Assembly: GCA_011321815.1 (NCBI GenBank)
Contig: DROS01000023.1
Location: 27,653-91,652 of the forward strand
Length of the DNA stretch: 64,000 bases
From: Gammaproteobacteria bacterium
GTDB lineage: Bacteria; Pseudomonadota; Gammaproteobacteria; SZUA-152
Direction of reading: 5' to 3'
Part shown: piece by piece, positions 1-64,000 of the stretch
How the letters are laid out: every line of letters begins with the position of its first letter
Position numbering within the stretch: position 1 is the first letter of the stretch
Made by a program: the position numbers and the translations under genes
The notes under the pieces: model-generated
What the model was told of the DNA's origin: nothing
The model's database searches: none
Seen by the model: the letters and a program-made list of their open reading frames with translations, nothing else

Positions 1-298
1 TAATTTCGCGTGAAGGCAGCGAATACAGCATGCCGCCGTGTCCCATGGCAATGCCATCATCCACCGCAATAGTATTAAACTCTTTGGCCACACCACCTGC
101 CTTTTCCACTTCACGTGCAACCAACTGCCCCATATCCTTCAGATGTACATGCCCTGGTACAAACTGGGTAAAAGAGTTGGCGATGGCAATAATGGGTTTA
201 TCGAAATCACCATCTTTCATACCGGTGGCACGCCACAAAGCGCGGGCGCCAGCCATATTACGGCCATGGGTGGTAGTACGGGAACGATATTCAGGCAT
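1..298 (-). CDS. ilvD: Dihydroxy-acid dehydratase, 5' part (runs off the window)
   Basis: Not in the ORF track. Manual minus-strand translation from ATG at 298 gives [53 protein letters not shown]...[25 protein letters not shown], the canonical IlvD N-terminus. Confidence 0.97.
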
Positions 299-545
299 GA
301 GACCCTCGGGGTTGTCAGCAGGTTGTTTTTCAGAAAAATTCAGCTGCCAAGCTTAACAGATTGCCTGTTGTTGGCGAACAGCACCGGCACAGTCCCCCTC
401 TCCCCGAAGAAAAAGGCCGGTATGTATTTAATGCAAAATTTGTAAAAACACAGAGGGTGCAAAGAAAAAGATAAAACGTTGCATTCCCTGTGTCTTTGTA
501 TTGACAGCGCCGGCGATACGACAGCATCGCCCCTGGGATGAGCCG

Positions 546-938
546 TCAGCCTGCTACCAATAAATCCCGTACCCGTTCCAGCTTGCTGCGTACCTCGGCA
601 GCCAGTGGTTTTACATCCGCTTTTTCCACCAGTCCCAACACGGCGGATGGGTCCATAAAGGCCACGGTAATGGAATCATCTTCCTCTTCGCGCACCAGTA
701 CATTACAAGGTAACAACAGGCCGATATCTGGCTCGGCGTTAATGGCCTGGTTGGCCAGCACCGGATTGCAAGCCCCCAGTATGGTGTAAGGCCGGCGGTC
801 CACATCAAGTTTCGCTTTCAGCGTTGCTTTCACATCAATCGTGGTTAACACGCCAAAACCTTCTGTCTTCAACGCCTCGGTGGTTTTATCAACCACCTCG
901 TCAAAACTGCCTGCGACTGTTGCATGAAATCCGTACAT
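546..938 (-). CDS. DUF302 domain protein
   Basis: 130 aa with [16 protein letters not shown]...YTILGACNP...[11 protein letters not shown], typical of DUF302. Confidence 0.9.
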
Positions 939-990
939 TTTCTTTCTCCTCGGTATTTAACCTGCCCATTAATTAGCAGTTGCTAATATT

Positions 991-1458
991 CTAGCGACCC
1001 CGTTGCTGCATTTCAAACCAAGCATCATAAACCGGTTTCGGCCAGATGGATTGAAACCAGGCAATCGCCGCATCGATTTGTTCTTCGCTCAACCTGCCCT
1101 TCCAGGCTGGCATATTGCCTTCCCCTTGTGGGCTGCCGTCACGAATCATACCTTTGAGCACTTCCCTTGAATGGTGCCAGGCATGCCCGGAACCATCGAG
1201 TGGTGGCGGCGGATAGTTACCATCGGCATCCGTTTTTCGCCAATTGGCTGCGCCCTGCGCCCGTTCGCCATGGCACTTTGCACAATGTGTTGTAAAAACC
1301 TGCTCGCCCATCGCCAGCTGTGCTGCATCGGCTTGACGTGGGGGAGCCTCGGGCACCGCCATCCCACCAATTTCCGGCCGTTCTCCACAAGCCGACAATA
1401 ACAGCAATATCAGAACAAATACCAATCGAAACAATGTACTGTTTTTCAATAATTCCAT
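991..1458 (-). CDS. Class I c-type cytochrome, probable lipoprotein
   Basis: Heme motif CAKCH, PPPLDGSGHAWHH segment, distal MPAW, lipobox LLSAC. Start placed at ATG 1458, after a GAGG RBS. Confidence 0.88.
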   Translation of the reverse strand: MELLKNSTLFRLVFVLILLLLSACGERPEIGGMAVPEAPPRQADAAQLAMGEQVFTTHCAKCHGERAQGAANWRKTDADGNYPPPPLDGSGHAWHHSREVLKGMIRDGSPQGEGNMPAWKGRLSEEQIDAAIAWFQSIWPKPVYDAWFEMQQRGR

Positions 1459-1512
1459 GTGGCCTCGCAATAAATTATATTCTGTAAAATCTCTGGCTAG
1501 GAGGTGTTAACA

Positions 1513-2703
1513 ATGGCAGAAATTATCCCACCGCTGAACCGACAGACCCTCGGACGCATGACCTCCGGAGAGAAGCGTGTGGCGAGACGTTTGCAAGCGT
1601 TACTGGAAAACGATTATCTGGTCTGGTTTGATATCCCGGTGGGGAAGAAGCGCCGTTACCCTGACTTTATCATCTTGCACCCTTCACGGGGACTGCTGTT
1701 TCTGGAAGTGAAAGACTGGAAACCGGATACATTAAAAAAGATCAGCAAATCTGATGTAACGCTGTTGACAGATACCGGCCTGGTTACCCGGCCACATCCA
1801 CTGGAACAGGCGCGTCAATACACTTATAACGTAATCGGGGTGTTGTCGCGTGACCCCAAACTCTGTCAGGCCACAGGAGCCTATAAAGGCAACCTGGCCA
1901 TGCCTTATGGTTGGGGTGTGGTGTTTACCAATATTACCCGCAAGCAGATTGAAAAGGCGATTTCCCATGAGCAGCGCGAAGGATTATTGCCGGATCACCT
2001 GACAATTTACAAAGATGAGATCACCGAAAATACTGATGCCCAATCAATTTATCACAAGAAATCCGGCCTTGGTTTCAGCCTCTCCAGCGTTGGCATTCAG
2101 GGAAAAGGGCGCACGACAATTTTGCGGCTCAATTACCGCAACACCCGTGAGATTCTCCACTTTGCATATACTTTTGCCCGTCACTACCTTTATCCCAAAA
2201 GTGCGGACGATGATCATATCCCCTTGATCGAACCGGAAGCAGCGGGCAATAGCGGGCCAGCACCAGTGGTCCGCCAAAACAACAGTCTTCAGGAAGAGAT
2301 TGCCTATGCGCTTAAGTGTTTAACAAAATGGCGCCAGCAGGGTATACCCTGGGGTGATATGGCAGTGGTCTATGCCGAGGGGAGTCAGGGACACAAGATG
2401 GCATCACAACTGAGAGCAGCGGGCATTCCGCATACCTGGCTGGCCATCAAACAGTATAAAAGCACCTACAATTCAGGTAATGAACAGGTAACGGTGCTGA
2501 CTATTCATAGTAGCAAAGGGTTGGAATTTCCCCGCGTCATCATGTTGGGAATTGGCCAGCTAAATGACAGCGAGGCACGACAAGCAAAAAATGCCCGCCT
2601 GCTTTATGTCGGCATGACGCGGGCACAGGAATGTCTGTTAATAACAACCTCAGCGAAAAATGCCTTCAGTCGTAAATTGCTGGAAGTGGCGCAATCGGTT
2701 TAA
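1513..2703 (+). CDS. NERD nuclease / SF1 (UvrD-like) helicase fusion lacking the central ATPase domain (in-frame internal deletion)
   Basis: NERD motifs (PDFIILHP, LEVKDW) and UvrD C-terminal motifs (NYRNT, TIHSSKGLEF, LLYVGMTRA) are present. No Walker A or B. ATG 1513 follows AGGAGG. Confidence 0.8.
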   Translation: MAEIIPPLNRQTLGRMTSGEKRVARRLQALLENDYLVWFDIPVGKKRRYPDFIILHPSRGLLFLEVKDWKPDTLKKISKSDVTLLTDTGLVTRPHPLEQARQYTYNVIGVLSRDPKLCQATGAYKGNLAMPYGWGVVFTNITRKQIEKAISHEQREGLLPDHLTIYKDEITENTDAQSIYHKKSGLGFSLSSVGIQGKGRTTILRLNYRNTREILHFAYTFARHYLYPKSADDDHIPLIEPEAAGNSGPAPVVRQNNSLQEEIAYALKCLTKWRQQGIPWGDMAVVYAEGSQGHKMASQLRAAGIPHTWLAIKQYKSTYNSGNEQVTVLTIHSSKGLEFPRVIMLGIGQLNDSEARQAKNARLLYVGMTRAQECLLITTSAKNAFSRKLLEVAQSV

Positions 2704-2742
2704 CCGGGTACTGTTTTTCTTCGCGGACTTTGCGTCCTTTGC

Positions 2743-2779
2743 TGGCTGGCGGATGTATTACTGATACAACCGCCAGCCA
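2743..2779. terminator. Hairpin between convergent genes, probable intrinsic terminator
   Basis: TGGCTGGCGG (2743-2752) pairs perfectly with CCGCCAGCCA (2770-2779), with further tgtat/ataca pairing inside. Confidence 0.55.
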
Positions 2780-2859
2780 CACAAAACAGACTGCATCCAT
2801 CATGTACCGTGACAAATATACCTCACATTGTAACGACTATGATGTTATCCACATGACTG

Positions 2860-3828
2860 TTACGGCATAAGTTCCACTGTCATCGGAATTGCACCACGAG
2901 TGAGCGTTACAATTCCTTCACTAAGGGGACTCGTAAATGTAACGGACGGATCATTGGGATCGACGAATGTTGTTTCTATTGGTGGTGTCCCAGGCACTGC
3001 CCCATAGACATTGCCATCTACATGGCTGGCGATATCCAACATCAGTAATTGCTCACCGTTTGGTTGGATATCCATCGGGCAATAACTGAGTGTACGTGTA
3101 AACCGTGCAACGCCATGCTTATCTGCAACGACAACATTTGGTACACCGCCAAAAGGCAATGGAACGGGTGCTGGCCCAGCGGCCCCAGGCGGTGTTGCCA
3201 GCCATATGGCCCAGACGGTCAACAACTCATGAGGCTGATAATTACGCAGTTTGAGTTTTACGTGTGCGGTTCCGCCAGCTTCACACTTGACTTTCATTTT
3301 ACCTCTAACACCACGAAACTCCCCAAGCGTCAGTGCCTGATTTGTGGCGTTATTAGTGGGGGGGAACGGTGGCGCAACGGAATTTTCAGGGGGTAATGTA
3401 AACCGGGTTCCATCGGGTGAGGCAATTTTAGGGATTTCATTGGTACGCAGATTCTTCAGCCGGGAATCGGGCTCGGGGGCCCCTAGCAGCGCAAGAAGTT
3501 CCAGGTTCGATGTGGTGGCAATATGCGTCCCCAAACTGGTTTCGCAATCGCTTTGCTGAAGTGTAAAAGCATCACGCATTTCCCCTTCTGCGGGTGCATC
3601 CGGGTTATACAAACCAATGACATCGAAGTGCAAATCAGCAGGCAATGGTGCGGGCAGACTAAACACCGGCGTATTACAGTCTGTATTGAATCCGGTTGTC
3701 GGATGCAACTCCTTAACCCAGGTACGTACATCTCCTGCAACAGAGGTAGCAGGCAATACAACCGTTGCCGCCAATAAAACAACTGGCACATGAATGGATA
3801 ATTTACGCCTTATATAAACAGATAACAT
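2860..3828 (-). CDS. Secreted protein of unknown function
   Basis: 322 aa, strong RBS (AAGGAGAGG), signal-peptide-like N-terminus (VVLLAATVVLPATSVAG), Pro-rich. No family recognised. Confidence 0.7.
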   Translation of the reverse strand: MLSVYIRRKLSIHVPVVLLAATVVLPATSVAGDVRTWVKELHPTTGFNTDCNTPVFSLPAPLPADLHFDVIGLYNPDAPAEGEMRDAFTLQQSDCETSLGTHIATTSNLELLALLGAPEPDSRLKNLRTNEIPKIASPDGTRFTLPPENSVAPPFPPTNNATNQALTLGEFRGVRGKMKVKCEAGGTAHVKLKLRNYQPHELLTVWAIWLATPPGAAGPAPVPLPFGGVPNVVVADKHGVARFTRTLSYCPMDIQPNGEQLLMLDIASHVDGNVYGAVPGTPPIETTFVDPNDPSVTFTSPLSEGIVTLTRGAIPMTVELMP

Positions 3829-4081
3829 ATTCCTCTCCTTTTGTAGTTATGGCCTTACTATACATACCCAAAGCGATCAGGATTCAGACGTTATGCACAA
3901 GCGCATTAATGCCTGCCAATATGGCAATATGTAACATCATCAGCAATGCTGTTTACCAGCATTATTCTGTTAATGTACTGCCAAAATCACATGATGAAAG
4001 TCCCGGCGATCCACTGATAATCTATGATTATTTTCAGTAGTCCCTTCGTCCTTTCACTCGTAGTATGCTATCGATAATGAG

Positions 4082-4131
4082 AAAATACGCAATCCATGTT
4101 ACTTGTCCATTCTTGCTCTTTTTCTTTAAAA
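4082..4131 (+). repeat. Left copy of a 50-bp direct repeat flanking the PKS cluster
   Basis: aaaatacgcaatccatgttacttgtccattcttgctctttttctttaaaa matches 36577-36626 at 49/50. Weaker similarity extends left to 4065 (vs 36560). Confidence 0.95.
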
Positions 4132-4156
4132 AAGAATCAGACTACAAACATGTCAC

Positions 4157-4204
4157 TGTCCCGTTAACCCCCCTTGCTCTTTGAAAGAAAAAGTTAACGG
4201 GACA
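4157..4204. repeat. 12-bp perfect inverted repeat with a 24-nt spacer
   Basis: TGTCCCGTTAAC (4157-4168) and GTTAACGGGACA (4193-4204). Confidence 0.85.
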
Positions 4205-4405
4205 ATATGAAAACTTCCAATCAAATAATCGATTATTCGCCTTTTCATGCGCTACCCAAAAATGGAAAACAAATAATTTGTGCGAATTACGTACAAATCT
4301 GTTTTTATCTGGCTACCAATCCTGGTATGAGGAATGAAAATCCATCACGGTAATCACAATTTACGACGCCTTGATTTCAGGCAGACACCGTGCTGAAAAA
4401 TTAAA

Positions 4406-5341
4406 TTACAAATCAATACCACTGGCCGCTCTTCCCTTTTCCAGCCAACGGGCACAATCCGGTGACAAAGTCTTTTTTACTGCGGTGTGGTACAGGTCCA
4501 GGTCTTCATCATTCAAAAACTCACGCCACAAACCGCTGCCACACTTATACATATAATCACTTGGCCCATCTCTTAACACAACGTTCATTTCGGGTAATAT
4601 CTTGTCCATATTTTTGTGGATTTCTTCAAAACGGGTCCGCTGCCTGATGCCAGGAAGGTGTTCTTCATCAATGGTGATATCAAGAAAATCGGCAATACGT
4701 TTTATTTCACCTTCCGTATCATTTAATAAATCCTCGAAGTGCACCAGCAGGATATTCGGCAACTTTCTGAAAGACCACCAGCTTTGTGCATGATCAAGGT
4801 GGGACCAGTAAGGATATCCCTGAGTTTCCCATTCGAACCATGATTGTGAAATCCATTTCCGCCAGAAGCTTTTATCATCGCCCACATCAGGAGGAAATGA
4901 TCTGCCTATCAAGTCATCATAATCCGCTGCCTTTTTTATGATCTCGGCGGAAAGCCCCCTGTGATGATGCAATAAAGACATGAATGCATCACGTGTATCA
5001 CGGCCAACAACGATATACTTGAGCTGCTCAAAAAATGTTAAGCCATTCAAAGGCAGATGGGATTTTATTGATCGACGATGAGTCTGGGCCTCCAATGTTG
5101 CCTGCATGGGTTCAAAGGGACTAAAGCGCAATTCATACCAGGGGGAAATCTCACCAATAGGCCCGGGAATATTTCCATCCTGAAAAATCAGATTGGCGAC
5201 AATTACCTGGGTCCAGGTTGTGCCAGCCCTTTGTGATGTTGTTACCACCACATCGCCTTGCCGCGGCGAGAACCGATCCCATCTCTCGGGATCAAACACA
5301 TGGTGAACGCTATAATCATAGGTTTTTACGGGTTTTTCCAT
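4406..5341 (-). CDS. PAPS-dependent sulfotransferase (Sulfotransfer_1 / aryl-type)
   Basis: 5'-PSB-like loop DVVVTTSQRAGTTW, catalytic KSHLP, 3'-PB motif VGRDTRDAFMS, and LLVHFEDL. Confidence 0.9.
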   Translation of the reverse strand: MEKPVKTYDYSVHHVFDPERWDRFSPRQGDVVVTTSQRAGTTWTQVIVANLIFQDGNIPGPIGEISPWYELRFSPFEPMQATLEAQTHRRSIKSHLPLNGLTFFEQLKYIVVGRDTRDAFMSLLHHHRGLSAEIIKKAADYDDLIGRSFPPDVGDDKSFWRKWISQSWFEWETQGYPYWSHLDHAQSWWSFRKLPNILLVHFEDLLNDTEGEIKRIADFLDITIDEEHLPGIRQRTRFEEIHKNMDKILPEMNVVLRDGPSDYMYKCGSGLWREFLNDEDLDLYHTAVKKTLSPDCARWLEKGRAASGIDL

Positions 5342-5407
5342 AATTGTATGCTCCTGAAGTCATTGGTGGTAAACAAGTGCCTATATAACCTGTCCTGGGG
5401 TCAGCTG

Positions 5408-6388
5408 TTATACATAAGCAGTGGAAAATGGTATCTGGTTGCGCTTCATTGCATCGAGCAGCTTGGCATAATTCGTTTGACTGTTATTAAATGGCGTTAT
5501 CACCGGGAAGACATTCAACGCAGACTGTTTCCCCCGCCAATGGCTCACCAGGTTGGCCATAGTACCGGTGGGACCAAGATCAATATAACAATAACGCTCA
5601 TTATTAACGATTGACGTAAGGGCCTCCATAAGACGTATGGGTTCACGTGCTGTTTGCCAGAAGTGATCTCCATCCAGATATTCAATGAGGCCAGTGGTTA
5701 CGGTGGAATACAGGGGGATTTGTAATTTGCGGAAAGCGATATTATTCAACACGCCAGCATAAGCACGGTGAGCCGGGTCGATATTTCCTGAATGGTAACC
5801 AAACGCAACAGGAAGGGGTTGAAAACAAATATTCTCGCGGCGTAAGTATTTTTCTGCTTCGCGTATACCGTTAATGCTGCCTGCTATGACAAAATGTTTC
5901 CCATGACTGTCAAAGGCAATATCTGTTGAATCATACAAAATATCATTATTATGATAGATACTGACATCATCAAGTACCGCCAGCATGGCGCCAGACTCAC
6001 AGTGAGCATCAAAACAATCTCCTGCACTTGCAACCAGATGCACTGCTGTTTCGAACGTCATTCCTCCTGCGACAACCACAGCTGTATATTCCCCCAGGCT
6101 CATACCACACACCACATCGGGCATAATGCCTTCTTGTTGCAGTGTTTCTGCCAAAGCATATTCTATGGTAAGCAATGCTATATTTGATAAGCGGCAGTCG
6201 CTGAAATTATCTGATTTATGCTTTCTCGGGTCATACACAACATCAAGGATTGAACATCCGGTGACATCATGAACTATCTTCGCTAAACGCAGCATATTAT
6301 GCTCGAATGCCGGATGACATACTCGCAGATCATTTCCCATATGGTAATATTGGGTTCCCTGCCCTGAAAACAAAAAAACATTTTTCAT
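5408..6388 (-). CDS. AT-fold acyl hydrolase (PedC/PksD-like proofreading enzyme)
   Basis: FLFSGQGTQYYHMG N-terminus typical of the AH clade; nucleophile elbow GMSLG; GYHS instead of the malonyl-AT AFHS. Confidence 0.72.
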   Translation of the reverse strand: MKNVFLFSGQGTQYYHMGNDLRVCHPAFEHNMLRLAKIVHDVTGCSILDVVYDPRKHKSDNFSDCRLSNIALLTIEYALAETLQQEGIMPDVVCGMSLGEYTAVVVAGGMTFETAVHLVASAGDCFDAHCESGAMLAVLDDVSIYHNNDILYDSTDIAFDSHGKHFVIAGSINGIREAEKYLRRENICFQPLPVAFGYHSGNIDPAHRAYAGVLNNIAFRKLQIPLYSTVTTGLIEYLDGDHFWQTAREPIRLMEALTSIVNNERYCYIDLGPTGTMANLVSHWRGKQSALNVFPVITPFNNSQTNYAKLLDAMKRNQIPFSTAYV

Positions 6389-6409
6389 GTTAAAAATATT
6401 TTTTGTTGA

Positions 6410-9400
6410 TTAATCGGAAAACCACTGGCTCAGCAGTTTATTGATCTTTTTGTAGTGAAACAGGCTCAGAAAATGATGCCCATTTTTTATTTCATGATAT
6501 TCAGCGTCTGGTATTTTTTCGCTCAACTCCCGTGCAAATTTTGGCGGCATCAATACATCATCACCGCCACTGATAAGCAAAGTTCTGGCCCGGACATGCT
6601 CCGCTGATTCAACATGCCTGAAACGTGCAATCATCATAAAATAACTGTCAAGAATGCGTCGATTGGTAGTACACCAGACAAAACGTTCAATATGCCCTTC
6701 TTTTCTGAACGCCTTTATCTCGGGCATTTTGCGCAAAAAACCGGGCAGCTTCTGGAAATTTTCCTCAAATTCTTCAGCGCATTTAATGGAGAAATCCTCC
6801 GCTGAAATTGTGTATTCCTCAGATGACCAGGAGATGGTTGTGGTACTGATGAGCACAAGCTTGTCTACATATTGCGGATAATGTTTGCAAATGGTTTGCG
6901 CGACAAATCCCCCCAAGGACCAGCCGACCCAATGGTTTTTCTTATTCTGGATAATCTGACGTGTGACAAGCTCATCAATAACACCTGTCAGGATACCTGC
7001 CAGCTGTTCAAAATTATCAAGACCATCAACCCAGTCACTGCCGCTCAACCCCGGGTAATGAGGCACAATAATCCTGTATTTCCCACTCAGCCCCTGTAGT
7101 TGGCGAATCCAGATGACAGCACTGGAATTGAAGGGTGGCAGCAATATTACTGTCGGGCCTTCACCGCACACCAGACATTCAATGCGAACTCCATTCACTG
7201 ACACATTTTCAGTCATTATTTTATGGGTTACCCCGGAGCTGTTGTGGTAGGCATCCACATATCTTTTGATCGGCGCCAGTGTTTCTCCAAACTCCAGCGC
7301 ACCAATATCACCGACATCTTCTTTCTCAGGTGTTGGCGGATTATCATCAACCGATGATTCCGGGGCAGCCTGCCCATTGATAGTCGCCAGCGTATCAAGA
7401 TGTGAACTGAGCAGGGTACTGGTGTTGAATTCAAAAAGGGCAAACATATCCAGCGTCGGGTAAAACCGGCAAAGCTCAGTATGGATTTTGGTACCCATAA
7501 TAGAATCAATCCCCAAATCACCGAAAAGCGTTTTATCGGTGTAAACCTCGGGGAGCGCACCTAAAACCCGCTTCAGGGTGTCACGTACCCGTGTTAAAGT
7601 ATCGGTGCTTGCAATATCCAGGGCTGAAATATCTGGCGCCGCAATCGCCTGATCTGGGGCAGTATCTGTAACAGATACATCCACCATAGAATTTTTACCC
7701 TCTGTCACAGGGCTGACCAAGTCCGGCCGGAAAATATAACCCGGCAAATATGCACGTTTAGCCTTGGGGTCATGCTGGAAACCTTTTACCTTGCCAACTA
7801 CCCAGTTTTTCGCCACCGCCAGAAGCTCGGTAATACTTACCCCCATTCCCATCAATTCACTATGACCGGTTTCCTGCTCTTCGCCTGATATCATGGTGGA
7901 ATCAATACACCCTTCCAGATAAACTTTGAGCCGGGTTAACAATACATCCATGGAATCATCACAGATCAGCGCAAAGCGGTAACGACCGGCGGAACGTCCG
8001 CATTGTAATGTTGCGGCAATATTACGCACATTAAGTGCGGTGTTTAACAAGGCTTGTTCCGAACGAATGTATTGGTAGGTAACCCGTACCATATCAACAA
8101 GTTGTTCAGGCGTAGCGGCACTGAATGGAATAATATATTTAAAGCCCGATTCGTAATCAGGTTCTGTAACCTGAAATGATTCCGGCGCTTGTTCCAATAT
8201 CAGGTGTACATTGGTACCACCAGCCCCAAAGGAGCTGATGCCCGCCCGCCGCACAGGTTGTGATTCGCTCACCGGCCAGGGAGCCAGTTCTTTTTGTACT
8301 TTGAAAGGGATACGTGAAAAATCAATATTGGGATTCAGATTTTCATGATGCATCACATTGGGAAAATACTGTTGACTCTTTAATTGAAGTATTACCTTTG
8401 TGATCTGGGCAATGCCCGCCGCTGCTTCAAGATGACCAATATTCGACTTCAGCGAAGATATGGGACAACCTTCCGGCGGCACATTTTTGCCAAAAGCCTC
8501 GGACAGTGCCGACATTTCAATGGGGTCACCCAACGAAGTACCGGTACCATGACACTCCACAAAGGAAATACTTTGTGGCGATACCCCTGCGGCATCAAAT
8601 GCCTTGCGAATAGTGTCGCGTTGCGCATCGGGATTTGGCACTGTAAATCCCTGGGTACGGCCATCATTACCTGCTGCAACACCCTTGATGACAGCCAGCA
8701 CATTGTCACCATCCTCCTCAGCGCACTCAAGGGATTTCAACAAAACCATTCCCACCCCTTCACTGGGCACATAGCCGGTACCGCCCTCTGCAAAGGCACG
8801 ACAACGGCCATCTTTACTCAAGGCATTCTTATCGGAAAGAAATTCGTATTTACTGCGATGCAGGTTAAGATTTACGCCACCTGCCAGGGCCATTTCACAC
8901 AACCCAAAGCGGATAGCATTATAAGCATCGGCTATCGCATACAGTGAGGACGAACAGGCGCAATCAATTGCAATTGATGGCCCGGTAAGGTTGAAAAAAT
9001 ATGAAAGCCGGTTGGCATAGGAAAATATTTGTGAACTATAAGGCAACATATCGCCTTTACAGCGGTTGGATTCCGCAACAAGCTCGCTGTACTCATGAAA
9101 GGATGCACCAATATAAACACCAACATTACTGCCCTTGCCTCCCACCCACTGTACAGGATTATAACCAGCACTCTCGAAACATCGCCAGGTTTCCTGTAAT
9201 AACAATCGTTCTTCAGGATGAGTCATCAGCGCATCCCGAAAACTCATATTAAACTGTCCATAGTCGAAGTTCATCGGCTGGGAGAGAAACCCACCCCAAC
9301 GTAATTCATCCCCGGCAGCACGGTGTGTGTCGGGTACGGCTTCAATACAATCCCGTCCTTCTGCAAGTAATTCTGCAAACTGCAATACATTTTCGGCCTG

Positions 9401-11851
9401 GGGATAGCGGCCCGACAAACCAATAATGGCAACATCACTCACTGATGATCGTGCTGTCGCCTTGTGTGTTTCACTATGTAACCAGACCGAAGCCTTCGCA
9501 GCAGATCGTCGCTCCTTGCTGAGACTCAAACCGGGACTGCGCGCATCAATACGTACGGCGGCATCACGGATGGAACGCGCGGAATAAAATATTACGGGGT
9601 CCCTAAAACCGAGCAATGGTTCCAGGCGGGCAGTCAGCTCAGTAATAACCATAGAATTCAAGCCCAAATCGGTGATAGTCGCATCGGGGTCCAGGTTTTT
9701 CAGAGGGACTTCGCCAATCTCCGACAGATACCGACACAATATTTCAACAATCTCATCTTCCTTTGAGGTCTGTTTTTCCGCAACGGCCAGAATACGGGAG
9801 ACCTGTTCTATATCTGCTCCTGCCCTGGTGATTTCTTCAACCTTTTGCTGTTGAACCCCAATACGTGAAGGTATGTGTTCATCATATTGGTATGCGCCAG
9901 AGCTTACATGGCATTCTTCCATTGTAACCTTGTCCGCCGGGAGAGGTTGCTTTGCGTTGGATATACCGGCGCCACCTGTCTGCTTTAGCGAAGCCCCTGG
10001 CAAAAATAAATCAGGCAGCGGAAAATGCTGCGCGGCGAAGGGATAACCCGGTAAAGGTAACCGCCCTGGATTGGATTCATAGAATGTAGACCAGTCAATA
10101 TCTTCACCGTTGACCCAGGCTGCCGCCAGCCGATCCAGCCTCCCATTGGCAATCCAACGTTGGGTGAGCAGGTTTATTTCCTCTGTTTCCAGAAGGGCTG
10201 TCGCATTGTTGCAAATGCCCCGAAAAAAATTGTTCAACGTATTATCAGCCTCAAGACTGAACGCAGCCATCTGTTCCGCCAATTTCTTAAGATCACTTAC
10301 CACAAAAGCGACCCGGTGAGTCATCGGCACCCTCCCCAGCTGCAAGGTAAAGGCCAGACGCAACAAATCTTCTTCTTTTAATTTCGGCAGGTAATCTATT
10401 AATTCACTGACTCGCGCCTTGAGTTGGCCCTCTGTTTGCGCGGACAATACGATGCAATACGATTGATGGTTTAACCGTGCGGACTTTTCACTGGTAATAT
10501 TTTCGTTGGCTGTAAATTCTTCAACAATCACGTGCGCATTGACCCCACCTGCCCCAAAGGAGCTGACGCCGGCACATCGGGGCATATCGGCATAAGTTTC
10601 CCAGTCCGTGGTCTGGGTGATAAAACGAAACGGTGTTCCTTCAAGATCAATACCGGCATTTTGATTGTGCAGATGCAGGGTCGCAGGCAGGGTTTTGTGC
10701 TGCAATGCAAGAATCACCTTCAATAAACCGGCCATACCTGAAGCAGCCTCGGCATGCCCGATATTGCTTTTGACTGAACCAATACCGCAATGCGCCACCT
10801 CAGAAGCATCAAGGTTTTTCTGTTGATAAAGCGTAGAGAAAGCTTCCTTTAATGCGGTAATTTCCACAGAATCGTCCGAAGCACTGCTTGCACCATGGGC
10901 TTCGATATAACCAATTGCACGTGGGTCCACATCCGCCTTTTTATAAGTGTCCAGCAGAAGTTGTATTTGAGCTCTGGAATTCGGCACGGCAAGTGATGCA
11001 CTGTTACCGCTGTGGTTAACACGGCTGCCCCGGATTATCGCATGAATATGGTCACCGTTACGCTCTGCCTCAGCAAGCGGTTTAAGATACATGGCCCCAA
11101 ACCCTTCTGCGCGCACGTAACCATTGGCATCTTCATCAAATGCCTTACAACAACCATCAGGGGATAACACACCGGCACGACTGAATGATGTATGGCAAGT
11201 CGGCATCAGCAACGCATTTACACCACCAACAATAGCCGCATCACAATAACCGTTGTAAATGGCTTGCAACGCATGATCCACGGCCACCAGAGAACTGGAA
11301 CATGCCGTATCCACCGGTTCACTGGGGCCAAGCAGATCAAAAAAACTGGAAATACGGTTGGCCAGCATGGAAAAAGCATTGCCTGTTGAGGTGTACTCCA
11401 GCACATCCGTATCACTCATGCCCAGACGTTCAGCATAATCATGGTTTGTTACTCCGACAAACACACCTGTACGTGATCCGGAAATATCACAGGGACGAAT
11501 ACCGGCATTTTCCAGACAGTTCCACACCGTCTCCAGGCATTTACGATGCTGAGGGTCCATCAGCGCTGCTTCGTGTGATGAAATATGAAAAAAATCGGCA
11601 TCGAAGCTCTCAATACCGTCGACAAAACCACCCCAGCGTGTGGCTGTTTCATTTTGTATATCACTGGTATAGTTACGCCAATCCCAACGTTCAGTGGGAA
11701 TTTCAGTGATAACATTTCGCCCTTCCATGAGGTTCTGCCAAAAGACTTCAAGATCAGGCGCACCAGGAAATTGACCGCTTATTCCAACGATGGCAATAGC
11801 AGAATTTGTACATCCTGTTACTTTTTTTACGGTTTGTTTTGGCGCAGACAC
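6410..11851 (-). CDS. trans-AT PKS3: KS5(degenerate)-ACP-KS6-ACP-TE (alpha/beta hydrolase)
   Basis: KS5 has DTACSS / EAHGASSASDD / NIGHAE. ACP GLNSM. KS6 has DCACSS / HGTGT / NIGHLE. ACP GIDSI. Hydrolase has GWSLG and a C-terminal GHH. No AT, KR or DH. Confidence 0.92.
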   Translation of the reverse strand: MSAPKQTVKKVTGCTNSAIAIVGISGQFPGAPDLEVFWQNLMEGRNVITEIPTERWDWRNYTSDIQNETATRWGGFVDGIESFDADFFHISSHEAALMDPQHRKCLETVWNCLENAGIRPCDISGSRTGVFVGVTNHDYAERLGMSDTDVLEYTSTGNAFSMLANRISSFFDLLGPSEPVDTACSSSLVAVDHALQAIYNGYCDAAIVGGVNALLMPTCHTSFSRAGVLSPDGCCKAFDEDANGYVRAEGFGAMYLKPLAEAERNGDHIHAIIRGSRVNHSGNSASLAVPNSRAQIQLLLDTYKKADVDPRAIGYIEAHGASSASDDSVEITALKEAFSTLYQQKNLDASEVAHCGIGSVKSNIGHAEAASGMAGLLKVILALQHKTLPATLHLHNQNAGIDLEGTPFRFITQTTDWETYADMPRCAGVSSFGAGGVNAHVIVEEFTANENITSEKSARLNHQSYCIVLSAQTEGQLKARVSELIDYLPKLKEEDLLRLAFTLQLGRVPMTHRVAFVVSDLKKLAEQMAAFSLEADNTLNNFFRGICNNATALLETEEINLLTQRWIANGRLDRLAAAWVNGEDIDWSTFYESNPGRLPLPGYPFAAQHFPLPDLFLPGASLKQTGGAGISNAKQPLPADKVTMEECHVSSGAYQYDEHIPSRIGVQQQKVEEITRAGADIEQVSRILAVAEKQTSKEDEIVEILCRYLSEIGEVPLKNLDPDATITDLGLNSMVITELTARLEPLLGFRDPVIFYSARSIRDAAVRIDARSPGLSLSKERRSAAKASVWLHSETHKATARSSVSDVAIIGLSGRYPQAENVLQFAELLAEGRDCIEAVPDTHRAAGDELRWGGFLSQPMNFDYGQFNMSFRDALMTHPEERLLLQETWRCFESAGYNPVQWVGGKGSNVGVYIGASFHEYSELVAESNRCKGDMLPYSSQIFSYANRLSYFFNLTGPSIAIDCACSSSLYAIADAYNAIRFGLCEMALAGGVNLNLHRSKYEFLSDKNALSKDGRCRAFAEGGTGYVPSEGVGMVLLKSLECAEEDGDNVLAVIKGVAAGNDGRTQGFTVPNPDAQRDTIRKAFDAAGVSPQSISFVECHGTGTSLGDPIEMSALSEAFGKNVPPEGCPISSLKSNIGHLEAAAGIAQITKVILQLKSQQYFPNVMHHENLNPNIDFSRIPFKVQKELAPWPVSESQPVRRAGISSFGAGGTNVHLILEQAPESFQVTEPDYESGFKYIIPFSAATPEQLVDMVRVTYQYIRSEQALLNTALNVRNIAATLQCGRSAGRYRFALICDDSMDVLLTRLKVYLEGCIDSTMISGEEQETGHSELMGMGVSITELLAVAKNWVVGKVKGFQHDPKAKRAYLPGYIFRPDLVSPVTEGKNSMVDVSVTDTAPDQAIAAPDISALDIASTDTLTRVRDTLKRVLGALPEVYTDKTLFGDLGIDSIMGTKIHTELCRFYPTLDMFALFEFNTSTLLSSHLDTLATINGQAAPESSVDDNPPTPEKEDVGDIGALEFGETLAPIKRYVDAYHNSSGVTHKIMTENVSVNGVRIECLVCGEGPTVILLPPFNSSAVIWIRQLQGLSGKYRIIVPHYPGLSGSDWVDGLDNFEQLAGILTGVIDELVTRQIIQNKKNHWVGWSLGGFVAQTICKHYPQYVDKLVLISTTTISWSSEEYTISAEDFSIKCAEEFEENFQKLPGFLRKMPEIKAFRKEGHIERFVWCTTNRRILDSYFMMIARFRHVESAEHVRARTLLISGGDDVLMPPKFARELSEKIPDAEYHEIKNGHHFLSLFHYKKINKLLSQWFSD

Positions 11852-11910
11852 TGATTTTTCCTCTTAAGGTTGCACAGGGGTGGGGTTAACTGCCGACACT
11901 CATCTTTTCT

Positions 11911-13050
11911 TCACTCATTGACCGGCTGCACATCGCCAAGATCAAAATATCCCTTATAACCCTGCATATAAATTGTTGCTTTTCGACCAAATAATGCAAT
12001 AGCCTGTGTTCGTGTTTCCAACACATCATCGTGATTTTTAACGGATACCCTGGTTCCCACAGGATAAGCGGCATTCCAGGCGGCAATCGTTTCCGCTGTA
12101 TTTTTAACCCCGGATTCGCTGTGACTGGTAACATCACCCTGAATGGCTTTCGCCTCTGGATCTTTTGCGGCAGATGCATCAGGCACAATTTCTGTATTAC
12201 TCTGGCCAAACTGTGTCTGTATTTTCTCAACAAGTGCAGTCAATACATGACCGGCACCTGTTTCCTCAAACTCCGTCACTCCCTGCTCAAGCATATAAGA
12301 AACACTGTCCAACCATTTAACTGGCCGGATAATCTGGGATGTCAGGTTTTCAATAATTTTTTCCTGTCGGTAAGGTTTTGCATGAACATTGGAAATAACA
12401 TCAATGGTTAAAGGGGAAAATTCAAAACGGCGAACATATTTCTTAAATTCAACCGCAGACGATTTCATATACCGGGAATGAAAAGCACCACTGGTATTTA
12501 GCGGAATGAACTTTATCCCATCTTCCGTAAAAATAGATTGCGCCCTGTTAATATCCTCTTCCAATCCCGAAATAACCGTTTGGTCATAGGAATTATGATT
12601 TGCAATATCTACCGTGGATAAATCATTGTTCTTCAGTAATTGGCTTATTTTCTTTTTGGTAGACCCCAAAATTGCAGCCATTGCACCTTTCGGCGCCAGG
12701 CTCATCAGCTCACCTCTCCTTTTAACCAGCTTCAATCCATCTTCAAAACTGATAGCGCCTGATGCCTGGAGTGCGTTATATTCACCGAGACTGTGGCCTG
12801 CCAAAAATTCCGGAAGATGTCCCGTTTTTTCGATTTTGTCCAGATAAGACATCGCACTGACCACATATAGTGCAGGTTGTGTGTACTGCGTAAAACCCAG
12901 TTGACGATCAGGGTCCTTAAGACACAGCTCCACAATTGAATACCCTAATATGTCATCGGCCGTTTGAACCATATCAGCATATTTTTCAAAAAGGTCTGCG
13001 CCCATTCCTTTATACTGAGATCCCTGACCAGGAAATATATAAGCTTTCAT
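11911..13050 (-). CDS. trans-acting malonyl-CoA:ACP acyltransferase with a C-terminal extension of about 100 aa
   Basis: FPGQGSQ, GHSLGEY, AFHS (malonyl-type). The AT is followed by a low-complexity linker and a small extra domain. Confidence 0.93.
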   Translation of the reverse strand: MKAYIFPGQGSQYKGMGADLFEKYADMVQTADDILGYSIVELCLKDPDRQLGFTQYTQPALYVVSAMSYLDKIEKTGHLPEFLAGHSLGEYNALQASGAISFEDGLKLVKRRGELMSLAPKGAMAAILGSTKKKISQLLKNNDLSTVDIANHNSYDQTVISGLEEDINRAQSIFTEDGIKFIPLNTSGAFHSRYMKSSAVEFKKYVRRFEFSPLTIDVISNVHAKPYRQEKIIENLTSQIIRPVKWLDSVSYMLEQGVTEFEETGAGHVLTALVEKIQTQFGQSNTEIVPDASAAKDPEAKAIQGDVTSHSESGVKNTAETIAAWNAAYPVGTRVSVKNHDDVLETRTQAIALFGRKATIYMQGYKGYFDLGDVQPVNE

Positions 13051-13154
13051 ATTTAAACCCTCCTTAATTCATTATGAAACGTTGTTTCCCTGAAAGATCC
13101 TGCTGCAATACCGGCTAAGGGATAAAAATCATCCAATGTGATGAAACACTATAA

Positions 13155-13904
13155 TTAACGACCAAATAACGCATTGATTTTTTCTCTTACTTCCGTATGT
13201 GAAAATGTCTTTTGATGCATAATCACCTCTTTCCTGACTATTTCCGGGAGATCATCACGCAAAGAAGAAACCAGATGATCTTTTAATATAATCAGTGAGT
13301 CTCTGGGTTTTTCAGCAAGCTCGGATGCTAACCGAAGTGCATCAGCCAGAACATCTTTTCTGGGTAGGACAGGAAACGGCACGCCGCGATTTTTAAGTTC
13401 TTCGCCGCGATATCTTGCGGCATTCATTAACATCTCATTAGCAAGACTGAAACCCAGTTTTTTTGGTAAAATATACGTGGCGCCCATTCCTGGTGTAAAA
13501 CCATATTTCATGAAATTTGTGGTATAAACACTTTCACGGCTTAAAATAACAAAGTCACAGAACAATCCCATTACAAACCCGCCACCGATTCCATGCCCCT
13601 GCATCGCAGCAATAACAGGAACCGGACATTCCAAGGCGAGCGAAAATATATCAATATCAGTAAATTTTATATTTCCCGCTTGCAGCAGCAATAACTCTTC
13701 CTGTGTGCCACCCGAAGAAAAATAACTGTCATATCCAGTCAGAATTACAACTTTTACAGTTTCATTCCTGCCAATGGACTCAAAAGATTCGATGAGACCG
13801 GAGATCAACTCTTTTGAAAACGTGTTTTTATGCAACCTGTCCTGCATGGTTATCTGGACAATTTGCGGATTAATTTCACGCAATTCAATGACTGATTCTT
13901 CCAA
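13155..13904 (-). CDS. Enoyl-CoA hydratase-like decarboxylase (PksI/ECH2-like)
   Basis: KNTFS...GYDSYFSSGG...GHGIGGG...YGFTPGMGAT...HQKTF, as in PksI-type proteins; position in the cassette. Confidence 0.9.
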   Translation of the reverse strand: MEESVIELREINPQIVQITMQDRLHKNTFSKELISGLIESFESIGRNETVKVVILTGYDSYFSSGGTQEELLLLQAGNIKFTDIDIFSLALECPVPVIAAMQGHGIGGGFVMGLFCDFVILSRESVYTTNFMKYGFTPGMGATYILPKKLGFSLANEMLMNAARYRGEELKNRGVPFPVLPRKDVLADALRLASELAEKPRDSLIILKDHLVSSLRDDLPEIVRKEVIMHQKTFSHTEVREKINALFGR

Positions 13905-13951
13905 GACATATCTCCAATAGGTTATTCTAACTTATGATTCAGGACAAAATA

Positions 13952-14722
13952 TTATACTTCCCAGGGGAATTTTCCGGTTTTCACATAACGGCTGATTTTC
14001 TCTCTGTTATCAATATCCGAAAACATTTCACTGTTTGCCCGAACCGCCTGGGATTTTTCCCGGACAATTAAGTTGTTCAAAGACAGCATATAGGTTTTAT
14101 ATTTGGCGACACTGGGTTTTGAAATACGCCGGAGCCTAAGCAGGTGCTTCCGTAATAATGAAACACTGTCCGCATCATAAGCATCGACCAATCCCCAGGA
14201 AAATGCCTGTTGTACCGATATCGGCTTGTTAAGCAATGTCATATAATGCGCCTTGCCATGTCCAATACGACGAATTAAAAATGGTAATACGCATGCAGGA
14301 AATAAACCGAATAGTAATTCCGATAAACTGAATGAGGCAGTTTCATCCGCAAGCACTATGTCACAAGCAGAGACAAAACCAACGCCACCTGCGTTAACCT
14401 TCCCCCGTACATGCGCAATGGTAATGTAAGGTCCTGCAACCAGCTCAGTCCAAAGATCATACAATGGCTCCGGGTCCTGCGCGTCCACATCACCAGCCCC
14501 CTCTGCCATGCCCTGCTCGATATCCCGAAAATCCGCCCCAAAACAAAATACCTCAGGCAGTCCTTCCAATACGACAATACTGCAGTCCGGGCCATACAAT
14601 TTAAGTGCATGATGACATTCGCGGATCAACTGATCATTTATGGTATTACCCGCTTCAGGACGATATAACTTCAGATAACAAACGGGGGCTTCCATTTTTA
14701 CCTTTATTGTTTGATAACTCAT
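13952..14722 (-). CDS. Enoyl-CoA hydratase-like dehydratase (PksH/ECH1-like)
   Basis: YQTIKV...FCFGADF...NAGGVGFV...LSELLFGLFPACV. ATG 14722 overlaps the HCS stop (ATGA). Confidence 0.9.
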   Translation of the reverse strand: MSYQTIKVKMEAPVCYLKLYRPEAGNTINDQLIRECHHALKLYGPDCSIVVLEGLPEVFCFGADFRDIEQGMAEGAGDVDAQDPEPLYDLWTELVAGPYITIAHVRGKVNAGGVGFVSACDIVLADETASFSLSELLFGLFPACVLPFLIRRIGHGKAHYMTLLNKPISVQQAFSWGLVDAYDADSVSLLRKHLLRLRRISKPSVAKYKTYMLSLNNLIVREKSQAVRANSEMFSDIDNREKISRYVKTGKFPWEV

Positions 14723-15978
14723 TGTGACCACTCATACAAACGATGATATTCTTTAATTTCCTTTAAAAACAAACGGGGCATATCTGATGAATTCCGAACG
14801 CCGTCAAGAAACCCCGTATCCAGCTTTACATTTCGTGTGCCAAAACGAACGGTGGTACTTTCCTTGATCAAGGCATCATATTCGTCCATTGACAATGGAT
14901 ACCGCTGATCCAACTTATCCGCAATATTGAATTGTTTCAGATACTCCTGGCTTTCTGCTGTCACGACGCCACTGAAAAACTCAGAACAACAACCAGACCC
15001 GTATGAAAAACACCCGACTCTTTTCGGGGAATAAAATTCGCCATGTTCGATGGTGCTGACCAAAGAAAGGGCGGTGGTCGCCCCCATAATGTTACCAACC
15101 CGCTGGCAATAGATAAGTCCTGGAAACACCCTTTCTTCAAAATCTGACTCAATAACATCGGCTTTTGCCTTGAGCATTTTACGCATCATGGTTCTATGGG
15201 CTCCTTTTATCATTCCTCCAAAAGGCGTATGAAAAGCAAGATAGGAAAAACTCTCCAGATAATTCGCATCGGGGACACGTTTTTGATATTCGGAAAAAGA
15301 CTGTTGCAAACAATCCAGATAAGATAATAAAGACAGATCAGAATCACCTGCCTCACTATCCGCCACTGGCCGACAAGTATCCATAACCTCAAATCCATAA
15401 TACCCATTGGCGCCAACATCCACCTGAAATATATAAGGACGGTCACTCACCAGCATCGCCGCGGCACCAGCACCGGAACTGGGTTCTGCGAAAGACCAGC
15501 CTTCAGACAACACACCTCCGCCTTCCGCCACCAGAAATCTTGAGATATCCGTCGCAATCACCAAAACTTTGGCGCCCGGCGATACCTGGGACAATACAAA
15601 ATTTATTCCTACCTGTAATCCTGTTGTTCCTGAATAACATGCGCTTTTAATTTCAAACAGCCGGCAATTCCGGTTTAACCCTAAATAATCATGCATATAG
15701 GAACTCATTGATTTCCCAAAATCAAATGATGATTCCGTACACGTAATAAGCATTTCTATTCGATCTTTTTCACTATCACTTAATGCATCTATAATTGGTT
15801 TTGCCGCATTGACACCCAATGAAACAGGATCTTCATAAGGCAAAGCCACGGATTTTTCTTTCATCAGCAAATTGTCAAACCGTGTTTTATCCAGACCACG
15901 ATGGCTCGCTAACTGGTCAACATCCAAATAAGCGCTACCGCCAAAAATATTCAGCATTTCAATTCCGACCAGTTGCAT
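14719..15978 (-). CDS. HMG-CoA synthase-like beta-branching enzyme (PksG/HCS-like)
   Basis: EDPVSLGVNAA, active-site SACYSGT, FHTPF, FSYGSGCCSEF. Confidence 0.95.
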   Translation of the reverse strand: MQLVGIEMLNIFGGSAYLDVDQLASHRGLDKTRFDNLLMKEKSVALPYEDPVSLGVNAAKPIIDALSDSEKDRIEMLITCTESSFDFGKSMSSYMHDYLGLNRNCRLFEIKSACYSGTTGLQVGINFVLSQVSPGAKVLVIATDISRFLVAEGGGVLSEGWSFAEPSSGAGAAAMLVSDRPYIFQVDVGANGYYGFEVMDTCRPVADSEAGDSDLSLLSYLDCLQQSFSEYQKRVPDANYLESFSYLAFHTPFGGMIKGAHRTMMRKMLKAKADVIESDFEERVFPGLIYCQRVGNIMGATTALSLVSTIEHGEFYSPKRVGCFSYGSGCCSEFFSGVVTAESQEYLKQFNIADKLDQRYPLSMDEYDALIKESTTVRFGTRNVKLDTGFLDGVRNSSDMPRLFLKEIKEYHRLYEWSQ

Positions 15979-16033
15979 ATAACTATCCTTTTACTCTGAT
16001 TATATTTTTAAAATATCACACGTATTTTTATAA

Positions 16034-17317
16034 TTAACGATGATTTTGAAAAACAATACTGGAATTAATTCCACCAAACCCAAACGAATTACTCATTGCA
16101 AGCTCGATATTATCCCTCTCAAATGTTGCCCCACTAAAACGAAGGTCTTGATCAATGGGGTTATCCAGATTCCGGTTAGGGTGAATAAACCCACCTTCCA
16201 TTTGCAGAACCGATGCAATGAATTCCACAACCCCTGCTGAATATAAACAATGACCAGTCAACCCCTTGGTTGAATTGACCCACAACTCTGACACATGATG
16301 TTTAAAAACACGCTTGATTGCCTCCACTTCAGTAGAGTCGCCCAGCGGTGATGAACTGCCATGTGCATTCAAATAATCAATTTCATGTGCCGAAACCCCC
16401 GCTCTGCGCAGCGCCCTATTCATCGCAGCAGCTTCCCCTGCAACATTGGGCTCAGAGGTACTGACACCATCAAGCTTCAGGGCACAACCCAGTACCTTTG
16501 ATCGTATCACCGCCCCTTTGGACTCAGCCACATCACAAGATTGTAAAATCACGCAAGCGCTCGCCTGACCATATACAAAACCAGCATGCTCAGCATCAAA
16601 GGGACGTGAGGCCTGGTCCGGTGATTGAAACTTATTTTTCCCGACCATTGCGCCAATATTGACAAACCCCTGCAACTCAATCGGTGATAAATCCGCCACG
16701 ATGCCTGTGACAAGGCAAGTATCCACAAAACCGGATTGAATCAGCTGCACCGCCTTTATAAGACCGACATTACCACTCGCCGAGGCACCACCAACCACAA
16801 ATCCCTCTCCTTCAATATTAAATATTTCACTGAGTACACCAACCTGATGACTGTCCAGAAATTGAAGCGCATACCTTGGTGACAAATATTCCGGGTCGGT
16901 TGCAAAACCTGCATGCAACCCATAACGATAATTTTGAGTTGTACTCTCTCCAGCAACAATGACTCCCAACCGTTCAGGGTCATTTTTCTGGGAAAACATG
17001 CGGGAATCCTGCCATGCTTCCAGCGCTGACAATACTGACGCCTGTACTGGAAAAGGTGATCGTCGTGCACAACTTTTCGCTTTTTGTAAAAGTTCTTCGG
17101 GAAGATCAGGATAACTGGCAAGGCCATCATTAAATGAAAACCCATTTATTTCAGCACCAATATCCACAGATAATTCTGGCCCTTCTCTTCCGGCCAACCG
17201 GGTGATACCCGAGGTACCATTTTTAAGTGACCGCGTGAAACTCGAAATATTGCCCCCGATAGAAGACACTATTCCCATACCGACAACAGCAACTTTTTTG
17301 CCTGACTCCTTTACCAT
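16034..17317 (-). CDS. Free-standing decarboxylating ketosynthase (PksF-like)
   Basis: Active Cys replaced by Ser (GASASGN); NAHGSSS, GHCL and SNSFGFGG retained. Confidence 0.92.
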   Translation of the reverse strand: MVKESGKKVAVVGMGIVSSIGGNISSFTRSLKNGTSGITRLAGREGPELSVDIGAEINGFSFNDGLASYPDLPEELLQKAKSCARRSPFPVQASVLSALEAWQDSRMFSQKNDPERLGVIVAGESTTQNYRYGLHAGFATDPEYLSPRYALQFLDSHQVGVLSEIFNIEGEGFVVGGASASGNVGLIKAVQLIQSGFVDTCLVTGIVADLSPIELQGFVNIGAMVGKNKFQSPDQASRPFDAEHAGFVYGQASACVILQSCDVAESKGAVIRSKVLGCALKLDGVSTSEPNVAGEAAAMNRALRRAGVSAHEIDYLNAHGSSSPLGDSTEVEAIKRVFKHHVSELWVNSTKGLTGHCLYSAGVVEFIASVLQMEGGFIHPNRNLDNPIDQDLRFSGATFERDNIELAMSNSFGFGGINSSIVFQNHR

Positions 17318-17360
17318 CCCATTTCCTTGCAATTACGTGATAATTACGGCTATTTGTAAT

Positions 17361-17600
17361 TCAGGTGTTATCAACCAAAACATCGACCATTTCTTCAATA
17401 TTTTCCACACCCCCAAAACTGACCAGCGGTAACTTTATCCCCAACCGCTCCATTGATAACATTACTATCTCTGTACGATCAATTGAGTTGGCACCCAGCG
17501 ATTTAAGGTTTTGTTCAATCTTTACACCATCAGAATCGACATCAGGCAATACCTCTGAAATCACATCTTTTACAATCAGAAATACATTTTTCTTTTCCAA
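17361..17600 (-). CDS. Donor ACP of the beta-branching cassette (AcpK-like)
   Basis: LGANSIDR signature. TTG start at 17600 after a GGGAG RBS gives 79 aa. Confidence 0.9.
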   Translation of the reverse strand: MEKKNVFLIVKDVISEVLPDVDSDGVKIEQNLKSLGANSIDRTEIVMLSMERLGIKLPLVSFGGVENIEEMVDVLVDNT

Positions 17601-17620
17601 AATCAACTCTCCCTTATTAA

Positions 17621-20600
17621 TCAATTGTAGAAAAACCAACTTTCGAAAAGTGGGCTCCGTGATGCTTTCCCCATAGTAATCCACTCATTTTCCTCGACCT
17701 GGGCACCCTTAATTTCCGGTGTTTCCAAGATTTCACGACGAGGCAGGCCGGCCCTTGAAATCCAATAGTGTTTTTTGCCAAAAGGATAGGTAGGTAATGG
17801 AACCCGGTTAAGGGTTTTCCCCTTATGTAATAAATCCCAGGGGATATTCCCTCCTTCGACCCAATATTCCCCAAGTTTTTCGAGATTTTTTTCTTGAAAC
17901 AGGTCATTAATAAATCGCCCATCAACGGAATTACGCTGACTTTCTCCTGAAAAAGTCAAAGGCACAGCGGGATATACTGAATCATTTACACCCAAATATT
18001 CCTTAATGCCGGTTATCAGTGATTCGCGGTCAGACACAATCATTGCCAGCCTGACATCCATTTGATCCCGTCCAACCTGAAGCGTATAAGCAAAACTGTC
18101 TAACGGCAGCTCTTCACTTTTTATCACATAATCCAACATCTGCCTTACAAGCAGATCAAGTTGTTTCTTATTACGTGCAGAAAATATGACGAGCTGAGCC
18201 GGGGTTGTGGCGCTTATTTTCTTCTGCCTGGGTATATATTCCTCCAGAATGACATGAGCATTCACCCCACCCATACCAAATGAGCTGATACCTGCCCTAC
18301 GTGGTATAGGCACGCCAGAATCATCGGATAATGCCTGCCATTTTTGTCCATCCTGAACGACAAAAAATGGGCTTCCTTCCAATTGTAAATAAGGACTCAA
18401 TGGAGCGGTGTGGATATTCTTTACCAGCATTGCATGCTTTAGCTGAAGCAATACTTTAATGACACCAATCACACCTGAAGCCAGCTCTGTGTGACCGATA
18501 TTTGTTTTGACGGACCCCAGCCCACAATACGCATTAGCAGTCAAAGATGCGCCTGTATCATTTGAAGGACTATGATGTTTGATCCCGTTAATTAACGACC
18601 TGAATGCCGTTTTAAGACCATCAATTTCAATGGAGTCACCCAACTGTGTGCCAGTGCCGTGAGTTTCTATATAAGTGACTGTTCGCGGATCAATGTTGGC
18701 TTCTTTATAGACCTTTTCCAATAATTGAGTTTGCGCTATGGGATTAGGCGTTGTTAATGAATGTGCCCGTCCCCCATGGCTTTCGGCACCGCCACAAAGC
18801 AAGCCATAGACATGGTCACCTTCTTCTTCGGCACGACTGAGTTTCTTAAGCAGTAAAATTCCAACACCCTCACTTCTTACAAAGCCATCGGCATCAGTTG
18901 AAAAAGTCTTACAGCGCCCATCTCCACTCAGCATACCTGCTTTGTCGTAGGCAATATGCCGTGCCGGGGATAACAATGTATTAACTCCCCCCACAATAGC
19001 CATTTCACAACCCTCATTTAATGCCATCATTCCCCGTCGAATGGCAACCAGAGAACTCGCGCATGCGGTTTCAATAGGCTCACTGGGTCCACGAAGATCA
19101 AGATAAAAACTTATACGGTTAGGCCCCACCGAAGGCTGCGTTCCTGTCGCAGTATACGCTTCAATTTCGCTGCCTGATTTTTCAATTAAACTGTCATAAC
19201 CACTATTCTCGGTGCCGATAAAGACAGCAATATTTTTCCCTGAAAGACTCTTTGGGCTATAACCTGCATCTTCTATGGCGCGATACACATACGTCATCAA
19301 CAAACGCTGCTGAGGGTCCATAAGCTCCGCTTCACGATGTGATATACCAAAAAAATCGGGATCAAATTCTGCCACCCCATTAATAAATCCGCCCCATGTC
19401 ATATGCGGTTTATGTTGACTTTTTTGACTGGAAGTGAAATCGTTTTTTGAATCCCAACGATCCACAGGTACTCTGGTAATACAATCTTTACCGGATTCCA
19501 AATTATTCCAGAAATCATCAAGAGTATCCGCCATCGGGAATTTTCCACTTATTCCGATTACCGCAACACGTTCCGAACAAGATTTTTTTTCAGGGTTCTC
19601 CCCGGTAATTTCCGCCCTCCTCGACAAGGGTTCATTATTTTTAACCAAACACCCTTGTTTGATTAATGAACGTATATTATCCGGCGTTTTGTTGCCTTCT
19701 TTCAATGAAGATAGACTTTTCTTTTTGTGTGGCGTTATTTCCTGCTGTTCTCGATAATATTTAATAATTTCGTCATTATGTTCCGACAACAGATACGTTA
19801 TCAGTTTTTCCAATGTATAATTTCCGAACAAAACCGCAGGCAATACTTCAATATCAAAGTATTGTGAAAGGCGGTGAGAAAATTCAGTCAAACCAATCGA
19901 ATCGAAACCAAACTCCGAAAAATTGGTATCCACATCTAATAATTCATAATTAATTTTTAATTGTTCATGGATTATTTTCTTAAGATCGGATTCAATATAA
20001 ACCCCAATGTCTGATGCACTTAATTGAATATTTTTTTTCTGGGCGAAACTGGGGGCGTTAAAGGTAGGATTATTAAAATTTCTGTCATTATTTATTCCCT
20101 GATAATTTTCTGCTTGTGATTCACTTATAAAGTGACACTGTAGTGAAGGCAATCCTTTGTCGGCAATAACAAACGGGGATGTGTTATATTGCACAAACGC
20201 CAGACCAAACACTTTCTCTATAAATTCACGATTTGAATACAGAAATTCACCATTTTTATGCAAGGTCTTATTCTGTATATCACCACTTTCCACTTCCCAG
20301 TCAACAACAAGTGATTTGCCACATATTATATTTTTTCCCTGAAACCCATCCAAACCGGTCACTTTCACTGTGCGATAAATAACGTGGTTATCACTTCCCG
20401 CGGACTGCTGCTTTATTATGTTTTTCCCAGATAAAAAATCACAGATAAAATCCGGATACTCCTGCTCTGGAACAGGGTTTGCATATATTTTGTTGAAGAT
20501 CTCTACAGACCGTGAAAATTCACATTCCACTTCAGAGCTATTATTTACTGAGCAATCGGATATTGTTCCGGCATAAAAAATACCGTTTATTTTGTGAGCA

Positions 20601-23600
20601 AGGTGATTCGTATTAACCAAACATGATTTTACATAAGACAATTGTAATAAATCATGGCTTATATACTGAATATCAACATTCAGGGTTTCGATTGTTTCTA
20701 ATTTATCCTTAAACGAATCAATCTTTTCTGAGCATATAACCAAAAATATTTTTGCAGCACCCCATTGGGACAGGTATTCCACCAATAAAACGCCCATTTT
20801 CTCACAATCACATGTAATCAAATATACCCCATTATTTTTTATTGGACTTATATCCAATTGATCGAAAACATCTTCAAAAACATCATACTGCCTGTTATCC
20901 ACTAGTGATAACATTTTTTTGGGGCGATCATGCTCAGAATAATTTTTATTATTATCAGATAAATAGACTTCCACTTCATATCCGATAACCTCTACACATA
21001 CATTACCTGCTTCATCACATACACTTATATCTACCTTAAATGTAGTACCACTAGATGACCCTCCTTTTGTATAACGTACCCAGCTATGCATGATTCCACC
21101 AAGGGAAGAAAATATTCTTATTTTTTTTACAGAAACGGGATGAGAATCTGCTAACAGGAATAAATCACTATGCAACCTTTCCCTGTTTTCCCCTTTTTTT
21201 ACTTCCTTTTCGATGACATTACTAACCCCCTTTATTATGGCTATCGCCGTCTTGCTCACCAGCGTCATTGGAACTGGATGTAATACATAATCAACGCCAT
21301 CTTCCAGTGAATAATCTGGCAAACAATGCCGAACGACAGCCTGACCATCACCAAAAAAAACCTTTTTAAGGCCTAAATCACCGGGCACACAATCAATATT
21401 CAATAACTCATAAACCTCATCACATTGTTCTGGGTTTAATGTAGAGCCATTAATATCTTCCAAAATATTGGTGATATTTATATTTTCAACGGGGGACTGT
21501 AATCCCAATGAACCAACACCTTGAACATGAATTATTTTTTCAGGGGAATCACTTTCCATTGAGAAAATATTATAATTTACTGATTTGAAATTATTATTTT
21601 CATCAAATTTTATTTCATATAAATCAATAAACAACTTGATTGGCTCTTCTTCAACAACCACATCCGAAAACCATTTTGTATTATCCAGTTCAATATTTAT
21701 GTTTTTATGGGCGTCACCTAAAGCAGCTATAATTGCAATTCTAGCCATTTCCAGAAAAACCATGTTTTCCATGACTGCAATATTGTGAGTTGTGTTTTTT
21801 TTGAAAAAATACTCACTGCCATCAAATACCGAATAATAAATCTGAGAAAAAATATCTGAATCATTAAACTGTACAAGTGGGTGTATGACAATAGAAGAAG
21901 GTACCGTTTCAGAATGCACCTCACTTTTTTGGGTTATCGGTGCGCTCACCCAATATCGTTCTTTGGAAAAAGGATAAGTTGGTAAAATAACTTTATTAGG
22001 TTTTTCGTGTTTATAAAGTATATTCCAATCTACACGAATGCCATTAACCCACAAATCCAGATATTCCTCCGTCACTCCCTTCTTTACCCAGGCGATTAAT
22101 AATTTCTCAGCATCCGGGTTATCCTTGAAACGGGATATTATTTTACTACCGGATTTTATATTACCTTGATGACACCCATTGATATTTATTTGTTTACCGA
22201 TGTATTTATCCAGTTTTTCCAATAAATCCGACATAGAATGAATAACAAATACAACACGCTCATCCATAGGGTCACGCCCGACTTGTAAAGTGTAGGCCAC
22301 CTCAGATAATTTTGGCATGCCGGAAGCGCTATTCGACAAACACGCCTTGAGATAATTTGACAGGTTTACTACCACATCCATTAACCTGTCTTTGTTTTTT
22401 GCCGAAAGTGGAAGAATGACAGGAGCTGAATTCCGGTTGGCGACATCCAATACATGACGATCATTTTTATAGCGACTGTCCTGTATTTTGTACTCCTCCA
22501 AAACAATATGTGCATTCGCCCCGCTAAAACCAAAAGAACTTACCGCCGCCATACGTTTTCCATGTTTCGGTTCTGGCCAGTATTTATAATCTGTGCTGAC
22601 AAAAAATGGAGAATGATCAAAATCAATAATATTATTGGCTTCTTTAAAGTGCACAGATGGAACATATTTATTATGCTTCAAACATAATAATGTTTTTATC
22701 ATACCGGCCACTCCCGCTGCGTAACTGCCATGGCCAATATTTGATTTCACCGAACCAATTGCACAATATTGATTTCTTTTGGTTACATTCTGGAAAGCAT
22801 TTGTTAATGCCTGAAATTCAATGGGATCACCCAGCGGCGTTGCTGTTCCATGGGCTTCAACGTATGTAATATCATCAGGGTTGATTTTGTATCTTTGGTA
22901 AATACTGCGCAGCAGACTTTCCTGGGACCTGGCACTTGGCGCAGTAATGCCATTGGTTTTCCCATCCTGATTAACGCCCGAGCCCTTGATAACACCAATA
23001 ATATTATCGCTATCCTTCTCGGCCTGTATAAGCGGCTTTAACATTACGACACCACAACCTTCAGAAAAAACCGTACCATTTGCTGATTTATCAAATGTAA
23101 AGCACCGGCCATCTGTCGATTGCATGCGCACTCTTGATGTTAAAATATGTGCCAATGGTGTGGAAAAAACACTGACGCCACCCGCAATGGCCAAATCACT
23201 TTCTCCAGTGCGTATACTCATGCACGCAAGATGTATTGCGGTCAGTGATGATGAACATGCTGTATCAACTGAAAGCGAAGGCCCTTTTAAATTGAGGAGA
23301 TAGGATATACGTGCCGCTAATATTGCGCTGGAAGTCCCCATAAAAGACTGGCCATTTGTATCTTCCCCACTCATTGCAAGCAGCCGCTCATAATCCCCCA
23401 CTGTGCAACCAACAAAAATTCCACAGTTTCTGGCACTTAATGATTCTGTTGAATACCCCGCACTTTCTATGGTTCGCCACGCCTCTTCCAGAAATATTCG
23501 TTGTTGAGGGTCCATTAATTCAGCTTCAGATGGCGATATATTAAAGAACAGTGGATCAAATTTGTCGATATCACCAATAAAACCACCCCATTTTGAATAT

Positions 23601-24832
23601 GAGGTATGTTGATTATTTGGGTCCGGATGGTACCAATGATCAAATTCCCGCCATCTGTCTTCAGGTACTTCAGTTATGCAATCATGACCGTTTTTTAATA
23701 TATCCCAAAATTCTTCAATATTTTTGCTTTTGGGAAATCGACAAGACATCCCGATAACAGCAATATCCTCACACTGAGGATATTTTCCGTTCAAACCAGT
23801 TGGTGTAAGTCCAGCTGAAGATGACAATGGTATTTTTTTCTTCGTAGCAAATTTTGCTTTACTATTTTTATAATTATCAGCGTTGACTCTTTGTAGCCTT
23901 AATGTATCGACAACCAAAACAGCATTATTATTTTCATCAACTATTTCCAGATATACCTCAACCCAGTTTTCATTAAAATTTTTAACCTCGGCCAACGACG
24001 TAAAGGATTTTCCAATTATTGGGCCACAAACAAAAAGATTATTAATTTTGTAGGGTAAAAAAATATCATTGGTAATATCATGATGTTCACCCAATCGATG
24101 GGGACCATAACTCATTGCATTAGCCAGTGCAGCACTGACCACAGAAGGGTTTAATAAAAATTTGTTTTCCGGTATATCTGCTTCTATTTTTCCCACTGAT
24201 TGTTCCCGGCCAAAAGTGAGGTTTTTTAAAGAATTATAAAATTCACCGAGAACAATATTTGAATCAGATGAGTAATAATCGTCAATCAAAACCTGTCTGG
24301 CACCCTCAATGTGTAGGCCGGGATAATATTTTACTGGTTTATTTGAACGTTTGGTAATTGGGTGAAGATTACCCCTGATATGAATTATTCCTCCACTGCC
24401 ATCAACCTGTGATTTATGGTTAGAGTGCACACTGAACCGAAGATCACTCCCATTTTTCTGAAAAACAAGCGTAACATCGTTCGTTAATGTAGTATCACCC
24501 ACAAGCGGATTAACAATAATGATATTGTTAAACATCATTGAATCAATATTAAAATATGTCTTGCATGCTACCGCAATCATTTCCAAATAGGCGTCGGTAG
24601 GAAAAATTAATTGGCCAAATACTTTATGATTATTTAAACAAATATTATCGCTGGCATTGATCCGGTATTTTATAGCCACCTCGCCTTCACTTTCAAAATC
24701 TCCCACATACTCATTGCTATAAAAATATAAGTCGCTATAAGGCGAAGATTTATTAATTTTAAAATCAACAATCTTTTTCTTTTTGGACAATCGCCTGTAT
24801 TTTCTTGCGCTTTGACTCATTTTAATTTTCAC
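17621..24832 (-). CDS. trans-AT PKS2: DH*-KS3-DH0-KR0-ACP-KS4
   Basis: N-terminal DH HKVFGQLIFP lacks the catalytic Asp. KS3 DTAC/HGTAT/GH. His-less DH. KR lacks the Gly-rich loop (GVYLITCDCEKMG). ACP GFDSI. KS4 ETAC/HGTGT/GH at the C-terminus. Confidence 0.92.
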   Translation of the reverse strand: MKIKMSQSARKYRRLSKKKKIVDFKINKSSPYSDLYFYSNEYVGDFESEGEVAIKYRINASDNICLNNHKVFGQLIFPTDAYLEMIAVACKTYFNIDSMMFNNIIIVNPLVGDTTLTNDVTLVFQKNGSDLRFSVHSNHKSQVDGSGGIIHIRGNLHPITKRSNKPVKYYPGLHIEGARQVLIDDYYSSDSNIVLGEFYNSLKNLTFGREQSVGKIEADIPENKFLLNPSVVSAALANAMSYGPHRLGEHHDITNDIFLPYKINNLFVCGPIIGKSFTSLAEVKNFNENWVEVYLEIVDENNNAVLVVDTLRLQRVNADNYKNSKAKFATKKKIPLSSSAGLTPTGLNGKYPQCEDIAVIGMSCRFPKSKNIEEFWDILKNGHDCITEVPEDRWREFDHWYHPDPNNQHTSYSKWGGFIGDIDKFDPLFFNISPSEAELMDPQQRIFLEEAWRTIESAGYSTESLSARNCGIFVGCTVGDYERLLAMSGEDTNGQSFMGTSSAILAARISYLLNLKGPSLSVDTACSSSLTAIHLACMSIRTGESDLAIAGGVSVFSTPLAHILTSRVRMQSTDGRCFTFDKSANGTVFSEGCGVVMLKPLIQAEKDSDNIIGVIKGSGVNQDGKTNGITAPSARSQESLLRSIYQRYKINPDDITYVEAHGTATPLGDPIEFQALTNAFQNVTKRNQYCAIGSVKSNIGHGSYAAGVAGMIKTLLCLKHNKYVPSVHFKEANNIIDFDHSPFFVSTDYKYWPEPKHGKRMAAVSSFGFSGANAHIVLEEYKIQDSRYKNDRHVLDVANRNSAPVILPLSAKNKDRLMDVVVNLSNYLKACLSNSASGMPKLSEVAYTLQVGRDPMDERVVFVIHSMSDLLEKLDKYIGKQININGCHQGNIKSGSKIISRFKDNPDAEKLLIAWVKKGVTEEYLDLWVNGIRVDWNILYKHEKPNKVILPTYPFSKERYWVSAPITQKSEVHSETVPSSIVIHPLVQFNDSDIFSQIYYSVFDGSEYFFKKNTTHNIAVMENMVFLEMARIAIIAALGDAHKNINIELDNTKWFSDVVVEEEPIKLFIDLYEIKFDENNNFKSVNYNIFSMESDSPEKIIHVQGVGSLGLQSPVENINITNILEDINGSTLNPEQCDEVYELLNIDCVPGDLGLKKVFFGDGQAVVRHCLPDYSLEDGVDYVLHPVPMTLVSKTAIAIIKGVSNVIEKEVKKGENRERLHSDLFLLADSHPVSVKKIRIFSSLGGIMHSWVRYTKGGSSSGTTFKVDISVCDEAGNVCVEVIGYEVEVYLSDNNKNYSEHDRPKKMLSLVDNRQYDVFEDVFDQLDISPIKNNGVYLITCDCEKMGVLLVEYLSQWGAAKIFLVICSEKIDSFKDKLETIETLNVDIQYISHDLLQLSYVKSCLVNTNHLAHKINGIFYAGTISDCSVNNSSEVECEFSRSVEIFNKIYANPVPEQEYPDFICDFLSGKNIIKQQSAGSDNHVIYRTVKVTGLDGFQGKNIICGKSLVVDWEVESGDIQNKTLHKNGEFLYSNREFIEKVFGLAFVQYNTSPFVIADKGLPSLQCHFISESQAENYQGINNDRNFNNPTFNAPSFAQKKNIQLSASDIGVYIESDLKKIIHEQLKINYELLDVDTNFSEFGFDSIGLTEFSHRLSQYFDIEVLPAVLFGNYTLEKLITYLLSEHNDEIIKYYREQQEITPHKKKSLSSLKEGNKTPDNIRSLIKQGCLVKNNEPLSRRAEITGENPEKKSCSERVAVIGISGKFPMADTLDDFWNNLESGKDCITRVPVDRWDSKNDFTSSQKSQHKPHMTWGGFINGVAEFDPDFFGISHREAELMDPQQRLLMTYVYRAIEDAGYSPKSLSGKNIAVFIGTENSGYDSLIEKSGSEIEAYTATGTQPSVGPNRISFYLDLRGPSEPIETACASSLVAIRRGMMALNEGCEMAIVGGVNTLLSPARHIAYDKAGMLSGDGRCKTFSTDADGFVRSEGVGILLLKKLSRAEEEGDHVYGLLCGGAESHGGRAHSLTTPNPIAQTQLLEKVYKEANIDPRTVTYIETHGTGTQLGDSIEIDGLKTAFRSLINGIKHHSPSNDTGASLTANAYCGLGSVKTNIGHTELASGVIGVIKVLLQLKHAMLVKNIHTAPLSPYLQLEGSPFFVVQDGQKWQALSDDSGVPIPRRAGISSFGMGGVNAHVILEEYIPRQKKISATTPAQLVIFSARNKKQLDLLVRQMLDYVIKSEELPLDSFAYTLQVGRDQMDVRLAMIVSDRESLITGIKEYLGVNDSVYPAVPLTFSGESQRNSVDGRFINDLFQEKNLEKLGEYWVEGGNIPWDLLHKGKTLNRVPLPTYPFGKKHYWISRAGLPRREILETPEIKGAQVEENEWITMGKASRSPLFESWFFYN

Positions 24833-24905
24833 TGATTTTTGTGGAAATATTAAATACTTTATAAAAAGTTTTGATTTATGCCGGACTCTTCCGCTTTAAC
24901 AATAA

Positions 24906-27900
24906 TCAATCAACCATTTCAACGCCTGAAGATGTTTCACTTACCTTGTTTTTTATAACCTTTTCAAGATAGCGGGAGAATTCACGTAAATTTGTATGGT
25001 CATATACCGCGGTGGCTAAAATAGATGTATTGAACTGATCATTAATTACTTTTATCCATTCAACACCGACAATAGAATCCAGCCCCATATCAATGAATGG
25101 TAATTCGATATTTATATCACTCTCGTCCATGTATAAAGCCTTCGCCAGACTTATCGCAAGTAATTTTTGCAGGTCATCCACCTTTGGGATAATGACATTA
25201 TCTGATTCTGGCGATTTTTTACTTAATCGTTTATTTCTCCTGTGTCTGCTTTTTGGTGGGGTATTATAATCTGAAGCTGGCTGAACATCCTGACTGGCCA
25301 TTTTATTTTCCAAATACCGTGCAAAATCTCGTATCGTAGGATAGTCATAAACAATAGTCGCATTGACATCCAGTGATAGCTTTTGGTTGAGTTCATTTAT
25401 CCATTCAACACCGACAATAGAATCCAGGCCCATTTCGGTAAATTGCCTGTCAATATCCACATCGTTTAATTCCATATACAATGCTCTGGCAAGGCTCTCA
25501 CTTAACACTTTCACAAAATTATATTTTTGTGATATCAACCTTTCCAGGGAAGCTGATGTATCAACAGTATCTGTAATTACAGCTTCATCTGTGTCACTGT
25601 CCATTAATGATATTGTATAATTTTCTTCATGTTGCGCATCCACCACATTCAAATCAAAATTTTGCGATTTTACCTGATGAACTGACTGTAAGTTGAGTAA
25701 AGTAATAGCAGTAGGTTTTTCCGGAATACGTGTGGGAGATTCAAAAAAATGATTTATGGGGCGTGAGACATCAGCCCGCTTTGACACGTCCATGGACTCA
25801 AACCCCAAACCAATTGCCCGGGCACACACATAGCCCTTACTGTCTATAAAGTCGACATCCATCTCTACCATGTTCCTATCTATACCATCTACAGGCAATA
25901 CGGAATGACGCACATTTTTAATCCATGCAAACATATTCCCTGAACATTTCTGGTATATATTCATGGTTCCAAGCATCATGGGAATAAAAGATTGTATAGA
26001 TGACAAATCAGATAATAATGTATTGTCAGTTGTTGACTTATCTGTTTTCTTGGAAACAACAATAGCTGCGGTCAATACCGTCTCTAAAGAATCGGGATTA
26101 AGCGTAAAAGTATAATTTGAATTATGCGCAAGATTATATGACTCATACTTTATCAGCGCGCTACTACCTCCAATATAAATATCTTTTATTTTCCCTTTAT
26201 TTTTAATATATTCCAATTCACCAAGAATCTCATCGCATGCATTTGGGTCAAGATGCCTGCTCATTTTCTTCAGTAAGAATGTTATATCCAGGACTTCCTT
26301 TTTTTCTCTGTCGTCTACATAAACGCACCCCCTGGCATGAAAAACTGAATTTTCTCCCTGTTTTTCACCAGCGGAATAAATTTCAAATTTAACATTCTCA
26401 ATATTATCATTAAGATCCTCATCCAGCGTCAGTGTAATATGTAATTTTCTTTGATCCTTAACAGTAAAACATTCCAGCCATTCAACATCAGACAGAAAAA
26501 CGGTCTTCTGTTGTTGCTCCTTTATACCACTCGCCTGAGAAATTGCAGCATGTACCATTTCAAGGTATGCCATACTTGATAAAACCATTTCTTCATTCAA
26601 TCTGGATTTTTCAAAATATGCTTCTTTACCAGTAAATGTAGAACTGTAACGCTGCGCATATAAATCGGATGTATTTTCATGCAACAACGGGTGAATCTGT
26701 GTTACTTGTTGTAGTGTGGCTGTGTTCCTCATAAATTCCGAGTCTGTTTCTGCAATCCAGTACCTGTCCTTACGGAAAGGATAAGTTGGTAAACTTACCT
26801 TCTCTGGCTTACGGGTATGATATAACTGATCCCAGTTAACCTCTATTCCATTTATCCATAAAGTTGCAATCTTCAGTCCGTCTCCGGAATAAATCCAGTT
26901 ATCAAAAACATTATTAAGTTCGTTATCCAAAGAAAATACATTGAATGTCTTACGGCCCGAACCAATATTGCCACTTATAATTTTTGATGAAGCAACACCT
27001 TCTATACTGATATAATTTCTCAACTTGTCTTTTAGATCAGAAACATCCTTAACCAAAAAGACAACACGTTCGTCCATTTCCTCCCGGCCTGTTTGAAGAG
27101 TGAATGCAATATCTTCCAGTTGAATTGCATTACCTCTGTAACTGTCTCCTGCATTCAGGATATTGGTTTCATTTATTTCTATATAGTTCAGTAAATTATC
27201 AGCATGTAACTTCAAGCGGTCGACTGTTTTTGCGGACAAGGGAATGATGATTTCCTTACCCGAAGATAATCGGGAAACAATTATTTCCTGATTTTTATTG
27301 TTACCACCAATATTCTGAGTAGCAAGGGAATTTACATTACGATATTCTTCGATGATCGCATGTGCATTACTCCCCCCGGCGCCAAAAGAACTTAACATTG
27401 CCCGTAACGGCATCTCTTTTTCCTGGCCATTATTGTCTTTATCAGTAAATGGGCCCCAGGATTTCAGCTCTTTTTGCACGATAAAAGGTGTAGATGAAAA
27501 ATCGATATTTGGGTTTAATTCATCAGCATTGATTGATGGAACCAGCGTCTTGTGTTTCAACTGAAGAAGTAATTTAGTCAACCCTGCAATACCTGCTGCC
27601 GCCTCCAGGTGACCAATATTGGATTTTACTGAACCAATAGCACAAAACTCTTTTTTATCTGTATAGTTGGAAAAGGCTTTTTGCAGTCCTGTAATTTCGA
27701 TGGGATCACCCAGAGATGTGCCTGTCCCGTGTGCCTCAACGTATGAAATCACTTCTGGAGAAATGCCACTTTTATCAAGTGTGGATAATATCAGTTCTGT
27801 TTGTTTAACCGGGTTTGGCACAGTATACCCATTCGTTTTTCCGCCGTGGTTTATGGATGTGCCTTTGATTAAACCATAAATATGGTCACCGTCCCGTATC

Positions 27901-30900
27901 GCATCCTTCAGGCGTTTGAGATAAACAGCCCCAACACCTTCTCCCGGAACATACCCATCTCCGCCACTGCCAAAACTTCGGCATTTTCCATCACTGGAGA
28001 GAAAATTATTATTACTTAGCCATAAATATTTACTCGACGAGAGTGATATGTTGACCCCCCCGACAATAGCACTGTGAGTTTCTTTCCTTTTTAAGCTTTC
28101 ACAAGCCAAATGAAGTGCTGTTAAAGAGGCAGAACAAGCCGTATCCACGGCCAAGCTTGGCCCACACCAGTCAAAGAAAAAAGATACTCTGTTTGCGATG
28201 CTATAAAGCAGCCCGTGTGGCCTTTGCAAATTACCTTTGAAGGTCTGTTCAACGCCCAATGAAATATAGGGTTGCCATAATGCGCCAACAAAAACGCCTA
28301 CAGACTTCCCTTGTAAATTCCTGTAGTTATATCCTGCATCTTCGATGCTCTCCCAGGCCACTTCAAGGAACATACGTTCCTGTGGATCAATTATTGATGC
28401 CTCTCTTGGTGAAATATTAAAAAACAGAGGATCAAATTTATCAATATCATCCAGAAATCCTCCCCACTCTTCAGGCAACAGATTTTTATCTGGAAACATC
28501 TTTTGTAATGCCTGGCGATCAAATCTTGATTCAGGTATTTTGCTGATACTGTCTCTGCCAGATTTTAAATTTTCCCAGAATTCCGCAAGATTTTTTGCCT
28601 CTGGGTATCTTCCGCTCATACCAACAATTGCAACCGGTTCCTTGTCCATAAAATCTTCCGGAACAGTCTCATCGTTGTCAGCGACATTCACAAAAATGTC
28701 ATTACCCGCGGGCGCGTCTTCATCATCTTGATGATATTCCCCCACACCATCAGTTACCGTTGTTTTTTCATCTGGAGAACCTGTACCAGAATTCTCCGCT
28801 CCTATTATTCTTTTCAGGGTATTCTGGTGATTCGCCAAAAAATATTCTGCCAACTCTTGAATACTCTTATACTCAAAAAATAATGTTTTTGACAAATTTC
28901 CAAACATTTGATCAAGACGCCGATTAAGATCAACGATCATTACAGAATTTATGCCATATGTTTCCAGTTGAACATCGGCTTCAATATCACAAGGCGGCAT
29001 TCCAATGGCCTCGGATAAAGTCTCTTTTAATATCTCACTTACCTGTTCAACGGTTATATCTGAAGGCTTAGCATCAGAATTATACTTGCCTGTTGGCTTT
29101 GCTTTTTGTGCTTCGGAATATTCATTTGTATGTGTCAGATTGCGCAATGACAATCCCTTGACTTCAACAACAATATTCCCATCTGTCGTAATAATACTTG
29201 CATTATATTTTTTGATTTCATTATTTTCTTTATTTAAGGACATTGTTTCTGTATGCACATAACATTCTTTTGGTATTTTCTTATGTACAATAATTTCATC
29301 AATTGCTATGGGTATAAACTTGCTGCTATTTATCCCGTCTGGCTTGTTGTTAAGCAATGCCGTTTGCAAAACGCCAGTAAGCATACTGGGATGGAGAACA
29401 TAATCCTCATAGGTATCTGCTATAAACTCGGGCAATTTCAAGTGCGATAGCGCCTCTCTTTCGCTCAAATTTACCTGAATCATCGGCTGAAAACTCGGGC
29501 CCACATGCAATCCTTCAGAGTGTATAAATTGATAAATTTCCTCTGTTTTCCGGATTACAGAACAACGGCTTTTAATTTCATCAAAATCAATTGTTCCCAA
29601 TGGGCTTTCATCAATATTTGAAATCAATTTTGTATGCACTTGACCAAGTGCATGAAGCACTCTTCCACTACCTTCTGCGTGGGTTATTTCATATTCATAG
29701 AAATCGTCTTTTTTCATCAGGCGTAAATCCGCCTGAATAGGATCGCCGGGTGTGGAAAGCTGTTTTGCCCAATAATTATTAGACAACTTTAATACATTCT
29801 TACCCTGTTCCAACAAATTTCCCGCCTGCAAAGCCATTTCTATATAGCAGGCTCCCGGAACGTTATACAGGCCTTCCACAACATGATCCTTCATAAAAAA
29901 CTCTTCATCAGATAATGTTTTTTGGAAAATCAATTTGGAACTGTCTGAAAAATCCACATCAATCAACGCCTGCCCTGGCGTGAACCATGATTCCTCTTGG
30001 CCCTCAGCAGTATTCCATATGGAATTATCAAGCAATCTTTCACTGTAATTATCCCAAAGATATCCCGATATTTTTGACACTGTATTAAGATCAAAAAATA
30101 AAGTTGGGTCCACATCCAGAGAAAAAACCTTATTGATTGACGCTGTGATCTTTGAAATCCCGACGGAATCAATTCCATAATCTGTCAGATTATCCGAATC
30201 ACCGATATCTTTTGAATCTTCACCTGAATTTGAAATTATTTCTCGTATTTTTTCTTTCAAGGATGCTTCATTCGTTAAATTGTCTTTATAAAAAGAATAA
30301 TCACGTGATAATACACTCAGGTGTTTTTCGATCTTATATTGATCCCCTTCAATCACAATTAACTGATCAGGAAGAGATGTCATTCCCTGGCGCAAAATAT
30401 TGTCAAAAATGAATAAACCCCTATCATTCTCCAACGCTTTCATTCCAAAAACGTCCCACAGGTGATCCTCTTCTTCCTTTATCACCCCAATTCCGCCGTT
30501 TTTCCATAATGGCCAATTAATCGCAATCGCTCTGCCAGATCTTTTTCCCTGTTCCGTCAATTGATTCCTGTATGACGAAAATTCATCTAAAAAACTATTT
30601 GCTGCCGCGTAATCACATTGCCCTTGATTGGGCATAATAGAGGCAATTGATGAAAATAAAATGAAAAAATCCAGTTGATCCTGTTTGGTTGCCTTATCCA
30701 AATTCACTGTTCCCATTATTTTAGGCGCAATGACATTGTCAAATGATTCCCTGGTTTTATTTATTATGTAAGCGTCTTCAATCAGGCCCGCACAATTAAG
30801 CACACCATTTAGGTGAATACCTTTCTCCCGAAATTCTTGACAGGCATTTATTAAAGAGGTGTTATTGTTTATATCCGCAGCGTAATACTGTCCATCTCCA

Positions 30901-33900
30901 CCCAATTTGCATAACTGCGCAAGCTTTCTTTCAATTTTTTTATTTTTCTTTGAGCGTCCAATCAGGATCAATTTTGCGCTATAGTTTTCGGCAAGGTATT
31001 GCGCAAACAGATAACCCAACCCTCCCGCACCACCGGCTATCAGATAAGTTCCATTCTGTTTGATTATGGATTCATTCGATGATGTTGAGAAATTTTTATG
31101 CGCCACAATCATGCGGACTTTTCTTTGCCCATTCGCATATTGAACTTCATTGAGGGGTGCATTCCGGTAAAAACCCAATTCCTGCATGACTGCATTGGCG
31201 ATTTTTTCTGGGTTATATTCACCTAACCCAACAGAAGTAATATTGATGTGGGGATTCTCAAATTTCAAGGTTCTTGAGAACCCTCCCACTGATGCATGCA
31301 GGCATGATGCCACAGTCTCACGCATGGAATATAAATATAAAATACGAACCCGCTTTGATAGTTTAGACAGTATCAGGGACTGTGTTATCGACAGTAATGA
31401 CTTTATTCCAAAATCAATATTATGTGATACCGATGGGTTATTTTTATAATTCCATTTGTATATTACTGATTCCGGTTCTACATCTTGGCTTTTAATATCA
31501 TCCCACAATAAACCAAGTGAATCTCTGTTTTCCCGATTAACTGTATAAGAGTTTTCGCCTGTCTTTTTAAATTTATCCCCCATTTTTACTAAAATAACCG
31601 TCTGATATTTTCCTGCCTTACGCAAAAAATTTGTCAGCGATGGATTAGTATCAAAAACAATTACAGTGGAAAGTCTTTCACAATGCATTCCTGATTTTCG
31701 TGGAATCCATTGTGGAACATAATGCAATATATTGTTTTCCATATTACCTTTCTCATCATTTACAGGAATATTGTTCTGGGAAGTATTATTTGATGATATT
31801 GATGGCCTATATATACGCTTAACAAAGTCAGAAAATTCAATAATAATATTTCCTTTCCGATCACATAAATACATATTAAAAACAGTCTGACCGTCTTTTG
31901 ATGACTTGGCATTTATGGTTGAATACACGTAACAGGAATCAGGAATTTTTCCGTGCAATGTAATACTCTTTAAATAAAAAGGGACCTTCTGCTTCTGCTT
32001 TTCTTCTGCGTTTAATACCTGTAATGCAACCACAGATTGAAAAACCCCATCCATCATGGATGGTTCAAGAGCATTGCCCGTGGTGTTAAGGGTAAAAATA
32101 TTGATGTCAGAAGACTGTTTTAACTCACACAATATTTCCGTTTTGTTATAGTTGCAGGATTTTATTGTCTGAAAACTCTCACCATAAAGTAACCCGTTAT
32201 TTTTAAATTGATGGTACAACTCCCTGGGAGCCTGGGTTGATTGACATCGATTTTTTATTTTTTCAATATCAAGTCTACGCAATGGCTTTTCCTGACAACC
32301 ACCAATAACAGTCCCCGTACAATATATTTTTCCGTCACTTTCCAATGACAGGTTGTAGCTATTATCCGAATCATTTTTGCTATATTTCACATTGACACGA
32401 ACGTCCTGCTCTACTTTAATCGCTTGCGCCCAATAAACGTCCCTTAATGACTGGACAGGTTCCTGACTTATTTTTTCGCCAATTTCCTGAAAAATATCCA
32501 GACATTTTACCCCCGGAACAATATTTACGCCTTTGACAATGTGATCACGTATAAAATAATCCGACTTTTGGAAAATTTTATATGCAGAGATTCCCTCTTT
32601 TGTTTTAGTTGACTTTTCATTCGTTTCTTCATCCGGTGGCGTTTTATTTTCATCTGGACGAGGAAACCAGCAATGCTTTTTCTGGAATGGGTATGCCGGC
32701 AATTGAATTCTGTTTCCTGACTGATATTGACTTAACCCTTTCCAGTCAACATCACTACCTTTTACCCAGCATTTGGCGAATTCATCAATATTGTCAGATT
32801 GCGGAACAAATTCAGCTATTTTATTACGTGTATCACCAGAAAAAATCCGGTCGCTATGCTTGTTTTCGGTGAATGCTTTCAAAAGCCCCAACAGCTGCCG
32901 ATAATCGTCGGCTAAAAATATAACTCGTTTTTCCAACGCTTCACGCCCACTTTGCAACGTAAAACATACATCTGAAAGAGAACAGTATTCCTCTCTTCCA
33001 TTCAGGTAGTTATAAACCGATGCAACGTATTCATGTAATTGCTCATGTGTTTTGGCCGAAAGTGGAACTACATATTTTTTATCTGTTAATAATGGATTAT
33101 CAGTTGATTTTTCTCTATCAACAAAAGGCGGTTCTTCCACTATTATGTGCGCATTAACCCCCCCCATTCCAAAAGAACTGATTCCCGCCCGCAGTGGATG
33201 TTCAACGCCATCCATAGTGACGTTATTCCATTGCTGATTTTTATCCACAATATAAAAAGGACTGTCATCCAATTTAATATATGGGTTCAATTTCTCAAAA
33301 TGCAGCAATGATGGTATTCGTTTATATTTAATGCTGAGCAAGACCTTGATAAGCCCTGCAACGCCCGCAGCACTTTCAAGATGGCCGACATTTGTTTTGG
33401 TTGAGGTCAAACCACAAAAAGGGGATTCATCTCCACTTAAATAAGGCTTGTATGCCTGCTTAAGCGCATTGATCTCAATGGGATCTCCAAGAGGTGTCCC
33501 TGTACCATGTGTTTCAATATACCCGATGGTTTTTGGATCGACATTTGCGGCGGAAATTGCAGCGCTGATGGTGGCGGCCTGTGCCGAAACTTTGGGGGCA
33601 GTTAAAAAATTTGACCGTCCTCCGTGCTTTACTGCTGAACCTTTGATTACCCCCAGAATATTGTCGTTATCTGACAATGCCTGATCCAAAGATTTGATAA
33701 AAACGACACCGACACCTTCGCCTCGGACATATCCATTAGCCTTGGCGTCAAATGATCTGCAATTACCGTCCTCTGACAGCATTCCGGATTTGCTGTGTGA
33801 GATATACATCGTTGGACTGAGGATAGCATTTACCCCGCCAACAACAGCGGCTTCACAAAATCCATTATTAATATCGTTAACGGCATTATCCAGCGCAACC

Positions 33901-34451
33901 AGAAAGCTGGAACATGCCGTATCAACAACTTCACTTTTACCTTGAAAATCAAATAAATATGATACGCGATTTGCAAGAATTGAATGTACTGTACCCGTTG
34001 ATAAAAAAGAGATAATCGGAATCTGATTTTCCCTCATCAGCTCCGCATAATCGTTTTTCGACACACCGGCATACACGCCAATATCTCTTCCTGACAGGCT
34101 TTTCGGGTTATATCCCGCATCCTCAATTGCATGCCATGCTGACTCCAGAAACAACCTGTGTTGCGGGTCCATATAGCTTGCTTCACGTGGTGATATATTA
34201 AAAAAAAGTGGGTCAAACATATCCACATTTTCAATAAACCCGCCATATTTTATGTTTGTTTTACTGTCTTCGCTGGTGGGGTCACCGTAATAGTCTTCCC
34301 AGTTCCACCGGTCCCCTGGTATTTCAGTCACACAATTTTTTCCGGCGATTAAATTATTCCAATATTCTTCATAATTCTTCGCACCGGGAAATCGGCAAGC
34401 CATCCCAATAATTGCAATATCACCAACTTCCCTGCTGTTTTTTGTTTTCAT
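24906..34451 (-). CDS. trans-AT PKS1: KS1-DH-KR-ACP-DH*-ACP-KS2-DH0-ACPbeta-ACPbeta
   Basis: KS1 and KS2 have intact C/H/H. DH HIVKGVNIVP...MDG. KR GGAGGLG / LIED / YAAAN. ACP GIDS. DH HVVEGLYNVP...LTG. ACP GINS. Two ACPs with GLDSIVGVEW (Trp flag of beta-branch acceptors). Confidence 0.94.
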   Translation of the reverse strand: MKTKNSREVGDIAIIGMACRFPGAKNYEEYWNNLIAGKNCVTEIPGDRWNWEDYYGDPTSEDSKTNIKYGGFIENVDMFDPLFFNISPREASYMDPQHRLFLESAWHAIEDAGYNPKSLSGRDIGVYAGVSKNDYAELMRENQIPIISFLSTGTVHSILANRVSYLFDFQGKSEVVDTACSSFLVALDNAVNDINNGFCEAAVVGGVNAILSPTMYISHSKSGMLSEDGNCRSFDAKANGYVRGEGVGVVFIKSLDQALSDNDNILGVIKGSAVKHGGRSNFLTAPKVSAQAATISAAISAANVDPKTIGYIETHGTGTPLGDPIEINALKQAYKPYLSGDESPFCGLTSTKTNVGHLESAAGVAGLIKVLLSIKYKRIPSLLHFEKLNPYIKLDDSPFYIVDKNQQWNNVTMDGVEHPLRAGISSFGMGGVNAHIIVEEPPFVDREKSTDNPLLTDKKYVVPLSAKTHEQLHEYVASVYNYLNGREEYCSLSDVCFTLQSGREALEKRVIFLADDYRQLLGLLKAFTENKHSDRIFSGDTRNKIAEFVPQSDNIDEFAKCWVKGSDVDWKGLSQYQSGNRIQLPAYPFQKKHCWFPRPDENKTPPDEETNEKSTKTKEGISAYKIFQKSDYFIRDHIVKGVNIVPGVKCLDIFQEIGEKISQEPVQSLRDVYWAQAIKVEQDVRVNVKYSKNDSDNSYNLSLESDGKIYCTGTVIGGCQEKPLRRLDIEKIKNRCQSTQAPRELYHQFKNNGLLYGESFQTIKSCNYNKTEILCELKQSSDINIFTLNTTGNALEPSMMDGVFQSVVALQVLNAEEKQKQKVPFYLKSITLHGKIPDSCYVYSTINAKSSKDGQTVFNMYLCDRKGNIIIEFSDFVKRIYRPSISSNNTSQNNIPVNDEKGNMENNILHYVPQWIPRKSGMHCERLSTVIVFDTNPSLTNFLRKAGKYQTVILVKMGDKFKKTGENSYTVNRENRDSLGLLWDDIKSQDVEPESVIYKWNYKNNPSVSHNIDFGIKSLLSITQSLILSKLSKRVRILYLYSMRETVASCLHASVGGFSRTLKFENPHINITSVGLGEYNPEKIANAVMQELGFYRNAPLNEVQYANGQRKVRMIVAHKNFSTSSNESIIKQNGTYLIAGGAGGLGYLFAQYLAENYSAKLILIGRSKKNKKIERKLAQLCKLGGDGQYYAADINNNTSLINACQEFREKGIHLNGVLNCAGLIEDAYIINKTRESFDNVIAPKIMGTVNLDKATKQDQLDFFILFSSIASIMPNQGQCDYAAANSFLDEFSSYRNQLTEQGKRSGRAIAINWPLWKNGGIGVIKEEEDHLWDVFGMKALENDRGLFIFDNILRQGMTSLPDQLIVIEGDQYKIEKHLSVLSRDYSFYKDNLTNEASLKEKIREIISNSGEDSKDIGDSDNLTDYGIDSVGISKITASINKVFSLDVDPTLFFDLNTVSKISGYLWDNYSERLLDNSIWNTAEGQEESWFTPGQALIDVDFSDSSKLIFQKTLSDEEFFMKDHVVEGLYNVPGACYIEMALQAGNLLEQGKNVLKLSNNYWAKQLSTPGDPIQADLRLMKKDDFYEYEITHAEGSGRVLHALGQVHTKLISNIDESPLGTIDFDEIKSRCSVIRKTEEIYQFIHSEGLHVGPSFQPMIQVNLSEREALSHLKLPEFIADTYEDYVLHPSMLTGVLQTALLNNKPDGINSSKFIPIAIDEIIVHKKIPKECYVHTETMSLNKENNEIKKYNASIITTDGNIVVEVKGLSLRNLTHTNEYSEAQKAKPTGKYNSDAKPSDITVEQVSEILKETLSEAIGMPPCDIEADVQLETYGINSVMIVDLNRRLDQMFGNLSKTLFFEYKSIQELAEYFLANHQNTLKRIIGAENSGTGSPDEKTTVTDGVGEYHQDDEDAPAGNDIFVNVADNDETVPEDFMDKEPVAIVGMSGRYPEAKNLAEFWENLKSGRDSISKIPESRFDRQALQKMFPDKNLLPEEWGGFLDDIDKFDPLFFNISPREASIIDPQERMFLEVAWESIEDAGYNYRNLQGKSVGVFVGALWQPYISLGVEQTFKGNLQRPHGLLYSIANRVSFFFDWCGPSLAVDTACSASLTALHLACESLKRKETHSAIVGGVNISLSSSKYLWLSNNNFLSSDGKCRSFGSGGDGYVPGEGVGAVYLKRLKDAIRDGDHIYGLIKGTSINHGGKTNGYTVPNPVKQTELILSTLDKSGISPEVISYVEAHGTGTSLGDPIEITGLQKAFSNYTDKKEFCAIGSVKSNIGHLEAAAGIAGLTKLLLQLKHKTLVPSINADELNPNIDFSSTPFIVQKELKSWGPFTDKDNNGQEKEMPLRAMLSSFGAGGSNAHAIIEEYRNVNSLATQNIGGNNKNQEIIVSRLSSGKEIIIPLSAKTVDRLKLHADNLLNYIEINETNILNAGDSYRGNAIQLEDIAFTLQTGREEMDERVVFLVKDVSDLKDKLRNYISIEGVASSKIISGNIGSGRKTFNVFSLDNELNNVFDNWIYSGDGLKIATLWINGIEVNWDQLYHTRKPEKVSLPTYPFRKDRYWIAETDSEFMRNTATLQQVTQIHPLLHENTSDLYAQRYSSTFTGKEAYFEKSRLNEEMVLSSMAYLEMVHAAISQASGIKEQQQKTVFLSDVEWLECFTVKDQRKLHITLTLDEDLNDNIENVKFEIYSAGEKQGENSVFHARGCVYVDDREKKEVLDITFLLKKMSRHLDPNACDEILGELEYIKNKGKIKDIYIGGSSALIKYESYNLAHNSNYTFTLNPDSLETVLTAAIVVSKKTDKSTTDNTLLSDLSSIQSFIPMMLGTMNIYQKCSGNMFAWIKNVRHSVLPVDGIDRNMVEMDVDFIDSKGYVCARAIGLGFESMDVSKRADVSRPINHFFESPTRIPEKPTAITLLNLQSVHQVKSQNFDLNVVDAQHEENYTISLMDSDTDEAVITDTVDTSASLERLISQKYNFVKVLSESLARALYMELNDVDIDRQFTEMGLDSIVGVEWINELNQKLSLDVNATIVYDYPTIRDFARYLENKMASQDVQPASDYNTPPKSRHRRNKRLSKKSPESDNVIIPKVDDLQKLLAISLAKALYMDESDINIELPFIDMGLDSIVGVEWIKVINDQFNTSILATAVYDHTNLREFSRYLEKVIKNKVSETSSGVEMVD
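25051..25427 (+). repeat. 32-nt identical core in the two tandem beta-branch ACPs
   Basis: tttatccattcaacaccgacaatagaatccag at 25051-25082 and 25396-25427. Confidence 0.9.
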
Positions 34452-34566
34452 AGTATTTTTTTCAATCTGTATTTATCATTTTCAAGTTGATTCAACGCAG
34501 CAAATGCTGAAACCGAATACCATTATTTTCTATCTGTTTTTTGATGATATTTTTTTGCAAATTCAT

Positions 34567-36000
34567 TTATCCGGAAATACTGACCGGCGACCGTGTTTCT
34601 TTCCTGTAGTCCGTTAGACTGCCGACAACATGAACTTCGCCTCCCTTTATAAAACCCAGGTCACCCGTTCGCAAATACGGTCCATCCTCAGAGCCCTCAG
34701 GATAAACGTTAAATATTCTTTCTGTTTCAGCTGGCTGGTTCCAATAACCCAGAGCATTACATTTACTACTGACCAGAATCTCTCCTAATTCGAGCTCACT
34801 ACACCTTGTCAAAGTCCCTGGAATAATAACCACTACCCGTGTATCGCTTACTGGCAGCCCACAACTTGTGATTTTGGCTTCTGCATGACTATCCTGGTTA
34901 TTCTCTGCCATTCCCCCGGATAAGCGCTGCATCGACTTGCGTGGAATAATTGTGGGATTTTTAGGATAATTGCTTTCTGATGCCACATAAGCTGATTCCG
35001 CCAACCCATAAAATGAAGTCAAGGCCATTTCCTTTAAACCACAATAACTGAATTTTTTAAAAAAACTGTCCATCGTTTCTTTATTCACAGATTCTCCACT
35101 GCTATATGCAGTTTTCCACCCGGACAGATTCAGGCTATTTTCTTTGGGGTCAGACACCTGGTCGACGCACATGCGGTATGCAAAATCAGGGGCGCCACTG
35201 AATGTAATTTCATATCTGGTTATTGCATTCAGCCAATTTCCAGGGTTTTTATAAAAATCAAACTGCGAACATATATATCCCCTGTACCCGCAATAAAGCG
35301 GCTGAAGAATACCTAGCGCCAAACCTAAATAATGATAATTTGGTAACCAGTGCACCGATCTGCTCGATGCAGTTAATTTATAGTCATTTTTGATGGATTC
35401 ATGTACGGAATTAATATTGTCATGACTTATCATGACAAATTTCGGGCTTCCTTCTCTGGCGCTGGCTGATGTTCGCTGCAAATAAGCGGTACTATTACTG
35501 TCGACTACCGGCATGCTCCAATGATTGATTAAATCATCATTTACGTCCTCGACCGCCAATAAAATTTTCTGGGATAATTTACTGGATTTGAAAAAACACT
35601 GTACCACCTCATTTAATATTGAGGTGCTTGTAAGCACAACATTGCTGCCGGTTTCTTCAATGATATTTTCAACGTGACATATCCGGGCATCATCATGTTG
35701 AGTGGCCCGCGGTGGAGCTGTTACCACCGGCACTGCGCCGCTATACATTACTCCCAGAAAAGCATAAATAAATTCCAGACCTTGAGGGAAAAGCAGTAGG
35801 ACTCTATCCGACGGGTCAATTATTTGTTGCAGCCTTCCCGCAACTGCTGTTGCCCGTGTATACAGCTGTTGATTGGATAATTGATTTACCACATCGCATT
35901 GATCATCCAGATAGGCAAAGGCAAGCTTGTCCGGCGCCTGTTTAACTCTTGCGGCCAATGCTTCCATTAAGTTAGCTGGTTGTTGCATTATGTCTCTCAC
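34567..36000 (-). CDS. Fatty acyl-AMP ligase (FAAL)-like protein, degenerate and C-terminally truncated
   Basis: FAAL-like N-terminus (DRVLLLFPQGLEFIYAFLG, YGLAE, YLRTGDLGF). P-loop altered to YLQRTSASAREGSPKF. Stops about 20 aa after the hinge (GSLTD), at 477 aa. Confidence 0.82.
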   Translation of the reverse strand: MRDIMQQPANLMEALAARVKQAPDKLAFAYLDDQCDVVNQLSNQQLYTRATAVAGRLQQIIDPSDRVLLLFPQGLEFIYAFLGVMYSGAVPVVTAPPRATQHDDARICHVENIIEETGSNVVLTSTSILNEVVQCFFKSSKLSQKILLAVEDVNDDLINHWSMPVVDSNSTAYLQRTSASAREGSPKFVMISHDNINSVHESIKNDYKLTASSRSVHWLPNYHYLGLALGILQPLYCGYRGYICSQFDFYKNPGNWLNAITRYEITFSGAPDFAYRMCVDQVSDPKENSLNLSGWKTAYSSGESVNKETMDSFFKKFSYCGLKEMALTSFYGLAESAYVASESNYPKNPTIIPRKSMQRLSGGMAENNQDSHAEAKITSCGLPVSDTRVVVIIPGTLTRCSELELGEILVSSKCNALGYWNQPAETERIFNVYPEGSEDGPYLRTGDLGFIKGGEVHVVGSLTDYRKETRSPVSISG

Positions 36001-36576
36001 TCAACTTCATCCTTTATGTTGATATTGAATAGAGTACGACAAAACCTGCATTTAAAACCGGATACCGTATCGATGCCGTTATTGATATCAATATAAAAAC
36101 AGGGCGCTTCTTTTAACAAAAATATAATGGAGTTAAAAATATATTCATGGCGAACATCATTGGGAAACACCGGTTCCCCAATGTTTTGCTCAAAATAAAG
36201 CCCTTCACACTAAAATTTATCATTAATAGCGTTTTTGAAAGTTACTCCAAAACTGATTCTTGAATAACTAAGGCAGTTACTGTGTTGTTAATCCTCTCTA
36301 ACAGTAAACTCTGTTTCATAAAATCAGTGTCTTAGTGGGATCAGTTACCGCAGTTCCCTTTATTTTTTGTGAGGAAAGTATTATCGCTGTTTCAGTACGT
36401 TTCCCTTATATTCAAAAGTATTGACCCCTTTCAATACGGCGCTACACACCATCACCTTGCCAGCGCATTATCGGATTTTCACCATGAAAGGCGAATTGGT
36501 TCTTGATTGGGCTGGCGGCGCGTATCTGTAACGACCCCTTAATTTTCCCTGTTCATTGCATGTTATCCATAATTCA

Positions 36577-36626
36577 AAAATACGCAATCCATGCTACTTG
36601 TCCATTCTTGCTCTTTTTCTTTAAAA
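36577..36626 (+). repeat. Right copy of the 50-bp direct repeat flanking the PKS cluster
   Basis: aaaatacgcaatccatgctacttgtccattcttgctctttttctttaaaa, one mismatch vs 4082-4131. Confidence 0.95.
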
Positions 36627-36646
36627 GATTACGCGCATAGAAACCG

Positions 36647-36934
36647 AGTACTCTTTCAAGGTAATAAATTAGGATTCAGTTGGTCTGTCAGCGCTCAGGG
36701 CACCAACAGTAGGCGCTTTAGGCGGGGCGTGACTCGCAGCGAATGGCCTTAGTCCTTAGCAAGAGGCGCAACGCCGCCATGGACGCTGACAGGCCAATCC
36801 TTCGGGCGCTGCTGTGGTGCTTCGCCACTGCGTTGCAGCTTTTGATAAGGACAGGGCCATTACCTGCAAGCTGCGCCTTGTTGCGAAACACCACAGCAGC
36901 GCTGAACCCGACAATATAATATGGACAGAGTACT
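36647..36934. mobile_element. Nested-palindrome MITE/REP-like element, about 288 bp, non-coding
   Basis: Imperfect terminal inverted repeats AGTACTCT.../...AGAGTACT. Internal stems 36681-36693/36784-36796 (12/13) and 36806-36819/36889-36902 (14/14). GC-rich in an AT-rich context. Confidence 0.6.
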
Positions 36935-37043
36935 AGCCCGGCAACATGGTTACCCGGACTGTTAACATGATGTTATTACTTGATGCTGAATTACTCTGTT
37001 GAGCCGTAGCAGTCACAACCCCACGACGGCGCCTGCAAAAACA

Positions 37044-37646
37044 CTAAACATGTCTTCGATTGAGAAAAATAAGCTGAAAACCACCTGATCCGTAGCGAAT
37101 CCTGCTCAGACCCGCATTAATGACCTGAATGCGGTAAACCGCTACCGCTGGAATATCCAACACATGCGCCATCATTGCCCGAATCACTCCTGCATGGGCC
37201 ACCACCATAATATGTTGACCGGAAAAATCCGCCACAATGGTCTGCAATGCTTCGGATACCCGTGTGAAAAACACATCCAAGGGCTCCGCCCCCGGTGGAC
37301 GATCACTCACTGGATTGGCATAAAAGGCGTGGTAGCGGGATAAGTCACGTGCGTGTATTTCATCGTGGGTAAAACCTTCCCAGTCACCAAAACCAACCTC
37401 TTTTAAACGATCATCCACACGCAATGGAATATGGTGCTGCTGGCTCAGTTCACATGCAAAGGCATGGCAGCGAATGAGCGGCGAGGACACAATTTGCGTC
37501 CACGGGCAGCCACCTTCCACTGCCGCACGCATTTGCGTCCACCCCTTTTGGCTCAATGCATCATCAATAGAACTTCCCCGAAAGCGGCGGCCACCTTCTG
37601 GTTCTCCGTGGCGAATAAAATCGATTATCGTTTCCATGTTTACCAC
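37044..37646 (-). CDS. Histidine phosphatase family protein (CobC/GpmB-like)
   Basis: RHG motif (FIRHGE), SSPLIRC, LKEVGFGDWEG, VVAHAGVIR. Likely start is ATG 37637. Confidence 0.9.
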   Translation of the reverse strand: MVNMETIIDFIRHGEPEGGRRFRGSSIDDALSQKGWTQMRAAVEGGCPWTQIVSSPLIRCHAFACELSQQHHIPLRVDDRLKEVGFGDWEGFTHDEIHARDLSRYHAFYANPVSDRPPGAEPLDVFFTRVSEALQTIVADFSGQHIMVVAHAGVIRAMMAHVLDIPAVAVYRIQVINAGLSRIRYGSGGFQLIFLNRRHV

Positions 37647-37934
37647 TATCTTGTCAGTGCAGCATTATGCTGCGGTAATTTTCCCGGCAACGGTCCTGCA
37701 TGACCGGTCATCGTATCATTGGGTTCAATATGATATTACCGGGCTCAACGATACCGTGGCGTTTCGTCACGGCATCGCTCAAAGCTACGAGGAACTCACA
37801 GGCTCCTGGCTCATATACCCATAACAGCGGTAACAAATTCTGCGCCGTATGGTCTACTCTGTACTGTTTGATATAAAATGCGCAAGCGTTACCGGACGGG
37901 TGCGTCCTGCGCAGTGACTTTACAGGAACAAAAC

Positions 37935-38762
37935 ATGAATCAAAAAACTCACGACGATATCCGCCAGCATGTACGCGACAGCTATGCTGAAGTGGCTGAA
38001 GCCAATAACAACAGCAACAGCTGTGGTGTGGAAAGCAGCTGCTGCGGGGTATCTGATGACGAAGCCATTAACACCATCATTTCCACCCGCCTGGGCTATT
38101 CAGAAGACGAACGTGGCAGCGTGCCCGAAGGTGCCGACATGGGGCTGGGCTGCGGCAACCCGCGCGCCATTGCCAGCCTCAAGCCCGGAGAAACAGTGGT
38201 GGATCTGGGCAGCGGTGGCGGCTTTGATGCCTTTCTCGCTGCTCAGGAAGTGGGGGAAAACGGCCATGTCATCGGCATCGACATGACGCCCACGATGCTC
38301 AGCAAGGCACGTAGCAATGCGGAAAAAGCCAAATTCAAACAAGTGGAGTTCCGGCTGGGAGAAATAGAGCACCTGCCTGTGGCCGACAACACCGTCGATG
38401 TGATTATCTCCAACTGTGTGATTAACCTCTCACCCAACAAACACCAGGTGTTTCGTGATGCCCTGCGCATCCTCAAACCCGGGGGCCGTCTCGCCATTTC
38501 CGACATAGTCGCCAGCACCGAGATGCCGGAGGATATGAAAAACGACCCCCTGCTACACGCCGGCTGCATGGCCGGTGCCGAGCTGGTGGATGATCTGAAA
38601 GCGATGATGAGTGAAGCCGGCTTTGAGAATATTCGTATCGCGCCCAAAGATGAGTCCAGGGACTTTATCAAAGACTGGGCGCCAGGACGTGGCGTGGAAG
38701 ACTACGTGCTGTCCGCCACCATTGAGGCAATTAAACCAACAAGCAAAGGATGTTGCTGTTAG
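37935..38762 (+). CDS. arsM: Arsenite S-adenosylmethionine methyltransferase
   Basis: [38 protein letters not shown] and a C-terminal GCCC. ATG 37935 follows CAGGA. Confidence 0.88.
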
Positions 38763-39195
38763 TCAATTTAAAAGACGGCCTTTTTCCCATACATACAACA
38801 TGTTCTGGTGGAAAGCGGGACAAGGCCGCTGGTGGAAAGAATAAAAAGAACATACACGTTCCTAATATGTCTTAACCCGCCACTCATTGCTCCGGAATAT
38901 TTTTTCTGGGGCATGGCTGCCTTGATATCGGCAGATTTTGTGTATTTATCCGCCTCCCTGGCATTGGTGCATCAACCAGTAGCGTTATCACACCCAAACC
39001 AGCCCCCTCCTCTTCGCCGCATACCACAGCACTGCCTGTTTGACTCACCCCACGCGCCATAAAAAGTGAACAATTCGTGACTGATTCGTGATGTTTGAAT
39101 CGGCTGGGCAGCGGACACTGACCAGGCTCGCACCTGTTTACACAGGCAAGCAGGCACTAACAAAGATTTTTTCTCAATCAGCCCGGAGGTTCAAC

Positions 39196-39951
39196 ATGAA
39201 CGGAAATGCACGCTCTACAACCCGAAATGGCTTTCGCAAACATTCGCTGGCACTCGCGCTGGCAGCTTTCGCCACGGCCTTTGCAACCAGTGCCACCCAA
39301 GCCGCAAACTGGGATGTCACCATTACCAATCTCACCAATGGCAATTATTTTACGCCACTGCTGGTAACAGCCCACGATAACAATACACATTTATTTCAGG
39401 TTGGCATGCCAGCCTCGCTGCCCATCGAACACATGGCAGAATGTGGCCACCTCAACCCATTGCTATCCACACCTGAAGTTGGTGCCATTGATGCGGACAC
39501 CATCGCCGACCCGGCCACAGGCCTGCTGGCTCCTGGCACCAGCACCACGGCAATGCTTGTCACTACAGCAACCCATCTCAGCATTGTCGCCATGGTATTA
39601 CCCACCAACGACGCCTTCCTGGGGCTGGAGGGTCAGCTCATCCCCAGCGAAGCCGGTACCTACACCTACTACGTTAACGCCTACGACGCCGGAACTGAAG
39701 CCAATGATGAAGTGTTGATGACAACAGGCGCTTGCGCATATACCGACAACGGCATGATACCCGGCGCTCCCGGAATGGACGCAGGTACAAATGGAACCGG
39801 CGTTGCCGCAACCGACAGCAATACAATGATCCATGTACACCGCGGCGTGCTGGGCGACCAGAATCCCACAGGCGGCAACAGCGATCTGGACAGCACCATT
39901 CACCGTTGGCAAAACCCGGTGGCCAGGATCACTGTCACCGTCACACCGTAA
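39196..39951 (+). CDS. Secreted spondin-domain protein
   Basis: Signal peptide; VTITNLTNGNYFTPLLV, MVLPTNDAF, YDAGTEANDE, HRG, HRWQNP. ATG follows GGAGG. Confidence 0.85.
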   Translation: MNGNARSTTRNGFRKHSLALALAAFATAFATSATQAANWDVTITNLTNGNYFTPLLVTAHDNNTHLFQVGMPASLPIEHMAECGHLNPLLSTPEVGAIDADTIADPATGLLAPGTSTTAMLVTTATHLSIVAMVLPTNDAFLGLEGQLIPSEAGTYTYYVNAYDAGTEANDEVLMTTGACAYTDNGMIPGAPGMDAGTNGTGVAATDSNTMIHVHRGVLGDQNPTGGNSDLDSTIHRWQNPVARITVTVTP

Positions 39952-39967
39952 AAAAGAGGAGGATACT

Positions 39968-40702
39968 ATGCGACTTTTTCATCTTTTTACCAACAACATC
40001 CCATCGTATCTGGCCATCACTGTTATCTCGGCAGGCTTGCTGACACTCAGCGCCTGCAAGCATAATGACGACGATGACGACATGATGACACAAGCCACTT
40101 ACGATATTACAGTGTACAACCTCACCAACGGCCAACCCTTTACTCCCCTCGGTATCGTAGTACATGAGCCCACCTATATACCGTGGCAACTGGGCGAAGC
40201 GGTAAGCACAGGCCTGGAAACATTGGCCGAGTCAGGTGATCCATCAGCCTTTCTCAGTGAAGCCGATGCCAATAACGCAGTGGTAATGAGCGTCAGCTCC
40301 AGCAACGGGCCATTCGGACCCGGCAATTCAGAAACAGTGTCCATCACGGTCGATCATGCAGCCAGTCTGCAACTCACTGTCGCCAGCATGTTGGCCAATA
40401 CCAATGATGGCTTTACTGGCGTGAGTAACTGGGGCATTGGTGAACTGGCCGCAGGCGACAGCACTTCGATCATGACACATGTATTCGATGCCGGCACTGA
40501 GGCCAATAGTGAAACCGCAGACAGCATACCGGGACCGGCAGCCATGGGCGAAGGTTTTAATATTGCCCGGGATGATCTGGATCGGCTCACCATTCATCGC
40601 GGTGTGGTGACAGCCGATGATGGCCTGATGACATCCGCCCTCAATGAGTCACATCGCTGGCTTGGTCAGGCAGCAAAAGTAGTTGTTACGCGGACACAGT
40701 AA
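39968..40702 (+). CDS. Spondin-domain lipoprotein
   Basis: Lipobox LTLSAC, Asp run, NLTNGQPFTP, MLANTNDGF, FDAGTEANSE, HRG, HRW. ATG follows GAGGAGG. Confidence 0.85.
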   Translation: MRLFHLFTNNIPSYLAITVISAGLLTLSACKHNDDDDDMMTQATYDITVYNLTNGQPFTPLGIVVHEPTYIPWQLGEAVSTGLETLAESGDPSAFLSEADANNAVVMSVSSSNGPFGPGNSETVSITVDHAASLQLTVASMLANTNDGFTGVSNWGIGELAAGDSTSIMTHVFDAGTEANSETADSIPGPAAMGEGFNIARDDLDRLTIHRGVVTADDGLMTSALNESHRWLGQAAKVVVTRTQ

Positions 40703-40728
40703 TTAATGTCAATACGTTGCGCGCCGGA

Positions 40729-40758
40729 TTCGGCCTCTTGAAGGGTAAAGAGGCCGAA
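40729..40758. terminator. Probable bidirectional intrinsic terminator
   Basis: TTCGGCCTCTT / AAGAGGCCGAA perfect 11-bp stem between convergent genes, followed by cactttt. Confidence 0.7.
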
Positions 40759-40779
40759 GCCACTTTTAACCCAAATCAA

Positions 40780-42861
40780 TCAGGACCATTCACTCTTCGG
40801 CACCACTACCGCAGGCAAACTGATCACAAAGGTTGAGCCCTTGCCTTCTTCGCTGCTGACCTCGATATCACCACCCATGATACGGCACAATGTCCGGCTG
40901 ATCGTCAACCCCAGGCCAGTGCCTTCATTCTCTGCCAACGTGTTGTTATGCGCCTGTTGAAAGGCCTGAAATAAAGTGGAAGTTTGTGTTTTATTCATGC
41001 CAATGCCGGTATCACTAACGGTAAAAAACAATGTGGCATCATCCGAAGCTTCCGTACGCCGCACGCTGAGTTCAACATCACCACCATAGGTAAACTTGGC
41101 CGCATTACTTAACAAATTAAGGATTAACTGCCGGACCCACATACTGTCCGCCACCATCTTCCCAAGATCACCCTCACAATTCACCCGCAACCTGTTATTG
41201 TTTTTTTTCATCAACATGCCAACAGTAGATGACACATCATCCACCAACGAAGCCACATGAAAATCCTCCAGCCTCATTTCCATTTTACCGGCTTCAATTT
41301 TTGACAAATCCAGCACACTGTTAATTAACTTCAAAAGATGATGGCCGGACAAATAAATTTTATTAAGATCAACGGACAATTCGCCTGCACCCAGAACCCT
41401 GGCATCATCACGCAACAATTCACTATAGCCAATAATGGCATTCAGAGGTGTACGCAACTCATGGCTCATGTTGGCAAGAAACGTACTTTTCGCCCGGTTT
41501 GCCTGCTCAGCCTGTTCACGCATGATCTGTAAATCAGCGGTACGTACACGCACTAACTCCTCCAACCGATGTCGATGTGCATGCAGTTCTTCCTCTGCTT
41601 CTTTCTTTTCGGTAATGTCGCGAAAAAAAACTGACAACCCATCAGGATGTGCATAAGCTCGCGTTTCCACCCACACATTCAATGGCGAATAATAAACTTC
41701 AAGTACAGCACCAGAATCCTCGCGAACAGCCCGCTGAAAATAATCATAAAACACCGTGGAAAAATCCGGCAGTTTATCCCACAAAATCTGGCCCAACACA
41801 TCCTCGCGCAGCACCTGAAACAATTGCTCTGCCTGTCGGTTGCAATAGGTGATAATGTAATTTTCATTCAATGCCAAATAAGCATCGCTAGTGGATTCCA
41901 GCAAATGAACAACACGTTGATTGGCGCGTTGCAAAGCGGCTACCGCCATTTTCCGTTCAGTAACATCACGCAAAAATACTTTTATCATTGGCACACCATC
42001 AGGCATGATCAAATTGGCATGCACATCAACAAACAGATTTTCGACGTCAGGTTTCTCAACAGTTGCTTCAAAAAATATTGCGCCAACTTTCCTTATATCC
42101 CGCAAAGCCTGTAACCGGTGAACATCTTCGGAAAAATACCGTGCCAGATCATTGTCCAGCAACTCCCCTGCAGCCACACCAAATAATTTTTCCGCAGGTA
42201 TATTTGCTTCCCGCACCAGTAGATTTTCATCCAATACCACAACAGGGCAGTCAGCCATTTCATTTAATATATGAAAGCGTTCCTGTCGCTGTAGTTCGTT
42301 ATCCACACTCACTACTGCTTTAGGTTTATTCTTTTCCGGCATATTTATGCTGTCAGCCACATCAACAGCCTGTGCTTCAGACAGAAGATGGCCCAACATT
42401 TTTGCCGCTTGATCCGCTACCGAAATTTCATCTTCGGAAAACATATCATCGAATCTGTCACGACCAACCACCACTGCACCGAATGGCTCACCTTTCCGGA
42501 AAACCGGCGCTACCAACATATGATGCATACCAAATAATTCTGCAAAAACAGCTTCATCTTCCCGCGTGTTCGCCAGTAGTGTAAACGTTGAAACATCTCC
42601 GGATTTAAGCACCAGAGAAACAATGGAGGTATCCGACAAGGTCACAAGCTGTTGACTGTTTTTAACTGCCGTGGCTGCTGAATGCGTCACCATAGACAGG
42701 CGACCGGTTTGTTTATCACGAATCAACACCAGTTGTGCGCCAGCTGGCAATCGCCGCTTTAAACCAGGAAAATTAGCTCGCACACACCGGCCGATTGATT
42801 CCATCGACTGGAGTGCATTGGGAAAAAGTTGTGTGACGTCTGACCGTCTGACACTGGACAT
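40780..42861 (-). CDS. GAF-PAS-PAS sensor histidine kinase
   Basis: H-box FLANMSHELRTPLNAIIG, N-box NLLSNAAKFT, G1 DTGIGM, G2 GTGLGL; PAS/PAC (YAHPDGLSVFFRDITE). Confidence 0.92.
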   Translation of the reverse strand: MSSVRRSDVTQLFPNALQSMESIGRCVRANFPGLKRRLPAGAQLVLIRDKQTGRLSMVTHSAATAVKNSQQLVTLSDTSIVSLVLKSGDVSTFTLLANTREDEAVFAELFGMHHMLVAPVFRKGEPFGAVVVGRDRFDDMFSEDEISVADQAAKMLGHLLSEAQAVDVADSINMPEKNKPKAVVSVDNELQRQERFHILNEMADCPVVVLDENLLVREANIPAEKLFGVAAGELLDNDLARYFSEDVHRLQALRDIRKVGAIFFEATVEKPDVENLFVDVHANLIMPDGVPMIKVFLRDVTERKMAVAALQRANQRVVHLLESTSDAYLALNENYIITYCNRQAEQLFQVLREDVLGQILWDKLPDFSTVFYDYFQRAVREDSGAVLEVYYSPLNVWVETRAYAHPDGLSVFFRDITEKKEAEEELHAHRHRLEELVRVRTADLQIMREQAEQANRAKSTFLANMSHELRTPLNAIIGYSELLRDDARVLGAGELSVDLNKIYLSGHHLLKLINSVLDLSKIEAGKMEMRLEDFHVASLVDDVSSTVGMLMKKNNNRLRVNCEGDLGKMVADSMWVRQLILNLLSNAAKFTYGGDVELSVRRTEASDDATLFFTVSDTGIGMNKTQTSTLFQAFQQAHNNTLAENEGTGLGLTISRTLCRIMGGDIEVSSEEGKGSTFVISLPAVVVPKSEWS

Positions 42862-43136
42862 AATACAAATAGATATTCACCGCATACTGCTGCAAATATA
42901 TCAACCTCTGGTCATTGGAAACCCAAAAACAATCGGCAAAATTTCACTCCGCGCCAACACCTTCCTGATTTTGATAATCCCGTTCCTTATATGGGAAAGG
43001 CTTTTTCATTCATCAGACACCCAGCACTATCGGCCAACAATATTGAAGCTTGAACACTGCCCTTATCAGACTTTATTGGTAACTATTCAGCTTTATTTTT
43101 TCAACGATACAACACCTGTTCAGACCACCTTTGTTT

Positions 43137-43850
43137 TCATGCTTTTAATGATAATGCCGTGACCTCAATCCGGCTTCCACAGACAACCCACTTCACATCA
43201 AGATCATAAAGACGCATACCAAATGATTGTTTATCCTTACGCCCGACACGGTACGCAGGACGTGGGTCCGCTTGTAAAACCTGCTCAATCAGCGAACGCA
43301 GGCCCGGGTATTGCGCCTGCTCCCACCTTGCACATTGCGCGGTGGCCAGTTCGTTGAACACCACCGTCATCTCATTATGTGGGGGCTGTGCCGCAAAACC
43401 GCCGCACGCATCTGGCAGGGCATCGGCATAAGGTAAATAGGGCTTGATATCCAGCACGGGAGTGCCATCCAGAAAATCACCGCCACGCAATCTCAACTGA
43501 CAATGACCATTGTCACACTGAATGTCCTCCAGCATAACCGCAGACAGGCCAATCGGGTTGGGACGAAACGGCGAGCGAGAGGCAAACACACCAATGCGCT
43601 GATTGCCTCCCAGGCGCGGTGGCCGCACAGTGGGTTTCCACTCATCACGCATCGCCTGGTGGAATACAAATATTACCCAAACGTGCGAGAAGCCCCGTAA
43701 TTCCATCAATGCTTCAGGGCGATCATAGGGCGCATATAGCTCCAGTGTAACCGGCGCCGCCGTTACCAAACCCGACTGCCGTGGAATACCAAATTTTTCG
43801 GTATAACAGGAATGAATAATTCCGATGGGCTGGAAATCAAAGCTGTGCAT
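43137..43850 (-). CDS. trmO: tRNA (N6-threonylcarbamoyladenosine(37)-N6)-methyltransferase
   Basis: EKFGIPRQSGLV, GVFASRSPFRPNPIGLS, DGTPVLDIKPYLPYAD, QDPRPAY-like C-terminus. Confidence 0.93.
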   Translation of the reverse strand: MHSFDFQPIGIIHSCYTEKFGIPRQSGLVTAAPVTLELYAPYDRPEALMELRGFSHVWVIFVFHQAMRDEWKPTVRPPRLGGNQRIGVFASRSPFRPNPIGLSAVMLEDIQCDNGHCQLRLRGGDFLDGTPVLDIKPYLPYADALPDACGGFAAQPPHNEMTVVFNELATAQCARWEQAQYPGLRSLIEQVLQADPRPAYRVGRKDKQSFGMRLYDLDVKWVVCGSRIEVTALSLKA

Positions 43851-43941
43851 ATGTCTTCCCGGGCCCGTCATATTACATCATATTTGAAGTTAACCGCCGC
43901 TAACCTTATGATAGCCGCCAATCTCCTGGAATACACTCCGC

Positions 43942-44412
43942 ATGAAACCATTCCGCTTAAGAAACTTATTCACCAGTAATGCCAAGGCCGTCAAGGAACG
44001 ACGGCGCAACTCACGGCCCACAAACGGTTATGACTTTACGATACTCATTGTGGATGACTCACGCACAGCGATTGCCACATTCACCAAAATGCTCACACAG
44101 GCCGGTTTTAAAACCATCTCGGCCACCGACGGGCGTGAAGGCGTTGCTGCGGCCAAAAAACACTTGCCCGACCTGATTTTGATGGATGTTGTTATGCCTG
44201 GTTTAAACGGCTTTCAGGCCACACGCCAGATACGCAAAAACACCACTACCGCACACATACCCATTATCATTATCAGCGGCGAGCAACAGGCCACTGAACA
44301 ATTTTGGGGAAAACGGGTTGGCGCCAACGCCTTTCTGACAAAATCCGTTGATCGGGGACAGCTTTTTGAGGGAATATTTGAAATGCTGGATAAAAAGGCC
44401 GAGGGTCAATAA
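43942..44412 (+). CDS. Single-domain response regulator, PilH-like, with a basic N-terminal extension
   Basis: LIVDDS, phospho-acceptor DLILMDVVMPGLNGFQATR, FWGKRVGANAFLTK. Confidence 0.88.
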   Translation: MKPFRLRNLFTSNAKAVKERRRNSRPTNGYDFTILIVDDSRTAIATFTKMLTQAGFKTISATDGREGVAAAKKHLPDLILMDVVMPGLNGFQATRQIRKNTTTAHIPIIIISGEQQATEQFWGKRVGANAFLTKSVDRGQLFEGIFEMLDKKAEGQ

Positions 44413-44449
44413 CCGGTGTTTCGCCCTTCTTACCCCCCCCCGGCACTCG

Positions 44450-45082
44450 TCAATATTTGTAAGTCAGTGTCAAAAGATGAAAATTGATGCCCTTGTTAGG
44501 TACCCGGACAGAGCCGTTGGAATAATGCTGGAATTTATAAGCAAATCCCCATTGGTTTCGTTTGCCAACATTTGCGCCAACGCTGAACATATCTGAAAAC
44601 TGGAAATTTGAACCAAACTCGTGTTCCTGGAAGCGACTGACCGTAAACAGATAAACCCCCACACCCACATCCAGATACGGCTGGACATAACCGTCCTTTC
44701 CCGTAAAACGAAACATTGGTGTAAAACCCGCTGTCATGTTAACCCCTCCCTGGCTGGAGTCTTTGGTACTTTGCCATCTTGAGATATCAAACTGCCAATA
44801 GGAACTTAATTTCCAGCCAAATACCTCCATAAGATCATCATTCCAGTCCCATTGTGCTCCCACACGCGCCACATAGACATGATCACCACCGCCCATTTCC
44901 GTCGACATACTTCTGGCTTTAAGTGGGTTGGTTGCAACAATCAACACCGCTGTTGTGGTTGCCGATGCCTTCCACAGGGTGGATTCAAATGGGTCAGTAG
45001 CCTGTGCTTGCGCCGCCAAAAAGAAAAAAAGAAAAAGTGTGGCCAGTACGGCCTTCAACGATGGAAAAGAAAAAATACGCAT
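44450..45082 (-). CDS. Acyloxyacyl hydrolase / PagL-like outer-membrane beta-barrel
   Basis: Signal peptide; FQFSD, QHYSNG...PNKGINF (His-Ser catalytic motif); aromatic C-terminal residue. Confidence 0.8.
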   Translation of the reverse strand: MRIFSFPSLKAVLATLFLFFFLAAQAQATDPFESTLWKASATTTAVLIVATNPLKARSMSTEMGGGDHVYVARVGAQWDWNDDLMEVFGWKLSSYWQFDISRWQSTKDSSQGGVNMTAGFTPMFRFTGKDGYVQPYLDVGVGVYLFTVSRFQEHEFGSNFQFSDMFSVGANVGKRNQWGFAYKFQHYSNGSVRVPNKGINFHLLTLTYKY

Positions 45083-45334
45083 GTACTTACATTACCGTGT
45101 AGGTTTATAAACGCCACGCAGTATATCGGAGGGTATTTATCCGGTCCAGAAATCCGCGCCACCAATAACAGACAAACCTCATGGTGGTTATTTCAGCCTG
45201 ATTACTACACTGGATTCTATACCCGTGGCGATTGAGATTTAGGTTATGACTCATGACGCAGCCTGATCATGCAACAAAACAGCTCGCACATTGCTTGCAT
45301 TTACCAGAATCCTGCTGAGTCTGGCCACACACCG

Positions 45335-45859
45335 CTATCGGGCATAAAAAATCTTAATCAGCGTCTGCGCCCCTGGCAGCATTTGACGCAGCAGCTTTTT
45401 GTCACCATCCCGATAATAGTTTTCCATTTTGTGAATGCCGACATGCGGCTCTTCGGGTTTAAAAAAATTGAGGTTGCCATGTTGTGCAAAATAATAGGCC
45501 GACATCAGCTCGGCATTACGCCAGGAGGGCAGCTGCTTTTTATAAAAGGCAATGACAGATTCATAATCATTCGTGGTAATCAATTCAATAATAGGCAACC
45601 CCTCATATTTTGGTGGCCGCTCTTTCACTGCGAAAGTACGAATAACAACGGCGCCAGGGTACGCAGGAATGCCCACCCGTGCAGCTTCAGGAATGACCGA
45701 ATCACGGGCGCTTTTCACCTGATAACCATCCGCCATATCAGCAGGAATCTGTGGCCGTGGGGCAAAAGGCTCCGCCATCACATTCGTCGACACACTGGCT
45801 AAAAAAAGCAAAAGGCCACCGACGCTCGCGGCAGCCTTGCTGACAACGTTTGATTTCAT
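45335..45859 (-). CDS. Hypothetical secreted protein
   Basis: 174 aa with a signal-peptide-like N-terminus. No family recognised. Confidence 0.65.
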   Translation of the reverse strand: MKSNVVSKAAASVGGLLLFLASVSTNVMAEPFAPRPQIPADMADGYQVKSARDSVIPEAARVGIPAYPGAVVIRTFAVKERPPKYEGLPIIELITTNDYESVIAFYKKQLPSWRNAELMSAYYFAQHGNLNFFKPEEPHVGIHKMENYYRDGDKKLLRQMLPGAQTLIKIFYAR

Positions 45860-46033
45860 AATTTTCTCTGCCTGGAATTTATTTTTAACTCGCAGTAACT
45901 ACCCGGTTTATCGTTGATTTACTCGATTTCTGCGTCAAAAGGGCTTATTTACACATGTAAATTCCACACTTTCCCCTTGTTCTCGAACAAGTCAAAAACA
46001 AACTGATCTGGAAAACAGCTCACACAACAGCCG

Positions 46034-46360
46034 TTAAGCTGGCAGCCACAAACCGGTATACTCATTGACATCGGCTTCCACCAGTCGCCCGCCCACATAC
46101 AATTTTTCTATCTCATCGCGACCGATGGCCTTTTCCACACCGTCCGGGTATTCGTAACGCCATTCCTTGTTGATCACCAATTCAAACATGGTCACCATAA
46201 TGTCATCGAAACGTATCGCATGATCGTCGGCCATGCGCTTAAACTCGCTGATGCGCAAACCCCGTCCCCGCTTTTCCGCCTCTTCCTTTGCCAAAGCAGC
46301 CAGCGCGATATCCCACTTTGGCACTTCCTCGTCAAAACCTTTTAACGCATCAATCACCAT
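46034..46360 (-). CDS. Hypothetical protein
   Basis: 108-aa acidic ORF, ATG after a GAGG RBS, protein-like composition. Confidence 0.7.
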   Translation of the reverse strand: MVIDALKGFDEEVPKWDIALAALAKEEAEKRGRGLRISEFKRMADDHAIRFDDIMVTMFELVINKEWRYEYPDGVEKAIGRDEIEKLYVGGRLVEADVNEYTGLWLPA

Positions 46361-46396
46361 GTCTGCCTCTCAATGTTATTTCAAGGGCTATATGAT

Positions 46397-46434
46397 TTTC
46401 CCTGCTCCCTGTTAATTTCCCTGCTCCCTGTTAA
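46397..46434 (+). repeat. Perfect 19-bp tandem duplication
   Basis: tttccctgctccctgttaa x2 (46397-46415, 46416-46434). Confidence 0.9.
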
Positions 46435-46512
46435 AAAGTGTAACCACAAGCGAGCATACCTTCAAGCCGAAACGGTTTCGACATTATACCAAACCGGGCA
46501 GAACCACCTGTT

Positions 46513-47115
46513 TTACTCCGAAAAATCCACCCCGGTACCACCCATACCACAATATCCATCAGGGTTTTTCGCCAAATACTGCTGATGATAATCTTCCGCA
46601 AAATAAAATGGTGGCGCAGCGATGATTTCAGTGCCGATCAGCGGATAACCGGCCGCCGTTAACTTCTGCTGATAACGTGCCCGCGTTTCTTCTGCCTGCC
46701 GCCGCTGTGATTCATCATACACATAAATACCTGATCGATATTGCGTGCCACAATCATTGCCCTGCCTCATACCCTGCGTGGGGTCATGCCCCTCCCAAAA
46801 CAAATTCAACAAAGTGGTAAAAGACACTATTTCCGGGTCAAACACCACTCGCACCACTTCATTATGACCCGTCAGACCACTGCACACTTCCTGGTAAGTG
46901 GGGTTGAGCGTAGTGCCGGCAGCATAGCCCACCGCCGTGGAATACACACCGGGCAATTGCCAGAATATTTTTTCCGCCCCCCAAAAACAACCCATGCCAA
47001 ACATCGCCAGCTGTAAACCCTGCGGAAACGGACCCTGTAACGGATTACCAGTAACAAAATGCCTGGCTGCTATCGGCATGGGAGTATCACGCCCTGGCAA
47101 AATTTTCACCATCAC
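46513..47115 (-). CDS. msrA: Peptide-methionine (S)-S-oxide reductase
   Basis: [51 protein letters not shown]. Confidence 0.97.
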
Positions 47116-47420
47116 AATCCCCCCTTAACAAACATCATTTGGCAAGAACAATGATGACCGCCATATCAATTGTCCAGAAAATTTCAAATATTCTCATATC
47201 CCGCAGATATGATGAATTTGCTGTTCATGCAATGTCATCATGATCAATCTTTTAACGTCCTTGTTCCAATCATTACTGGCGGCCCGGGATATTGCATTAT
47301 TATTCGCACAACACAAACAGACCAAAGCGCTTTGATTTTGGTGAATACTGCTGCGAAAACACCGATTCAGGCATGAGCACCGGACCGCACCATCTATTGC
47401 AGGCGCTTACCGGCTTTTCA

Positions 47421-48422
47421 TCATCGGCTCAAGCAAGAAAACAATCCTTGCTGCACTTGCGGATAACTTCGCAATTCCTCACGAAACATACCACCCATGG
47501 CAAGATGCACAAAGCCCTGGTTGTTTTCTGCCCGCATCAACTCACCAATCGTATTGTAATTTGCCCCCGGTATATTTTCGCCGGCCCCCATTTCCTGCAC
47601 CTCAAAAGGAAAGATACGCACCTTGTAGTCCAGCTCTTTTTTCAGGCAGCGACCCAACTTGCCAATAGCCTGACTCGACTGTTCACCATAACCACTGAGA
47701 ATAATATCGGCATGTGAGGCGTTGGAAGTGTACATCTTGTTTTTTTCAAAGCTGTGCAATTGCACAACATAGCTATCGGCTTCGACAGCCATCAAAGCGC
47801 GCGTAAAAGCCAACATGTAACCTTTTGCTGGTGGTGCATGCGAGTCAGGCGATAGCGGTGAATGTACAGGCAGCTCTGCCGGAGCAGTATTCCAGGCCGC
47901 TGCACGAAAATTATTTTTGACCATTAATTCCAGCGCAATGATTTCAGTTTCCGCATCGTAAAAACTGTGTGGCGCCTGCAAAACTGTTGCGGACCCCTGC
48001 CCCGCCGCAAACACATAAAAACCTTTGCCATCGTATTTTTTTGCATCTGTCGCAAGTTCTCTCAACACTAGCAAGGCGCGGGGCTCTCCCGGTTTTTCCA
48101 GCAACTCAAAACCCAGGCTTTCCCATTGTTGGCGCAGTTCCGGGTTGTTTTCACCCGCAAACACACGCTGAAACAGTTCCTCCGCCAATGCCCGTTCTTC
48201 CGCACTTGGCAAAAGTGTCTTTTCAATGCCTTCCCCCCGCATATTCACCTCGGTACCACGCACTTCACGCAACATCTCTGCCAGGGTTTCCGCTGCCACC
48301 CATTGCGGTGCTGTCACTAATAAAAGCAGTAACAGGCTTGCAGGCGAAAACACACGTAACAATGGGCAACCCCGGTTATTCCGTTTTTCCGGTATTGCAT
48401 CATTTTTATTATATTCATTCAT
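47421..48422 (-). CDS. Exported hypothetical protein, possible metallo-amidohydrolase fold
   Basis: Signal peptide; LQAPH...D, AAWNT and VQLHSF motifs suggest metal ligands. Family recalled only weakly. Confidence 0.55.
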   Translation of the reverse strand: MNEYNKNDAIPEKRNNRGCPLLRVFSPASLLLLLLVTAPQWVAAETLAEMLREVRGTEVNMRGEGIEKTLLPSAEERALAEELFQRVFAGENNPELRQQWESLGFELLEKPGEPRALLVLRELATDAKKYDGKGFYVFAAGQGSATVLQAPHSFYDAETEIIALELMVKNNFRAAAWNTAPAELPVHSPLSPDSHAPPAKGYMLAFTRALMAVEADSYVVQLHSFEKNKMYTSNASHADIILSGYGEQSSQAIGKLGRCLKKELDYKVRIFPFEVQEMGAGENIPGANYNTIGELMRAENNQGFVHLAMGGMFREELRSYPQVQQGLFSCLSR

Positions 48423-48844
48423 CTTTGTTCCTGACTTTGAGTTGTGCCCAAACAGATCACGTCACACCAACGCAGTGTAACAATCTGCTATTTCTTTATT
48501 GTTTTCGGGAGCCTGCAATCAACCTTGAGGATTCTGCCAGATAAATATGGGCGATTTCCAATTCCACTCTGGTCAATATTTTCTCCTTATTTTATCGGAT
48601 GAAGACAACTATTGTTTGTTAGACATGCGAAATATTTGCTTAAATTCTGCTTATGTTGTTACGCCGGGTTGTCACCAACAACCATAAGTAGATATTGCAC
48701 ATAACCTGAACACAAACACTGGGATGTTTTAGCGCTTCAAAATCAACATTTGATCATCCCCACTGCGGCGACCTCAACCAAGGCCTGGACCAGGCGAGAA
48801 CCGCTTTCTTTGCCTCCGTTTTTAATTCCCGGTAAAATGTGGGC

Positions 48845-48874
48845 TTGATTTTATTAATGATAATCATTATCATT
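48845..48874 (+). promoter_or_regulatory. Fur box overlapping a sigma70-like promoter
   Basis: Perfect 9-1-9 palindrome AATGATAAT-C-ATTATCATT (48856-48874); 17/19 match to GATAATGATAATCATTATC; TTGATT-N17-TATCAT; directly upstream of the Fe3+-binding protein. Confidence 0.9.
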
Positions 48875-48908
48875 TGCAACAAGTCAGCTACATACTGGAA
48901 AATCTCAC

Positions 48909-49925
48909 ATGAAACACATTTCTTCTATCCTGATGCCCGGCCTTCTCGCACTTGTTTTATCCATTTCTCCTCTGTTGTCTTTCGCCGATGACAGCCTGAT
49001 CGTCTACTCCGGTCGTAGTGACAAATTCGTTAAGCCAGTCATTGCTGAATTCACCCGGCAGACTGGCATCAAAGTCACTTTACACACCGGTAAATCCACG
49101 GCGCTGCTCAACAAATTGCGCATCGAAGGTGCGCGCACTGATGCTGACCTGTTCCTCAGTAACGATGCCGGCAATCTGCAACGCGGTAGTGATTGGGGAC
49201 TGTTTCGCGCCATGACACCCTCGCTGGTTGCCCCCATCAAAAAAAGTTACCGTGCCCCCGATAATACCTGGGTGGGCCTGTCTGCACGTGCGCGCGTATT
49301 GGTGGTCAATACCCACGGGCCATGGGCCGATAAGCTCAATTCGGTATTCGACCTCGCCGACCCTGCACTCAAAGGCAAACTGGGCATCACCAACAGCACC
49401 AACGGTAGCTACATCGCTGGTGTAACGGTGTACATGCTTGCCGCAGGCAAAGACAAAACCCGCCAGTGGCTACAAGGTATGAAGGCCAACGTAAACGGCA
49501 AGGTATTCAACAAGCACAGCCAAATCGTCAAAGCCGTCGCCAGCGGCAAATTACAAGCAGGGCTGGTAAACCACTATTACATTTATCGGCATCTCGACAA
49601 ACATCCTGATGCACCGATCAAAATTGTATTGCCTGACCAAGGCAAAGACGGCATGGGCGTCGCCTGGAATGTAGCAGGTATCGCTATCAGCAAACATACC
49701 GCCAAAGCAGCACTGGCGGAAAAACTGGTGGCTTTCCTGATTTCAACAACCGGACAGAAACAGTTTGCCGAGGTCAACCGTGAATACCCCACCCGTAGCG
49801 GCGTCGCCGCCAGCCCGGTAATTCCCGCCGCCGGCAGTTACCGGATTGCCGATGTACCCATGTCAGCATTGGGCAAGCAGCGTGATGCGACGTTGAATCT
49901 GATTGAAGAAGTGGGAATGCCTTGA
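48909..49925 (+). CDS. Fe3+ ABC transporter periplasmic binding protein (FbpA/FutA-like)
   Basis: LIVYSGR, WVGLSARAR, LVNHYY (tandem Tyr iron ligands), VNREYP; Fur box upstream. Confidence 0.92.
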   Translation: MKHISSILMPGLLALVLSISPLLSFADDSLIVYSGRSDKFVKPVIAEFTRQTGIKVTLHTGKSTALLNKLRIEGARTDADLFLSNDAGNLQRGSDWGLFRAMTPSLVAPIKKSYRAPDNTWVGLSARARVLVVNTHGPWADKLNSVFDLADPALKGKLGITNSTNGSYIAGVTVYMLAAGKDKTRQWLQGMKANVNGKVFNKHSQIVKAVASGKLQAGLVNHYYIYRHLDKHPDAPIKIVLPDQGKDGMGVAWNVAGIAISKHTAKAALAEKLVAFLISTTGQKQFAEVNREYPTRSGVAASPVIPAAGSYRIADVPMSALGKQRDATLNLIEEVGMP

Positions 49926-49931
49926 ACAGCA

Positions 49932-51578
49932 ATGACAAATGGCCAGGAGCTATGGATTAGGTTGACTTCCTCACTTCTGGCATTAACCGGTCCCATACGG
50001 ACCGGTCGACGTTTTACCTCGCTGGGCGGGCTTGCCACTGCCGTGGTGCTGCTGGCGGCCATGCCGCTACTGTACGTCATTTACAACAGTCTGCAATTAT
50101 CCGCTGATGAGTGGCTCCAACTCTGGAGCAGCCGACTTCCTGAGCTGCTGTGGAACACGCTGTCACTGGCAGTACTGGTGGCCGTTGGTTGTGTATTGCT
50201 GGGAGTTTCCAGCGCCTGGTGGATTGCCCGCCGTGATTTCCCCGGACGTAAACTCGCTACCTGGCTGATGATTCTGCCACTGACTGTACCCACTTATGTG
50301 TTCGCGCATATTTACACCACCTTATTGGAAGAAGATGGCTGGCTGGGTCGATTATGGCTGGGGCTGTTCGGCGAAACCACGCAGCTGCCGGATTTATACA
50401 ACATCTGGGGCACGACTCTGATTCTTTCGCTGGCCGGTTTTTCCTATGTCTTTCTGCTGGCGCGCGCCGCGCTGTCACAACCGACCCGCTCCCTGGAAGA
50501 AGCCGCGCGCATTCAGGGCGCCTCAACACTGGAGGTTTTCTGGCGGGTGAACCTGCCATTATTGCGTCCCGCCATCGCAGCCGGACTGGCAGTAGTGGTA
50601 TTGCACGTACTCTCTGATTTTGGCGCAGTAAGTATGCTGCGCTTCCAAACCTTCACCCTCAGTATTTACCTACAAATGAGCGGTCGTTTTGATTATCAGG
50701 CCGCTGCCGGGTTGTCTTTGGTGCTGGTGATGCTAAGCCTCACTTTTTTGGTATTGGAGCGTTTCTTCCGCAGCCGTCAGCGTTATTATTCCGCACGTCA
50801 CTCACGCCAACAATCATTGCGCCAGGCCACTCCGTTGGAAACGAGTCTGATCTGGATATGGCTGGGACTGATCACCCTGCTGGCCTTTGGCCTGCCTTTG
50901 GCCTGGATGCTGAGCTGGAGCTGGCAGGCCTGGGCCGGCGATCTCATCAATGCCGAATTCTGGGGCTACGCCGGAAACTCATTAATGGTCGCGGTGGTCG
51001 CGGCAACACTGGCTGTCATCGCCGCCTTCCCGGTAGCCTTTTATAATGCGCGCAAACGTTCGCTGGGCAGCCAGGCCCTGCTGCAATTTTCCAGTGTCGG
51101 CTTTGTGCTGCCCGGCCCGGTGATCGCACTGGGTATCCTCAGTTTTCTGCTCGCGCAACTGCCATTGCTTTATGGCGGGCTGGCCGCACTGTTTATTGCC
51201 CTGGTCATTCGTTTTCTGCCACTCGCGGTGCAATCCCAAGACGCCGCCTTGGCCCAGCTCACCCCCTCAGTGGAACAGGCCAGTCGCAGTCTCGGTGCCG
51301 GACCACTGGAAACACTATGGCGCGTGGTACTGCCAATGATTCGCGGCGGCATGGCCACCGCCTGGGTACTGGTCTTCATTGACACCCTCAAAGAACTGCC
51401 CGCAACGCTGATTCTACGCCCCACCGGTTTTGACACCCTGCCGGTACGCATCTGGATTGAGGCCAGTGAAGAAATGCTGGAGCTGGCTGCCCCCGCGGCA
51501 CTGATGCTGGTCATCGGCACCCTTCCCGTACTGTGGATCATGATGAAAAACCACTCTTTGAGCATGGATAAAGACTAG
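49932..51578 (+). CDS. Fe3+ ABC transporter permease (FbpB/FutB-like)
   Basis: Two EAA loops (LEEAARIQG, VEQASRSLG), LSDFGAV, LKELPATLILRP. Confidence 0.92.
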   Translation: MTNGQELWIRLTSSLLALTGPIRTGRRFTSLGGLATAVVLLAAMPLLYVIYNSLQLSADEWLQLWSSRLPELLWNTLSLAVLVAVGCVLLGVSSAWWIARRDFPGRKLATWLMILPLTVPTYVFAHIYTTLLEEDGWLGRLWLGLFGETTQLPDLYNIWGTTLILSLAGFSYVFLLARAALSQPTRSLEEAARIQGASTLEVFWRVNLPLLRPAIAAGLAVVVLHVLSDFGAVSMLRFQTFTLSIYLQMSGRFDYQAAAGLSLVLVMLSLTFLVLERFFRSRQRYYSARHSRQQSLRQATPLETSLIWIWLGLITLLAFGLPLAWMLSWSWQAWAGDLINAEFWGYAGNSLMVAVVAATLAVIAAFPVAFYNARKRSLGSQALLQFSSVGFVLPGPVIALGILSFLLAQLPLLYGGLAALFIALVIRFLPLAVQSQDAALAQLTPSVEQASRSLGAGPLETLWRVVLPMIRGGMATAWVLVFIDTLKELPATLILRPTGFDTLPVRIWIEASEEMLELAAPAALMLVIGTLPVLWIMMKNHSLSMDKD

Positions 51579-51817
51579 GTAAAACTGTCGGCTTTTCTTA
51601 CACTTGAATCAGGCTGTTGCGGGCCTGTTTGTCATAAAACCTTCCATCCCATTGATTCATATCACTATATATTTTTTGGCCCGAATATTGCTGTTGCGCA
51701 ATAAATGATCAATAATACATGCTCAACGCATAAATGATTATCCAGCAGTCATCGTTTAGCGTCCACAAGGATGTCACGTGGCTCAGTATCAACCCAATTG
51801 CCAGCAGTCATGATTTT

Positions 51818-52363
51818 ATGAAATACGCCACGAAACAGCCCCCCCAACACCTCACCCTCTTTAACTTTCAGCGTAGCCAATATTTTTTTCTGTTGCTGTG
51901 CAGCAGCTTGCTTGGCAACCCTGCTTTTGCCGGACAGAGCAGCGAACAAAAACACATAGAAAAAGAACTGCGCTGCCTGGCGCTAAATGTTTATTTTGAA
52001 GCCCGGGGTGAAAAAGCAGAAGGACAATTGGCAGTGGCCCTGGTTACCATGAACCGTATGAAAAGTCGGCACTACCCCAACAGTGTCTGCGGTGTAGTCT
52101 GGCAAAAACGGCAATTCAGCTGGACCCACGATGGCAAAAGCGACCGCCCCACCGACATGCGCGCCTGGAAACTGGCCAGAAAAATTGCCCGGGTCACCTA
52201 TCAGGGATATAACAGATTATCCGCACACAGCCGCAAGGCACTGGATTTGACCAAGGGTGCTTTACACTTCTACGCCCCCAATCTGGCCTCACCTTATTGG
52301 GCAGAAGTTCACTCGGTAACACGTGTTATCGGCAGGCATGTTTTTCTGACAGGCAGAAGTTAA
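51818..52363 (+). CDS. SleB-like cell wall hydrolase (Hydrolase_2)
   Basis: CLALNVYFEARGE, VTMNR, VCGVVWQKRQFSW, HFYAP, IGRHVF. Confidence 0.9.
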   Translation: MKYATKQPPQHLTLFNFQRSQYFFLLLCSSLLGNPAFAGQSSEQKHIEKELRCLALNVYFEARGEKAEGQLAVALVTMNRMKSRHYPNSVCGVVWQKRQFSWTHDGKSDRPTDMRAWKLARKIARVTYQGYNRLSAHSRKALDLTKGALHFYAPNLASPYWAEVHSVTRVIGRHVFLTGRS

Positions 52364-52392
52364 GAAGTCAGGGAGTGTTAACGCCGCCTAAC

Positions 52393-53430
52393 CTACACTG
52401 GCTCCTTCCAGGAAATATTGTCTTTCAGCTGCATGGCGCGCACACTCAACATATAAGGTTTGGTGTCAGACGACTCGTAATAGGTACGGGTCATCATTTC
52501 ACTCATAATGCCGGTGGTAAAAAACTGGATCGACACCACCACCAGCAATATGCCCAATAGCAGCAGTGGACGGGCACCAATATCTTCGCCAAAAACAACC
52601 TTCAGTATCGCCAGATACGTCAGCATGCTGCCACCCAAAGCACCAATCACCAGGCCGATGCGGCCAAAAAAATGTCCGGGCCGCGCACGAAAACGCATAA
52701 AAAAATACACAAACAGCAAATCCAGCAACACCCGGTAGGCCCGGGAAATTCCGTACTTTGATTCACCGAATTGCCGCGCATGATGTGTCACCACCTCTTC
52801 TTTGATGCGCGACGGTGAGGTGTTTGATGCCACCCAGGCTGGAATAAAACGGTGCATCTCACCATACAGGCGTATACTTTTGATGATCGCAGCGCGATAA
52901 ACTTTCAGGCTGCACCCATAATCGTGCAACTCCACACCCGTAATATTGCCAATCAAACGATTAGCCATACGTGAGGGAATTTTACGCATCAGCAGATTAT
53001 CCTGCCGATCCTTGCGCCAGCCGGACAGCAGATCCAGATCCTCGCGCAACAGGCGCGATACCATGCGCGGAATATCAATGGGATCATTTTGTAAATCACC
53101 ATCCATGGTCACAATGACTTCACCCCGTGCCGCATCAATCCCTGCCTGCATGGCGGCAGTCTGACCAAAATTACGTTGCAGCTCAATAAGACGCACATGC
53201 CTGATTTCTTTTTCAGACAACAGCTGGCAGACCCTTTGCACCGTAGCATCTGAACTACCATCATCCACCAGCAGCAATTCCCATTTGTCCGGGTAATTGG
53301 CCAATGCCTCATTGGTGCGCTCAATCAATGGGCCAACACTGCCTTCTTCGTTATACAGGGGAACAACCACAGACAGGGAGGCCGCTATGGAGGATGATTC
53401 GTGAGAATCAGTCTGGTTGGTGGTGCTCAT
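52393..53430 (-). CDS. GT2 polyprenyl-phosphate glycosyltransferase (ArnC-like)
   Basis: VVVPLYNEE, VDDGSSD, RNFGQTAA, DGDLQNDP (DxD), HDYGCSLK, two C-terminal TM helices. Confidence 0.92.
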   Translation of the reverse strand: MSTTNQTDSHESSSIAASLSVVVPLYNEEGSVGPLIERTNEALANYPDKWELLLVDDGSSDATVQRVCQLLSEKEIRHVRLIELQRNFGQTAAMQAGIDAARGEVIVTMDGDLQNDPIDIPRMVSRLLREDLDLLSGWRKDRQDNLLMRKIPSRMANRLIGNITGVELHDYGCSLKVYRAAIIKSIRLYGEMHRFIPAWVASNTSPSRIKEEVVTHHARQFGESKYGISRAYRVLLDLLFVYFFMRFRARPGHFFGRIGLVIGALGGSMLTYLAILKVVFGEDIGARPLLLLGILLVVVSIQFFTTGIMSEMMTRTYYESSDTKPYMLSVRAMQLKDNISWKEPV

Positions 53431-53551
53431 TTAAAATGTGACTCCCGCATCAAGGCGCACAAATGGCCTGAATTCATTTTACGTGAATTATTTTTGCGTG
53501 AGTATAACGGATACTTCCGGTCCAGGTCGCGCCTGCACAGCAAGCATATGT

Positions 53552-53833
53552 TTATTGTGGGGAAGCCTCCTGCTCCGGAGCAGGGTGGGTAAATTCGTAA
53601 TACCGCACCTGACGACGAAACACGTCTATATCAATAGGCGCAAGCACTTCATCCATCAGACTTTTCATCGGCAGGGGCTGGGAATCCGGCGCCGTTTTTT
53701 TCCATGGCACAATATACAAAACTTTGGGTAACTCACGAGCACCGGTAATTTCGGTTTCCTCCAACTCCAGCTTCACCTCAGCCATAGCCGGCACCACCAA
53801 AAACATCAGCAGAATCAACCATGCCCAACGCAT
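53552..53833 (-). CDS. Small conserved exported protein of the envelope operon
   Basis: Signal peptide and an ITGARELPKVLYIVPW motif. Confidence 0.72.
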   Translation of the reverse strand: MRWAWLILLMFLVVPAMAEVKLELEETEITGARELPKVLYIVPWKKTAPDSQPLPMKSLMDEVLAPIDIDVFRRQVRYYEFTHPAPEQEASPQ

Positions 53834-53843
53834 AAAAATGTGA

Positions 53844-56768
53844 TTATTCAATAGCATGACTCACCTGTTCCGTTTTCTCTGATTTGGCATAACGGATGGG
53901 GTCCAGTTTGCTTAAGGCCTGGAAACTTTTTTTGACCCATTCGTTATAAACACCCGCCACTGCACGCTCAGCATTCACCACATGTACATCAATGGCCTTT
54001 TCCTCAAAGGGGAACGCCTGCTCCTCCAATAAAATATCGTACTGCTCCAACTCCTCGGCTGACAACCCCTTGGGCCGCTCAGAATCAAACAGCCCCTGGC
54101 CAAAATCGTTATAAATCTCCGCAATACGGTACGTGGAAGCCGTAGTCACTGCCTCAATACCATAATTCGCGGCATCCGTGTAAGCTTTGATGCTCTCTTC
54201 CATCAACTTTTTCTTTTTCTGTAAATTCTTCTTCAACGGCTGCACTAAACGTACTCTTCGATATACCGTGTATGTAGGCCCGGCAAGCTCCAGAGCAGCT
54301 TCTGCTGCAAGATAACGGCTGCGGTCAGTGGCAGGGCCGCTTTTGTTTGCCTCAATAATTTTTCCCAACCAATAATTACGTGCCGCAGTCTGTTTTTTAT
54401 TGAGATAAATCGTTGCCAAACGATGACGTGCTTCAATTGCCTCATCAAAAGGACGAGGGAATGTCGTTACATAACGTTTATAAGCCGCAATGGCCTCATC
54501 CTGTCGTTTTGCTTTTTCATAAAACTCAGCGATTTGCCACAATAACAAACGTTTTTTATTGCTGTCGGTTTCATTGCGATACAAAACCTCATATGAATCA
54601 GCAGCACGTTTCCAGTCGCCATTTTTTTCATAAGCCAATGCCAGTTTCTCATCCGCACCTGAGCGCAGTTTATGGCGAGGGTAAGCACGTACAAATGCCT
54701 TTAATACCGGAATAGCCATGGCCCAATCCTGGTTGGCATACAACGACGCAGCGGCATCATAATCGGCATTGGCACGAATACTTGTTTTGGGTGCAAGTTT
54801 ACCAACACGCAAAAAGTGGCGTGCGGCAACGCGATAATTGCCAGCGGCCCTGGCCTGCTCACCCTGTTTATAAATTGCTGCCGCCAAACGCTCCATGTGA
54901 ACAGTGCGATCTTTATCATTCGTGGGTGAAAGCTGTAAACGCTTAAGGGTTGCCATTTCAGCTTCTGCATAATGGCCCAGCTGAAATTCACCTTGGGCAA
55001 TAATCGCCCAGTTGATACGTGATAATTCTTCCGTACCCGCCGCTGCATTAATCACCCGTTTATGGCCCACCACATAATAGGCCGTACCTACAGCATTGCG
55101 GTAATCTTTTAACGCCAATAACTCTTCTGCGGCTTTGGACATCACGTTGACAGCGCGTTTATCCTCAGGAAAATTCGTTACAAAACGCTTGCCACTGGCA
55201 ATGGCAACTTTTCGCTTCAAAACAGCGGCAGCCCCCTTTAATGATTTTGCCTGTGCACGGTGTGCCAATAAGGCAGCATAAGCAGCTTCCGCACTTTGTG
55301 CGTGTGGCGGATAGTGATACGCCGTATACTCAAATTCTGCGGCGGCAGCCTGCACATCACCACTGTCCAACAAGCTTTCTGCCAACAACATATTTTTTTC
55401 CGGTGTATCTTTGTCTTCAGGGAAAGAGCGCACATACGTGCGATACCACAGTGCAGCAATGCGATAATCTTCCGGTTTTTTGCTGCTCTGTGCCTGTGCG
55501 TGATAATAGCCCGTCAAATCATCCAGATTACTTTTCAAGTGTGGCAACAATTGTGTTAACAATTGTTGATCATGCTTTTCCCAGAAGGCTGTACCCACCC
55601 CATAGCCCATCACCAAATCGGCCTTGGCACGTAACAAATCATCTTTTCGGCCCGCTTCTTTATAAATGTCGATGACACGCACCAGAAACAGGGGGGCGCT
55701 GCGATGCAACGGATAATGTTCAACAAAGTACATAAATGTCTCTGACGCATCTCCGCTACGTTTCTGAGTTAAATACAAATCAGCCAGACGTTCATAAATA
55801 CGGAATTCATAATCCCGTGGACCGTAGTCCTTAAAAAAGGCTGCCACACTTTCATATCCCTTCAGATAAGAAAAAGACAGACTCACAATGCGCAGCGTAT
55901 CTTCCAACAATTCCAGCTCGCTGCGAGAAAAATCAGCAAGCTTACGGCCACCAGCAAAACTGCTGTCCAACACAGCAAAATAGGACTTCAATGAGCGCTC
56001 AGTATCCCCCTGCTTAAACACCGACCAACCACGTTTAAACATGGCGCGACCGTAGTAGGCGCCTGCCGCACCCAGCGCAAGTACACTGTTGTACGCCTGC
56101 TCAGCCGCTTCAAACTCCCGGAAAGTAAACAGGATTTCACCCCGCCGGAATTGCAGCTCGGCAAAGTTTGTTTCATTGGGAAACTTTTTCACTAACTGGG
56201 TCAGCACATCCAATGTTTTTTCCAGCTCACCATTAAGTTCATATGCACGAGCCAGTTGATACATGACACGATTGTTACCAGCATAATCCGGATACAGCTT
56301 TAACAGGCGTTCATATTGATGTATGGCACTGCCCATGTTTTCTGATTCCGCGATCTCCTGATTCAATGCAGCCTCAGATTCTGCCGCATCCGCTTCATTT
56401 TGTGCCGCACTGGCTATGACGAGGGCATCATCTGTTTTTTCCGATTCAGCAGACATTCCTGCTGACCCACTCTCGCCCGCCAGTTCGGCCTGTTTATTTT
56501 CCAGTGACAAATCGGCCAGACGCTGCAAGGCAATGGCCCGCAATGCGCCATTATTGGTGGTTCTTGCAAGCTGTTCATAAGTGCGCTGAACATCGCGACG
56601 TGACAATCGCGGCAATACCTGCGGTTCAATTTTTTCTGCCCGCTCAGCCAGTAATTCGATAGTGGGATCTTCGTCGATGGTTTTTTTACCCGCGCACGCC
56701 GATAGTAGCAATGAAAAAATCACCAACAGCAATACTGTCCAGTGGGACTGTGAGCGCTGCGCTGTCAT
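53844..56768 (-). CDS. Large TPR lipoprotein
   Basis: Lipobox LLSAC; many TPRs (YQLARAYE, QFRRGEILF, ASTYRIAEIY); C-terminal LEEQAFPFEEKAI. Confidence 0.87.
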   Translation of the reverse strand: MTAQRSQSHWTVLLLVIFSLLLSACAGKKTIDEDPTIELLAERAEKIEPQVLPRLSRRDVQRTYEQLARTTNNGALRAIALQRLADLSLENKQAELAGESGSAGMSAESEKTDDALVIASAAQNEADAAESEAALNQEIAESENMGSAIHQYERLLKLYPDYAGNNRVMYQLARAYELNGELEKTLDVLTQLVKKFPNETNFAELQFRRGEILFTFREFEAAEQAYNSVLALGAAGAYYGRAMFKRGWSVFKQGDTERSLKSYFAVLDSSFAGGRKLADFSRSELELLEDTLRIVSLSFSYLKGYESVAAFFKDYGPRDYEFRIYERLADLYLTQKRSGDASETFMYFVEHYPLHRSAPLFLVRVIDIYKEAGRKDDLLRAKADLVMGYGVGTAFWEKHDQQLLTQLLPHLKSNLDDLTGYYHAQAQSSKKPEDYRIAALWYRTYVRSFPEDKDTPEKNMLLAESLLDSGDVQAAAAEFEYTAYHYPPHAQSAEAAYAALLAHRAQAKSLKGAAAVLKRKVAIASGKRFVTNFPEDKRAVNVMSKAAEELLALKDYRNAVGTAYYVVGHKRVINAAAGTEELSRINWAIIAQGEFQLGHYAEAEMATLKRLQLSPTNDKDRTVHMERLAAAIYKQGEQARAAGNYRVAARHFLRVGKLAPKTSIRANADYDAAASLYANQDWAMAIPVLKAFVRAYPRHKLRSGADEKLALAYEKNGDWKRAADSYEVLYRNETDSNKKRLLLWQIAEFYEKAKRQDEAIAAYKRYVTTFPRPFDEAIEARHRLATIYLNKKQTAARNYWLGKIIEANKSGPATDRSRYLAAEAALELAGPTYTVYRRVRLVQPLKKNLQKKKKLMEESIKAYTDAANYGIEAVTTASTYRIAEIYNDFGQGLFDSERPKGLSAEELEQYDILLEEQAFPFEEKAIDVHVVNAERAVAGVYNEWVKKSFQALSKLDPIRYAKSEKTEQVSHAIE

Positions 56769-58723
56769 TTCAGTTCCTTGCCAGACTCAGCCGCATCGGC
56801 AGCCAGGTCCTGCAAATGCGCCAGAGAAAATCGTGCCTGATCCAGATAATCCACCAGCCGCGCACGCAACACGTCAAGCTCAATGTCCACCATCTCCTGT
56901 AACTGGCGTTGCTGCTCATCAAAAGCGGCTTTGATTTCTTTGCGCAACAATGCAATACGTTGGCGTTTGTTTTTGATATTTTGTGCATAAGTGTCAAAAT
57001 TTACCGGTGTGCTGCCCCGCACCCGCTGTAATGAATTTTGTCGCTGTAACGTTTCCTCCAGTTCCGCATCCAGTGAATTCAGACTTTTTCTCACTTGCTG
57101 GAAACGAATCGCGTAAGTGGTCTCAATTTCATAATCCAGCAATCCCTTGTACAAACGATAACGATCACGATAACTGTCCAGGCGTTGCATATGACGACCT
57201 GGCTGATTCGACAACCGCCAAATACGTTCCTCCACTTTGCTCAGGCGCTCCATCAGTTTTTGTTCTTTGCCGGTCAACAATGCAAAAGCATCTTTTGCCT
57301 CGCCAATACGCGCCAATTCATCGGCATAAATATCACGACTGACACGCACATCCTGTACATGGCCCAACGTTTGTTCAGGTGTCAGTTTATCAAGTTGCGC
57401 TTCATAAGTGGCCCGCCGCAACGCCAGCATATCTTCGAGCGCAGGCACCTCAGTCACCCAGCGCCCCAGATTTCTGTCCAAGAACCAAAGATCACGCAAA
57501 TTTTTAATGGCTTCGTGAAAACCATGGCCAGCCATCACCACAGGCAAATATCGGGCCTCAGGAGTATCCGGTAATAACTCGGCCTCCCAAAACCACCCCA
57601 TTTCATTACGCGACACCTGCGCCAGCAAATCCGCCCACAGACGTCCTTTCTTCACAGCCACCACAGTGTCGTTCAGCGCCGCCAGCTCCCGCTCAAAAAT
57701 GGCAATCGCATTATTGTAGGACTCCATGGCCTGTGGGAATGCACGCAAGCGCTCCAAGGCATTCCCCCTGCCCAGTAAAGCCTCAAAAACAGCGGGGTCA
57801 GTTCTTTCACGTGTTGCCAATTCCCCCCATGGCACCAATGCAGCCTCGTAGCGTTGCAACTCCACTTCAGCCCAGCCCAAACCCAGCAGGGCTTTGTTTG
57901 AAAATGGACCCTGCAAACGCACACGCTGTAAAAAATGCTTTGCCACTACCGGCATGGTTTTAATCAATGAAAAACCCAGAACAAGATTGGCTTTGTCGCG
58001 CAATGCCTTTTGATCACTGGCGCTGGACTTTAGCTCGGCCACCTCGCGCAGCAAATTCATTCCCGCTTCTTCACGGCCATCCTTTTCCTGGTCACCATTT
58101 TCCTGGCCATCGTTTTCACGACTGGCGCGAATCAGGGCTACCCCCAGATTAAAGCGCGCATAATTGGCTTTTTGCTCACCCTCATCTTCTACCAAACCCT
58201 GTAACGCGGTTGCCGCCTCTGTATATTTTTCCTGCGCCATCAACAAATTGGCTTTCAGGATACGAAACTCTTCCTGCAAAGATTCATCAAGCGCATCCCC
58301 CACCCGCGATAGCGCAGCTTCAGCTTCAGGAAACAATTGTTTCTGGTAACGAATTTTCCCCAGATAAAACCAGGCCCTGTCACGCACCTCAGGCGCGACG
58401 GCATCATCAATCAATTTCTTGAAGATTTTTTCGGCATCCGAATGCAAACCATAAGAAAGATACAGGCCACCCAGTAATAGCTCACTGTCTGCATCATGGT
58501 GTTTGAGTCGTTTTAACTGTCGTGCCGTTAACAGGTTAACCGCCGCCGAAAAATAATTTTGCTGGTAAAACTCATACAACACTGCGCCGTAATGTGGGTC
58601 TTTCACTGCGGAGGGAAGCGGCGCACCGGACATAGCCAGCGGAGACACCAACGCACCAAGCCCGGCGATAAAAGACGGCGCCCAAAAACGAAATGGCTTT
58701 GAAAAAAACACGATCAACCCCAA
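56765..58723 (-). CDS. Exported TPR / coiled-coil protein
   Basis: DPHYGAVLYEFYQQNYFSA, RAWFYLGK, ARFNLGVAL, ALLGLGWA; 4-bp overlap with the next gene. Confidence 0.85.
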   Translation of the reverse strand: MGLIVFFSKPFRFWAPSFIAGLGALVSPLAMSGAPLPSAVKDPHYGAVLYEFYQQNYFSAAVNLLTARQLKRLKHHDADSELLLGGLYLSYGLHSDAEKIFKKLIDDAVAPEVRDRAWFYLGKIRYQKQLFPEAEAALSRVGDALDESLQEEFRILKANLLMAQEKYTEAATALQGLVEDEGEQKANYARFNLGVALIRASRENDGQENGDQEKDGREEAGMNLLREVAELKSSASDQKALRDKANLVLGFSLIKTMPVVAKHFLQRVRLQGPFSNKALLGLGWAEVELQRYEAALVPWGELATRERTDPAVFEALLGRGNALERLRAFPQAMESYNNAIAIFERELAALNDTVVAVKKGRLWADLLAQVSRNEMGWFWEAELLPDTPEARYLPVVMAGHGFHEAIKNLRDLWFLDRNLGRWVTEVPALEDMLALRRATYEAQLDKLTPEQTLGHVQDVRVSRDIYADELARIGEAKDAFALLTGKEQKLMERLSKVEERIWRLSNQPGRHMQRLDSYRDRYRLYKGLLDYEIETTYAIRFQQVRKSLNSLDAELEETLQRQNSLQRVRGSTPVNFDTYAQNIKNKRQRIALLRKEIKAAFDEQQRQLQEMVDIELDVLRARLVDYLDQARFSLAHLQDLAADAAESGKELK

Positions 58724-58728
58724 CTAGC

Positions 58729-59454
58729 TCATTCCCATTCTTTGACTACAAATTCTGGTTGTAGTTTTTGTGTTACATCCACTATTTTGAGTTCCATAAA
58801 TTTAGCAGCAGAGCCTTTTTTGAATTTCATTGTCGTGCCACGGCGGTACTCCCGGTTATTCGGCCCCGGCCCCCGAAAAGTGGCTATGAGCTCATGCTCA
58901 CCCGATTTAACATTACCGATATACAGACGCTGCACACCGCCTCGCTTCAACGCACCCAGCTCACGTTTCGTGTAAAGATGATTCGCCACCACCTTGTCAT
59001 CAATTTTAAGCTGCACTGAGTCCAACCTGAAAAATTCACCAACATCTATGGATAAAAAAATCGCCACTTGTGTGCTGGAAGGAAAAAGCAGCTCTTCTTC
59101 GAGGATAAAAAGATCGCGATTCAGGCTCTTTACCTCTTTTTTCAGCGCTTGTACCCGATCATCCAACGTGCGTGTATCGTTAACTTTTGGATTATTCTGT
59201 ACCAGCGCTGGTTCTGCTGCCGGTTGTTCTGCTGCCGGTTGTTCCGCTGCGGGTTGTTCCGCTACTGGTTGTTCCGCTACTGGTTGTTCCGCTACTGGTT
59301 GTTCCGCTACTGGTTGTTCCGCTATTGGTTGTTCCGCTGCGGGTTCTGCCGTATCCACCGCCAAAGCCGATACCGGTAACGCACAAACAAGCAACAGACA
59401 CAACCATTGATTAAATTTGATATTTTTCATCTTTAGTCTCATTTCAAACATCAT
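58729..59454 (-). CDS. Exported protein with an AEQP repeat linker (conserved member of the operon)
   Basis: Signal peptide, 8x AEQP[IVA], then LNRDLFILEEELLFPSSTQV...GGVQRLYIGN. Confidence 0.82.
   Translation of the reverse strand: MMFEMRLKMKNIKFNQWLCLLLVCALPVSALAVDTAEPAAEQPIAEQPVAEQPVAEQPVAEQPVAEQPAAEQPAAEQPAAEPALVQNNPKVNDTRTLDDRVQALKKEVKSLNRDLFILEEELLFPSSTQVAIFLSIDVGEFFRLDSVQLKIDDKVVANHLYTKRELGALKRGGVQRLYIGNVKSGEHELIATFRGPGPNNREYRRGTTMKFKKGSAAKFMELKIVDVTQKLQPEFVVKEWE
59222..59341 (-). repeat. Coding tandem repeat, 8 x 15 bp
   Basis: Units of ggttgttccgctact with variants, encoding AEQP[IVA]. Confidence 0.93.
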
Positions 59455-59559
59455 TTCATCAACAATGAATTGACTCGTGACGCTTCTGATTAAATCTGGC
59501 GAAAAAGTTAAGGTCCAATATTTCCAGTGATAACTTAGTCAGAAACTCTTTGATTACAC

Positions 59560-60732
59560 TCAGTACCAAGCCGATACAAATATACGGAATACATTTGCCG
59601 ACAGACTGTACAGAGGCTCTGTCCCAGGGGTGGCACTGGCAACCCTTAAATCACGGAAATTCTCATAGTCAATCTGAATACGATTATAAAAAAGGTTCGC
59701 GCTACCTTTATCGATAAATCCCCAGCCATGTTTTTTAAATTCATAGCTTACGCCCAGGCCAATGGTCTGGGTTGAATAAGTACTTAACTCTTTATCCCGT
59801 GCGCGGTAAATAAATTCGGCAGACCCGTTAAACAAGTCACTATAAAAATCTGCGCTACTCTGAGAATATACACGATAACTGATTTCGTATGTCAGACCTT
59901 GTTTTGTCGGATGAACATAACCAAGCTCCGCCATGTTGCCATTAATGCCCCAGGTATCCGTATAGCCACGCATCTCTCCACGTATCGCCGCCCGATAAGG
60001 TAAATAATACAAAGCGCGCATCGCAACCGCATGACTGGTGCGCGTATTCGGGTATACCTCACTTTCGGTAGCATATGACGTCGGACTAACCAAGTAACGA
60101 ACCGAACGATATGGGTTATTTAAAAAACCTTCATCAGTGATAGTTTCGAAATTTAAGCCCAGCAATAAATTCTTGGTCAGCACCTGTGATAAACCCAACT
60201 TATATTTTTGACGATTGGCTTCCTCTTCAAAGGAGGGAGAGCCCGTGGCAGTAATGACATCCCAACCTTTTGCGTAACCCAGCGTTACCGTCGTCAAATC
60301 ACCAAACATCAACTGGCTGACGCCAAAATTAACTGCGTTGGCATCAAAATCATTTTCCACACTATTAGTGTACGACAGGCTCAATGTGGTATTGTCATAT
60401 AAATAGTCCGCACCCAGCGTTTTTTCCGTGCGTTCTTCCGTGTACTTACTGGCGCTGGTTACAACGTCAATGGTGGCAGAGCTAATAGTATCAACATAAT
60501 AATTTCCCCACACCGAGGTATATTTACCGATAGATTTCCGAGCCAATATTGAAGGACCGTTAACCTCCAGCCCACCGCCGGAATAAGAGTGGTACATAAC
60601 GTCGGCACGATTTTCCGGCAATACTGCCGCCATCAATGGCACACACACACCCAACACACCAGCAAACACCAGCCCCCAATGGAAGTTTCCGGCAGGCGGG
60701 TTTGTTGCCGCAGAGGATTTAGTTACAGCCAC
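59560..60732 (-). CDS. DUF3570 family outer-membrane protein
   Basis: ADVMYHSYSGGG, VDTISSATIDV, GFLNNPYR, RDKELS. GTG start (VAVTK) overlaps the DUF4266 end. Confidence 0.85.
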   Translation of the reverse strand: MAVTKSSAATNPPAGNFHWGLVFAGVLGVCVPLMAAVLPENRADVMYHSYSGGGLEVNGPSILARKSIGKYTSVWGNYYVDTISSATIDVVTSASKYTEERTEKTLGADYLYDNTTLSLSYTNSVENDFDANAVNFGVSQLMFGDLTTVTLGYAKGWDVITATGSPSFEEEANRQKYKLGLSQVLTKNLLLGLNFETITDEGFLNNPYRSVRYLVSPTSYATESEVYPNTRTSHAVAMRALYYLPYRAAIRGEMRGYTDTWGINGNMAELGYVHPTKQGLTYEISYRVYSQSSADFYSDLFNGSAEFIYRARDKELSTYSTQTIGLGVSYEFKKHGWGFIDKGSANLFYNRIQIDYENFRDLRVASATPGTEPLYSLSANVFRIFVSAWY

Positions 60733-60937
60733 AACCGCCACCTGCTCCACCCTCTGCACCACGCGCGCCTTCACGTGCCTCGAACACATGATTGATGTAC
60801 GCACTGGCCACCGGGTCACGACTAAAGCTCATAATTGGATCGGCAAGATTTGCGCGCTCGTACGGCTCCACCCACGGTTTGATGCTGCAACCCGTCAATA
60901 CAAACATCATCACCAATACTGATAAAAGGAATTTCAT
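60719..60937 (-). CDS. DUF4266 family lipoprotein
   Basis: LTGC lipobox, VEPYERANLA...MSF, REGARGAEGGAGGGCGCN. Confidence 0.9.
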   Translation of the reverse strand: MKFLLSVLVMMFVLTGCSIKPWVEPYERANLADPIMSFSRDPVASAYINHVFEAREGARGAEGGAGGGCGCN

Positions 60938-60944
60938 ACCGACG

Positions 60945-61463
60945 TTATTCCTTGATCAACTCTTTTATTTGCTTAATGTATTCCTCTTCATAACCCGGCA
61001 AATATCCCCGATGCAGGTAACGCACAGTGCCATTACGATCCACCATCACCGTACTGGGCATGGCCACCACTTTATAAAGCTTGGTTACCTCATTGGTGTT
61101 GTCATAAAGAATAGGAAAACTCACCGGTATTTCACGCAACAGATCCGCAGCCTTGGACGAATCCTCCTCCACATTCACGCCCAGCAATACAAAACCAAGA
61201 TCGCTGTATTTTTTATAGATGTCTTCCAGCAGAGGCATTTCCTGCCGGCAAGGCGCGCACCAGGAAGCCCAGAAATTGATCATCACCACTTCTCCGCGCA
61301 GTTCACTCAACTTTACATTTTCGCCACTGCGTGACTTCAGCGTAAAATCAGGTGCCGTGCTTCCGACAACATCCGCCTGCACACTTGTCGAAAACAACAT
61401 ACCGGCCGCCAATAACACAACCATATTTTTTACGATATTCCTGAATATGCTCATCATTACCAC
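60945..61463 (-). CDS. TlpA-like thiol-disulfide oxidoreductase
   Basis: APDFTL, NFWASWCAPCRQEMP, cis-Pro AMPST. Confidence 0.93.
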   Translation of the reverse strand: MVMMSIFRNIVKNMVVLLAAGMLFSTSVQADVVGSTAPDFTLKSRSGENVKLSELRGEVVMINFWASWCAPCRQEMPLLEDIYKKYSDLGFVLLGVNVEEDSSKAADLLREIPVSFPILYDNTNEVTKLYKVVAMPSTVMVDRNGTVRYLHRGYLPGYEEEYIKQIKELIKE

Positions 61464-61537
61464 CTCTTTGCTATTTTCAAAACATTACGCCCGGCACTGT
61501 CGCTACATCTCTCTACTCATTCAAACCCGGCAGGAGC

Positions 61538-62212
61538 CTAGAAAAAAACACTGAAACCACCCGTGAATTCAAGATTATTCGTCGTCTTGTCGCCAAATAA
61601 ATCCATTTTAAAAATATGATTCCGCATGTCGAGATGAATGGCTAGCCAGTCTGTGGCCAAAAACCGGTAACCAGCCCCAAAGTTGACAGTAAACCGGTCA
61701 TCATCGGCGAAGTTGGTATTGCCCACGCCAGCAATGACATACAAAGCGGTATTAAATGCCCAACCTTTACCCATGAAGGCTTCACCAGGTAACAGGTTAT
61801 AGCCAATGGACGCATTGTAATAAGTCAATTCACGCTGATTATCCGACAACAATGGTGCTCCACCGCTCAGGAGTTCATAGCTCGTTTCACTGGTATCCGT
61901 TTTGGCATACGCTGCTTCAAAAAAGACCGTTTCGGTAACGTGATAAGCTGCACGTGCGCCAATCACCATATTTGTACCAAAATCTTCTGTGCTGTACAGG
62001 CCCGAGAAAACAGCAATTTCAAAGTCCTCTGTGTCAATGGCGTCGACATCTATGGTACGCCGTTCAATTTGTGGTTGAATCACTTGCTGTTGAACTGCAT
62101 CATTATTACCATTGGTCACGGCATCTGCAGACCATGCCATGCTGCTGACCAGCAGCATGCACATACCCCGCAAAATATTCATTAGAAAAAGAACGCGAAG
62201 CCTGCCTTCCAT
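61538..62212 (-). CDS. Outer-membrane beta-barrel protein
   Basis: Signal peptide, IDTEDFEI, alternating beta-strands, C-terminal Phe (GGFSVFF). Confidence 0.83.
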   Translation of the reverse strand: MEGRLRVLFLMNILRGMCMLLVSSMAWSADAVTNGNNDAVQQQVIQPQIERRTIDVDAIDTEDFEIAVFSGLYSTEDFGTNMVIGARAAYHVTETVFFEAAYAKTDTSETSYELLSGGAPLLSDNQRELTYYNASIGYNLLPGEAFMGKGWAFNTALYVIAGVGNTNFADDDRFTVNFGAGYRFLATDWLAIHLDMRNHIFKMDLFGDKTTNNLEFTGGFSVFF

Positions 62213-62958
62213 TCCTCAAATTCCTTGTTGTCATCGTTGCTGGTAAAGCCAACGTAGTTTTTATATTCGGCGCGAAAAATAAATCGCCGGGTAAGATACA
62301 CTTTTATTCCAACCCCCGCGTGTGCAACCAAATCCTGACTGTCTCGCACCTGGATCAGGGTAACGCTCGGCCTGCTGGTAATCTGACCAGCACCCAAAGT
62401 AAAAAAGGGCGAGTAACGCCACTTTGAAAACGGCTGCAAAAGCAGATTAAAATTCACTAATTCACTACTGGAAAAATCGCCGGTTACCTGTGATGCGGAT
62501 ACTTCTGCTGACAGATTGGCGCTCAGCGCATAAGCGCCATAGGCTGTCATCACTGGCGCGCCGTTAAACGAACCGCCCACTAAACCTATTTCCCAGCGGC
62601 GCTGGCTGAAGTCCCCTAATCCTGCATCGGAAAACGCCGTTACCTCACCACTTGGCGTTAGGGTTTTTTCCATTTGTGTTCTGCTTACCCAGCCGGTTTT
62701 ACCTTTGGCGGTACGCACTTTAAACCAATCCGTTTTGCGTTTGATCACTTCAACAAAATCGCCACGATCCACCACATAAAAAATTGGGTAACCTGTACCC
62801 GGACCGACATGTAATTCAATGTATGGGTCTGCCACTTTTACTTCGGGATAAACGTCTTCATCGGCATTCGCCAATGCCGCCATCAACAGCAATATCACAA
62901 GCAATCCCACGCGCATTGCTCTATGTCCCATTTGTCGACGCACAGGAAATACAATCAT
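62182..62958 (-). CDS. SH3-domain + outer-membrane beta-barrel protein
   Basis: ADPYIELHVGPGTGYPIF...WFKVRT...GWV (bacterial SH3), then a barrel ending KAGFAFFF. Confidence 0.83.
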   Translation of the reverse strand: MIVFPVRRQMGHRAMRVGLLVILLLMAALANADEDVYPEVKVADPYIELHVGPGTGYPIFYVVDRGDFVEVIKRKTDWFKVRTAKGKTGWVSRTQMEKTLTPSGEVTAFSDAGLGDFSQRRWEIGLVGGSFNGAPVMTAYGAYALSANLSAEVSASQVTGDFSSSELVNFNLLLQPFSKWRYSPFFTLGAGQITSRPSVTLIQVRDSQDLVAHAGVGIKVYLTRRFIFRAEYKNYVGFTSNDDNKEFEEWKAGFAFFF

Positions 62959-63271
62959 TTGGCAGGTTGTTTATTTTCACACCGGTTTTCACTATCAAAT
63001 CAACGGCTAAGCGCTCAGTTTCTTTATTTTTATTTACTATTTACGCCGCGCTGATTAATCAGCTTGTGATGCCGCTCACAGGCAACAGCTATTGCGGATA
63101 AAACATAGTACCGTGAAGGATACCCAGGGAGCCAGACCCGGACATATTACCGTCCGGCAACACTATAAAAAACGCAAACTGACGGCCTCCCTCAGCCAAT
63201 CAGTTTGCGGGTAACAGTTTACCGATTCACACGCAATGCAGCCAGCATATCGGCAAAACCTTTTTTATATT

Positions 63272-64000
63272 TTATGGTGGTGGCGCATCAAAAGTATTAT
63301 TGAAATATTGCGCGCCAATGTCTAACCATTCGTACAGCAAACGCAGTTCAGCCGGGGTTAATAAACCCTCGTGCAGGTCACCCGGCGTGTTAAAGCGATC
63401 AAAAAATCTTGAACTGGCAATTGCGCCATTTACCCGCATGGACGGCGCTTCTTCGGCTGGTACATTTCGCGTGATCATAATAGGAATCGGCATCATCGTA
63501 ACAGGATCAATAACCTGTACAACTTCTCCGGTCACCGGGTCAACCATGGTCTCAAACAACAGCTCATTGGTTACCGGGTCACGCGCCTGCACTTCTTCGG
63601 TGACCGGCGTCAATGCCCCTCCCACCAATTGCCACTGCACGCGATCCTGAACAAACAATTCCTGGTAGGATTTGAAACGATCCGGGTCATTATCGTTCCC
63701 TCGCAATCCGTCGCTGAGATCCAGCTGCGCCATGGGTACCATGGGCGCATTGGCAGCATCCTGGTTACTGTGGCAGGAAGTACAGGTACGATCCAGCAAG
63801 CCCGTCGCAGTATCGGTACGCGGCAAGCTCCACAATGGGTGAATGCTGTCTTCATAGTTAATAATGGTACGACAGGTAAAGTCCCATTTTGCGTCCGCCA
63901 CAGCCCCGGGAGTACACTGCGCAGACGCAGGAATACCTGCCGCCATCAACACATCCAGACTGGCATAACGCAGATCGAGCACAGGTGGTATTTCGCTCCC
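63272..64000 (-). CDS. 3' part of a large hypothetical protein with a CxxCH motif (runs off the window)
   Basis: Frame is open to position 64000 (GSEIPPVLDLRY...). CTSCH at 63770-63784. Ends LLYEWLDIGAQYFNNTF. Confidence 0.8.
   Translation of the reverse strand, partial: GSEIPPVLDLRYASLDVLMAAGIPASAQCTPGAVADAKWDFTCRTIINYEDSIHPLWSLPRTDTATGLLDRTCTSCHSNQDAANAPMVPMAQLDLSDGLRGNDNDPDRFKSYQELFVQDRVQWQLVGGALTPVTEEVQARDPVTNELLFETMVDPVTGEVVQVIDPVTMMPIPIMITRNVPAEEAPSMRVNGAIASSRFFDRFNTPGDLHEGLLTPAELRLLYEWLDIGAQYFNNTFDAPPP

Follow-up and report, generated by a model that had tools for sequence, protein, structure and literature searches.

The trans-AT PKS cluster in this window, the window being the whole 64,000-nucleotide stretch of DNA that was analysed, is bracketed by two near-identical direct repeats, and the locus therefore raises the question of whether these repeats mark the ends of an excisable 32.5-kb unit or serve the genes that lie downstream of them. 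The original prediction had offered both possibilities, namely att-like scars and a duplicated promoter module. As set out below, the promoter module is favoured, whereas the excisable unit is unsupported. The features of the locus are collected in Table 1.

Table 1. Features of the repeat-bracketed PKS locus (window positions; the two repeat copies are referred to as the head and tail copies of the module).
Feature	Position	Strand	Description
322-aa gene	2860..3828	-	Signal-peptide-like N-terminus, beta-sandwich body, no Pfam family
Leader, tail module to 322-aa gene	3829..4057	-	Moderately conserved in L012 and L024
Tail copy of conserved module	4058..4131	-	~290 nt 5' of the 322-aa gene start
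11-bp-stem hairpin (GTCCCGTTAAC...GTTAACGGGAC)	4150..4205	-	Between the sulfotransferase gene and the tail module
trans-AT PKS operon	4406..36000	-	FAAL, three PKS, ACP, KS, HMGS, two ECH, two AT, sulfotransferase
Long non-coding leader, head module to FAAL gene	36001..36552	-	Scattered conserved patches (alignment of window, L008, L018 and L020)
Head copy of conserved module	36553..36626	-	Minus-strand reading TTTTAAAGAAAAAGAGCAAGAATGGACAAGTAGCATGGATTGCGTATTTTTGAATTATGGATAACATGC...; ~610 nt 5' of the FAAL start
Composite of hairpin/MITE-like repeats, 292 bp	36644..36935		Insertion 17 nt 5' of the head copy

A repeat search of the 64-kb window aligned the two copies over 74 nt at 88% identity, and the sequence itself bears out each of the figures originally given for the pair: a core (4082-4131 and 36577-36626) identical at 49 of 50 positions, whose sole mismatch is a T/C difference at 4099/36594; a further 17 nt to the left of the core, 12 of which are identical; and a spacing of 32,495 bp. 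As there are ~2 × 10^9 position pairs in 64 kb and the probability of a 49/50 match is ~10^-27, the pair is far above chance expectation. The repeats are in direct orientation, with one edge sharp and the other decaying. Such direct repeats of approximately 50 bp are consistent with a circular PKS island having integrated site-specifically at a 50-bp target that preceded the 322-aa gene, from which it would be excisable by an integrase acting in trans, and so is the lower G+C content inside (35-45% in the PKS operon, compared with ~50% in the flanks). Furthermore, the cluster occupies different chromosomal contexts in different lineages, showing that it has moved during evolution. However, Pfam scans of all sizeable ORFs of the window detected no integrase, transposase or relaxase domain, as had been claimed, and the window contains neither tRNA nor tmRNA, in agreement with the statement that the repeat is not tRNA-derived.

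The position of the repeats also argues against integration scars. The copies had been said to enclose exactly the 13 BGC genes, yet 12 ORFs of at least 100 aa were counted between them, and the 322-aa gene, whose linkage to the cluster holds throughout the lineages examined, falls just outside the tail copy. This gene lies at the cluster tail in three species (those of the window, L012 and L024), while L015-L017 have it in another chromosomal context, directly before the FAAL gene and with a diverged element ~430 nt upstream of it. It is a co-travelling member of the cluster, resembling a fourteenth gene, and is probably co-regulated with it. A structure model of the protein (pLDDT 81) matched a Cu,Zn-SOD-like beta-sandwich only weakly (TM ~0.45 to target), which was uninformative as to function.

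In L021/L022, the His_Phos...DUF302-IlvD-SH3-cytochrome c synteny is kept, and both the cluster and the 322-aa gene are absent. Since the 322-aa gene moves with the cluster and is missing from this unoccupied site, the tail copy lies within the acquired DNA, and the repeats do not coincide with the boundaries of that DNA. Nor does the site bear out the expectation of an empty allele with a single copy of the repeat: neither the element nor its anchor (see below) was found there, allowing up to 22/58 mismatches in the core and 2/15 in the anchor, although L021/L022, the only relative found without the cluster at the syntenic site, is fairly distant (His_Phos 68% identical) and has other genes in the gap. 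Conversely, all five lineages at the window's site are occupied, with both copies and the operon kept. The circle or empty-site junctions that had been proposed were absent from the contigs of five metagenome runs, assembled contigs being a source that hides rare variants, and the cluster and its surroundings have the same depth (7.7-7.9 and 7.3-8.4, respectively, in metagenome run X1).

Comparison with relatives shows instead that the element is tied to two genes. Orthologues of the head copy are present in L008, L018/L019, L020 and L007, and those of the tail copy in L012-L014 and L024-L028. Within the 436 kb of DNA that was fetched, a 15-nt anchor of the element (AGCAAGAATGGACAA) has eight independent occurrences, spread over six lineages; every one of them precedes either the FAAL operon or the 322-aa gene and points the same way as the gene that follows. 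The distance to the start codon is 289-294 nt for tail copies and 612-771 nt for head copies. As seen in the alignment, the element forms a ~63-nt block at ≥90% within a poorly conserved head spacer, and it keeps 90-93% conservation in comparisons in which neighbouring proteins share only 62-73% identity and the rest of the spacer has diverged; conservation of ≥90% over ~60 nt exceeds the needs of most promoters. L007 illustrates this well, for its FAAL and PKS proteins are 62% and 73% identical to those of the window, while its element matches at 54 of 58 positions. The element is kept before the FAAL gene in L007 despite different upstream neighbours and a different chromosomal context, which would not be expected of an integration scar, and no remnant of the 322-aa gene lies between the two.

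The 3' parts of the element carry head-specific and tail-specific signatures, each common to several species whose flanking proteins are 81-88% identical. These shared signatures indicate that the head/tail duplication is old and predates several species splits, which again speaks against scars of integration. Scans for the exact pattern of the element returned only L007 and L008 from genome contigs, only copy 1 plus two chance matches from metagenome contigs, and nothing from viral contigs.

What, then, might the element do? The TGGACA-N16-TATTTT motif originally noted on the minus strand is indeed present in both window copies, and it is invariant across all full copies, in each of which it is preceded by an A-rich tract. 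An alternative hexamer pair, TTGCGT-N16-TA(A/G)(C/T)AT, is likewise found in all full copies. The element thus possesses the -35/-10 hexamers and the 16-18 nt spacer of a sigma-70-type promoter aimed at the downstream gene, a pattern match that is weak evidence alone: both hexamer sets are moderate matches only, and in a promoter scan shuffled sequence gave as many such sites. On neither strand does the element fold better than shuffled sequence (z -0.1 to -0.7) or form a stable structure, and it has no Rfam family match at the gathering threshold; a DNA-level function therefore fits better than a structured RNA. No inverted repeat lies within or around the copies, which also lack terminal inverted repeats and a target duplication. 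The flanks of the element diverge immediately on both sides, and each copy is followed by a purine-rich, GGA-rich stretch. Inspection by eye led to the rejection of sigma-54 and GacA-box readings, with neither a suitable spacing nor a suitable palindrome; a conserved small plus-strand ORF (MLLVHSCSFSLK...) was discarded as well, its ATG being lost in L024.

The leaders that follow the element, at 290-770 nt, are unusually long, and that of L007 is homologous to the head leader of the window. Upstream of the tail module, the minus-strand fold of 4125-4410 has a z of -2.9, and the hairpin listed in Table 1 may be the terminator of the PKS operon transcript; L012 and L024, whose spacers are shorter, lack it. 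The 292-bp composite, which the window strain has and a ~2% divergent strain lacks, is not part of the module. An AraC/GyrI-like regulator gene adjoins the cluster in two relatives, and no regulator gene adjoins it in the window. A search of the literature on this PKS cluster returned nothing relevant.

Together, these observations make it probable that two transcription units of the cluster are each headed by the same conserved promoter-like module, and that the repeats are its two copies. They would be paralogues of a single cis-regulatory module of ~60-75 bp, most likely a sigma-70-type promoter with an upstream activator or UP region. The repeat, its orientation and conservation, its linkage to the two units and the age of the duplication are observed, and promoter activity, co-regulation and the identity of the regulator are inferred. 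On this model, the head copy would drive the FAAL-PKS operon and the tail copy the gene for the 322-aa secreted protein, both transcription units belonging to one horizontally acquired trans-AT PKS cluster. The copies would bracket the operon only because the 322-aa unit sits downstream of it in this lineage, the same gene being upstream of FAAL in another. Their near-identity would then result from strong purifying selection on protein-binding DNA, possibly with some head-to-tail gene conversion, and not from a recent integration event.

A more elaborate form of the promoter-module model, which we put forward only tentatively and regard as rather doubtful, is that the module serves as operator-promoter for a small regulon of its own. 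This regulon would comprise the PKS operon, the secreted 322-aa protein and at least one third locus, and the module would be read by a ligand-sensing regulator of AraC/GyrI type that is associated with the cluster. The conservation over ~60 nt would then reflect a multi-protein nucleoprotein complex, or the start of a conserved regulatory leader RNA that runs into the GGA-rich segment. The regulator, under this scheme, would adjoin the cluster in relatives and be encoded elsewhere or nowhere in this genome.

With regard to a third locus, the core is found in more than two flank contexts among metagenome contigs, from which copy number was inferred. One extra context tracks the depth of the organism in four runs (8.0 for the context and 7.7-8.4 for the organism, 15 and 13-16, 14.4 and 15-18.5, and 11.8 and 12-15), which suggests a third copy of the element elsewhere in the genome; the flanks of this candidate are AATATCAATCGCTATATACGCAGCATGAAG on one side of the element and ACAGGAGGATAGGGAGAGGAGCCACTGAAA on the other. 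An earlier view of the element as a dispersed repeat with at least 6 copies per genome was partly withdrawn, because several of the contexts proved to be head or tail orthologues from related species that co-occur with the organism, and only the one extra context tracks its depth. Copies of the element break short-read assemblies.

The additional contexts, together with the GGA-rich stretch after each copy, might also signify a small dispersed repeat, either a non-autonomous mobile element or a short RNA gene family, that lies at the operon ends by chance or through insertion preference and does not regulate the cluster. This appears unlikely, given that the element has no terminal inverted repeats, target duplication, fold or Rfam match, that the genome and metagenome scans yielded cluster-linked copies and chance matches only and the viral scan none, and that in all these species it keeps the same place and direction with respect to the two genes.

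A still less probable explanation is that the pair acts as a RecA recombination substrate, through which the 32.5-kb operon would be deleted or amplified at a meaningful rate, making the polyketide phase-variable. A direct repeat with 49/50 identity is, by the minimal homology lengths, long enough for low-frequency homologous recombination, and the closer agreement of the 50-mer within the genome (49/50) than between species (44-48/50) hints at occasional exchange. RecA-mediated loss or amplification between the copies could in principle occur. Nonetheless, no observation in the metagenome contigs or the five lineages supports it: none of the five lineages at the site, and no metagenome examined, has lost either copy or the operon, and the same assembled contigs, in which rare variants are hidden, show neither joints nor unequal depth.

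The attL/attR-like reading, finally, is largely refuted by the internal position of the tail copy, the placement of the element in L007, the age of the duplication, the unoccupied site and the uniformly occupied lineages, and we consider it very improbable. An excisable, integrase-less PKS island was a tempting false lead, which is now removed. In its place, the boundary of the cluster is redrawn to take in a secreted protein of unassigned function that always accompanies it, and a well-defined, highly conserved promoter-like element could be used for studying or activating the trans-AT PKS cluster of an uncultured vent bacterium in a heterologous host.

Three known systems bear comparison with this arrangement. 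The colibactin pks island and the Yersinia high-pathogenicity island are integrase-borne islands flanked by direct repeats at asn tRNA genes, and the present locus resembles them in that direct repeats of tens of bp flank a polyketide cluster of low G+C. Unlike those islands, however, it has no integrase and no tRNA target, its repeat does not mark the edge of the acquired DNA, no copy is found at the unoccupied syntenic site, and conservation of the repeat, as a functional block, extends across species and contexts. The element shares with REP/BIME, ERIC and MITE sequences its short length, its non-coding nature, a presence in more than two copies per genome (the third copy being probable) and the breaks that it causes in assemblies. 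It differs from them in lacking a palindrome, terminal inverted repeats and a stable fold, in its very low copy number and in being strictly tied in position to two genes.

The closest likeness is to the promoter or operator modules shared within biosynthetic clusters, in which several operons of one cluster can share a regulator-binding promoter region, as with the boxes of pathway-specific activators. Relative to these, the block described here is unusually long (~60 nt at ≥90% across species) and distant from the start codons (290-770 nt), its promoter function and its binding by a regulator are putative, and the cluster in the window has no adjoining regulator gene. Yet the essential likeness holds: one non-coding block stands before two transcription units of one cluster, in fixed orientation and with conservation far above that of the surrounding spacer, and an AraC/GyrI-like regulator gene accompanies the cluster in two relatives. 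The biology of this locus would be fairly ordinary, with regulatory DNA shared between units of one gene cluster.

The direct repeat described in the original prediction is genuine and its coordinates are correct. A repeat search of the window recovered the pair as family D5 (88% identity over 74 nt, spacing 32,495 bp), and reading of the sequence bore out both the 49/50 match of the 50-nt core (4082-4131 and 36577-36626) and the 12/17 match in the 17 nt to its left. On the plus strand, the right edge of the repeat is sharp and the left edge decays. As had been claimed, the repeat is not tRNA-derived: ARAGORN reported no tRNA or tmRNA in the window, and an Rfam search returned no family at the gathering threshold. 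Logan short-read contigs end inside the repeat, as expected, because it exceeds the assembler's 31-base word. Given the minus-strand layout of the locus, each of the copies thus precedes a gene and is directed towards it.

Layout of the locus and outlying features of the window, in minus-strand reading order
Feature	Position	Strand	Remarks
15-nt tandem array (GTTCYGCTRCNGGTT, ~12 units)	59181-59366		within the 241-aa ORF
241-aa ORF	58729-59454	-	no Pfam match; probably encodes a low-complexity repeat protein
Histidine phosphatase (CobC-like) gene	ends 37044	-	
292-bp repeat insertion	36935-36644		
Head copy	36626-36553	-	
Head leader	between head copy and FAAL	-	550 nt
Operon	36000 to 4406	-	FAAL, three trans-AT PKS, ACP, KS, HMGS, two ECH, two AT, sulfotransferase
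Spacer after operon			270 nt, with 11-bp-stem hairpin 4205-4150, fold z = -2.9
Tail copy	4131-4058	-	
Tail leader	between tail copy and 322-aa gene	-	230 nt
322-aa gene	3828-2860	-	signal-peptide-like N-terminus, no Pfam family
Helicase gene (NERD/UvrD-like)	1504-2703	+	399 aa

In 436 kb of fetched DNA, every occurrence of a 15-nt anchor of the element precedes either the FAAL operon or the 322-aa gene and shares the orientation of that gene. The hexamer pair TGGACA-N16-TATTTT, predicted on the minus strand, is found in both copies of the window and is retained by all full copies, as are an A-rich tract (AAAGAAAAAGAGCAAGAA) and a second possible pair, TTGCGT-N16-TA(A/G)(C/T)AT; in a diverged copy from another genome (locus L015), a consensus TATAAT lies near the position of TATTTT. 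Head-tail conservation stops 15-20 nt past the hexamers, approximately where a transcript would begin, and is followed by a purine-rich variable stretch. On either strand, the predicted fold of the element is no more stable than that of shuffled sequence. A plus-strand mini-ORF was also considered, but its ATG is lost in L024 and no conserved ORF survives comparison. From these sequence features we infer, as the most economical reading, that the element would combine a promoter and, upstream of it, a binding region, common to the cluster's two transcription units. The gene-linked position and orientation, the conserved hexamers and A-rich tract, and the lack of a fold or ORF likewise support the duplicated promoter module that had been proposed as a fallback.

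A scan of the genome collection matched the core in another gammaproteobacterial MAG, L007, 620 nt upstream of the orthologous FAAL, where the leader shows homology to those of the head copies. This element is 54/58 identical, whereas the proteins are only 62-73% identical (FAAL 62% at the amino-acid level, PKS 73%). Upstream of it, the place of the phosphatase is taken by an AraC/GyrI gene. In L018/L019 and L020 (phosphatase 81% identical), the cluster occupies the same site as in the window and the head element is 52/58 identical. In a whole-spacer alignment, the element stands out as a ~63-nt block at at least 90% identity, the rest of the spacer being poorly conserved. At L007 (1464-2333) and L015 (6765-7634), the orthologous PKS cluster adjoins a gene for an AraC-family regulator whose ligand-binding domain is GyrI-like. 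This regulator, absent from the window, is a candidate for regulation of the cluster or for self-resistance.

The 292-bp block of the window strain, 17 nt before the head module, contains hairpin or MITE-like repeats in a nested arrangement, whose arms are inverted (e.g. TTGGTCTGTCAGCGCTCAGGGC / GCCATGGACGCTGACAGGCCAA); a ~2% divergent strain (metagenome runs X3-X5, locus L008) has TCTG in its place. Parts of this block reach summed contig depths of up to ~21,000x in metagenomes, so that this repeat family is extremely common in the community. The L008 contig (WGED01000703.1), with its gammaproteobacterial PKS head region, sits in a MAG labelled Cyclobacteriaceae, probably through a binning error.

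The repeats had been said to enclose exactly the biosynthetic cluster, in 13 genes. Between the copies, however, 12 ORFs of at least 100 aa were counted, and the 322-aa gene beyond the tail copy belongs with the cluster. Homologues of its product range from 99% down to 39% identity. Those at 88% (L012, GCA_021647705.1) and 82% (L024-L028) occupy the same position as in the window, in the order sulfotransferase, element, 322-aa gene, DUF302/IlvD. Conversely, at 77% (L015-L017, 748-kb contig), the gene lies immediately before the FAAL-PKS operon in a chromosomal context unlike that of the window (AraC/GyrI-like regulator, SSB and MACPF genes), with a diverged element that keeps AGCAAGAATGGACAA ~430 nt upstream of it. 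The 322-aa gene therefore moves with the cluster, switching sides, and, judged from gene order, the tail copy does not mark the edge of an island. The cluster boundary is thus corrected to include this secreted protein. In the L015-L017 lineage, with its head arrangement of the gene, the spacer that separates the 322-aa gene from FAAL holds three to four tandem copies of a 14-nt unit (GTTACCTAACAA-like; L015 11103-11157). Four cysteines of the protein are invariant, and its C-terminal half forms a beta-sandwich. The fold resembles Cu,Zn superoxide dismutase only weakly (Foldseek E = 2e-4, TM 0.45 to target); a 49% homologue (L023) adjoins two KAS III genes, with no trans-AT PKS beside it.

The more distant L021/L022 (phosphatase 68% identical) retain the order phosphatase ... 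DUF302, IlvD, SH3, cytochrome c, and their syntenic site lacks both the PKS cluster and the 322-aa gene and shows no vestige of the element; it is occupied by other genes, so that it is not a clean empty site. The acquired DNA therefore includes the 322-aa gene, with the element as cargo, not a pre-existing target. With a G+C content of 35-45% across much of the operon against ~50% in the flanks, the PKS cluster does look horizontally acquired, and exact-protein look-ups place the same locus on hydrothermal-vent metagenome contigs. In the flank, the helicase gene encodes 396 aa in L001 but 620 aa in L024/L025, from a related species, is split into two ORFs in L002, and is missing with the adjoining cytochrome c gene from L012; this region is probably decaying or variable DNA. 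The cluster as a whole has relocated from one chromosomal context to another during evolution; how it moved is not marked by the two repeats.

Class-specific signatures lie in the element's 3' third and directly after it: ...GATARYATGCAAYRA...GGG... is common to the heads of the window, L008, L018 and L020, and ...GATAGCATACKAYGAGTGRAA..GAAGG...CTGA... to the tails of the window, L012 and L024. Across species the copies group by class, heads together and tails together, which means that the duplication predates these species. The 50-mer identity of 49/50 within the genome versus 44-48/50 between species reflects mostly constraint, to which occasional conversion between head and tail at the element's 5' edge may have added. 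The loop of the post-operon hairpin (4170-4190, minus strand) holds AAAGAGCAAGGGGGG, ~45 nt ahead of the tail copy; this echo of the module's 5' part (AAAGAGCAAGAATGG) may be left over from the duplication or have arisen by chance.

In each of four metagenome runs, the core occurs in about six flank contexts. A dispersed family, the first reading of these contexts, was partly withdrawn, since several match head or tail copies of co-occurring related species with L012-like and L024-like flanks. One extra context (contigs of 1.2-1.9 kb, 3 mismatches in 59 relative to copy 2 of the window) tracks the depth of the window organism in 4/4 runs (8.0 vs 7.7-8.4; 15 vs 13-16; 14.4 vs 15-18.5; 11.8 vs 12-15) and probably represents a third copy at another place in the genome, to be inspected in the full sequence.

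The assembled contigs of the metagenome runs, which are blind to rare variants, reported no joints at either junction; those spanning a copy run on into the expected flanks, and depth in run X1 does not differ inside (7.7-7.9) and outside (7.3-8.4) the cluster. There is thus no sign of excision or amplification, although this is weak negative evidence. Island att sites are defined by a recombinase gene, and Pfam scans of all sizeable window ORFs confirmed the predicted absence of integrase, transposase and relaxase; att repeats lie at the boundary of acquired DNA, where the tail copy does not, and a copy is expected at the unoccupied site, which in L021/L022 has none. Together with the missing junctions and equal depth, these differences argue against the excisable unit originally favored.

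MITE or IS ends carry terminal repeats and a target duplication, and REP or sRNA families a fold and an Rfam match; the element has none of these, the repeat search finding no inverted termini. What emerges is a sharply defined putative regulatory element, which may be likened to the promoter/operator boxes shared by several operons of one biosynthetic cluster under one regulator.

Follow-up and report, generated by a model that had tools for sequence, protein, structure and literature searches.

The stretch of DNA analysed here (the window) comprises 64,000 nt of a Gammaproteobacteria bacterium (GCA_011321815.1 DROS01000023.1:27653-91652) and carries, at positions 2860-36626 of its minus strand, a 33-kb operon-like cluster for a trans-AT polyketide synthase (PKS). 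The cluster combines a FAAL-like gene, three megasynthases, an HCS cassette, a malonyl trans-AT, an AT-like acyl hydrolase (AH) and a free-standing SULT-type sulfotransferase (ST), and is accompanied by a secreted protein, u322 (Table 1). Intergenic gaps of -13 to 115 nt indicate an operon structure, the reading frames, the longest of 3181 codons, are uninterrupted, and the GC content is 0.416 compared with 0.50 in the flanks. An initial annotation of this DNA proved right in all of its genes and nearly all of its domains, which were recovered in place and on the minus strand. The extent it proposed, 4406-36000, was right for the genes it covered, but the cluster also takes in u322 and two repeats, one of them beyond each end of that interval.

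In PKS1 to PKS3 no match to Acyl_transf_1 was obtained and each KS is followed by a RhiE-like_linker or CurL-like_PKS_C, which defines the system as trans-AT. Domain searches detected no cis-AT in the cluster and confirmed the reported absence of MT, ER and NRPS domains; genes for PAPS supply or export are likewise missing within the cluster. From its sequence, the locus very probably encodes a functional, dedicated trans-AT PKS with its own ST.

Uncharacterised trans-AT clusters from metagenome-assembled genomes are common, and the machinery is of a well-known kind. The pathway itself has some unusual parts, and word searches of papers, NCBIfam and the PDB found no described pathway that matches it, which supports the earlier impression of an unrecognised system. 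The cluster is not unique. Five or more uncultured lineages carry it, in differing genomic contexts: it occurs in L002, as cluster B (L003, L008 and L010), as cluster C (L004-L007 and L009) and as cluster D (L011), and its end is kept in the distant L012.

Table 1. Positions of the cluster's genes and repeats in the window, in ascending order.
Feature	Position	Strand	Description
u322	2860-3828	-	Secreted 322-aa protein with signal peptide; travels with the cluster
Repeat copy 1	4058-4131	-	Promoter-like element upstream of u322
ST	4406-5341	-	Free-standing PAPS-type sulfotransferase; PF00685, 128 bits
AH (AT2)	5408-6388	-	AT-like proofreading acyl hydrolase; best PDB match PksD, 202 bits
PKS3	6410-11851	-	KS5(HGASS)-ACP-KS6-ACP-alpha/beta-hydrolase release domain
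AT1	11911-13050	-	Malonyl-specific trans-AT; best PDB matches 3G87, PksE, PksC, DisD
ECH2	13155-13904	-	PksI-type decarboxylase; NCBIfam PRK07110, 378 bits (cut-off 215)
ECH1	13952-14731	-	PksH-type dehydratase; NCBIfam PRK07112, 408 bits (cut-off 250)
HCS	14719-15978	-	HMG-CoA-synthase homologue; HMG_CoA_synt_N and _C; dN/dS 0.035
KS-S	16034-17332	-	Free-standing decarboxylating KS, active-site Cys to Ser
Donor ACP	17361-17606	-	Free-standing, 81-aa ORF with PP-binding
PKS2	17621-24832	-	DH(His only)-KS3-DH0-KR0-ACP-KS4
PKS1	24906-34451	-	KS1-DH-KR-ACP-DH(His only)-ACP-KS2-DH0-ACPb-ACPb
FAAL-N	34567-36000	-	Fatty-acyl-AMP-ligase N-terminal domain without C-terminal subdomain; PF00501 only
Repeat copy 2	36553-36626	-	Promoter-like element upstream of the FAAL..ST operon

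Megasynthases and accessory enzymes

All six modular KS domains, spread over the three megasynthases, keep the Cys-His-His residues. The catalytic motifs of DH1 and KR1 are intact and conserved. Module 1 is the one module of the cluster with a functional DH and KR, although a KR acting in trans might be encoded elsewhere in the genome; release is therefore preceded by a run of three non-reducing modules. In the last of these, only a linker lies between KS6 and the ACP that leads into the hydrolase, and there is no KR. DH3, DH5 and KR2 are degenerate, with DH3 drifting and the losses differing from lineage to lineage; the middle DH0-KR0 region of PKS2 is 14-47% identical, with a different part deleted in each lineage. 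Two other DH-like domains have lost the Asp and kept the His: DH2 in PKS1 (HVVEGLYNVP, Asp to Thr, a nearly invariant motif) and DH4 at the N-terminus of PKS2 (HKVFGQLIFP, Asp to Ser). For each of these domains the pattern is conserved in three clusters. Neither domain follows a KS0, the layouts being ACP-DH(His only)-ACP in the first case and ACPb-ACPb at the end of PKS1 followed by DH(His only)-KS3 in the second.

No ACP separates KS4 from KS5, which comes directly after it. Where KS5 of the window has HGASS, that of L002 has HGAGC; the domain is missing from clusters C and D, and its dN/dS is 0.13 versus 0.04 for KS6. In L003 a clean in-frame deletion has removed it. KS5 is dispensable and, in our reading, redundant and decaying.

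The beta-branching cassette is complete, comprising donor ACP, KS-S, HCS, ECH1 and ECH2. Equivalents of the donor ACP are called in relatives at 80-89 aa, KS-S aligns GGASAS with the DTACSS of modular KSs and scores 473 bits with NCBIfam PRK07103 (cut-off 445), and the ECH1 gene is missing from cluster C. On the acceptor side, the Trp flag DSxxxxxW (GLDSIVGVEW, with Trp six residues after Ser) is found only in ACP3 and ACP4, the two C-terminal ACPs of PKS1, and not in the other five ACPs. AT1 scores 332 bits with FabD TIGR00128 and contains GHSLG; AH has the nucleophile motif GMSLG, its PDB matches other than PksD all stay at or below 92 bits, and its gene is missing from clusters C and D. The verified domain string agrees with the initial annotation on its main points, namely a compact trans-AT line of about five elongation steps that has a single functional KR, a single beta-branch and an ST of its own.

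The release domain of PKS3 had been labelled a TE. It matches Abhydrolase_1/6 and Hydrolase_4 and not the canonical thioesterase family PF00975, and is best described as a generic predicted alpha/beta-hydrolase. Its GWSLGG, Asp and GHH are conserved (dN/dS 0.036), and its AF2 model is poor (pLDDT 52). Over 126 aa around the nucleophile it is 29% identical to the Ols-type TE of P0481 (E 5e-6).

ST is predicted to be a PAPS-dependent sulfotransferase of the cytosolic type. Its nearest solved structures are retinol dehydratase, the best PDB hit, and cytosolic SULT1/2 enzymes. The motifs RAGTTW (5'-PSB, residue 38), KSHLP (catalytic His, 93) and GRDTRD..S (3'-PB, 113) are conserved in four orthologues, and the dN/dS is 0.04. 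SULT-type sequences do not separate phenol from alcohol acceptors. BLASTP against the Ols-like P0481 found no detectable similarity to its ST domain (E 0.13 over 24 aa), and the CurM ST is not among the PDB matches at E <= 0.01.

A short FAAL at the start of the line

FAAL-N matches FAAL families of NCBIfam over profile positions 5-462 of 578 and is 33-38% identical to cyanobacterial FAALs. It ends about 15 residues past the hinge; the C-terminal subdomain with the catalytic Lys is absent, and the 115-nt gap to PKS1 is too short to encode it. The P-loop is altered and the dN/dS is 0.18. A cognate loading ACP is lacking as well: KS1 starts at residue 11 of PKS1, and no conserved small ORF lies upstream.

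The label "FAAL(trunc)" of the initial annotation suggests damage, but the short form is no recent truncation. FAAL-N belongs to a conserved family (P0001-P0014, 449-509 aa, 51-96% identical) that is under purifying selection and in which every member ends at the hinge. The family always lies immediately upstream of a PKS beginning with a KS, and genome C carries a 41%-identical copy in one polypeptide with a KS directly behind it (FAAL-N-KS-KR-ACP, with a 30-residue linker). On the strength of this conservation, position and natural fusion we propose, as a doubtful idea still, that FAAL-N is not a relic and could serve, as catalyst or adaptor, as one half of a hitherto undescribed device for initiating trans-AT PKSs, in which the ANL N-terminal domain would pass an acyl group, from acyl-AMP or another donor, to KS1 without C-subdomain or loading ACP. 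If so, the pathway would be unusual at its start as well as at its end, where a SULT-type ST is coupled to a non-canonical alpha/beta-hydrolase.

Maintenance of the cluster and its shared promoter-like element

Each of the 12 genes is under purifying selection, with dN/dS values of 0.03-0.18 measured against relatives with saturated dS (0.9-3), and because of this the cluster is not decayed. Decay had been named at the outset as a finding that would speak against an active system. The idea of a relic that makes nothing is largely refuted and almost certainly wrong. It could draw on the incomplete FAAL with its odd P-loop and lack of a loading ACP, on the bare KS4/KS5 junction, on the degenerate DH3, DH5 and KR2 and on a search that turned up no RNA run containing the cluster; against it stand the selection values and intact frames, the preservation of the same peculiarities in relatives that are 51-89% identical, and the restriction of degeneration to two reductive loops. 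The cluster is real, intact and evolutionarily maintained.

The secreted protein u322 has no match in Pfam or NCBIfam and belongs to a small family (198 representatives among 1.84 billion proteins). In all four genomes examined it adjoins the cluster, after ST in the clade of the window and before FAAL in cluster C, and it is 76-89% identical to its relatives (dN/dS 0.06-0.08). Its AF2 model (pLDDT 91) has a beta-sandwich as C-terminal half which, in the model, weakly resembles Cu,Zn-SOD (TM about 0.45) and lacks the metal ligands.

The two repeats are direct copies of 74 nt that are 88% identical and carry, in front of both transcription units, a sigma-70-like TGGACA-16-TATTTT on the minus strand; their core, about 65 nt long, hardly varies among five copies from three genomes. 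They bracket FAAL..ST, and this, together with the deviating GC content and the varying flanks of cluster-carrying genomes, might mark them as attachment sites of an excisable 32.5-kb island. We consider this very unlikely, since both copies stand in front of minus-strand transcription units and bear the same sigma-70-like promoter, both are conserved at 84-88% in a genome with synonymous sites saturated relative to the window, the ORFs of the window include no integrase and the window no tRNA, and in cluster C u322 directly precedes FAAL with no repeat found. In our reading, u322 and the PKS operon share a duplicated promoter/operator and are probably co-regulated.

Proposed biosynthesis and its alternatives

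Our best explanation, to which we assign a probability of roughly 45%, is a functional and horizontally mobile operon of uncultured hydrothermal-vent Gammaproteobacteria whose product would arise as follows; we infer the chemistry from the domain states and assume from the motifs that every KS elongates. An acyl starter would reach KS1 aided by FAAL-N, and module 1 (KS1-DH-KR-ACP) would deliver an enoyl intermediate, whose double bond is probably shifted by DH2 with its own ACP. Module 2 (KS2-ACPb-ACPb) would then receive a beta-methyl branch from donor ACP, KS-S, HCS, ECH1 and ECH2, and DH4 probably shifts the double bond of this branch. KS3, KS4 (with the first ACP of PKS3) and KS6 would add three unreduced units, and because none of these has a working reductive domain, a 3,5,7-triketo thioester would arrive at the alpha/beta-hydrolase. 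Its release could form a 4-hydroxy-2-pyrone or a resorcinol/phloroglucinol-type ring, and ST would O-sulfate the enol or phenol hydroxyl, the only one left by the assembly line, while AH may proofread stalled ACPs. The most likely product is therefore, tentatively and at somewhat less than even odds, a beta-methyl-branched chain with an O-sulfated pyrone or phenol end. This agrees with the small, methyl-branched, largely unreduced and sulfated polyketide anticipated in the initial annotation. The features of FAAL-N, without catalytic Lys, intact P-loop or loading ACP, count against the explanation. So do the generic nature of the release domain, the acceptor ambiguity of SULT-type sequences, the missing genes for PAPS supply and export within the cluster, and a KR that might act in trans from elsewhere.

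Two other outcomes have to be weighed against this course. The product might be linear, such as a beta-keto acid, a methyl ketone arising by decarboxylation or a chain that enzymes acting in trans have reduced, with ST acting on a hydroxyl from the starter or from an enzyme outside the cluster. A hydroxy acid could serve as starter; enzymes of the FAAL type usually bring fatty acids (PMC11837247), and SULT2-type relatives sulfate aliphatic alcohols. The MauG-like haem enzyme that is additional in cluster D shows that accessory oxidative tailoring varies between versions. However, no hydroxylase or additional KR is conserved across the cluster versions, and the conservation of three minimal KS-ACP modules in a row points to the poly-keto end being important; we regard a linear product as unlikely.

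Less likely still, ST and the hydrolase would act in chain release as in CurM of curacin A and the olefin synthases (Ols), both of which off-load by ACP-ST-TE. Sulfonation would turn the beta-oxygen into a leaving group, hydrolysis with decarboxylative elimination would lead to a terminal alkene (or an alkyne from an enol sulfate), and the final product would be unsulfated. These systems, of which Ols is FAAL-primed, likewise join a FAAL-type starter enzyme, a PAPS-type ST and an alpha/beta-hydrolase in one PKS pathway. ST and TE of P0481 match the same Pfam families as the proteins here (PF00685/PF13469 and PF00561/PF12697/PF12146), and the TE resemblance noted above points in the same direction, as does the best PDB hit of ST, retinol dehydratase being a SULT that sulfonates and then eliminates. 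Moreover, a wide family couples ST to this unusual release domain of the Abhydrolase type: in L012 the genes for ST (59% identical), the same alpha/beta-hydrolase (52%) and AH-AT overlap one another, beside an ACP. Yet the last module has no KR to provide a beta-hydroxyl, and ST is free-standing, not placed between ACP and TE, and has no detectable similarity to the Ols-type ST domain, with no CurM ST among its PDB matches. The cluster further departs from CurM and Ols in being trans-AT and not cis-AT, with a FAAL that lacks C-subdomain and ACP. To our knowledge, elimination of an enol sulfate to an alkyne has no biological precedent.

For the preferred sulfated pyrone or phenol, parallels exist in known systems. 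The trans-AT PKSs of corallopyronin and myxopyronin combine HCS beta-branching, a double-bond shift by a His-only "DH*" and a pyrone end group, as proposed here. They differ in that two chains are joined to form the pyrone by a KS devoted to this step (CorB/MxnB), in having NRPS and MT parts, and in lacking an ST. The adp cluster of Streptomyces davaonensis, which makes sulfated adipostatins, pairs a type III PKS with a PAPS cassette and AdpST, a free-standing PAPS ST that sulfates the resorcinol head group (PMC12135136). By analogy, sulfation of a phenolic head group from an unreduced poly-keto chain is the chemistry we propose, although the line here is modular and trans-AT and has no dedicated PAPS cassette.

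A close comparison for the assembly line itself is bacillaene (pks/bae) of Bacillus subtilis. It has an NRPS, a PF00975 TE and an AL-ACP loading module, where the present cluster has only five or six KSs with three terminal non-reducing modules, an alpha/beta-hydrolase, a free-standing ST and FAAL-N, and where the His-only DHs have no preceding KS0. Shared by both are modules that lack an AT and have a KS linker, a separately encoded malonyl AT of the PksC/PksE type with an AH closest to PksD, a cassette paralleling AcpK/PksF/PksG/PksH/PksI (KS-S, ECH1 and ECH2 lie above the NCBIfam equivalog cut-offs), tandem Trp-flagged acceptor ACPs and His-only DH-like domains beside the beta-branch, the counterparts in bacillaene being enoyl-isomerase DH variants.

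Architecture, relatives and selection

Eleven large open reading frames, all in the same direction, occupy the minus strand between positions 36000 and 4406 of the window, with an extra 81-aa ORF in the gap between PKS2 and the free-standing KS (KS-S). Given that intergenic distances are only -13 to 115 nt, they form a single operon. The initial annotation had described a compact trans-AT PKS cluster with a sulfotransferase (ST), and its domain string is borne out by Pfam scans of whole proteins and inter-domain pieces (see the table). The same scans found no MT, ER, cis-AT, C or A domain in the cluster proteins.

Searching named genomes with the ST yielded three MAG contigs of uncultured Gammaproteobacteria, and further relatives were obtained from protein searches and exact look-ups. 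Exact look-ups of the window FAAL and of KS-S from locus L003 returned no record, the called start codons probably being different. E. coli genomes and a plasmid collection gave no match.

Table. Cluster proteins, forms of the cluster in related loci, and associated features
Feature	Location	Strand	Description
FAAL		minus	477 aa, AMP-binding only (Pfam)
PKS1		minus	KS1-DH-KR-ACP-DH-ACP-KS2-DH(N half)-ACP-ACP (Pfam)
PKS2		minus	DH-KS3-DH(fragment)-KR(fragment)-ACP-KS4 (Pfam)
Free-standing proteins		minus	ACP, KS, HCS, ECH, ECH, AT (Pfam)
PKS3		minus	KS5-ACP-KS6-ACP-alpha/beta-hydrolase (Pfam)
AH		minus	AT-like protein (Pfam)
ST		minus	Sulfotransfer_1 protein (Pfam)
Long form	window, L002		KS5 present
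Version B	L003/L008/L010		KS5 deleted cleanly, in frame; first ~14 residues of long-form N-terminus left
Version C	L004-L007, L009		~30 kb; FAAL 51%, ST 77% identical; lacks KS5, AH, ECH1; u322 before FAAL
Version D	L011		lacks KS5 and AH; MauG-like gene inserted ahead of PKS3
Distant form, high GC	L012		cluster end only; overlapping genes
Second PKS locus, genome C	L005 13602-20936		2.7 kb downstream of ST
u322	window 2860-3828		secreted, 322 aa
Direct repeat	window 4058-4131, 36553-36626		74 nt
Segment absent from L002 flank	window 1042-2876		contains NERD-UvrD_C ORF (1504-2703, 399 aa)
ArsM-type arsenite methyltransferase	window 37878-38762		
Spondin-domain ORFs	window 39088-40702		287 and 289 aa, adjoining, partly overlapping; both match NF038123 (NCBIfam)
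AraC/GyrI-like (Cass2) regulator	L008 7842-8711 (B); L006/L007 5393-6262 (C)		289 aa
MACPF + hemopexin protein	L006/L007 1-14 (gene runs off locus)		510 aa
CCP_MauG di-haem peroxidase	L011 4893-6254		453 aa, between trans-AT and PKS3
Protein lacking a Pfam match	L012 8032-9561		509 aa

Every gene compared with its relatives shows a dN/dS of 0.03-0.18 at a dS of 0.9-3, and the cluster is therefore under maintaining selection and not decaying. Relaxation is local: the degenerate DH0-KR0 loop of PKS2 is 14-47% identical and has lost a different stretch in each lineage, and the region of DH3, the domain following KS2 in PKS1, is likewise poorly conserved. KS5 evolves at a dN/dS of 0.13 versus 0.04 for KS6 and is redundant, since three lineages lack it. 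An origin of KS5 as a recent duplicate was ruled out, as no KS pair exceeds 43% identity. In the distant L012, the KS5-ACP-KS6 stretch runs colinear to PKS3, sharing 46% identity, and KS5 carries an intact HGTGT; the ACP and hydrolase are 52% and the ST 59% identical, and AH and AT are fused. The natural deletions of KS5, AH and ECH1 are of enzymological interest, as they reveal dispensable trans-AT parts, and are useful for PKS engineering.

The peroxidase gene of version D may add an oxidative tailoring step absent from the window. In L012, the 509-aa protein and the ST are probably translationally coupled, because the former begins 4 nt ahead of the stop codon of the latter; an FG-GAP/UnbV_ASPIC protein comes next.

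Chain initiation and active-site states

The FAAL aligns with other FAALs up to the hinge only and lacks the entire C-terminal subdomain including the catalytic Lys; it has RTSA..KKGxPKF as its P-loop, as opposed to YTSGSTGxPKG. On sequence grounds this absence is not damage, because 14 clusters (90% identity) of short FAALs, 449-509 aa long and 51-96% identical, share a common end point and the FAAL dN/dS is 0.18. A recent review from 2025 assigns a two-domain N+C architecture to every FAAL, and truncated forms and trans-AT systems are both absent from it (PMC11837247). A natural FAAL family devoid of the C-terminal subdomain contrasts with this universality and is of enzymological interest.

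In order, the second PKS locus of genome C specifies a 319-aa protein bearing an ACP domain at its N-terminus, a 1781-aa FAAL-N-KS-KR-ACP protein and a protein of ~1240 aa with no Pfam match. In the 1781-aa protein, the FAAL N-terminal domain (FAAL-N) is 41% identical to ours, also stops at the hinge, and is connected to the KS by a joint of ~30 residues with neither C-subdomain nor ACP between. This fusion lends Rosetta-stone support to a functional partnership of FAAL-N and KS1. FAAL-N-KS fusions do not constitute a widespread family, as just one was found among long homologues. No loading ACP or conserved small ORF is present at the cluster, and a 57-aa ORF overlapping the FAAL start was rejected as a partner for its lack of conservation in relatives.

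Cys-His-His is kept in all six modular KSs; KS5 has HGASS instead of HGTGT, and KS-S carries Ser in place of Cys. DH1 (HxxxGxxxxP and DxxxQ) and KR1 (GGAGGLG, Tyr/Asn, IED) are intact. In DH2 and in DH4, the DH at the N-terminus of PKS2, His is retained and Asp is replaced, by Thr and Ser, respectively. These His-only states sit within nearly invariant motifs in 3/3 full clusters, which argues that both domains are functional. His is absent from DH3 and from DH5 in the middle of PKS2, where the adjoining KR2 shows CDCEKMG at the place of the expected GGxGxLG. The DSxxxxxW flag of beta-branch acceptors occurs only on the tandem ACPs 3' of KS2, and KS-S, ECH1 and ECH2 score above the NCBIfam equivalog cut-offs of PksF/H/I-type families. 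AT1, with GHSLG, is a malonyl AT of the PksC/PksE/DisD type, and AT2 (AH) is by far closest to PksD, the acyl hydrolase of bacillaene.

Proposed chemistry and release

Five productive elongations would be carried out by KS1, KS2, KS3, KS4 (with the first ACP of PKS3) and KS6. Module 1 is predicted to reduce and dehydrate, and module 2 to introduce a beta-methyl branch; double-bond shifting is the probable task of the two His-only DH-like domains. DH variants shift double bonds in bacillaene and corallopyronin in a similar manner; unlike those of known shift modules, however, the cluster's His-only DHs lack the usual KS0 partner, so that the likeness is a resemblance and not membership. In every lineage, modules 3-5 are without a working reductive domain. 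A 3,5,7-triketo thioester is therefore expected at the hydrolase, where ring closure could give a 4-hydroxy-2-pyrone or a resorcinol/phloroglucinol product. Only enolic or phenolic hydroxyls would be left on such a product, which fits an ST of the SULT type acting on one of them. The ST carries the 5'-PSB loop, catalytic His and 3'-PB residues typical of PAPS-dependent cytosolic-type STs, and its nearest solved structures are retinol dehydratase and SULT1/2 enzymes. The proposed sulfation has a documented precedent: AdpST adds a sulfate to the resorcinol head group of adipostatins (PMC12135136).

The release domain at the C-terminus of PKS3 contains a Ser-Asp-His set (GWSLGG ... D ... GHH) and matches Abhydrolase_1/6 and Hydrolase_4, not PF00975. 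Its nearest families, all weak, are enol-lactonase, BioH and C-C hydrolases; an AF2 model built from four sequences reached a pLDDT of 52, too low for a fold search. The main rival to ring sulfation is that ST and hydrolase use sulfate as a leaving group during release, as in CurM/Ols-like systems. Consistent with this, the ST and the unusual hydrolase travel together across a wide family, and an Ols-like protein matches the same Pfam families. Speaking against it are the missing KR of the last module and the ST's lack of similarity to its Ols-type counterpart. Independently of the product, the coupling of a free-standing ST of the SULT type to a non-canonical release domain is enzymologically interesting.

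MAGs contain many uncharacterised trans-AT clusters, and the cluster as a whole therefore belongs to a known kind of system. Four features set it apart: a conserved FAAL-N that lacks the C-subdomain, with its one KS fusion, the pairing of ST and non-canonical hydrolase, the natural KS5/AH/ECH1 deletions, and the putatively co-regulated secreted protein. Literature word searches (trans-AT with ST and FAAL, sulfated trans-AT products, trans-AT clusters of vent Gammaproteobacteria) retrieved no described pathway with the same architecture, and no natural product from the cluster's vent lineage turned up. Were the cluster expressed, it would yield a new small sulfated polyketide of an uncultured bacterial lineage from hydrothermal vents, and its 33 kb are within reach of synthesis and heterologous expression.

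The secreted protein, regulation and genomic context

The secreted protein u322 accompanies the cluster in all four genomes in which that end is visible. It belongs to a small family, is as conserved as the core enzymes and matches no Pfam or NCBIfam family. No call as a recognisable enzyme could be made, as a confident model, which shows a generic Greek-key sandwich, gave only a weak match to SOD-like beta-sandwich folds. The direct repeat is real. Genome B conserves the two copies and L002 a single one, and the 65-nt core hardly varies among five copies from genomes whose synonymous sites are saturated. A minus-strand unit lies downstream of each copy, and both carry TGGACA-16-TATTTT. We read the repeat as a putative duplicated promoter/operator through which u322 would be co-regulated with the PKS operon, rather than as the ends of an excisable unit. 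In cluster C, where u322 lies directly ahead of FAAL, the repeat is not needed. Rfam searches of the conserved repeat gave nothing at the gathering threshold. The Cass2 regulator, located upstream of FAAL in versions B and C, is a candidate for binding the repeat; no counterpart was seen beside the window's cluster.

In at least three studies, metagenomes of hydrothermal vents contain DNA of the window. Horizontal acquisition of the cluster is likely, because its GC differs from that of the flanks (0.416 versus 0.50) and the flanks of the window, B and C are unrelated to one another; genome C has cluster-like GC throughout. The window contains no tRNA or integrase, and neither PAPS nor export genes occur in the cluster's flanks, which consist of ordinary chromosomal genes. 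Beside u322, the match to the otherwise syntenic L002 flank jumps from 2876 to 1042, which looks like an insertion or deletion difference of ~1.8 kb. On the other side, the arsenite methyltransferase gene lies just before the two spondin-domain ORFs. About 10 kb upstream of cluster C, the MACPF and hemopexin domains form a eukaryote-like pore-forming combination on a bacterial contig.

Follow-up and report, generated by a model that had tools for sequence, protein, structure and literature searches.

A stand-alone sulfotransferase at the non-reducing terminus of a marine gammaproteobacterial trans-AT polyketide synthase and its possible sulfated phenol- or pyrone-headed lipid product

What is released, and what is sulfated, by a polyketide assembly line whose last modules carry no working reductive domains and whose operon closes with a sulfotransferase gene? 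The question is raised by positions 4406–11851 (minus strand) of the window, the 64,000-nucleotide stretch of gammaproteobacterial DNA analysed here, in which PKS3, an acyl-hydrolase-like acyltransferase (AT2) and a stand-alone PF00685 sulfotransferase (ST) form the end of an operon. An earlier note had interpreted this arrangement as the source of a sulfated pyrone or phenol; the overall interpretation is partly supported by the present analysis.

The operon and its unreduced terminal modules

The window contains a single trans-AT PKS operon, tightly packed on the minus strand from 36000 to 4406, with the gene order FAAL-like starter enzyme, PKS1, PKS2, β-branch cassette, AT1, PKS3, AT2 and ST; all features described below lie on this strand. 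The cluster is uncharacterized and its hosts are uncultured marine Gammaproteobacteria. The intergenic gaps from the FAAL gene through ST are 115 bp or less, with the ST gene 66 bp downstream of AT2, and 577 bp precede the next gene. All large frames of the cluster are open. The operon is assigned as a trans-AT PKS with HMGS-type β-branching because its modules lack ATs and retain remnants of KS linkers, its ATs are encoded separately, and it has both an ACP/KS/HMGS/ECH1/ECH2 cassette and tandem ACPs with a Trp flag. AT1 (11911–13050) is a canonical malonyl-CoA:ACP transacylase with GHSLGE, the Arg and GAFHS, scoring 332 bits against the FabD model and thus above its cut-off of 261 bits, whereas AT2 (5408–6388) is an acyl-hydrolase-like PF00698 paralogue with a weak FabD score of 107 bits; in an alignment with AT1 and the AH-AT didomain of a related locus (L009), it shows GMSLGE in place of GHSLGE and lacks the malonate-binding Arg. 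The FAAL consists of the N-terminal lobe only, without the C-terminal subdomain, and the domain map of the window shows no loading ACP in the operon. Domain annotation likewise revealed no oxygenase, P450, SDR or free KR within the operon. Every operon gene is assigned; beyond the operon, the large ORFs of the window encode a His kinase, a transporter, TPR proteins and a DUF3570 protein.

KR1 of PKS1 alone among the KRs is intact, and so is its partner DH1; DH2* and DH4* retain only the catalytic His. The β-branch cassette (13155–17684) comprises a donor ACP, a decarboxylating KS, HMG synthase, ECH1 and ECH2. Its likely substrates, by the Trp-flag rule for β-branch ACPs (PMC10006238), are the tandem ACPs at the C-terminus of PKS1 (24936–25505; Ser3011 and Ser3126; GLDSIVGVEW), which alone among the ACPs have Trp at position +6 from the Ser; ACP5, ACP6 and ACP7 lack it. 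The earlier placement of the β-branch upstream of the unreduced modules is thereby confirmed. ACP5 of PKS2 (19790–19987; Ser1645) carries Phe rather than Trp at this position, and since Phe is found in some genuine β-branch ACPs (PMC10006238), the series of keto groups may be shorter by one unit, which would still permit a pyrone.

Beyond the branch, three ACP-bearing modules follow, KSa-DH*-KR*-ACP5, KSb/KS*-ACP6 and KSc-ACP7, all without a working KR or DH. A working KR carries the NADPH motif GGxGxxG; in KR* of PKS2 (residues about 1335–1570; 20123–20830) this is replaced by TCDCEKMG, and only positions 1–97 of the 180 in the KR profile are covered, at 22–25 bits. The Ser, Tyr and Asn positions of KR* are not conserved in six aligned PKS2 orthologues (an alignment that left out PKS2 of the window and its 93% twin P0123, neither of which fitted the pattern used to cut out the domain), and the glycine motif, judged by eye, is missing from all seven PKS2 orthologue sequences. 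The adjacent DH5* (20963–21883) has neither the catalytic His nor the Asp, and is dead in the orthologues as well. PKS2 ends in KSb (18323–19570); in relatives, this KS and the first ACP of PKS3, at its N-terminus, make up a split module.

PKS3 (6410–11851) has the architecture KS*-ACP6-KSc-ACP7-α/β-hydrolase, without reductive domains. KS* (residues 17–445; 10517–11803) retains Cys/His/His, with HGTGT decayed to HGASS; the related loci L004 and L007 lack this KS, and L009 has an intact copy. After ACP6 (9563–9739; Ser733), the last elongating KS, KSc (residues about 807–1265; 8057–9433), is highly conserved with C/H/H intact, and is followed by ACP7 (7421–7591; Ser1450). Every stretch from KS linker to ACP in PKS3 is shorter than about 100 residues, leaving no room for a KR, and the last module, KSc-ACP7, lacks space for a KR in the window, L001, L004, L007 and L009 alike. 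The statement in the earlier note that no functional KR follows the β-branch therefore holds: the KR of PKS2 is degenerate in the window and in its orthologues, and PKS3 has none. In this run of KS-ACP modules, none of which has an active KR, DH or ER, the terminus resembles the psymberin type. From the domain order, the ACP7 thioester is predicted to be 3,5,7-trioxoacyl, or 3,5-dioxoacyl if ACP5 is also branched; the elongation count is three or four, depending on the uncertain KSb/KS* junction.

The release domain and the sulfotransferase

The C-terminal α/β-hydrolase of PKS3 (6413–7156) has the triad Ser1645 (GWSLGG), Asp1765 and His1793, which is invariant among homologues spanning 31 to 100% identity. 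Its position after the last ACP, together with the Ser-Asp-His triad, is that of a type I PKS thioesterase. Among Pfam profiles, the domain matches PF00561, PF12697 and PF12146 (Abhydrolase_1-type) and shows no match to PF00975, which PKS-terminal homologues further away match weakly. Its nearest relatives in PDB and NCBIfam are esterases, 3-oxoadipate enol-lactonase, BioH and meta-cleavage-product hydrolases; correspondingly, the fold neighbours of its model (pLDDT 86) are generic esterases and lactonases, with no polyketide synthase thioesterase in the top 50. Homologous domains terminate many other trans-AT PKSs, which identifies the PKS3 hydrolase as a release domain in function. The label 'TE' used earlier thus needs amending: the domain is Abhydrolase_1-type by family and shares only the function of release. 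In three loci (L013, L014 and L016), KS-ACP-KS-ACP-hydrolase termini occur without any ST, indicating that the hydrolase releases alone and that the ST is an add-on.

The ST (4406–5341) is a stand-alone PAPS-type enzyme of 311 residues with a SULT fold, matching PF00685 with E = 6.6e-37 and 127.7 bits (cut-off 22). It contains the PSB loop SQRAGTTW, the catalytic His95 and the 3'-PB residues Arg114 and Ser122; Gly40-Thr41-Thr42, His95, Arg114 and Ser122 are invariant across 47 homologues. Residue 38, within the PSB loop, is Arg in the PKS-linked subclade and Lys in relatives, a likeness to retinol dehydratase, which is also the top PDB sequence match (with SULT1A3, at about 1e-18). The ST model (pLDDT 93.6) has SULT1E1, 1D1 and 1A1 as top fold matches, and Foldseek gives E of about 1e-14 and TM scores of 0.70–0.77 to these and to SULT2B1. 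The Pfam family, fold, PAPS loops and catalytic His are shared with eukaryotic SULT1A1, SULT1E1 and SULT1B1 and with insect retinol dehydratase, whereas the identity is 22–24% and the ST is bacterial and encoded inside a PKS operon. In sequence and predicted fold, the ST resembles the SULT1 phenol and SULT2 alcohol enzymes about equally; 'aryl-type', as it had been described, is therefore a family name and does not specify the acceptor. Cpz8, StaL and the CurM ST had been proposed as comparators: a tblastn search against cpz8 gave no match (E > 1) while finding AtSOT12 at 4e-7, StaL matched at 0.014, and a PDB search at E ≤ 10 brought up no CurM/OLS ST chain.

The adjacency of the ST is kept in at least five diverged clusters with ST identities of 59–88% and differing flanking genes. 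It directly follows the PKS3-type terminus in L001, L004/L005, L007/L008 and L009; in L010, where the upstream part of the locus is cut, it follows the AT pair. Because this placement recurs across loci with unrelated genes beyond it, the arrangement is not due to chance. Between the window and L001, the ST and the hydrolase are about 88% identical, compared with 49% for the middle of PKS2. No part of the cluster is better conserved than its non-reducing terminus and hydrolase, and the ST co-varies with both. The whole arrangement, with its ST, also recurs in at least 27 metagenome copies that are nearly identical. ST homologues at about 50% identity also sit outside PKS contexts.

Comparison with known systems and the proposed product

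A close parallel to the terminus is the psymberin type of trans-AT line, in which the last modules are likewise unreduced and a poly-β-keto end is expected to cyclize to an aromatic or lactone head; such modules have been interpreted as forming an isocoumarin (PMC7196800). The window differs in its Abhydrolase_1-type release domain without PF00975, its FAAL starter, its one β-branch and its dedicated ST. For the sulfation step, PAPS-dependent enzymes are known to act on triketide pyrones (PMC6731281) and on resveratrol-type phenols (PMC11677658). In caprazamycin biosynthesis, as in the proposal made here, the target of such an enzyme is the enol OH of a pyrone of polyketide origin (PMC6731281); this pyrone is, however, made by a type III PKS, whereas the window encodes a modular trans-AT PKS with no type III PKS nearby. 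Moreover, Cpz8, with its sequence reconstructed from Supplementary Data 1 of PMC6731281 as read by OCR, belongs to PF17784 (Sulfotransfer_4, 213 bits) and not to PF00685. The parallel drawn earlier thus stands as a functional analogy and fails as homology.

In the proposed pathway, ACP7 would carry a 3,5,7-trioxoacyl thioester with a lipid-like, methyl-branched, unsaturated tail, which the α/β-hydrolase would detach. The chain may then undergo a C2–C7 aldol reaction to a 6-alk(en)yl-resorcylic acid or resorcinol, or enol-lactonization to a 4-hydroxy-2-pyrone. The cytosolic ST, with PAPS, would O-sulfate the phenol or enol OH of the released head group to give an anionic amphiphile, acting as a tailoring enzyme of the free product outside the release chemistry. 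The unreduced modules, the hydrolase release domain and the conserved ST together make a sulfated resorcinol/phenol- or pyrone-headed lipid a plausible end product, to which we assign a probability of roughly 0.45. Because KR1 has an intact DH1 as its partner, only the His is left in DH2* and DH4*, and no oxygenase is encoded in the operon, no aliphatic OH is expected, and the enol or phenol OH of the cyclized terminus is the only predicted acceptor. The claim that this OH is sulfated is therefore supported by exclusion and by the conservation of the ST.

The same polyketide may instead be sulfated at another hydroxyl or an amine, either a secondary alcohol introduced by a KR or hydroxylase that could be encoded elsewhere in the genome and act in trans, or a group on the FAAL-activated starter acid, which could itself bear OH or NH2; the terminus then need not be aromatic. 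This is rather unlikely, albeit with appreciable weight: alcohol and steroid SULT-fold enzymes score nearly as well as phenol enzymes, the FAAL that would supply the starter is an N-terminal lobe only, and L013, a more distantly related cluster with a KS-ACP-KS-ACP-hydrolase, has a free SDR alongside, so reduction in trans is found in the wider family. However, the operon of the window has no such SDR or oxygenase, the alcohol from KR1 meets an intact DH1, and it is the non-reducing terminus and the hydrolase with which the ST co-varies. A linear unsulfated product such as a β-diketone or methyl ketone, arising through hydrolysis with decarboxylation, with the ST serving resistance, detoxification or signalling, or a partly decayed cluster, would fit the truncated FAAL, the missing loading ACP, the decayed KS* with its KS/KS junction and the ST homologues common beyond PKS clusters; the open frames, the place of the ST in the same operon and the conservation of the arrangement across lineages and metagenome copies make this improbable.

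In CurM and OLS, a terminal alkene arises by β-sulfation and then hydrolysis with decarboxylative elimination; in retinol dehydratase, too, elimination follows sulfation. That the ST and hydrolase form a comparable release machine, with sulfate as the leaving group, is suggested by their adjacency and co-conservation in five lineages, by the retinol dehydratase match and by the PSB-loop Arg, and the ACP-ST-TE modules of CurM/OLS likewise tie a sulfotransferase and a hydrolase to the last PKS ACP. Those modules, however, have an embedded ST domain of a different family, a KR-made β-hydroxyl and a decarboxylating TE, whereas here the ST is a separate SULT-fold protein and the hydrolase is esterase/enol-lactonase-like, with no PKS thioesterase among its closest fold neighbours. 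The last module lacks a KR in every lineage, so that no β-hydroxyl is available for sulfation, and homologous termini work without an ST. Such a machine is accordingly most unlikely, and a CurM-like sulfate-elimination route is disfavoured. As a candidate, a CurM/OLS-type module was rejected on the missing KR and on an ST that is not embedded between ACP and TE. The CurM chemistry can also be drawn in an enol version, with a SULT-fold enzyme that is a free protein and a release domain that is esterase-like: the ST would sulfate the terminal β-keto thioester at its enol, and hydrolysis by the release domain with decarboxylative sulfate loss would give a terminal alkyne or allene, an outcome hardly to be expected. 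Nearly as improbable is a sulfated pyrone or phenol that carries sulfate for a second, PAPS-independent sulfotransferase. It has a precedent in Cpz6/Cpz8/Cpz4, in which Cpz4 passes on the sulfate from the triketide pyrone (PMC6731281), yet Cpz8 is of a different family, and an assembly line of roughly 33 kb with a β-branch would be a costly way to build a mere carrier. By size and Pfam signature, no ORF of the window is a Cpz4-like aryl-sulfate sulfotransferase or a sulfatase, and the sulfate-donor role named in the earlier note hence lacks contextual support.

In conclusion, an ST that has been retained next to a non-reducing terminus and its hydrolase across diverged clusters makes it plausible that this trans-AT PKS family of uncultured marine Gammaproteobacteria produces sulfated resorcinol or pyrone lipids.

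Organization of the operon

The three co-oriented minus-strand genes at 4406-11851 form the 3' end of a close-packed operon of about 33 kb in total, with gaps of at most 115 bp, and encode the polyketide synthase PKS3 (6410-11851; 1813 aa, KS-ACP-KS-ACP and then an alpha/beta-hydrolase domain), the acyltransferase paralogue AT2 (5408-6388) and the stand-alone sulfotransferase, ST (4406-5341; 311 aa; PF00685 Sulfotransfer_1, E = 6.6e-37). The gene for an FAAL-like adenylating enzyme (34567-36000) is the first in transcription order and is followed by PKS1 (KS-DH-KR-ACP-DH*-ACP-KS-DH*-ACP-ACP, an asterisk denoting a degenerate domain), PKS2 (DH*-KSa-DH*-KR*-ACP-KSb), a complete beta-branch cassette (ACP, decarboxylating KS, HMG synthase, ECH1 and ECH2), the canonical malonyl transferase AT1 and then PKS3, AT2 and ST. 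The operon contains neither an oxygenase gene nor a free reductase gene.

At the 5' end, the FAAL-like enzyme covers only positions 1-464 of the ~580-residue FAAL models, its C-terminal lobe being missing, and PKS1 opens directly with a KS, with no evident loading ACP. The ~1 kb upstream of the operon (36001-37043), which may serve the cluster as its promoter or as a regulatory region, contains no ORF of at least 60 aa and no match to an Rfam family; an Rfam scan of the whole window matched nothing. At the 3' end, 577 bp separate ST from the next gene (2860-3828), which encodes a secreted 322-aa protein with a signal peptide; this protein has no Pfam or NCBIfam match, is 88% identical to that encoded at the same position in L001, the closest related locus, and is missing from the other relatives. 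AT2 has no malonate-binding Arg and reads GMSLGE at the position of GHSLGE; it resembles a proofreading acyl hydrolase more than a transferase. Its counterpart is fused to a canonical AT in the related loci L009 and L010, and is not found at this position in L004 and L007.

The GC content is 35-42% in PKS1 and PKS2 (20000-36000), compared with 43-48% in PKS3, AT2 and ST (4000-12000) and 47-54% in the flanks. In a comparison with L001, the middle of PKS2 is 49% identical, PKS3 and ST are 86-89% identical, and the hydrolase domain and ST are 88-89% identical. The uneven GC content and the greater divergence of PKS2 together suggest that the upstream half of the operon has evolved faster or has exchanged modules.

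The unreduced terminus and the site of beta-branching

The earlier note held that the assembly line ends without reduction and placed the beta-branch upstream of the terminal modules, and both statements are borne out. The stretches linking each KS of PKS3 to its ACP are shorter than ~100 aa, and the fragments cut from them match no reductive domain in Pfam, which rules out a hidden KR. The profile match of the PKS2 KR* is confined to positions 1-97 of 180 (22-25 bits), with TCDCEKMG at the place where the working KR of PKS1 has GGAGGLG. A divergent yet active KR* is likewise ruled out, as the glycine-rich NADPH motif is missing from all seven full-length orthologues and the catalytic Ser/Tyr/Asn positions vary freely among six script-aligned orthologues; the DH ahead of KR* lacks both the catalytic His and the catalytic Asp. 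The KR of PKS1 is the sole intact one, and is paired with an intact DH in which both His and Asp are present. The domains DH2* and DH4* retain the His and have no Asp; double-bond-shifting DH domains likewise keep only the His.

A Trp six residues past the phosphopantetheine Ser (GLDSIVGVEW), a flag that predicts beta-branching well, though not without exception (PMC10006238), is found only in the tandem ACPs at the end of PKS1 (ACP3 and ACP4), the corresponding residues being Phe in ACP5, Leu in ACP6 and Ile in ACP7. Removal of the keto groups through beta-branching in the terminal KS-ACP modules is unlikely on the basis of this distribution, with the caveat that the flag is not absolute. An additional branch at ACP5 retains a slight chance; it would leave a run of two keto units instead of three, a length that would favour a pyrone.

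Past the branch point, there are three ACP-bearing modules, none of which has reduction. At the junction of PKS2 and PKS3 (17621-18000 and 11750-11851), the intact KSb closes PKS2 and a second KS (KS*) opens PKS3, with no ACP between them. The PKS3 proteins of L004 and L007 lack KS* and start with an ACP, giving a normal split module, whereas KS* is kept in L009, L013 and L016. Its HGTGT motif has decayed to HGASS in the window and to HGAGC in L001, and is intact in L009, the only one of the three retained copies that was checked. One of the two KSs is therefore predicted to be redundant, and the terminus most likely carries out three unreduced extensions, possibly four. The KSs of the window are 36-44% identical to each other, values that are too uninformative for assignment to substrate clades.

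The release domain and the sulfotransferase

The 'TE' of the earlier note can stand as a name for the function of a PKS-terminal release domain, though not for its family: the C-terminal domain of PKS3 does not match PF00975 and belongs to PF00561/PF12697. Both its sequence and its predicted fold (pLDDT 86) place it nearest to metagenomic esterases, 3-oxoadipate enol-lactonase, an AHL lactonase, BioH and meta-cleavage-product hydrolases, with no PKS thioesterase among the best 50 fold neighbours. The triad Ser1645-Asp1765-His1793 is invariant across homologues of 31 to 100% identity. In a search of 1.84 billion representatives, the best relatives were mostly C-terminal domains of proteins of 1000-7500 aa. 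The 6831-aa PKS P0188 has a terminal hydrolase 50% identical to that of the window. All five relatives examined are trans-AT PKS termini, two of them with the same KS-ACP-KS-ACP-hydrolase layout, and the hydrolase is accordingly taken to be a release domain that recurs among trans-AT PKSs.

ST is confidently predicted to adopt the SULT fold (pLDDT 93.6), and its PSB loop, catalytic His95 and 3'-phosphate-binding Arg114/Ser122 are all invariant in 47 homologues. Its best sequence matches in the PDB are retinol dehydratase and SULT1A3/1B1/1A1 (~1e-18); Teg12 (1.6e-3) and StaL (0.014) match marginally, and CurM or OLS ST chains do not appear even at E<=10. The description 'aryl-type' is acceptable as a family name but says nothing about the substrate, because phenol (SULT1) and alcohol (SULT2) enzymes are interleaved among the fold neighbours, which also makes the structural model uninformative on the acceptor type. 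In a PKS-linked subclade (the window, P0003, P0005 and P0006), the near-invariant Lys of the PSB loop is replaced by Arg at residue 38, as is also seen in insect retinol dehydratase, and KGTNGRW at residues 266-272 is replaced by KCGSGLW or KGANGLW.

Homologues of ST (88, 77 and 76% identity) come immediately downstream of the orthologous PKS3, or of PKS3 and AT2, in three further lineages, in each of which the genes past ST are unrelated. In L009, a high-GC relative with an ST of 59% identity, ST comes after KS-ACP-KS-ACP-hydrolase and an AH-AT didomain, and stop and start codons overlap; the homologue of L010 (63%) likewise follows an AT pair, and homologues at ~50% identity lie in ordinary metabolic gene contexts. 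Gene order thus places ST within the cluster. The 90%-identity cluster of ST (n = 27) draws on NCBI, JGI, ENA and Logan assemblies and includes Gammaproteobacteria MAGs and a hydrothermal-vent metagenome. No ST was found on the DNA surrounding the more distant KS-ACP-KS-ACP-hydrolase termini L013, L014 and L016, the first and last of which are short contigs; the non-reducing bimodule with its hydrolase would therefore be the older unit, and ST a tailoring addition in one subclade.

Among the relatives, L007/L008 have a di-haem CCP/MauG-type peroxidase gene (4893-6254) inserted between AT1 and PKS3, which could provide an extra oxidative tailoring step. L004/L005 have a second PKS locus (13602-20936) starting ~2.7 kb downstream of ST, with an ACP protein and then AMP-ligase-KS-KR-ACP. 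In L009 the PKS3 orthologue (192-5098) lies in two frames, KS-ACP-KS followed by ACP-hydrolase. The end of the former looks like out-of-frame sequence, probably owing to an assembly frameshift in this contig of 3x coverage.

Predicted product and significance

The chain on ACP7 would be a 3,5,7-trioxoacyl thioester on an unsaturated, methyl-branched lipid tail. Its release by the hydrolase would be followed by cyclization, either by C2-C7 aldol reaction to a resorcylic acid or resorcinol or by enol lactonization to a 4-hydroxy-2-pyrone. The assembly line is predicted to offer no acceptors other than these phenol or enol hydroxyls, so ST most likely sulfates them once the product has been released. 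Terminal modules of the psymberin type serve to predict isocoumarins (PMC7196800), and both triketide pyrones (PMC6731281) and resveratrol (PMC11677658) are sulfated by PAPS enzymes. A sulfated phenolic or pyrone lipid, as the earlier note proposed, is the predicted product at a probability of roughly 0.45; the confirmed unreduced terminus, the exclusion of other acceptors and the conserved synteny of ST speak for this tentative reading.

The parallel drawn with caprazamycin holds as an analogy only. Cpz8 belongs to PF17784 (Sulfotransfer_4, 213 bits, for a sequence reconstructed from OCR of Supplementary Data 1 in PMC6731281), whereas ST belongs to PF00685; among the sequences of that data set ST matched AtSOT12 (4e-7) and not cpz8 or Hoch_6098, and the window contains no Cpz4-like transferase, sulfatase or type III PKS. 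Family and sequence comparison leaves homology of ST to Cpz8, StaL or CurM-ST either ruled out or very weak. A CurM-like arrangement, in which ST and the hydrolase would act together as a release machine with sulfate as the leaving group, fails on its defining features: the last module is without a KR in every lineage, ST is a free protein unrelated to the CurM ST, the top fold neighbours of the hydrolase include no polyketide synthase thioesterase, and homologous termini function without ST.

In conclusion, the observation of the earlier note is confirmed and its interpretation is partly supported. An orphan family of trans-AT PKS clusters unites parts in a new combination: a terminus that lacks reduction, a release domain resembling esterases and a stand-alone sulfotransferase of the SULT type. 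Full-text literature searches found no paper on a trans-AT PKS cluster that has a sulfotransferase dedicated to it, and no named or characterized version of this cluster was found in the literature. Alkyl-resorcinol and alkyl-pyrone lipids are usually products of type III PKSs; if the prediction is true, a modular trans-AT PKS fills this role and is coupled to an enzyme of the SULT family. The cluster further provides a bacterial SULT for which a candidate substrate can be named, and an esterase/enol-lactonase-like domain recurring at trans-AT PKS termini, with hydrolysis or lactonization as its candidate chemistry. Uncultured Gammaproteobacteria in metagenomes from hydrothermal vents and elsewhere carry the cluster family repeatedly, and a sulfated amphiphile could therefore be of ecological relevance to these communities as a lipid, a surfactant or a signal.

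Follow-up and report, generated by a model that had tools for sequence, protein, structure and literature searches.

The window analysed here, a stretch of 64,000 nt of DNA, harbors on its minus strand a trans-AT PKS cluster of modest size. Its protein PKS1 raises the question of how a growing chain is passed on when a dehydratase-like domain (DHx) lies between two carriers and no KS0 is present to hand the chain over. The most likely answer is that a C4 chain ending in a vinyl group is made and that the usual hand-over enzyme is not involved. In the reading preferred here, to which we assign a probability of roughly 45%, KS1-DH1-KR-ACP1-DHx-ACP2-KS2 would be a portable, self-priming initiation cassette, in which ACP1 primes and ACP2 works.

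Domain organization of PKS1

Pfam on sub-regions and our own HMMs gave the order KS1-DH1-KR-ACP1-DHx-ACP2-KS2-DH(inactive)-ACP-ACP for PKS1:

24906-34451, minus strand: PKS1 open reading frame, 3181 aa
33129..34421, minus strand: KS1, Cys-His-His; first KS of the line, without an upstream ACP; exclusive starter-KS clade
31806..32615, minus strand: DH1, ordinary dehydratase with His637 and Asp801
30417..31667, minus strand: KR, with NADPH motif and catalytic Tyr1281
30051..30257, minus strand: ACP1, GIDS, Ser1429 (codon 30165-30167); P-class, divergent, never duplicated
29130..29966, minus strand: DHx, double-hotdog; His1523, Asn1530, Val1650 (for Tyr) and Thr1692 (for Asp); Pro and Gln kept
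28833..29039, minus strand: ACP2, GINS, Ser1836 (codon 28944-28946); K-class, highly conserved
27342..28637, minus strand: KS2, Cys-His-His; exclusive clade (GALWQPY, LLYSIANR); right border of the conserved cassette
24960..26687, minus strand: rest of module 2, an inactive DH and tandem ACPs with GLDSIVGVEW

The KS1 clade is marked by the motifs GVSKNDY, STGTVHSILANR, PTMYISH and SFGMGG. The initial annotation had read an ACP (GIDS), a DH with His and with Thr in place of Asp, an ACP (GINS) and KS2, and all of these motifs were recovered in their places. It had also proposed that PKS1 has no intervening KS0, to be confirmed by an HMM domain scan, and this holds: the gaps between ACP1 and DHx (29 aa) and between DHx and ACP2 (31 aa) leave no room for a hidden KS, and Pfam at E<=1 found no KS in any of the three segments searched there. 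The absence of a KS before DHx is repeated in 64 homologous proteins.

Homologues and distribution

A search for this architecture, as suggested at the outset, uncovered a family. Two protein searches with ACP1-DHx-ACP2 as query retrieved at least 250 proteins (best 120 and best 150 matches listed), of which 72/250 contain ACP-DH-ACP. Eight of these 72 are KS-ACP-DH-ACP proteins with a normal Asp and were left out of the family counts, and KR-ACP-DHx-ACP is common to at least 64/250. These 64 proteins were picked by architecture, the motif playing no part in the choice, and they carry Thr (62), Ser (1) or Ala (1) at the Asp position and Asn two residues before the Pro (64/64). The exact degenerate motif was found at 47 loci in 45 GTDB genomes, including Chryseobacterium, Pedobacter, Paenibacillus, Sorangium, Enhygromyxa, Chromobacterium, Sulfidibacter, Methyloglobulus and Thermoanaerobaculia. 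In a genome sample of the window's own class, 1/400 was positive (one genome unscored), namely the genome of the window itself, and for plasmid records the count of matches covering 80% of the query was 0/82. The 'longer' protein search added three fragments, and the pooled set comprised 93 distinct DHx domains. The cassette is widespread yet sporadic and occurs in several phyla, and the carrier-enzyme-carrier stretch is conserved and not a local oddity. The initial annotation had considered that the architecture might prove common and already explained; it is indeed widespread, though sporadic, but no published explanation was found.

The cassette opens assembly lines

Exactly one KS precedes DHx in 85 of the 93 cases and none in eight, all fragments; more than one was seen in 0. 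Since there is never more than one upstream KS, the cassette always opens the assembly line. KS1 forms one clade of 83 members (support 1.0) with an intact Cys-His-His in 82/82, and KS2 one clade of 84 members, each behind a DHx (support 0.85). Modules beyond KS2 are variable among the clusters, the shortest cassette-led lines having three KSs (Methyloglobulus, Agarilytica) and the longest more than 15,000 residues (Chryseobacterium). As KS1, DHx and KS2 are each one clade and the later modules vary, the inherited block reaches from KS1 to KS2.

Neighbour clustering and Pfam detected no shared loading gene across 14 extended clusters. In the window, a ligase-like gene lies upstream of PKS1:

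34567..36000, minus strand: AMP-binding, acyl ligase-like gene, degenerate, with a broken P-loop and without the C-terminal subdomain

Its P-loop is equally broken in the nine relatives listed, and judged by its residues the gene is an unlikely starter loader. A fatty-acyl starter delivered via this gene was rejected, as the gene is degenerate and missing from distant clusters. MT-GNAT proteins adjoining the cassette (L027, L033) were set aside as proof of a loading role for ACP1, because they adjoin a beta-branch donor ACP, which they may serve, with no stand-alone KS seen in the stretches retrieved. For the same reason, no clear conclusion follows from P0123, L059 and P0019, in which an MT-GNAT without ACP, or a truncated version of it, is fused ahead of KS1.

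DHx is a maintained dehydratase relative

In an alignment with PksJ DH1 (8QK4), DHx keeps the His (His1523 in HVVEGLYNVP), Thr1692 (in HPSMLTG) sits at the Asp and the Tyr is replaced by Val. Among homologues, His (91/92), Pro (91/92) and Gln (92/92) are retained. The Asp position holds Thr in 90, Ser in 1 and Ala in 1 (no Asp in 92/92) and the Tyr position of the YG motif Val in 87, Ile in 3 and Leu in 2 (no Tyr in 92/92). A loop Asn and two Cys are invariant, the Asn count among the 92 being partly circular as the group was selected by that motif. DH1 of the homologues is intact (His 81/81, Asp 81/81, Tyr 80/81). Over one set of 99 records, identity among homologues is 0.46 for DHx and 0.32 for DH1, which indicates that DHx is maintained under constraint; local decay to a pseudo-domain was ruled out, DHx being better conserved than DH1.

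DHx forms one clade (92/92, support 0.999) in a tree sampling 260/683 other DHs, where its nearest grouping is with DH1 (support 0.83). Its origin may be independent of the known EIs, perhaps by duplication of DH1. The structural model is a complete double hotdog (pLDDT 92) with trans-AT DH structures as best fold matches (Z 34.6-34.3); the values are Z 34.3, rmsd 2.0 and 260 aligned residues against 8QK4 and Z 27.0 against the PksR EI. With the DHx profile, a DH obtains 171 bits, the PksR EI 61 and the SorB PS (6B2V) 71. The fold search places DHx among DHs without a functional assignment, and neither MadB nor LnmK appears among the 40 sequence matches or the 50 structure matches listed. By motif register, and in our own reading, the DHx Asn would not lie at the MadB Asn position.

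The double-hotdog fold and His motif of DHs are present in DHx, and the catalytic Asp and the Tyr of YG are gone. We take this combination of Tyr-to-Val exchange and Asp loss to resemble cyclase-type DHs; the position between the two ACPs of module 1 differs, however, from that of pyran synthases and DH-cyclases, which come after an active DH in the order KS-DH-PS-KR and act on chains bearing a distal hydroxyl. Compared with an EI shift module, the kept His and lost Asp fit, but a preceding KS0 and replacements of Pro and Gln are absent. According to the portion of PMC11672594 at hand, most known EIs replace the Pro of HxxxxxxxxP by L/V and the Gln/His of DxxxQ/H by V/L. This published signature is absent from DHx (Pro 91/92 and Gln 92/92 retained), and on its residues DHx is not placed in the published EI family. 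The retained Pro and Gln speak against an isomerase reading, as does the much stronger resemblance of DHx to ordinary DHs, in both bit score and Z, than to the EI of PksR.

Two unlike carriers

The attachment Ser is kept in 88/88 ACP1 domains where covered and in 89/89 ACP2 domains, and with their phosphopantetheine Ser present both carriers are putative holo-ACPs. In modules outside the cassette, the superclade of the downstream KS can be predicted from a single position of the ACP (superclade supports 0.67 and 0.84, among related sequences). ACPs with Lys (K-class) stand before the KS2 superclade in 275 cases and before the KS1 superclade in 0, ACPs with Pro (P-class) before the KS1 superclade in 167 and before the KS2 superclade in 0, and a further 146 Lys/Pro ACPs precede other KSs; a P-class ACP ahead of a KS of the KS2 superclade occurs in 0/293 natural pairs. 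No such association was seen with the upstream KS in these modules. Joint inheritance of ACP-KS blocks, and not docking, may lie behind this class rule. ACP1 has Pro in 89/90, the class that feeds KS1-type and never KS2-type KSs, and ACP2 has Lys/Arg in 88/89, the usual partner class of KS2. A profile test agreed with the class of ACP2 in 89/89 and was partly informative for ACP1, of which 33/90 went to the KS1 superclade, 57 to 'rest' and 0 to that of KS2.

ACP1 orthologues share an identity of 0.32 (helix II 0.25) versus 0.34 (0.33) for unrelated P-class ACPs, and ACP2 orthologues 0.54 (helix II 0.52) versus 0.49 (0.44) for unrelated K-class ACPs. ACP1 is more diverged and ACP2 less, as expected for few versus many partners. 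ACP2 is tandem in 26/93 homologues and ACP1 in 0/93. ACP1 and ACP2 do not form a redundant tandem pair, as one is P-class and the other K-class and duplication is confined to ACP2. The initial annotation had suggested that both ACPs serve module 1, which is right in outline, but the carriers differ in class, conservation and duplication.

An Asp precedes the ACP2 Ser in 1/89. Loss of this Asp is found in 3/16 ACPs behind KS0 domains versus 21/685 otherwise, a weak difference, and the NS motif as a mark of non-malonylated ACPs was rejected, being weak and contradicted by G416 and G417 (see below). With regard to a priming role of ACP1, some observations point the other way: ACP1 occupies the normal elongation position, no feature seen prevents KS1 from condensing also on ACP1, and P0135 has lost most of ACP1 and holds two ACP2 copies.

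A natural deletion within the cassette

Among 11 genomes of the Sulfidibacter family, DHx is found in one, Sulfidibacter itself. G416 and G417 carry a homologous oxazole line that starts KS(Ser-His-His)-ACP-KS-KR. Of their two KSs, the first falls inside the KS1 clade (support 1.0) and the second inside the KS2 clade (0.98), and the ACP scores as ACP2 (74-79 bits vs 36-43 for ACP1). DH1-KR-ACP1-DHx is cleanly missing and the KS1 Cys has become Ser. By analogy with KSQ, we infer that the Ser variant, KS(Ser)-ACP2, may be a decarboxylating starter. In such a starter, ACP2 would be loaded with malonyl, be served by KS1 and hand its acyl group to KS2. By the same deletion, ACP1 was lost together with the condensation.

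Predicted product

The cluster of Sulfidibacter corallicola (L039, L074, L075, L085-L087) opens with the cassette, followed by KR-ACP-KS and a protein with two ACPs and a flavin halogenase-like fold (feature score 0.96), in which Pfam finds ACPs only. With this protein as query, no halogenase-like protein was found in the five genomes tried, G416 and G417 among them. The line continues with KS-OMT-ACP, KS-DH-KR-cMT-ACP, KS-KR-ACP and KS0-DH-ACP-KR plus 484 residues without assignment, then two KS-KR-ACP, KS0-OMT-ACP, KS-ACP and Cy-Cy-A-PCP-Ox, which is an oxazole module; farther along the line there are another oxazole module and two pairs of DH and pyran synthase. We take the phorboxazole side chain to be 9-bromo-1-hydroxy-6-methoxy-3-methylnona-2,4,8-trienyl with a methoxy hemiketal ring. 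Its tail is then presumably BrCH=CH-CH2-CH(OMe)-, and the Sulfidibacter modules would match it one by one up to the first oxazole. Four carbons of this tail would be in place ahead of KS2, the alkene being distal, which corresponds to one condensation and one shift and thus to but-3-enoyl. In the macrolide half, the Sulfidibacter line departs from the presumed phorboxazole structure, with two C-methyltransferases detected after the oxazole versus three expected. By colinearity, the Sulfidibacter cluster is a candidate producer of a phorboxazole-type tail. In the available part of one preprint, this bacterial family is described to make 'phorbactazoles' by a trans-AT PKS (10.1101/2024.08.18.608444).

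The predicted product of the cassette is quite probably but-3-enoyl (vinylacetyl), and DHx is, with slightly less assurance, a likely candidate for the isomerase that would convert crotonyl to but-3-enoyl. That the second DH acts as an isomerase, as originally suggested, is favoured indirectly by the colinearity of the Sulfidibacter line with the presumed phorboxazole tail; the published EI signature, on the other hand, is lacking in DHx.

Proposed mechanism and alternatives

In the preferred mechanism, the trans-AT would malonylate both ACP1 and ACP2. KS1 would decarboxylate malonyl-ACP1 and take the acetyl group onto its Cys, with ACP1 as a loading carrier inside the module, and would then join acetyl to malonyl-ACP2. 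KR and DH1 would yield crotonyl-ACP2, and DHx, with its single His, would shift the alkene from alpha,beta to beta,gamma. The unconjugated but-3-enoyl isomer is thermodynamically less stable than the conjugated one, and KS2 would draw this less stable isomer onward. ACP1 as an embedded priming carrier is a candidate assignment, held at somewhat under even odds. Neither a KS0 nor a KS-free transfer is needed in this model; the KS-independent transfer raised in the initial annotation becomes superfluous, as KS1 itself would link both ACPs. A wider and slightly more tentative claim is that of a novel initiation class, in which the chain would run backwards from ACP1 to KS1 and then from KS1 via ACP2 to KS2, with an independently evolved His/Asn/Thr isomerase. 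It would amount to a portable part of ~2,400 residues that supplies any trans-AT polyketide with a terminal vinyl handle and explains the phorboxazole-type vinyl-halide tail.

The elongation slot of ACP1, and its membership in the class that feeds KS1-type KSs, would also suit a route in which ACP1 is the elongation carrier, crotonyl-ACP1 returns its chain to KS1, acting as the missing KS0, and KS1 passes it to an empty ACP2, on which DHx isomerises. Return of an enoyl chain to the KS of its own module was shown for gladiolin module 5 in the part of the preprint at our disposal (10.1101/2023.11.30.569433), the Asp lost before the ACP2 Ser is weakly commoner behind KS0 (3/16 vs 21/685), and restriction to the first position would be accounted for. 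We nevertheless regard this route as unlikely: ACP2 would have to stay unmalonylated, yet the NS-type ACP2 must be malonylated in G416 and G417; an intact Cys-His-His KS1 (82/82) would extend crotonyl to C6; and ACP1, to which this route assigns the most partners, is the least conserved carrier. Tandem carriers that work in parallel on both sides of an inserted isomerase, with either ACP delivering to KS2 and ACP1 as a dispensable helper, are improbable given that true tandem copies are always of ACP2 (26/93) and never of ACP1 (0/93), and that a P-class ACP precedes a KS of the KS2 superclade in 0/293 natural pairs. Such an arrangement would be in line with the two conserved Ser, the loss of most of ACP1 beside two ACP2 copies in P0135, the grouping of DHx with DH1 (0.83), which fits an internal duplication, and the His-only DH of PKS2, which stands behind its ACPs without a KS0 (fused in P0123 and L059). 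Engineered lines also tolerate mismatched KSs, as stated in the accessible text of PMC11260071.

Other roles of DHx have to be weighed as well. Direct beta,gamma-dehydration, E/Z isomerisation or conjugate addition as in pyran synthases, or else two extensions, would be compatible with the absent EI signature, with the presumed resemblance to cyclase-type DHs and with two ACPs able to hold two extender units. Water elimination is unlikely without Asp and Tyr, DH1 is intact (81/81), a C4 first intermediate would have no hydroxyl to cyclise, and the Sulfidibacter carbon count, on the presumed phorboxazole structure, permits one extension; we consider these options very improbable. Least probable is a KS-independent step performed by DHx, be it acyl transfer between ACP1 and ACP2 or decarboxylation of malonyl-ACP1. 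Hotdog enzymes do decarboxylate malonyl-ACP via a loop Asn (MadB Asn45), and LnmK is a double hotdog (PMC8666670, as far as its available text goes), and a loop Asn and two Cys are invariant in DHx. However, G416 and G417 would prime with KS1 alone and without DHx, the DHx Asn would be off the MadB Asn position by motif register, and no enzyme would be left for the alkene shift of the phorboxazole-type tail.

Comparison with known systems

EI modules of the KS0-DH*(EI)-ACP type (bacillaene PksR EI, 4U3V; rhizoxin; corallopyronin) are alike in that a double-hotdog DH derivative with His and without Asp adjoins an ACP and an alkene shift is proposed. The cassette differs in having no KS0 and no EI Pro/Gln substitutions, and its DHx has a sequence remote from that of 4U3V; it occurs in the first module only, with DH, KS1 and KS2 clades of its own. 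The type A dehydrating bimodule of hangtaimycin HtmA1, KS-KR-ACP-KS0-DH-ACP, likewise has two ACPs, one condensation and a late DH-fold domain, and in either system both ACPs could be required; in hangtaimycin the KS0 Cys was required for transfer from ACP to ACP (from the portion of PMC8456789 available). This requirement favours models in which a KS transfers the chain. In hangtaimycin the KS0 Cys acts as the transacylase, whereas the cassette has no second KS at that place and DHx has no Asp. KSQ loading modules and ACP-less first KSs (lacunalide KS1; PMC11260071, seen in part) also obtain acetyl from malonyl-ACP, and KS(Ser)-ACP2 of G416 and G417 looks similar. The full cassette differs, since its KS1 retains Cys-His-His and the ACP proposed for loading is found within the module, downstream of KS1. 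In the iterating module 5 of gladiolin and etnangien, the ACP returns the chain to its own KS; that module has one ACP and repeated elongation, whereas the cassette has two different ACPs and apparently one elongation. The hotdog decarboxylases MadA/MadB and LnmK share the hotdog fold, a conserved loop Asn, ACP thioesters and a link to chain initiation, but DHx keeps the DH His and a DH-like sequence and fold.

We know of no tested mechanism for this cassette, which would combine chain initiation with a new form of the alkene shift. The searchable trans-AT papers gave no description of an ACP-DH-ACP starter unit, in a text search that is blind to figures and leaves the most relevant papers outside it. 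The parts available of the gladiolin starter preprint and of the janustatin, Aquimarina and RAIChU papers are silent on it. The architecture has probably been drawn somewhere already. If the preferred reading is right, trans-AT PKS logic would gain a rule by which an N-terminal KS-DH-KR-ACP-DHx-ACP-KS predicts a terminal allyl/vinyl group, applicable to the orphan clusters of 45 genomes or more. The reading would imply a carrier that feeds an upstream KS by design, and alkene-shift activity that arose a second time from the DH fold. The cassette would also be a self-contained starter part that needs malonyl-CoA and NADPH only, with an easy C4 readout and a useful chemical handle for engineered polyketides.

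Later part of the line

Downstream of the cassette, the tandem ACPs of module 2 with GLDSIVGVEW are presumably of the beta-branch type. The cluster further contains:

23879..24664, minus strand: N-terminal DH of PKS2, His-only (His, no Asp); follows the beta-branch ACPs without a KS0
13155..17684, minus strand: beta-branching genes, comprising a donor ACP (identified by reading the sequence), a stand-alone KS, an HMG synthase and two enoyl-CoA hydratases

Module 2 would add a beta-methyl branch and thereby give a beta-methyl-branched hexadienoyl unit. The N-terminal DH of PKS2 belongs to a family distinct from DHx that is found behind branch ACPs, and a second alkene shift by this domain is proposed here with less weight than the first. 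The two putative isomerases that the initial annotation set against one enoyl unit and one branch would be no excess: there would be two alkenes, with one shift each.

Atypical domains and genes along the PKS line

Within the window, the following features of the polyketide synthase (PKS) line were noted.

10514-11800 (-), first KS of PKS3, with HGASS instead of HGTGT
23879-24664 (-), His-only DH, with the motif HxVFGQxxFPTDAY and Ser in the position of the Asp
34567-36000 (-), acyl-ligase-like gene, its P-loop disrupted and its C-terminal subdomain missing

The His-only DH belongs to a family that is positioned immediately after beta-branch ACPs; it is split in the window and fused in the homologous protein P0123 and in the related locus L059. 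We regard it as a candidate for a second double-bond shift that operates without KS0, the usual hand-over domain. The first KS of PKS3 may be a surplus domain, since it directly follows the C-terminal KS of PKS2, carries the altered HGASS motif and is without any counterpart in the relative at L080. The acyl-ligase-like gene adjoins PKS1 on its upstream side, an arrangement kept in 14 related loci, and a role other than catalysis is possible.

Cassette relatives in other genomes and further PKS loci

The following proteins were noted at loci related to the initiation cassette.

L033:4-2136, stand-alone AprA/GphF-like methyltransferase-GNAT, adjoining a beta-branch donor ACP
L027:17940-20042, the same type of protein in the same position
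L039:16290-18356 (Sulfidibacter), fusion of two ACPs with a flavin halogenase-like fold that escaped Pfam
L091-L092 (genome G416) and L093 (genome G417), KS with Cys replaced by Ser, opening phorboxazole-type lines

The methyltransferase-GNAT proteins may supply a longer branch unit; no stand-alone KS was seen near the donor ACP within the stretch analysed at either locus. The Sulfidibacter protein is a candidate enzyme for on-line vinyl halogenation. In G416 and G417, genomes of the same bacterial family, the opening KS with Ser derives from the cassette by deletion, and apparently represents the birth of a decarboxylating loading module.

The very short cassette clusters L020, L031, L035 and L063 end in a thioesterase-lipocalin fusion, encode an unassigned protein of ~260 aa upstream, a type represented by 8 ORFs, and are favourable for product identification. 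Just upstream of the cassette in L071/L041 (Chromobacterium piscinae), L052 and L055 lies a second small line, composed of ligase-KS-KR-ACP and KS-DH-DH-ACP, in which the ligase is fused to a TVH-motif KS without an intervening ACP. The DHx (the altered DH of the cassette) of L058, a 5.7-kb contig of a MAG labelled Cyclobacteriaceae, is 99% identical to that of the window, which reflects either mis-binning or very recent transfer. Outside the window, contigs C9, C53, C77, C91 and C92 of the source genome carry additional PKS loci that show similarity to the DH or ACP.

Base composition and flanking genes

Over the cluster (4000-36000) the GC content is 0.35-0.49, with its minimum in the PKS genes, compared with ~0.47-0.54 outside; this lowered GC content suggests horizontal acquisition of the cluster. 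Two genes outside this interval were also noted.

1504-2703 (+), protein with NERD nuclease and UvrD C-terminal domains, helicase core seemingly absent
2860-3828 (-), 322-aa protein with zero Pfam matches

The 322-aa protein also adjoins the cluster in the related locus L015, and in L080 an ORF of equal length is located after the sulfotransferase.
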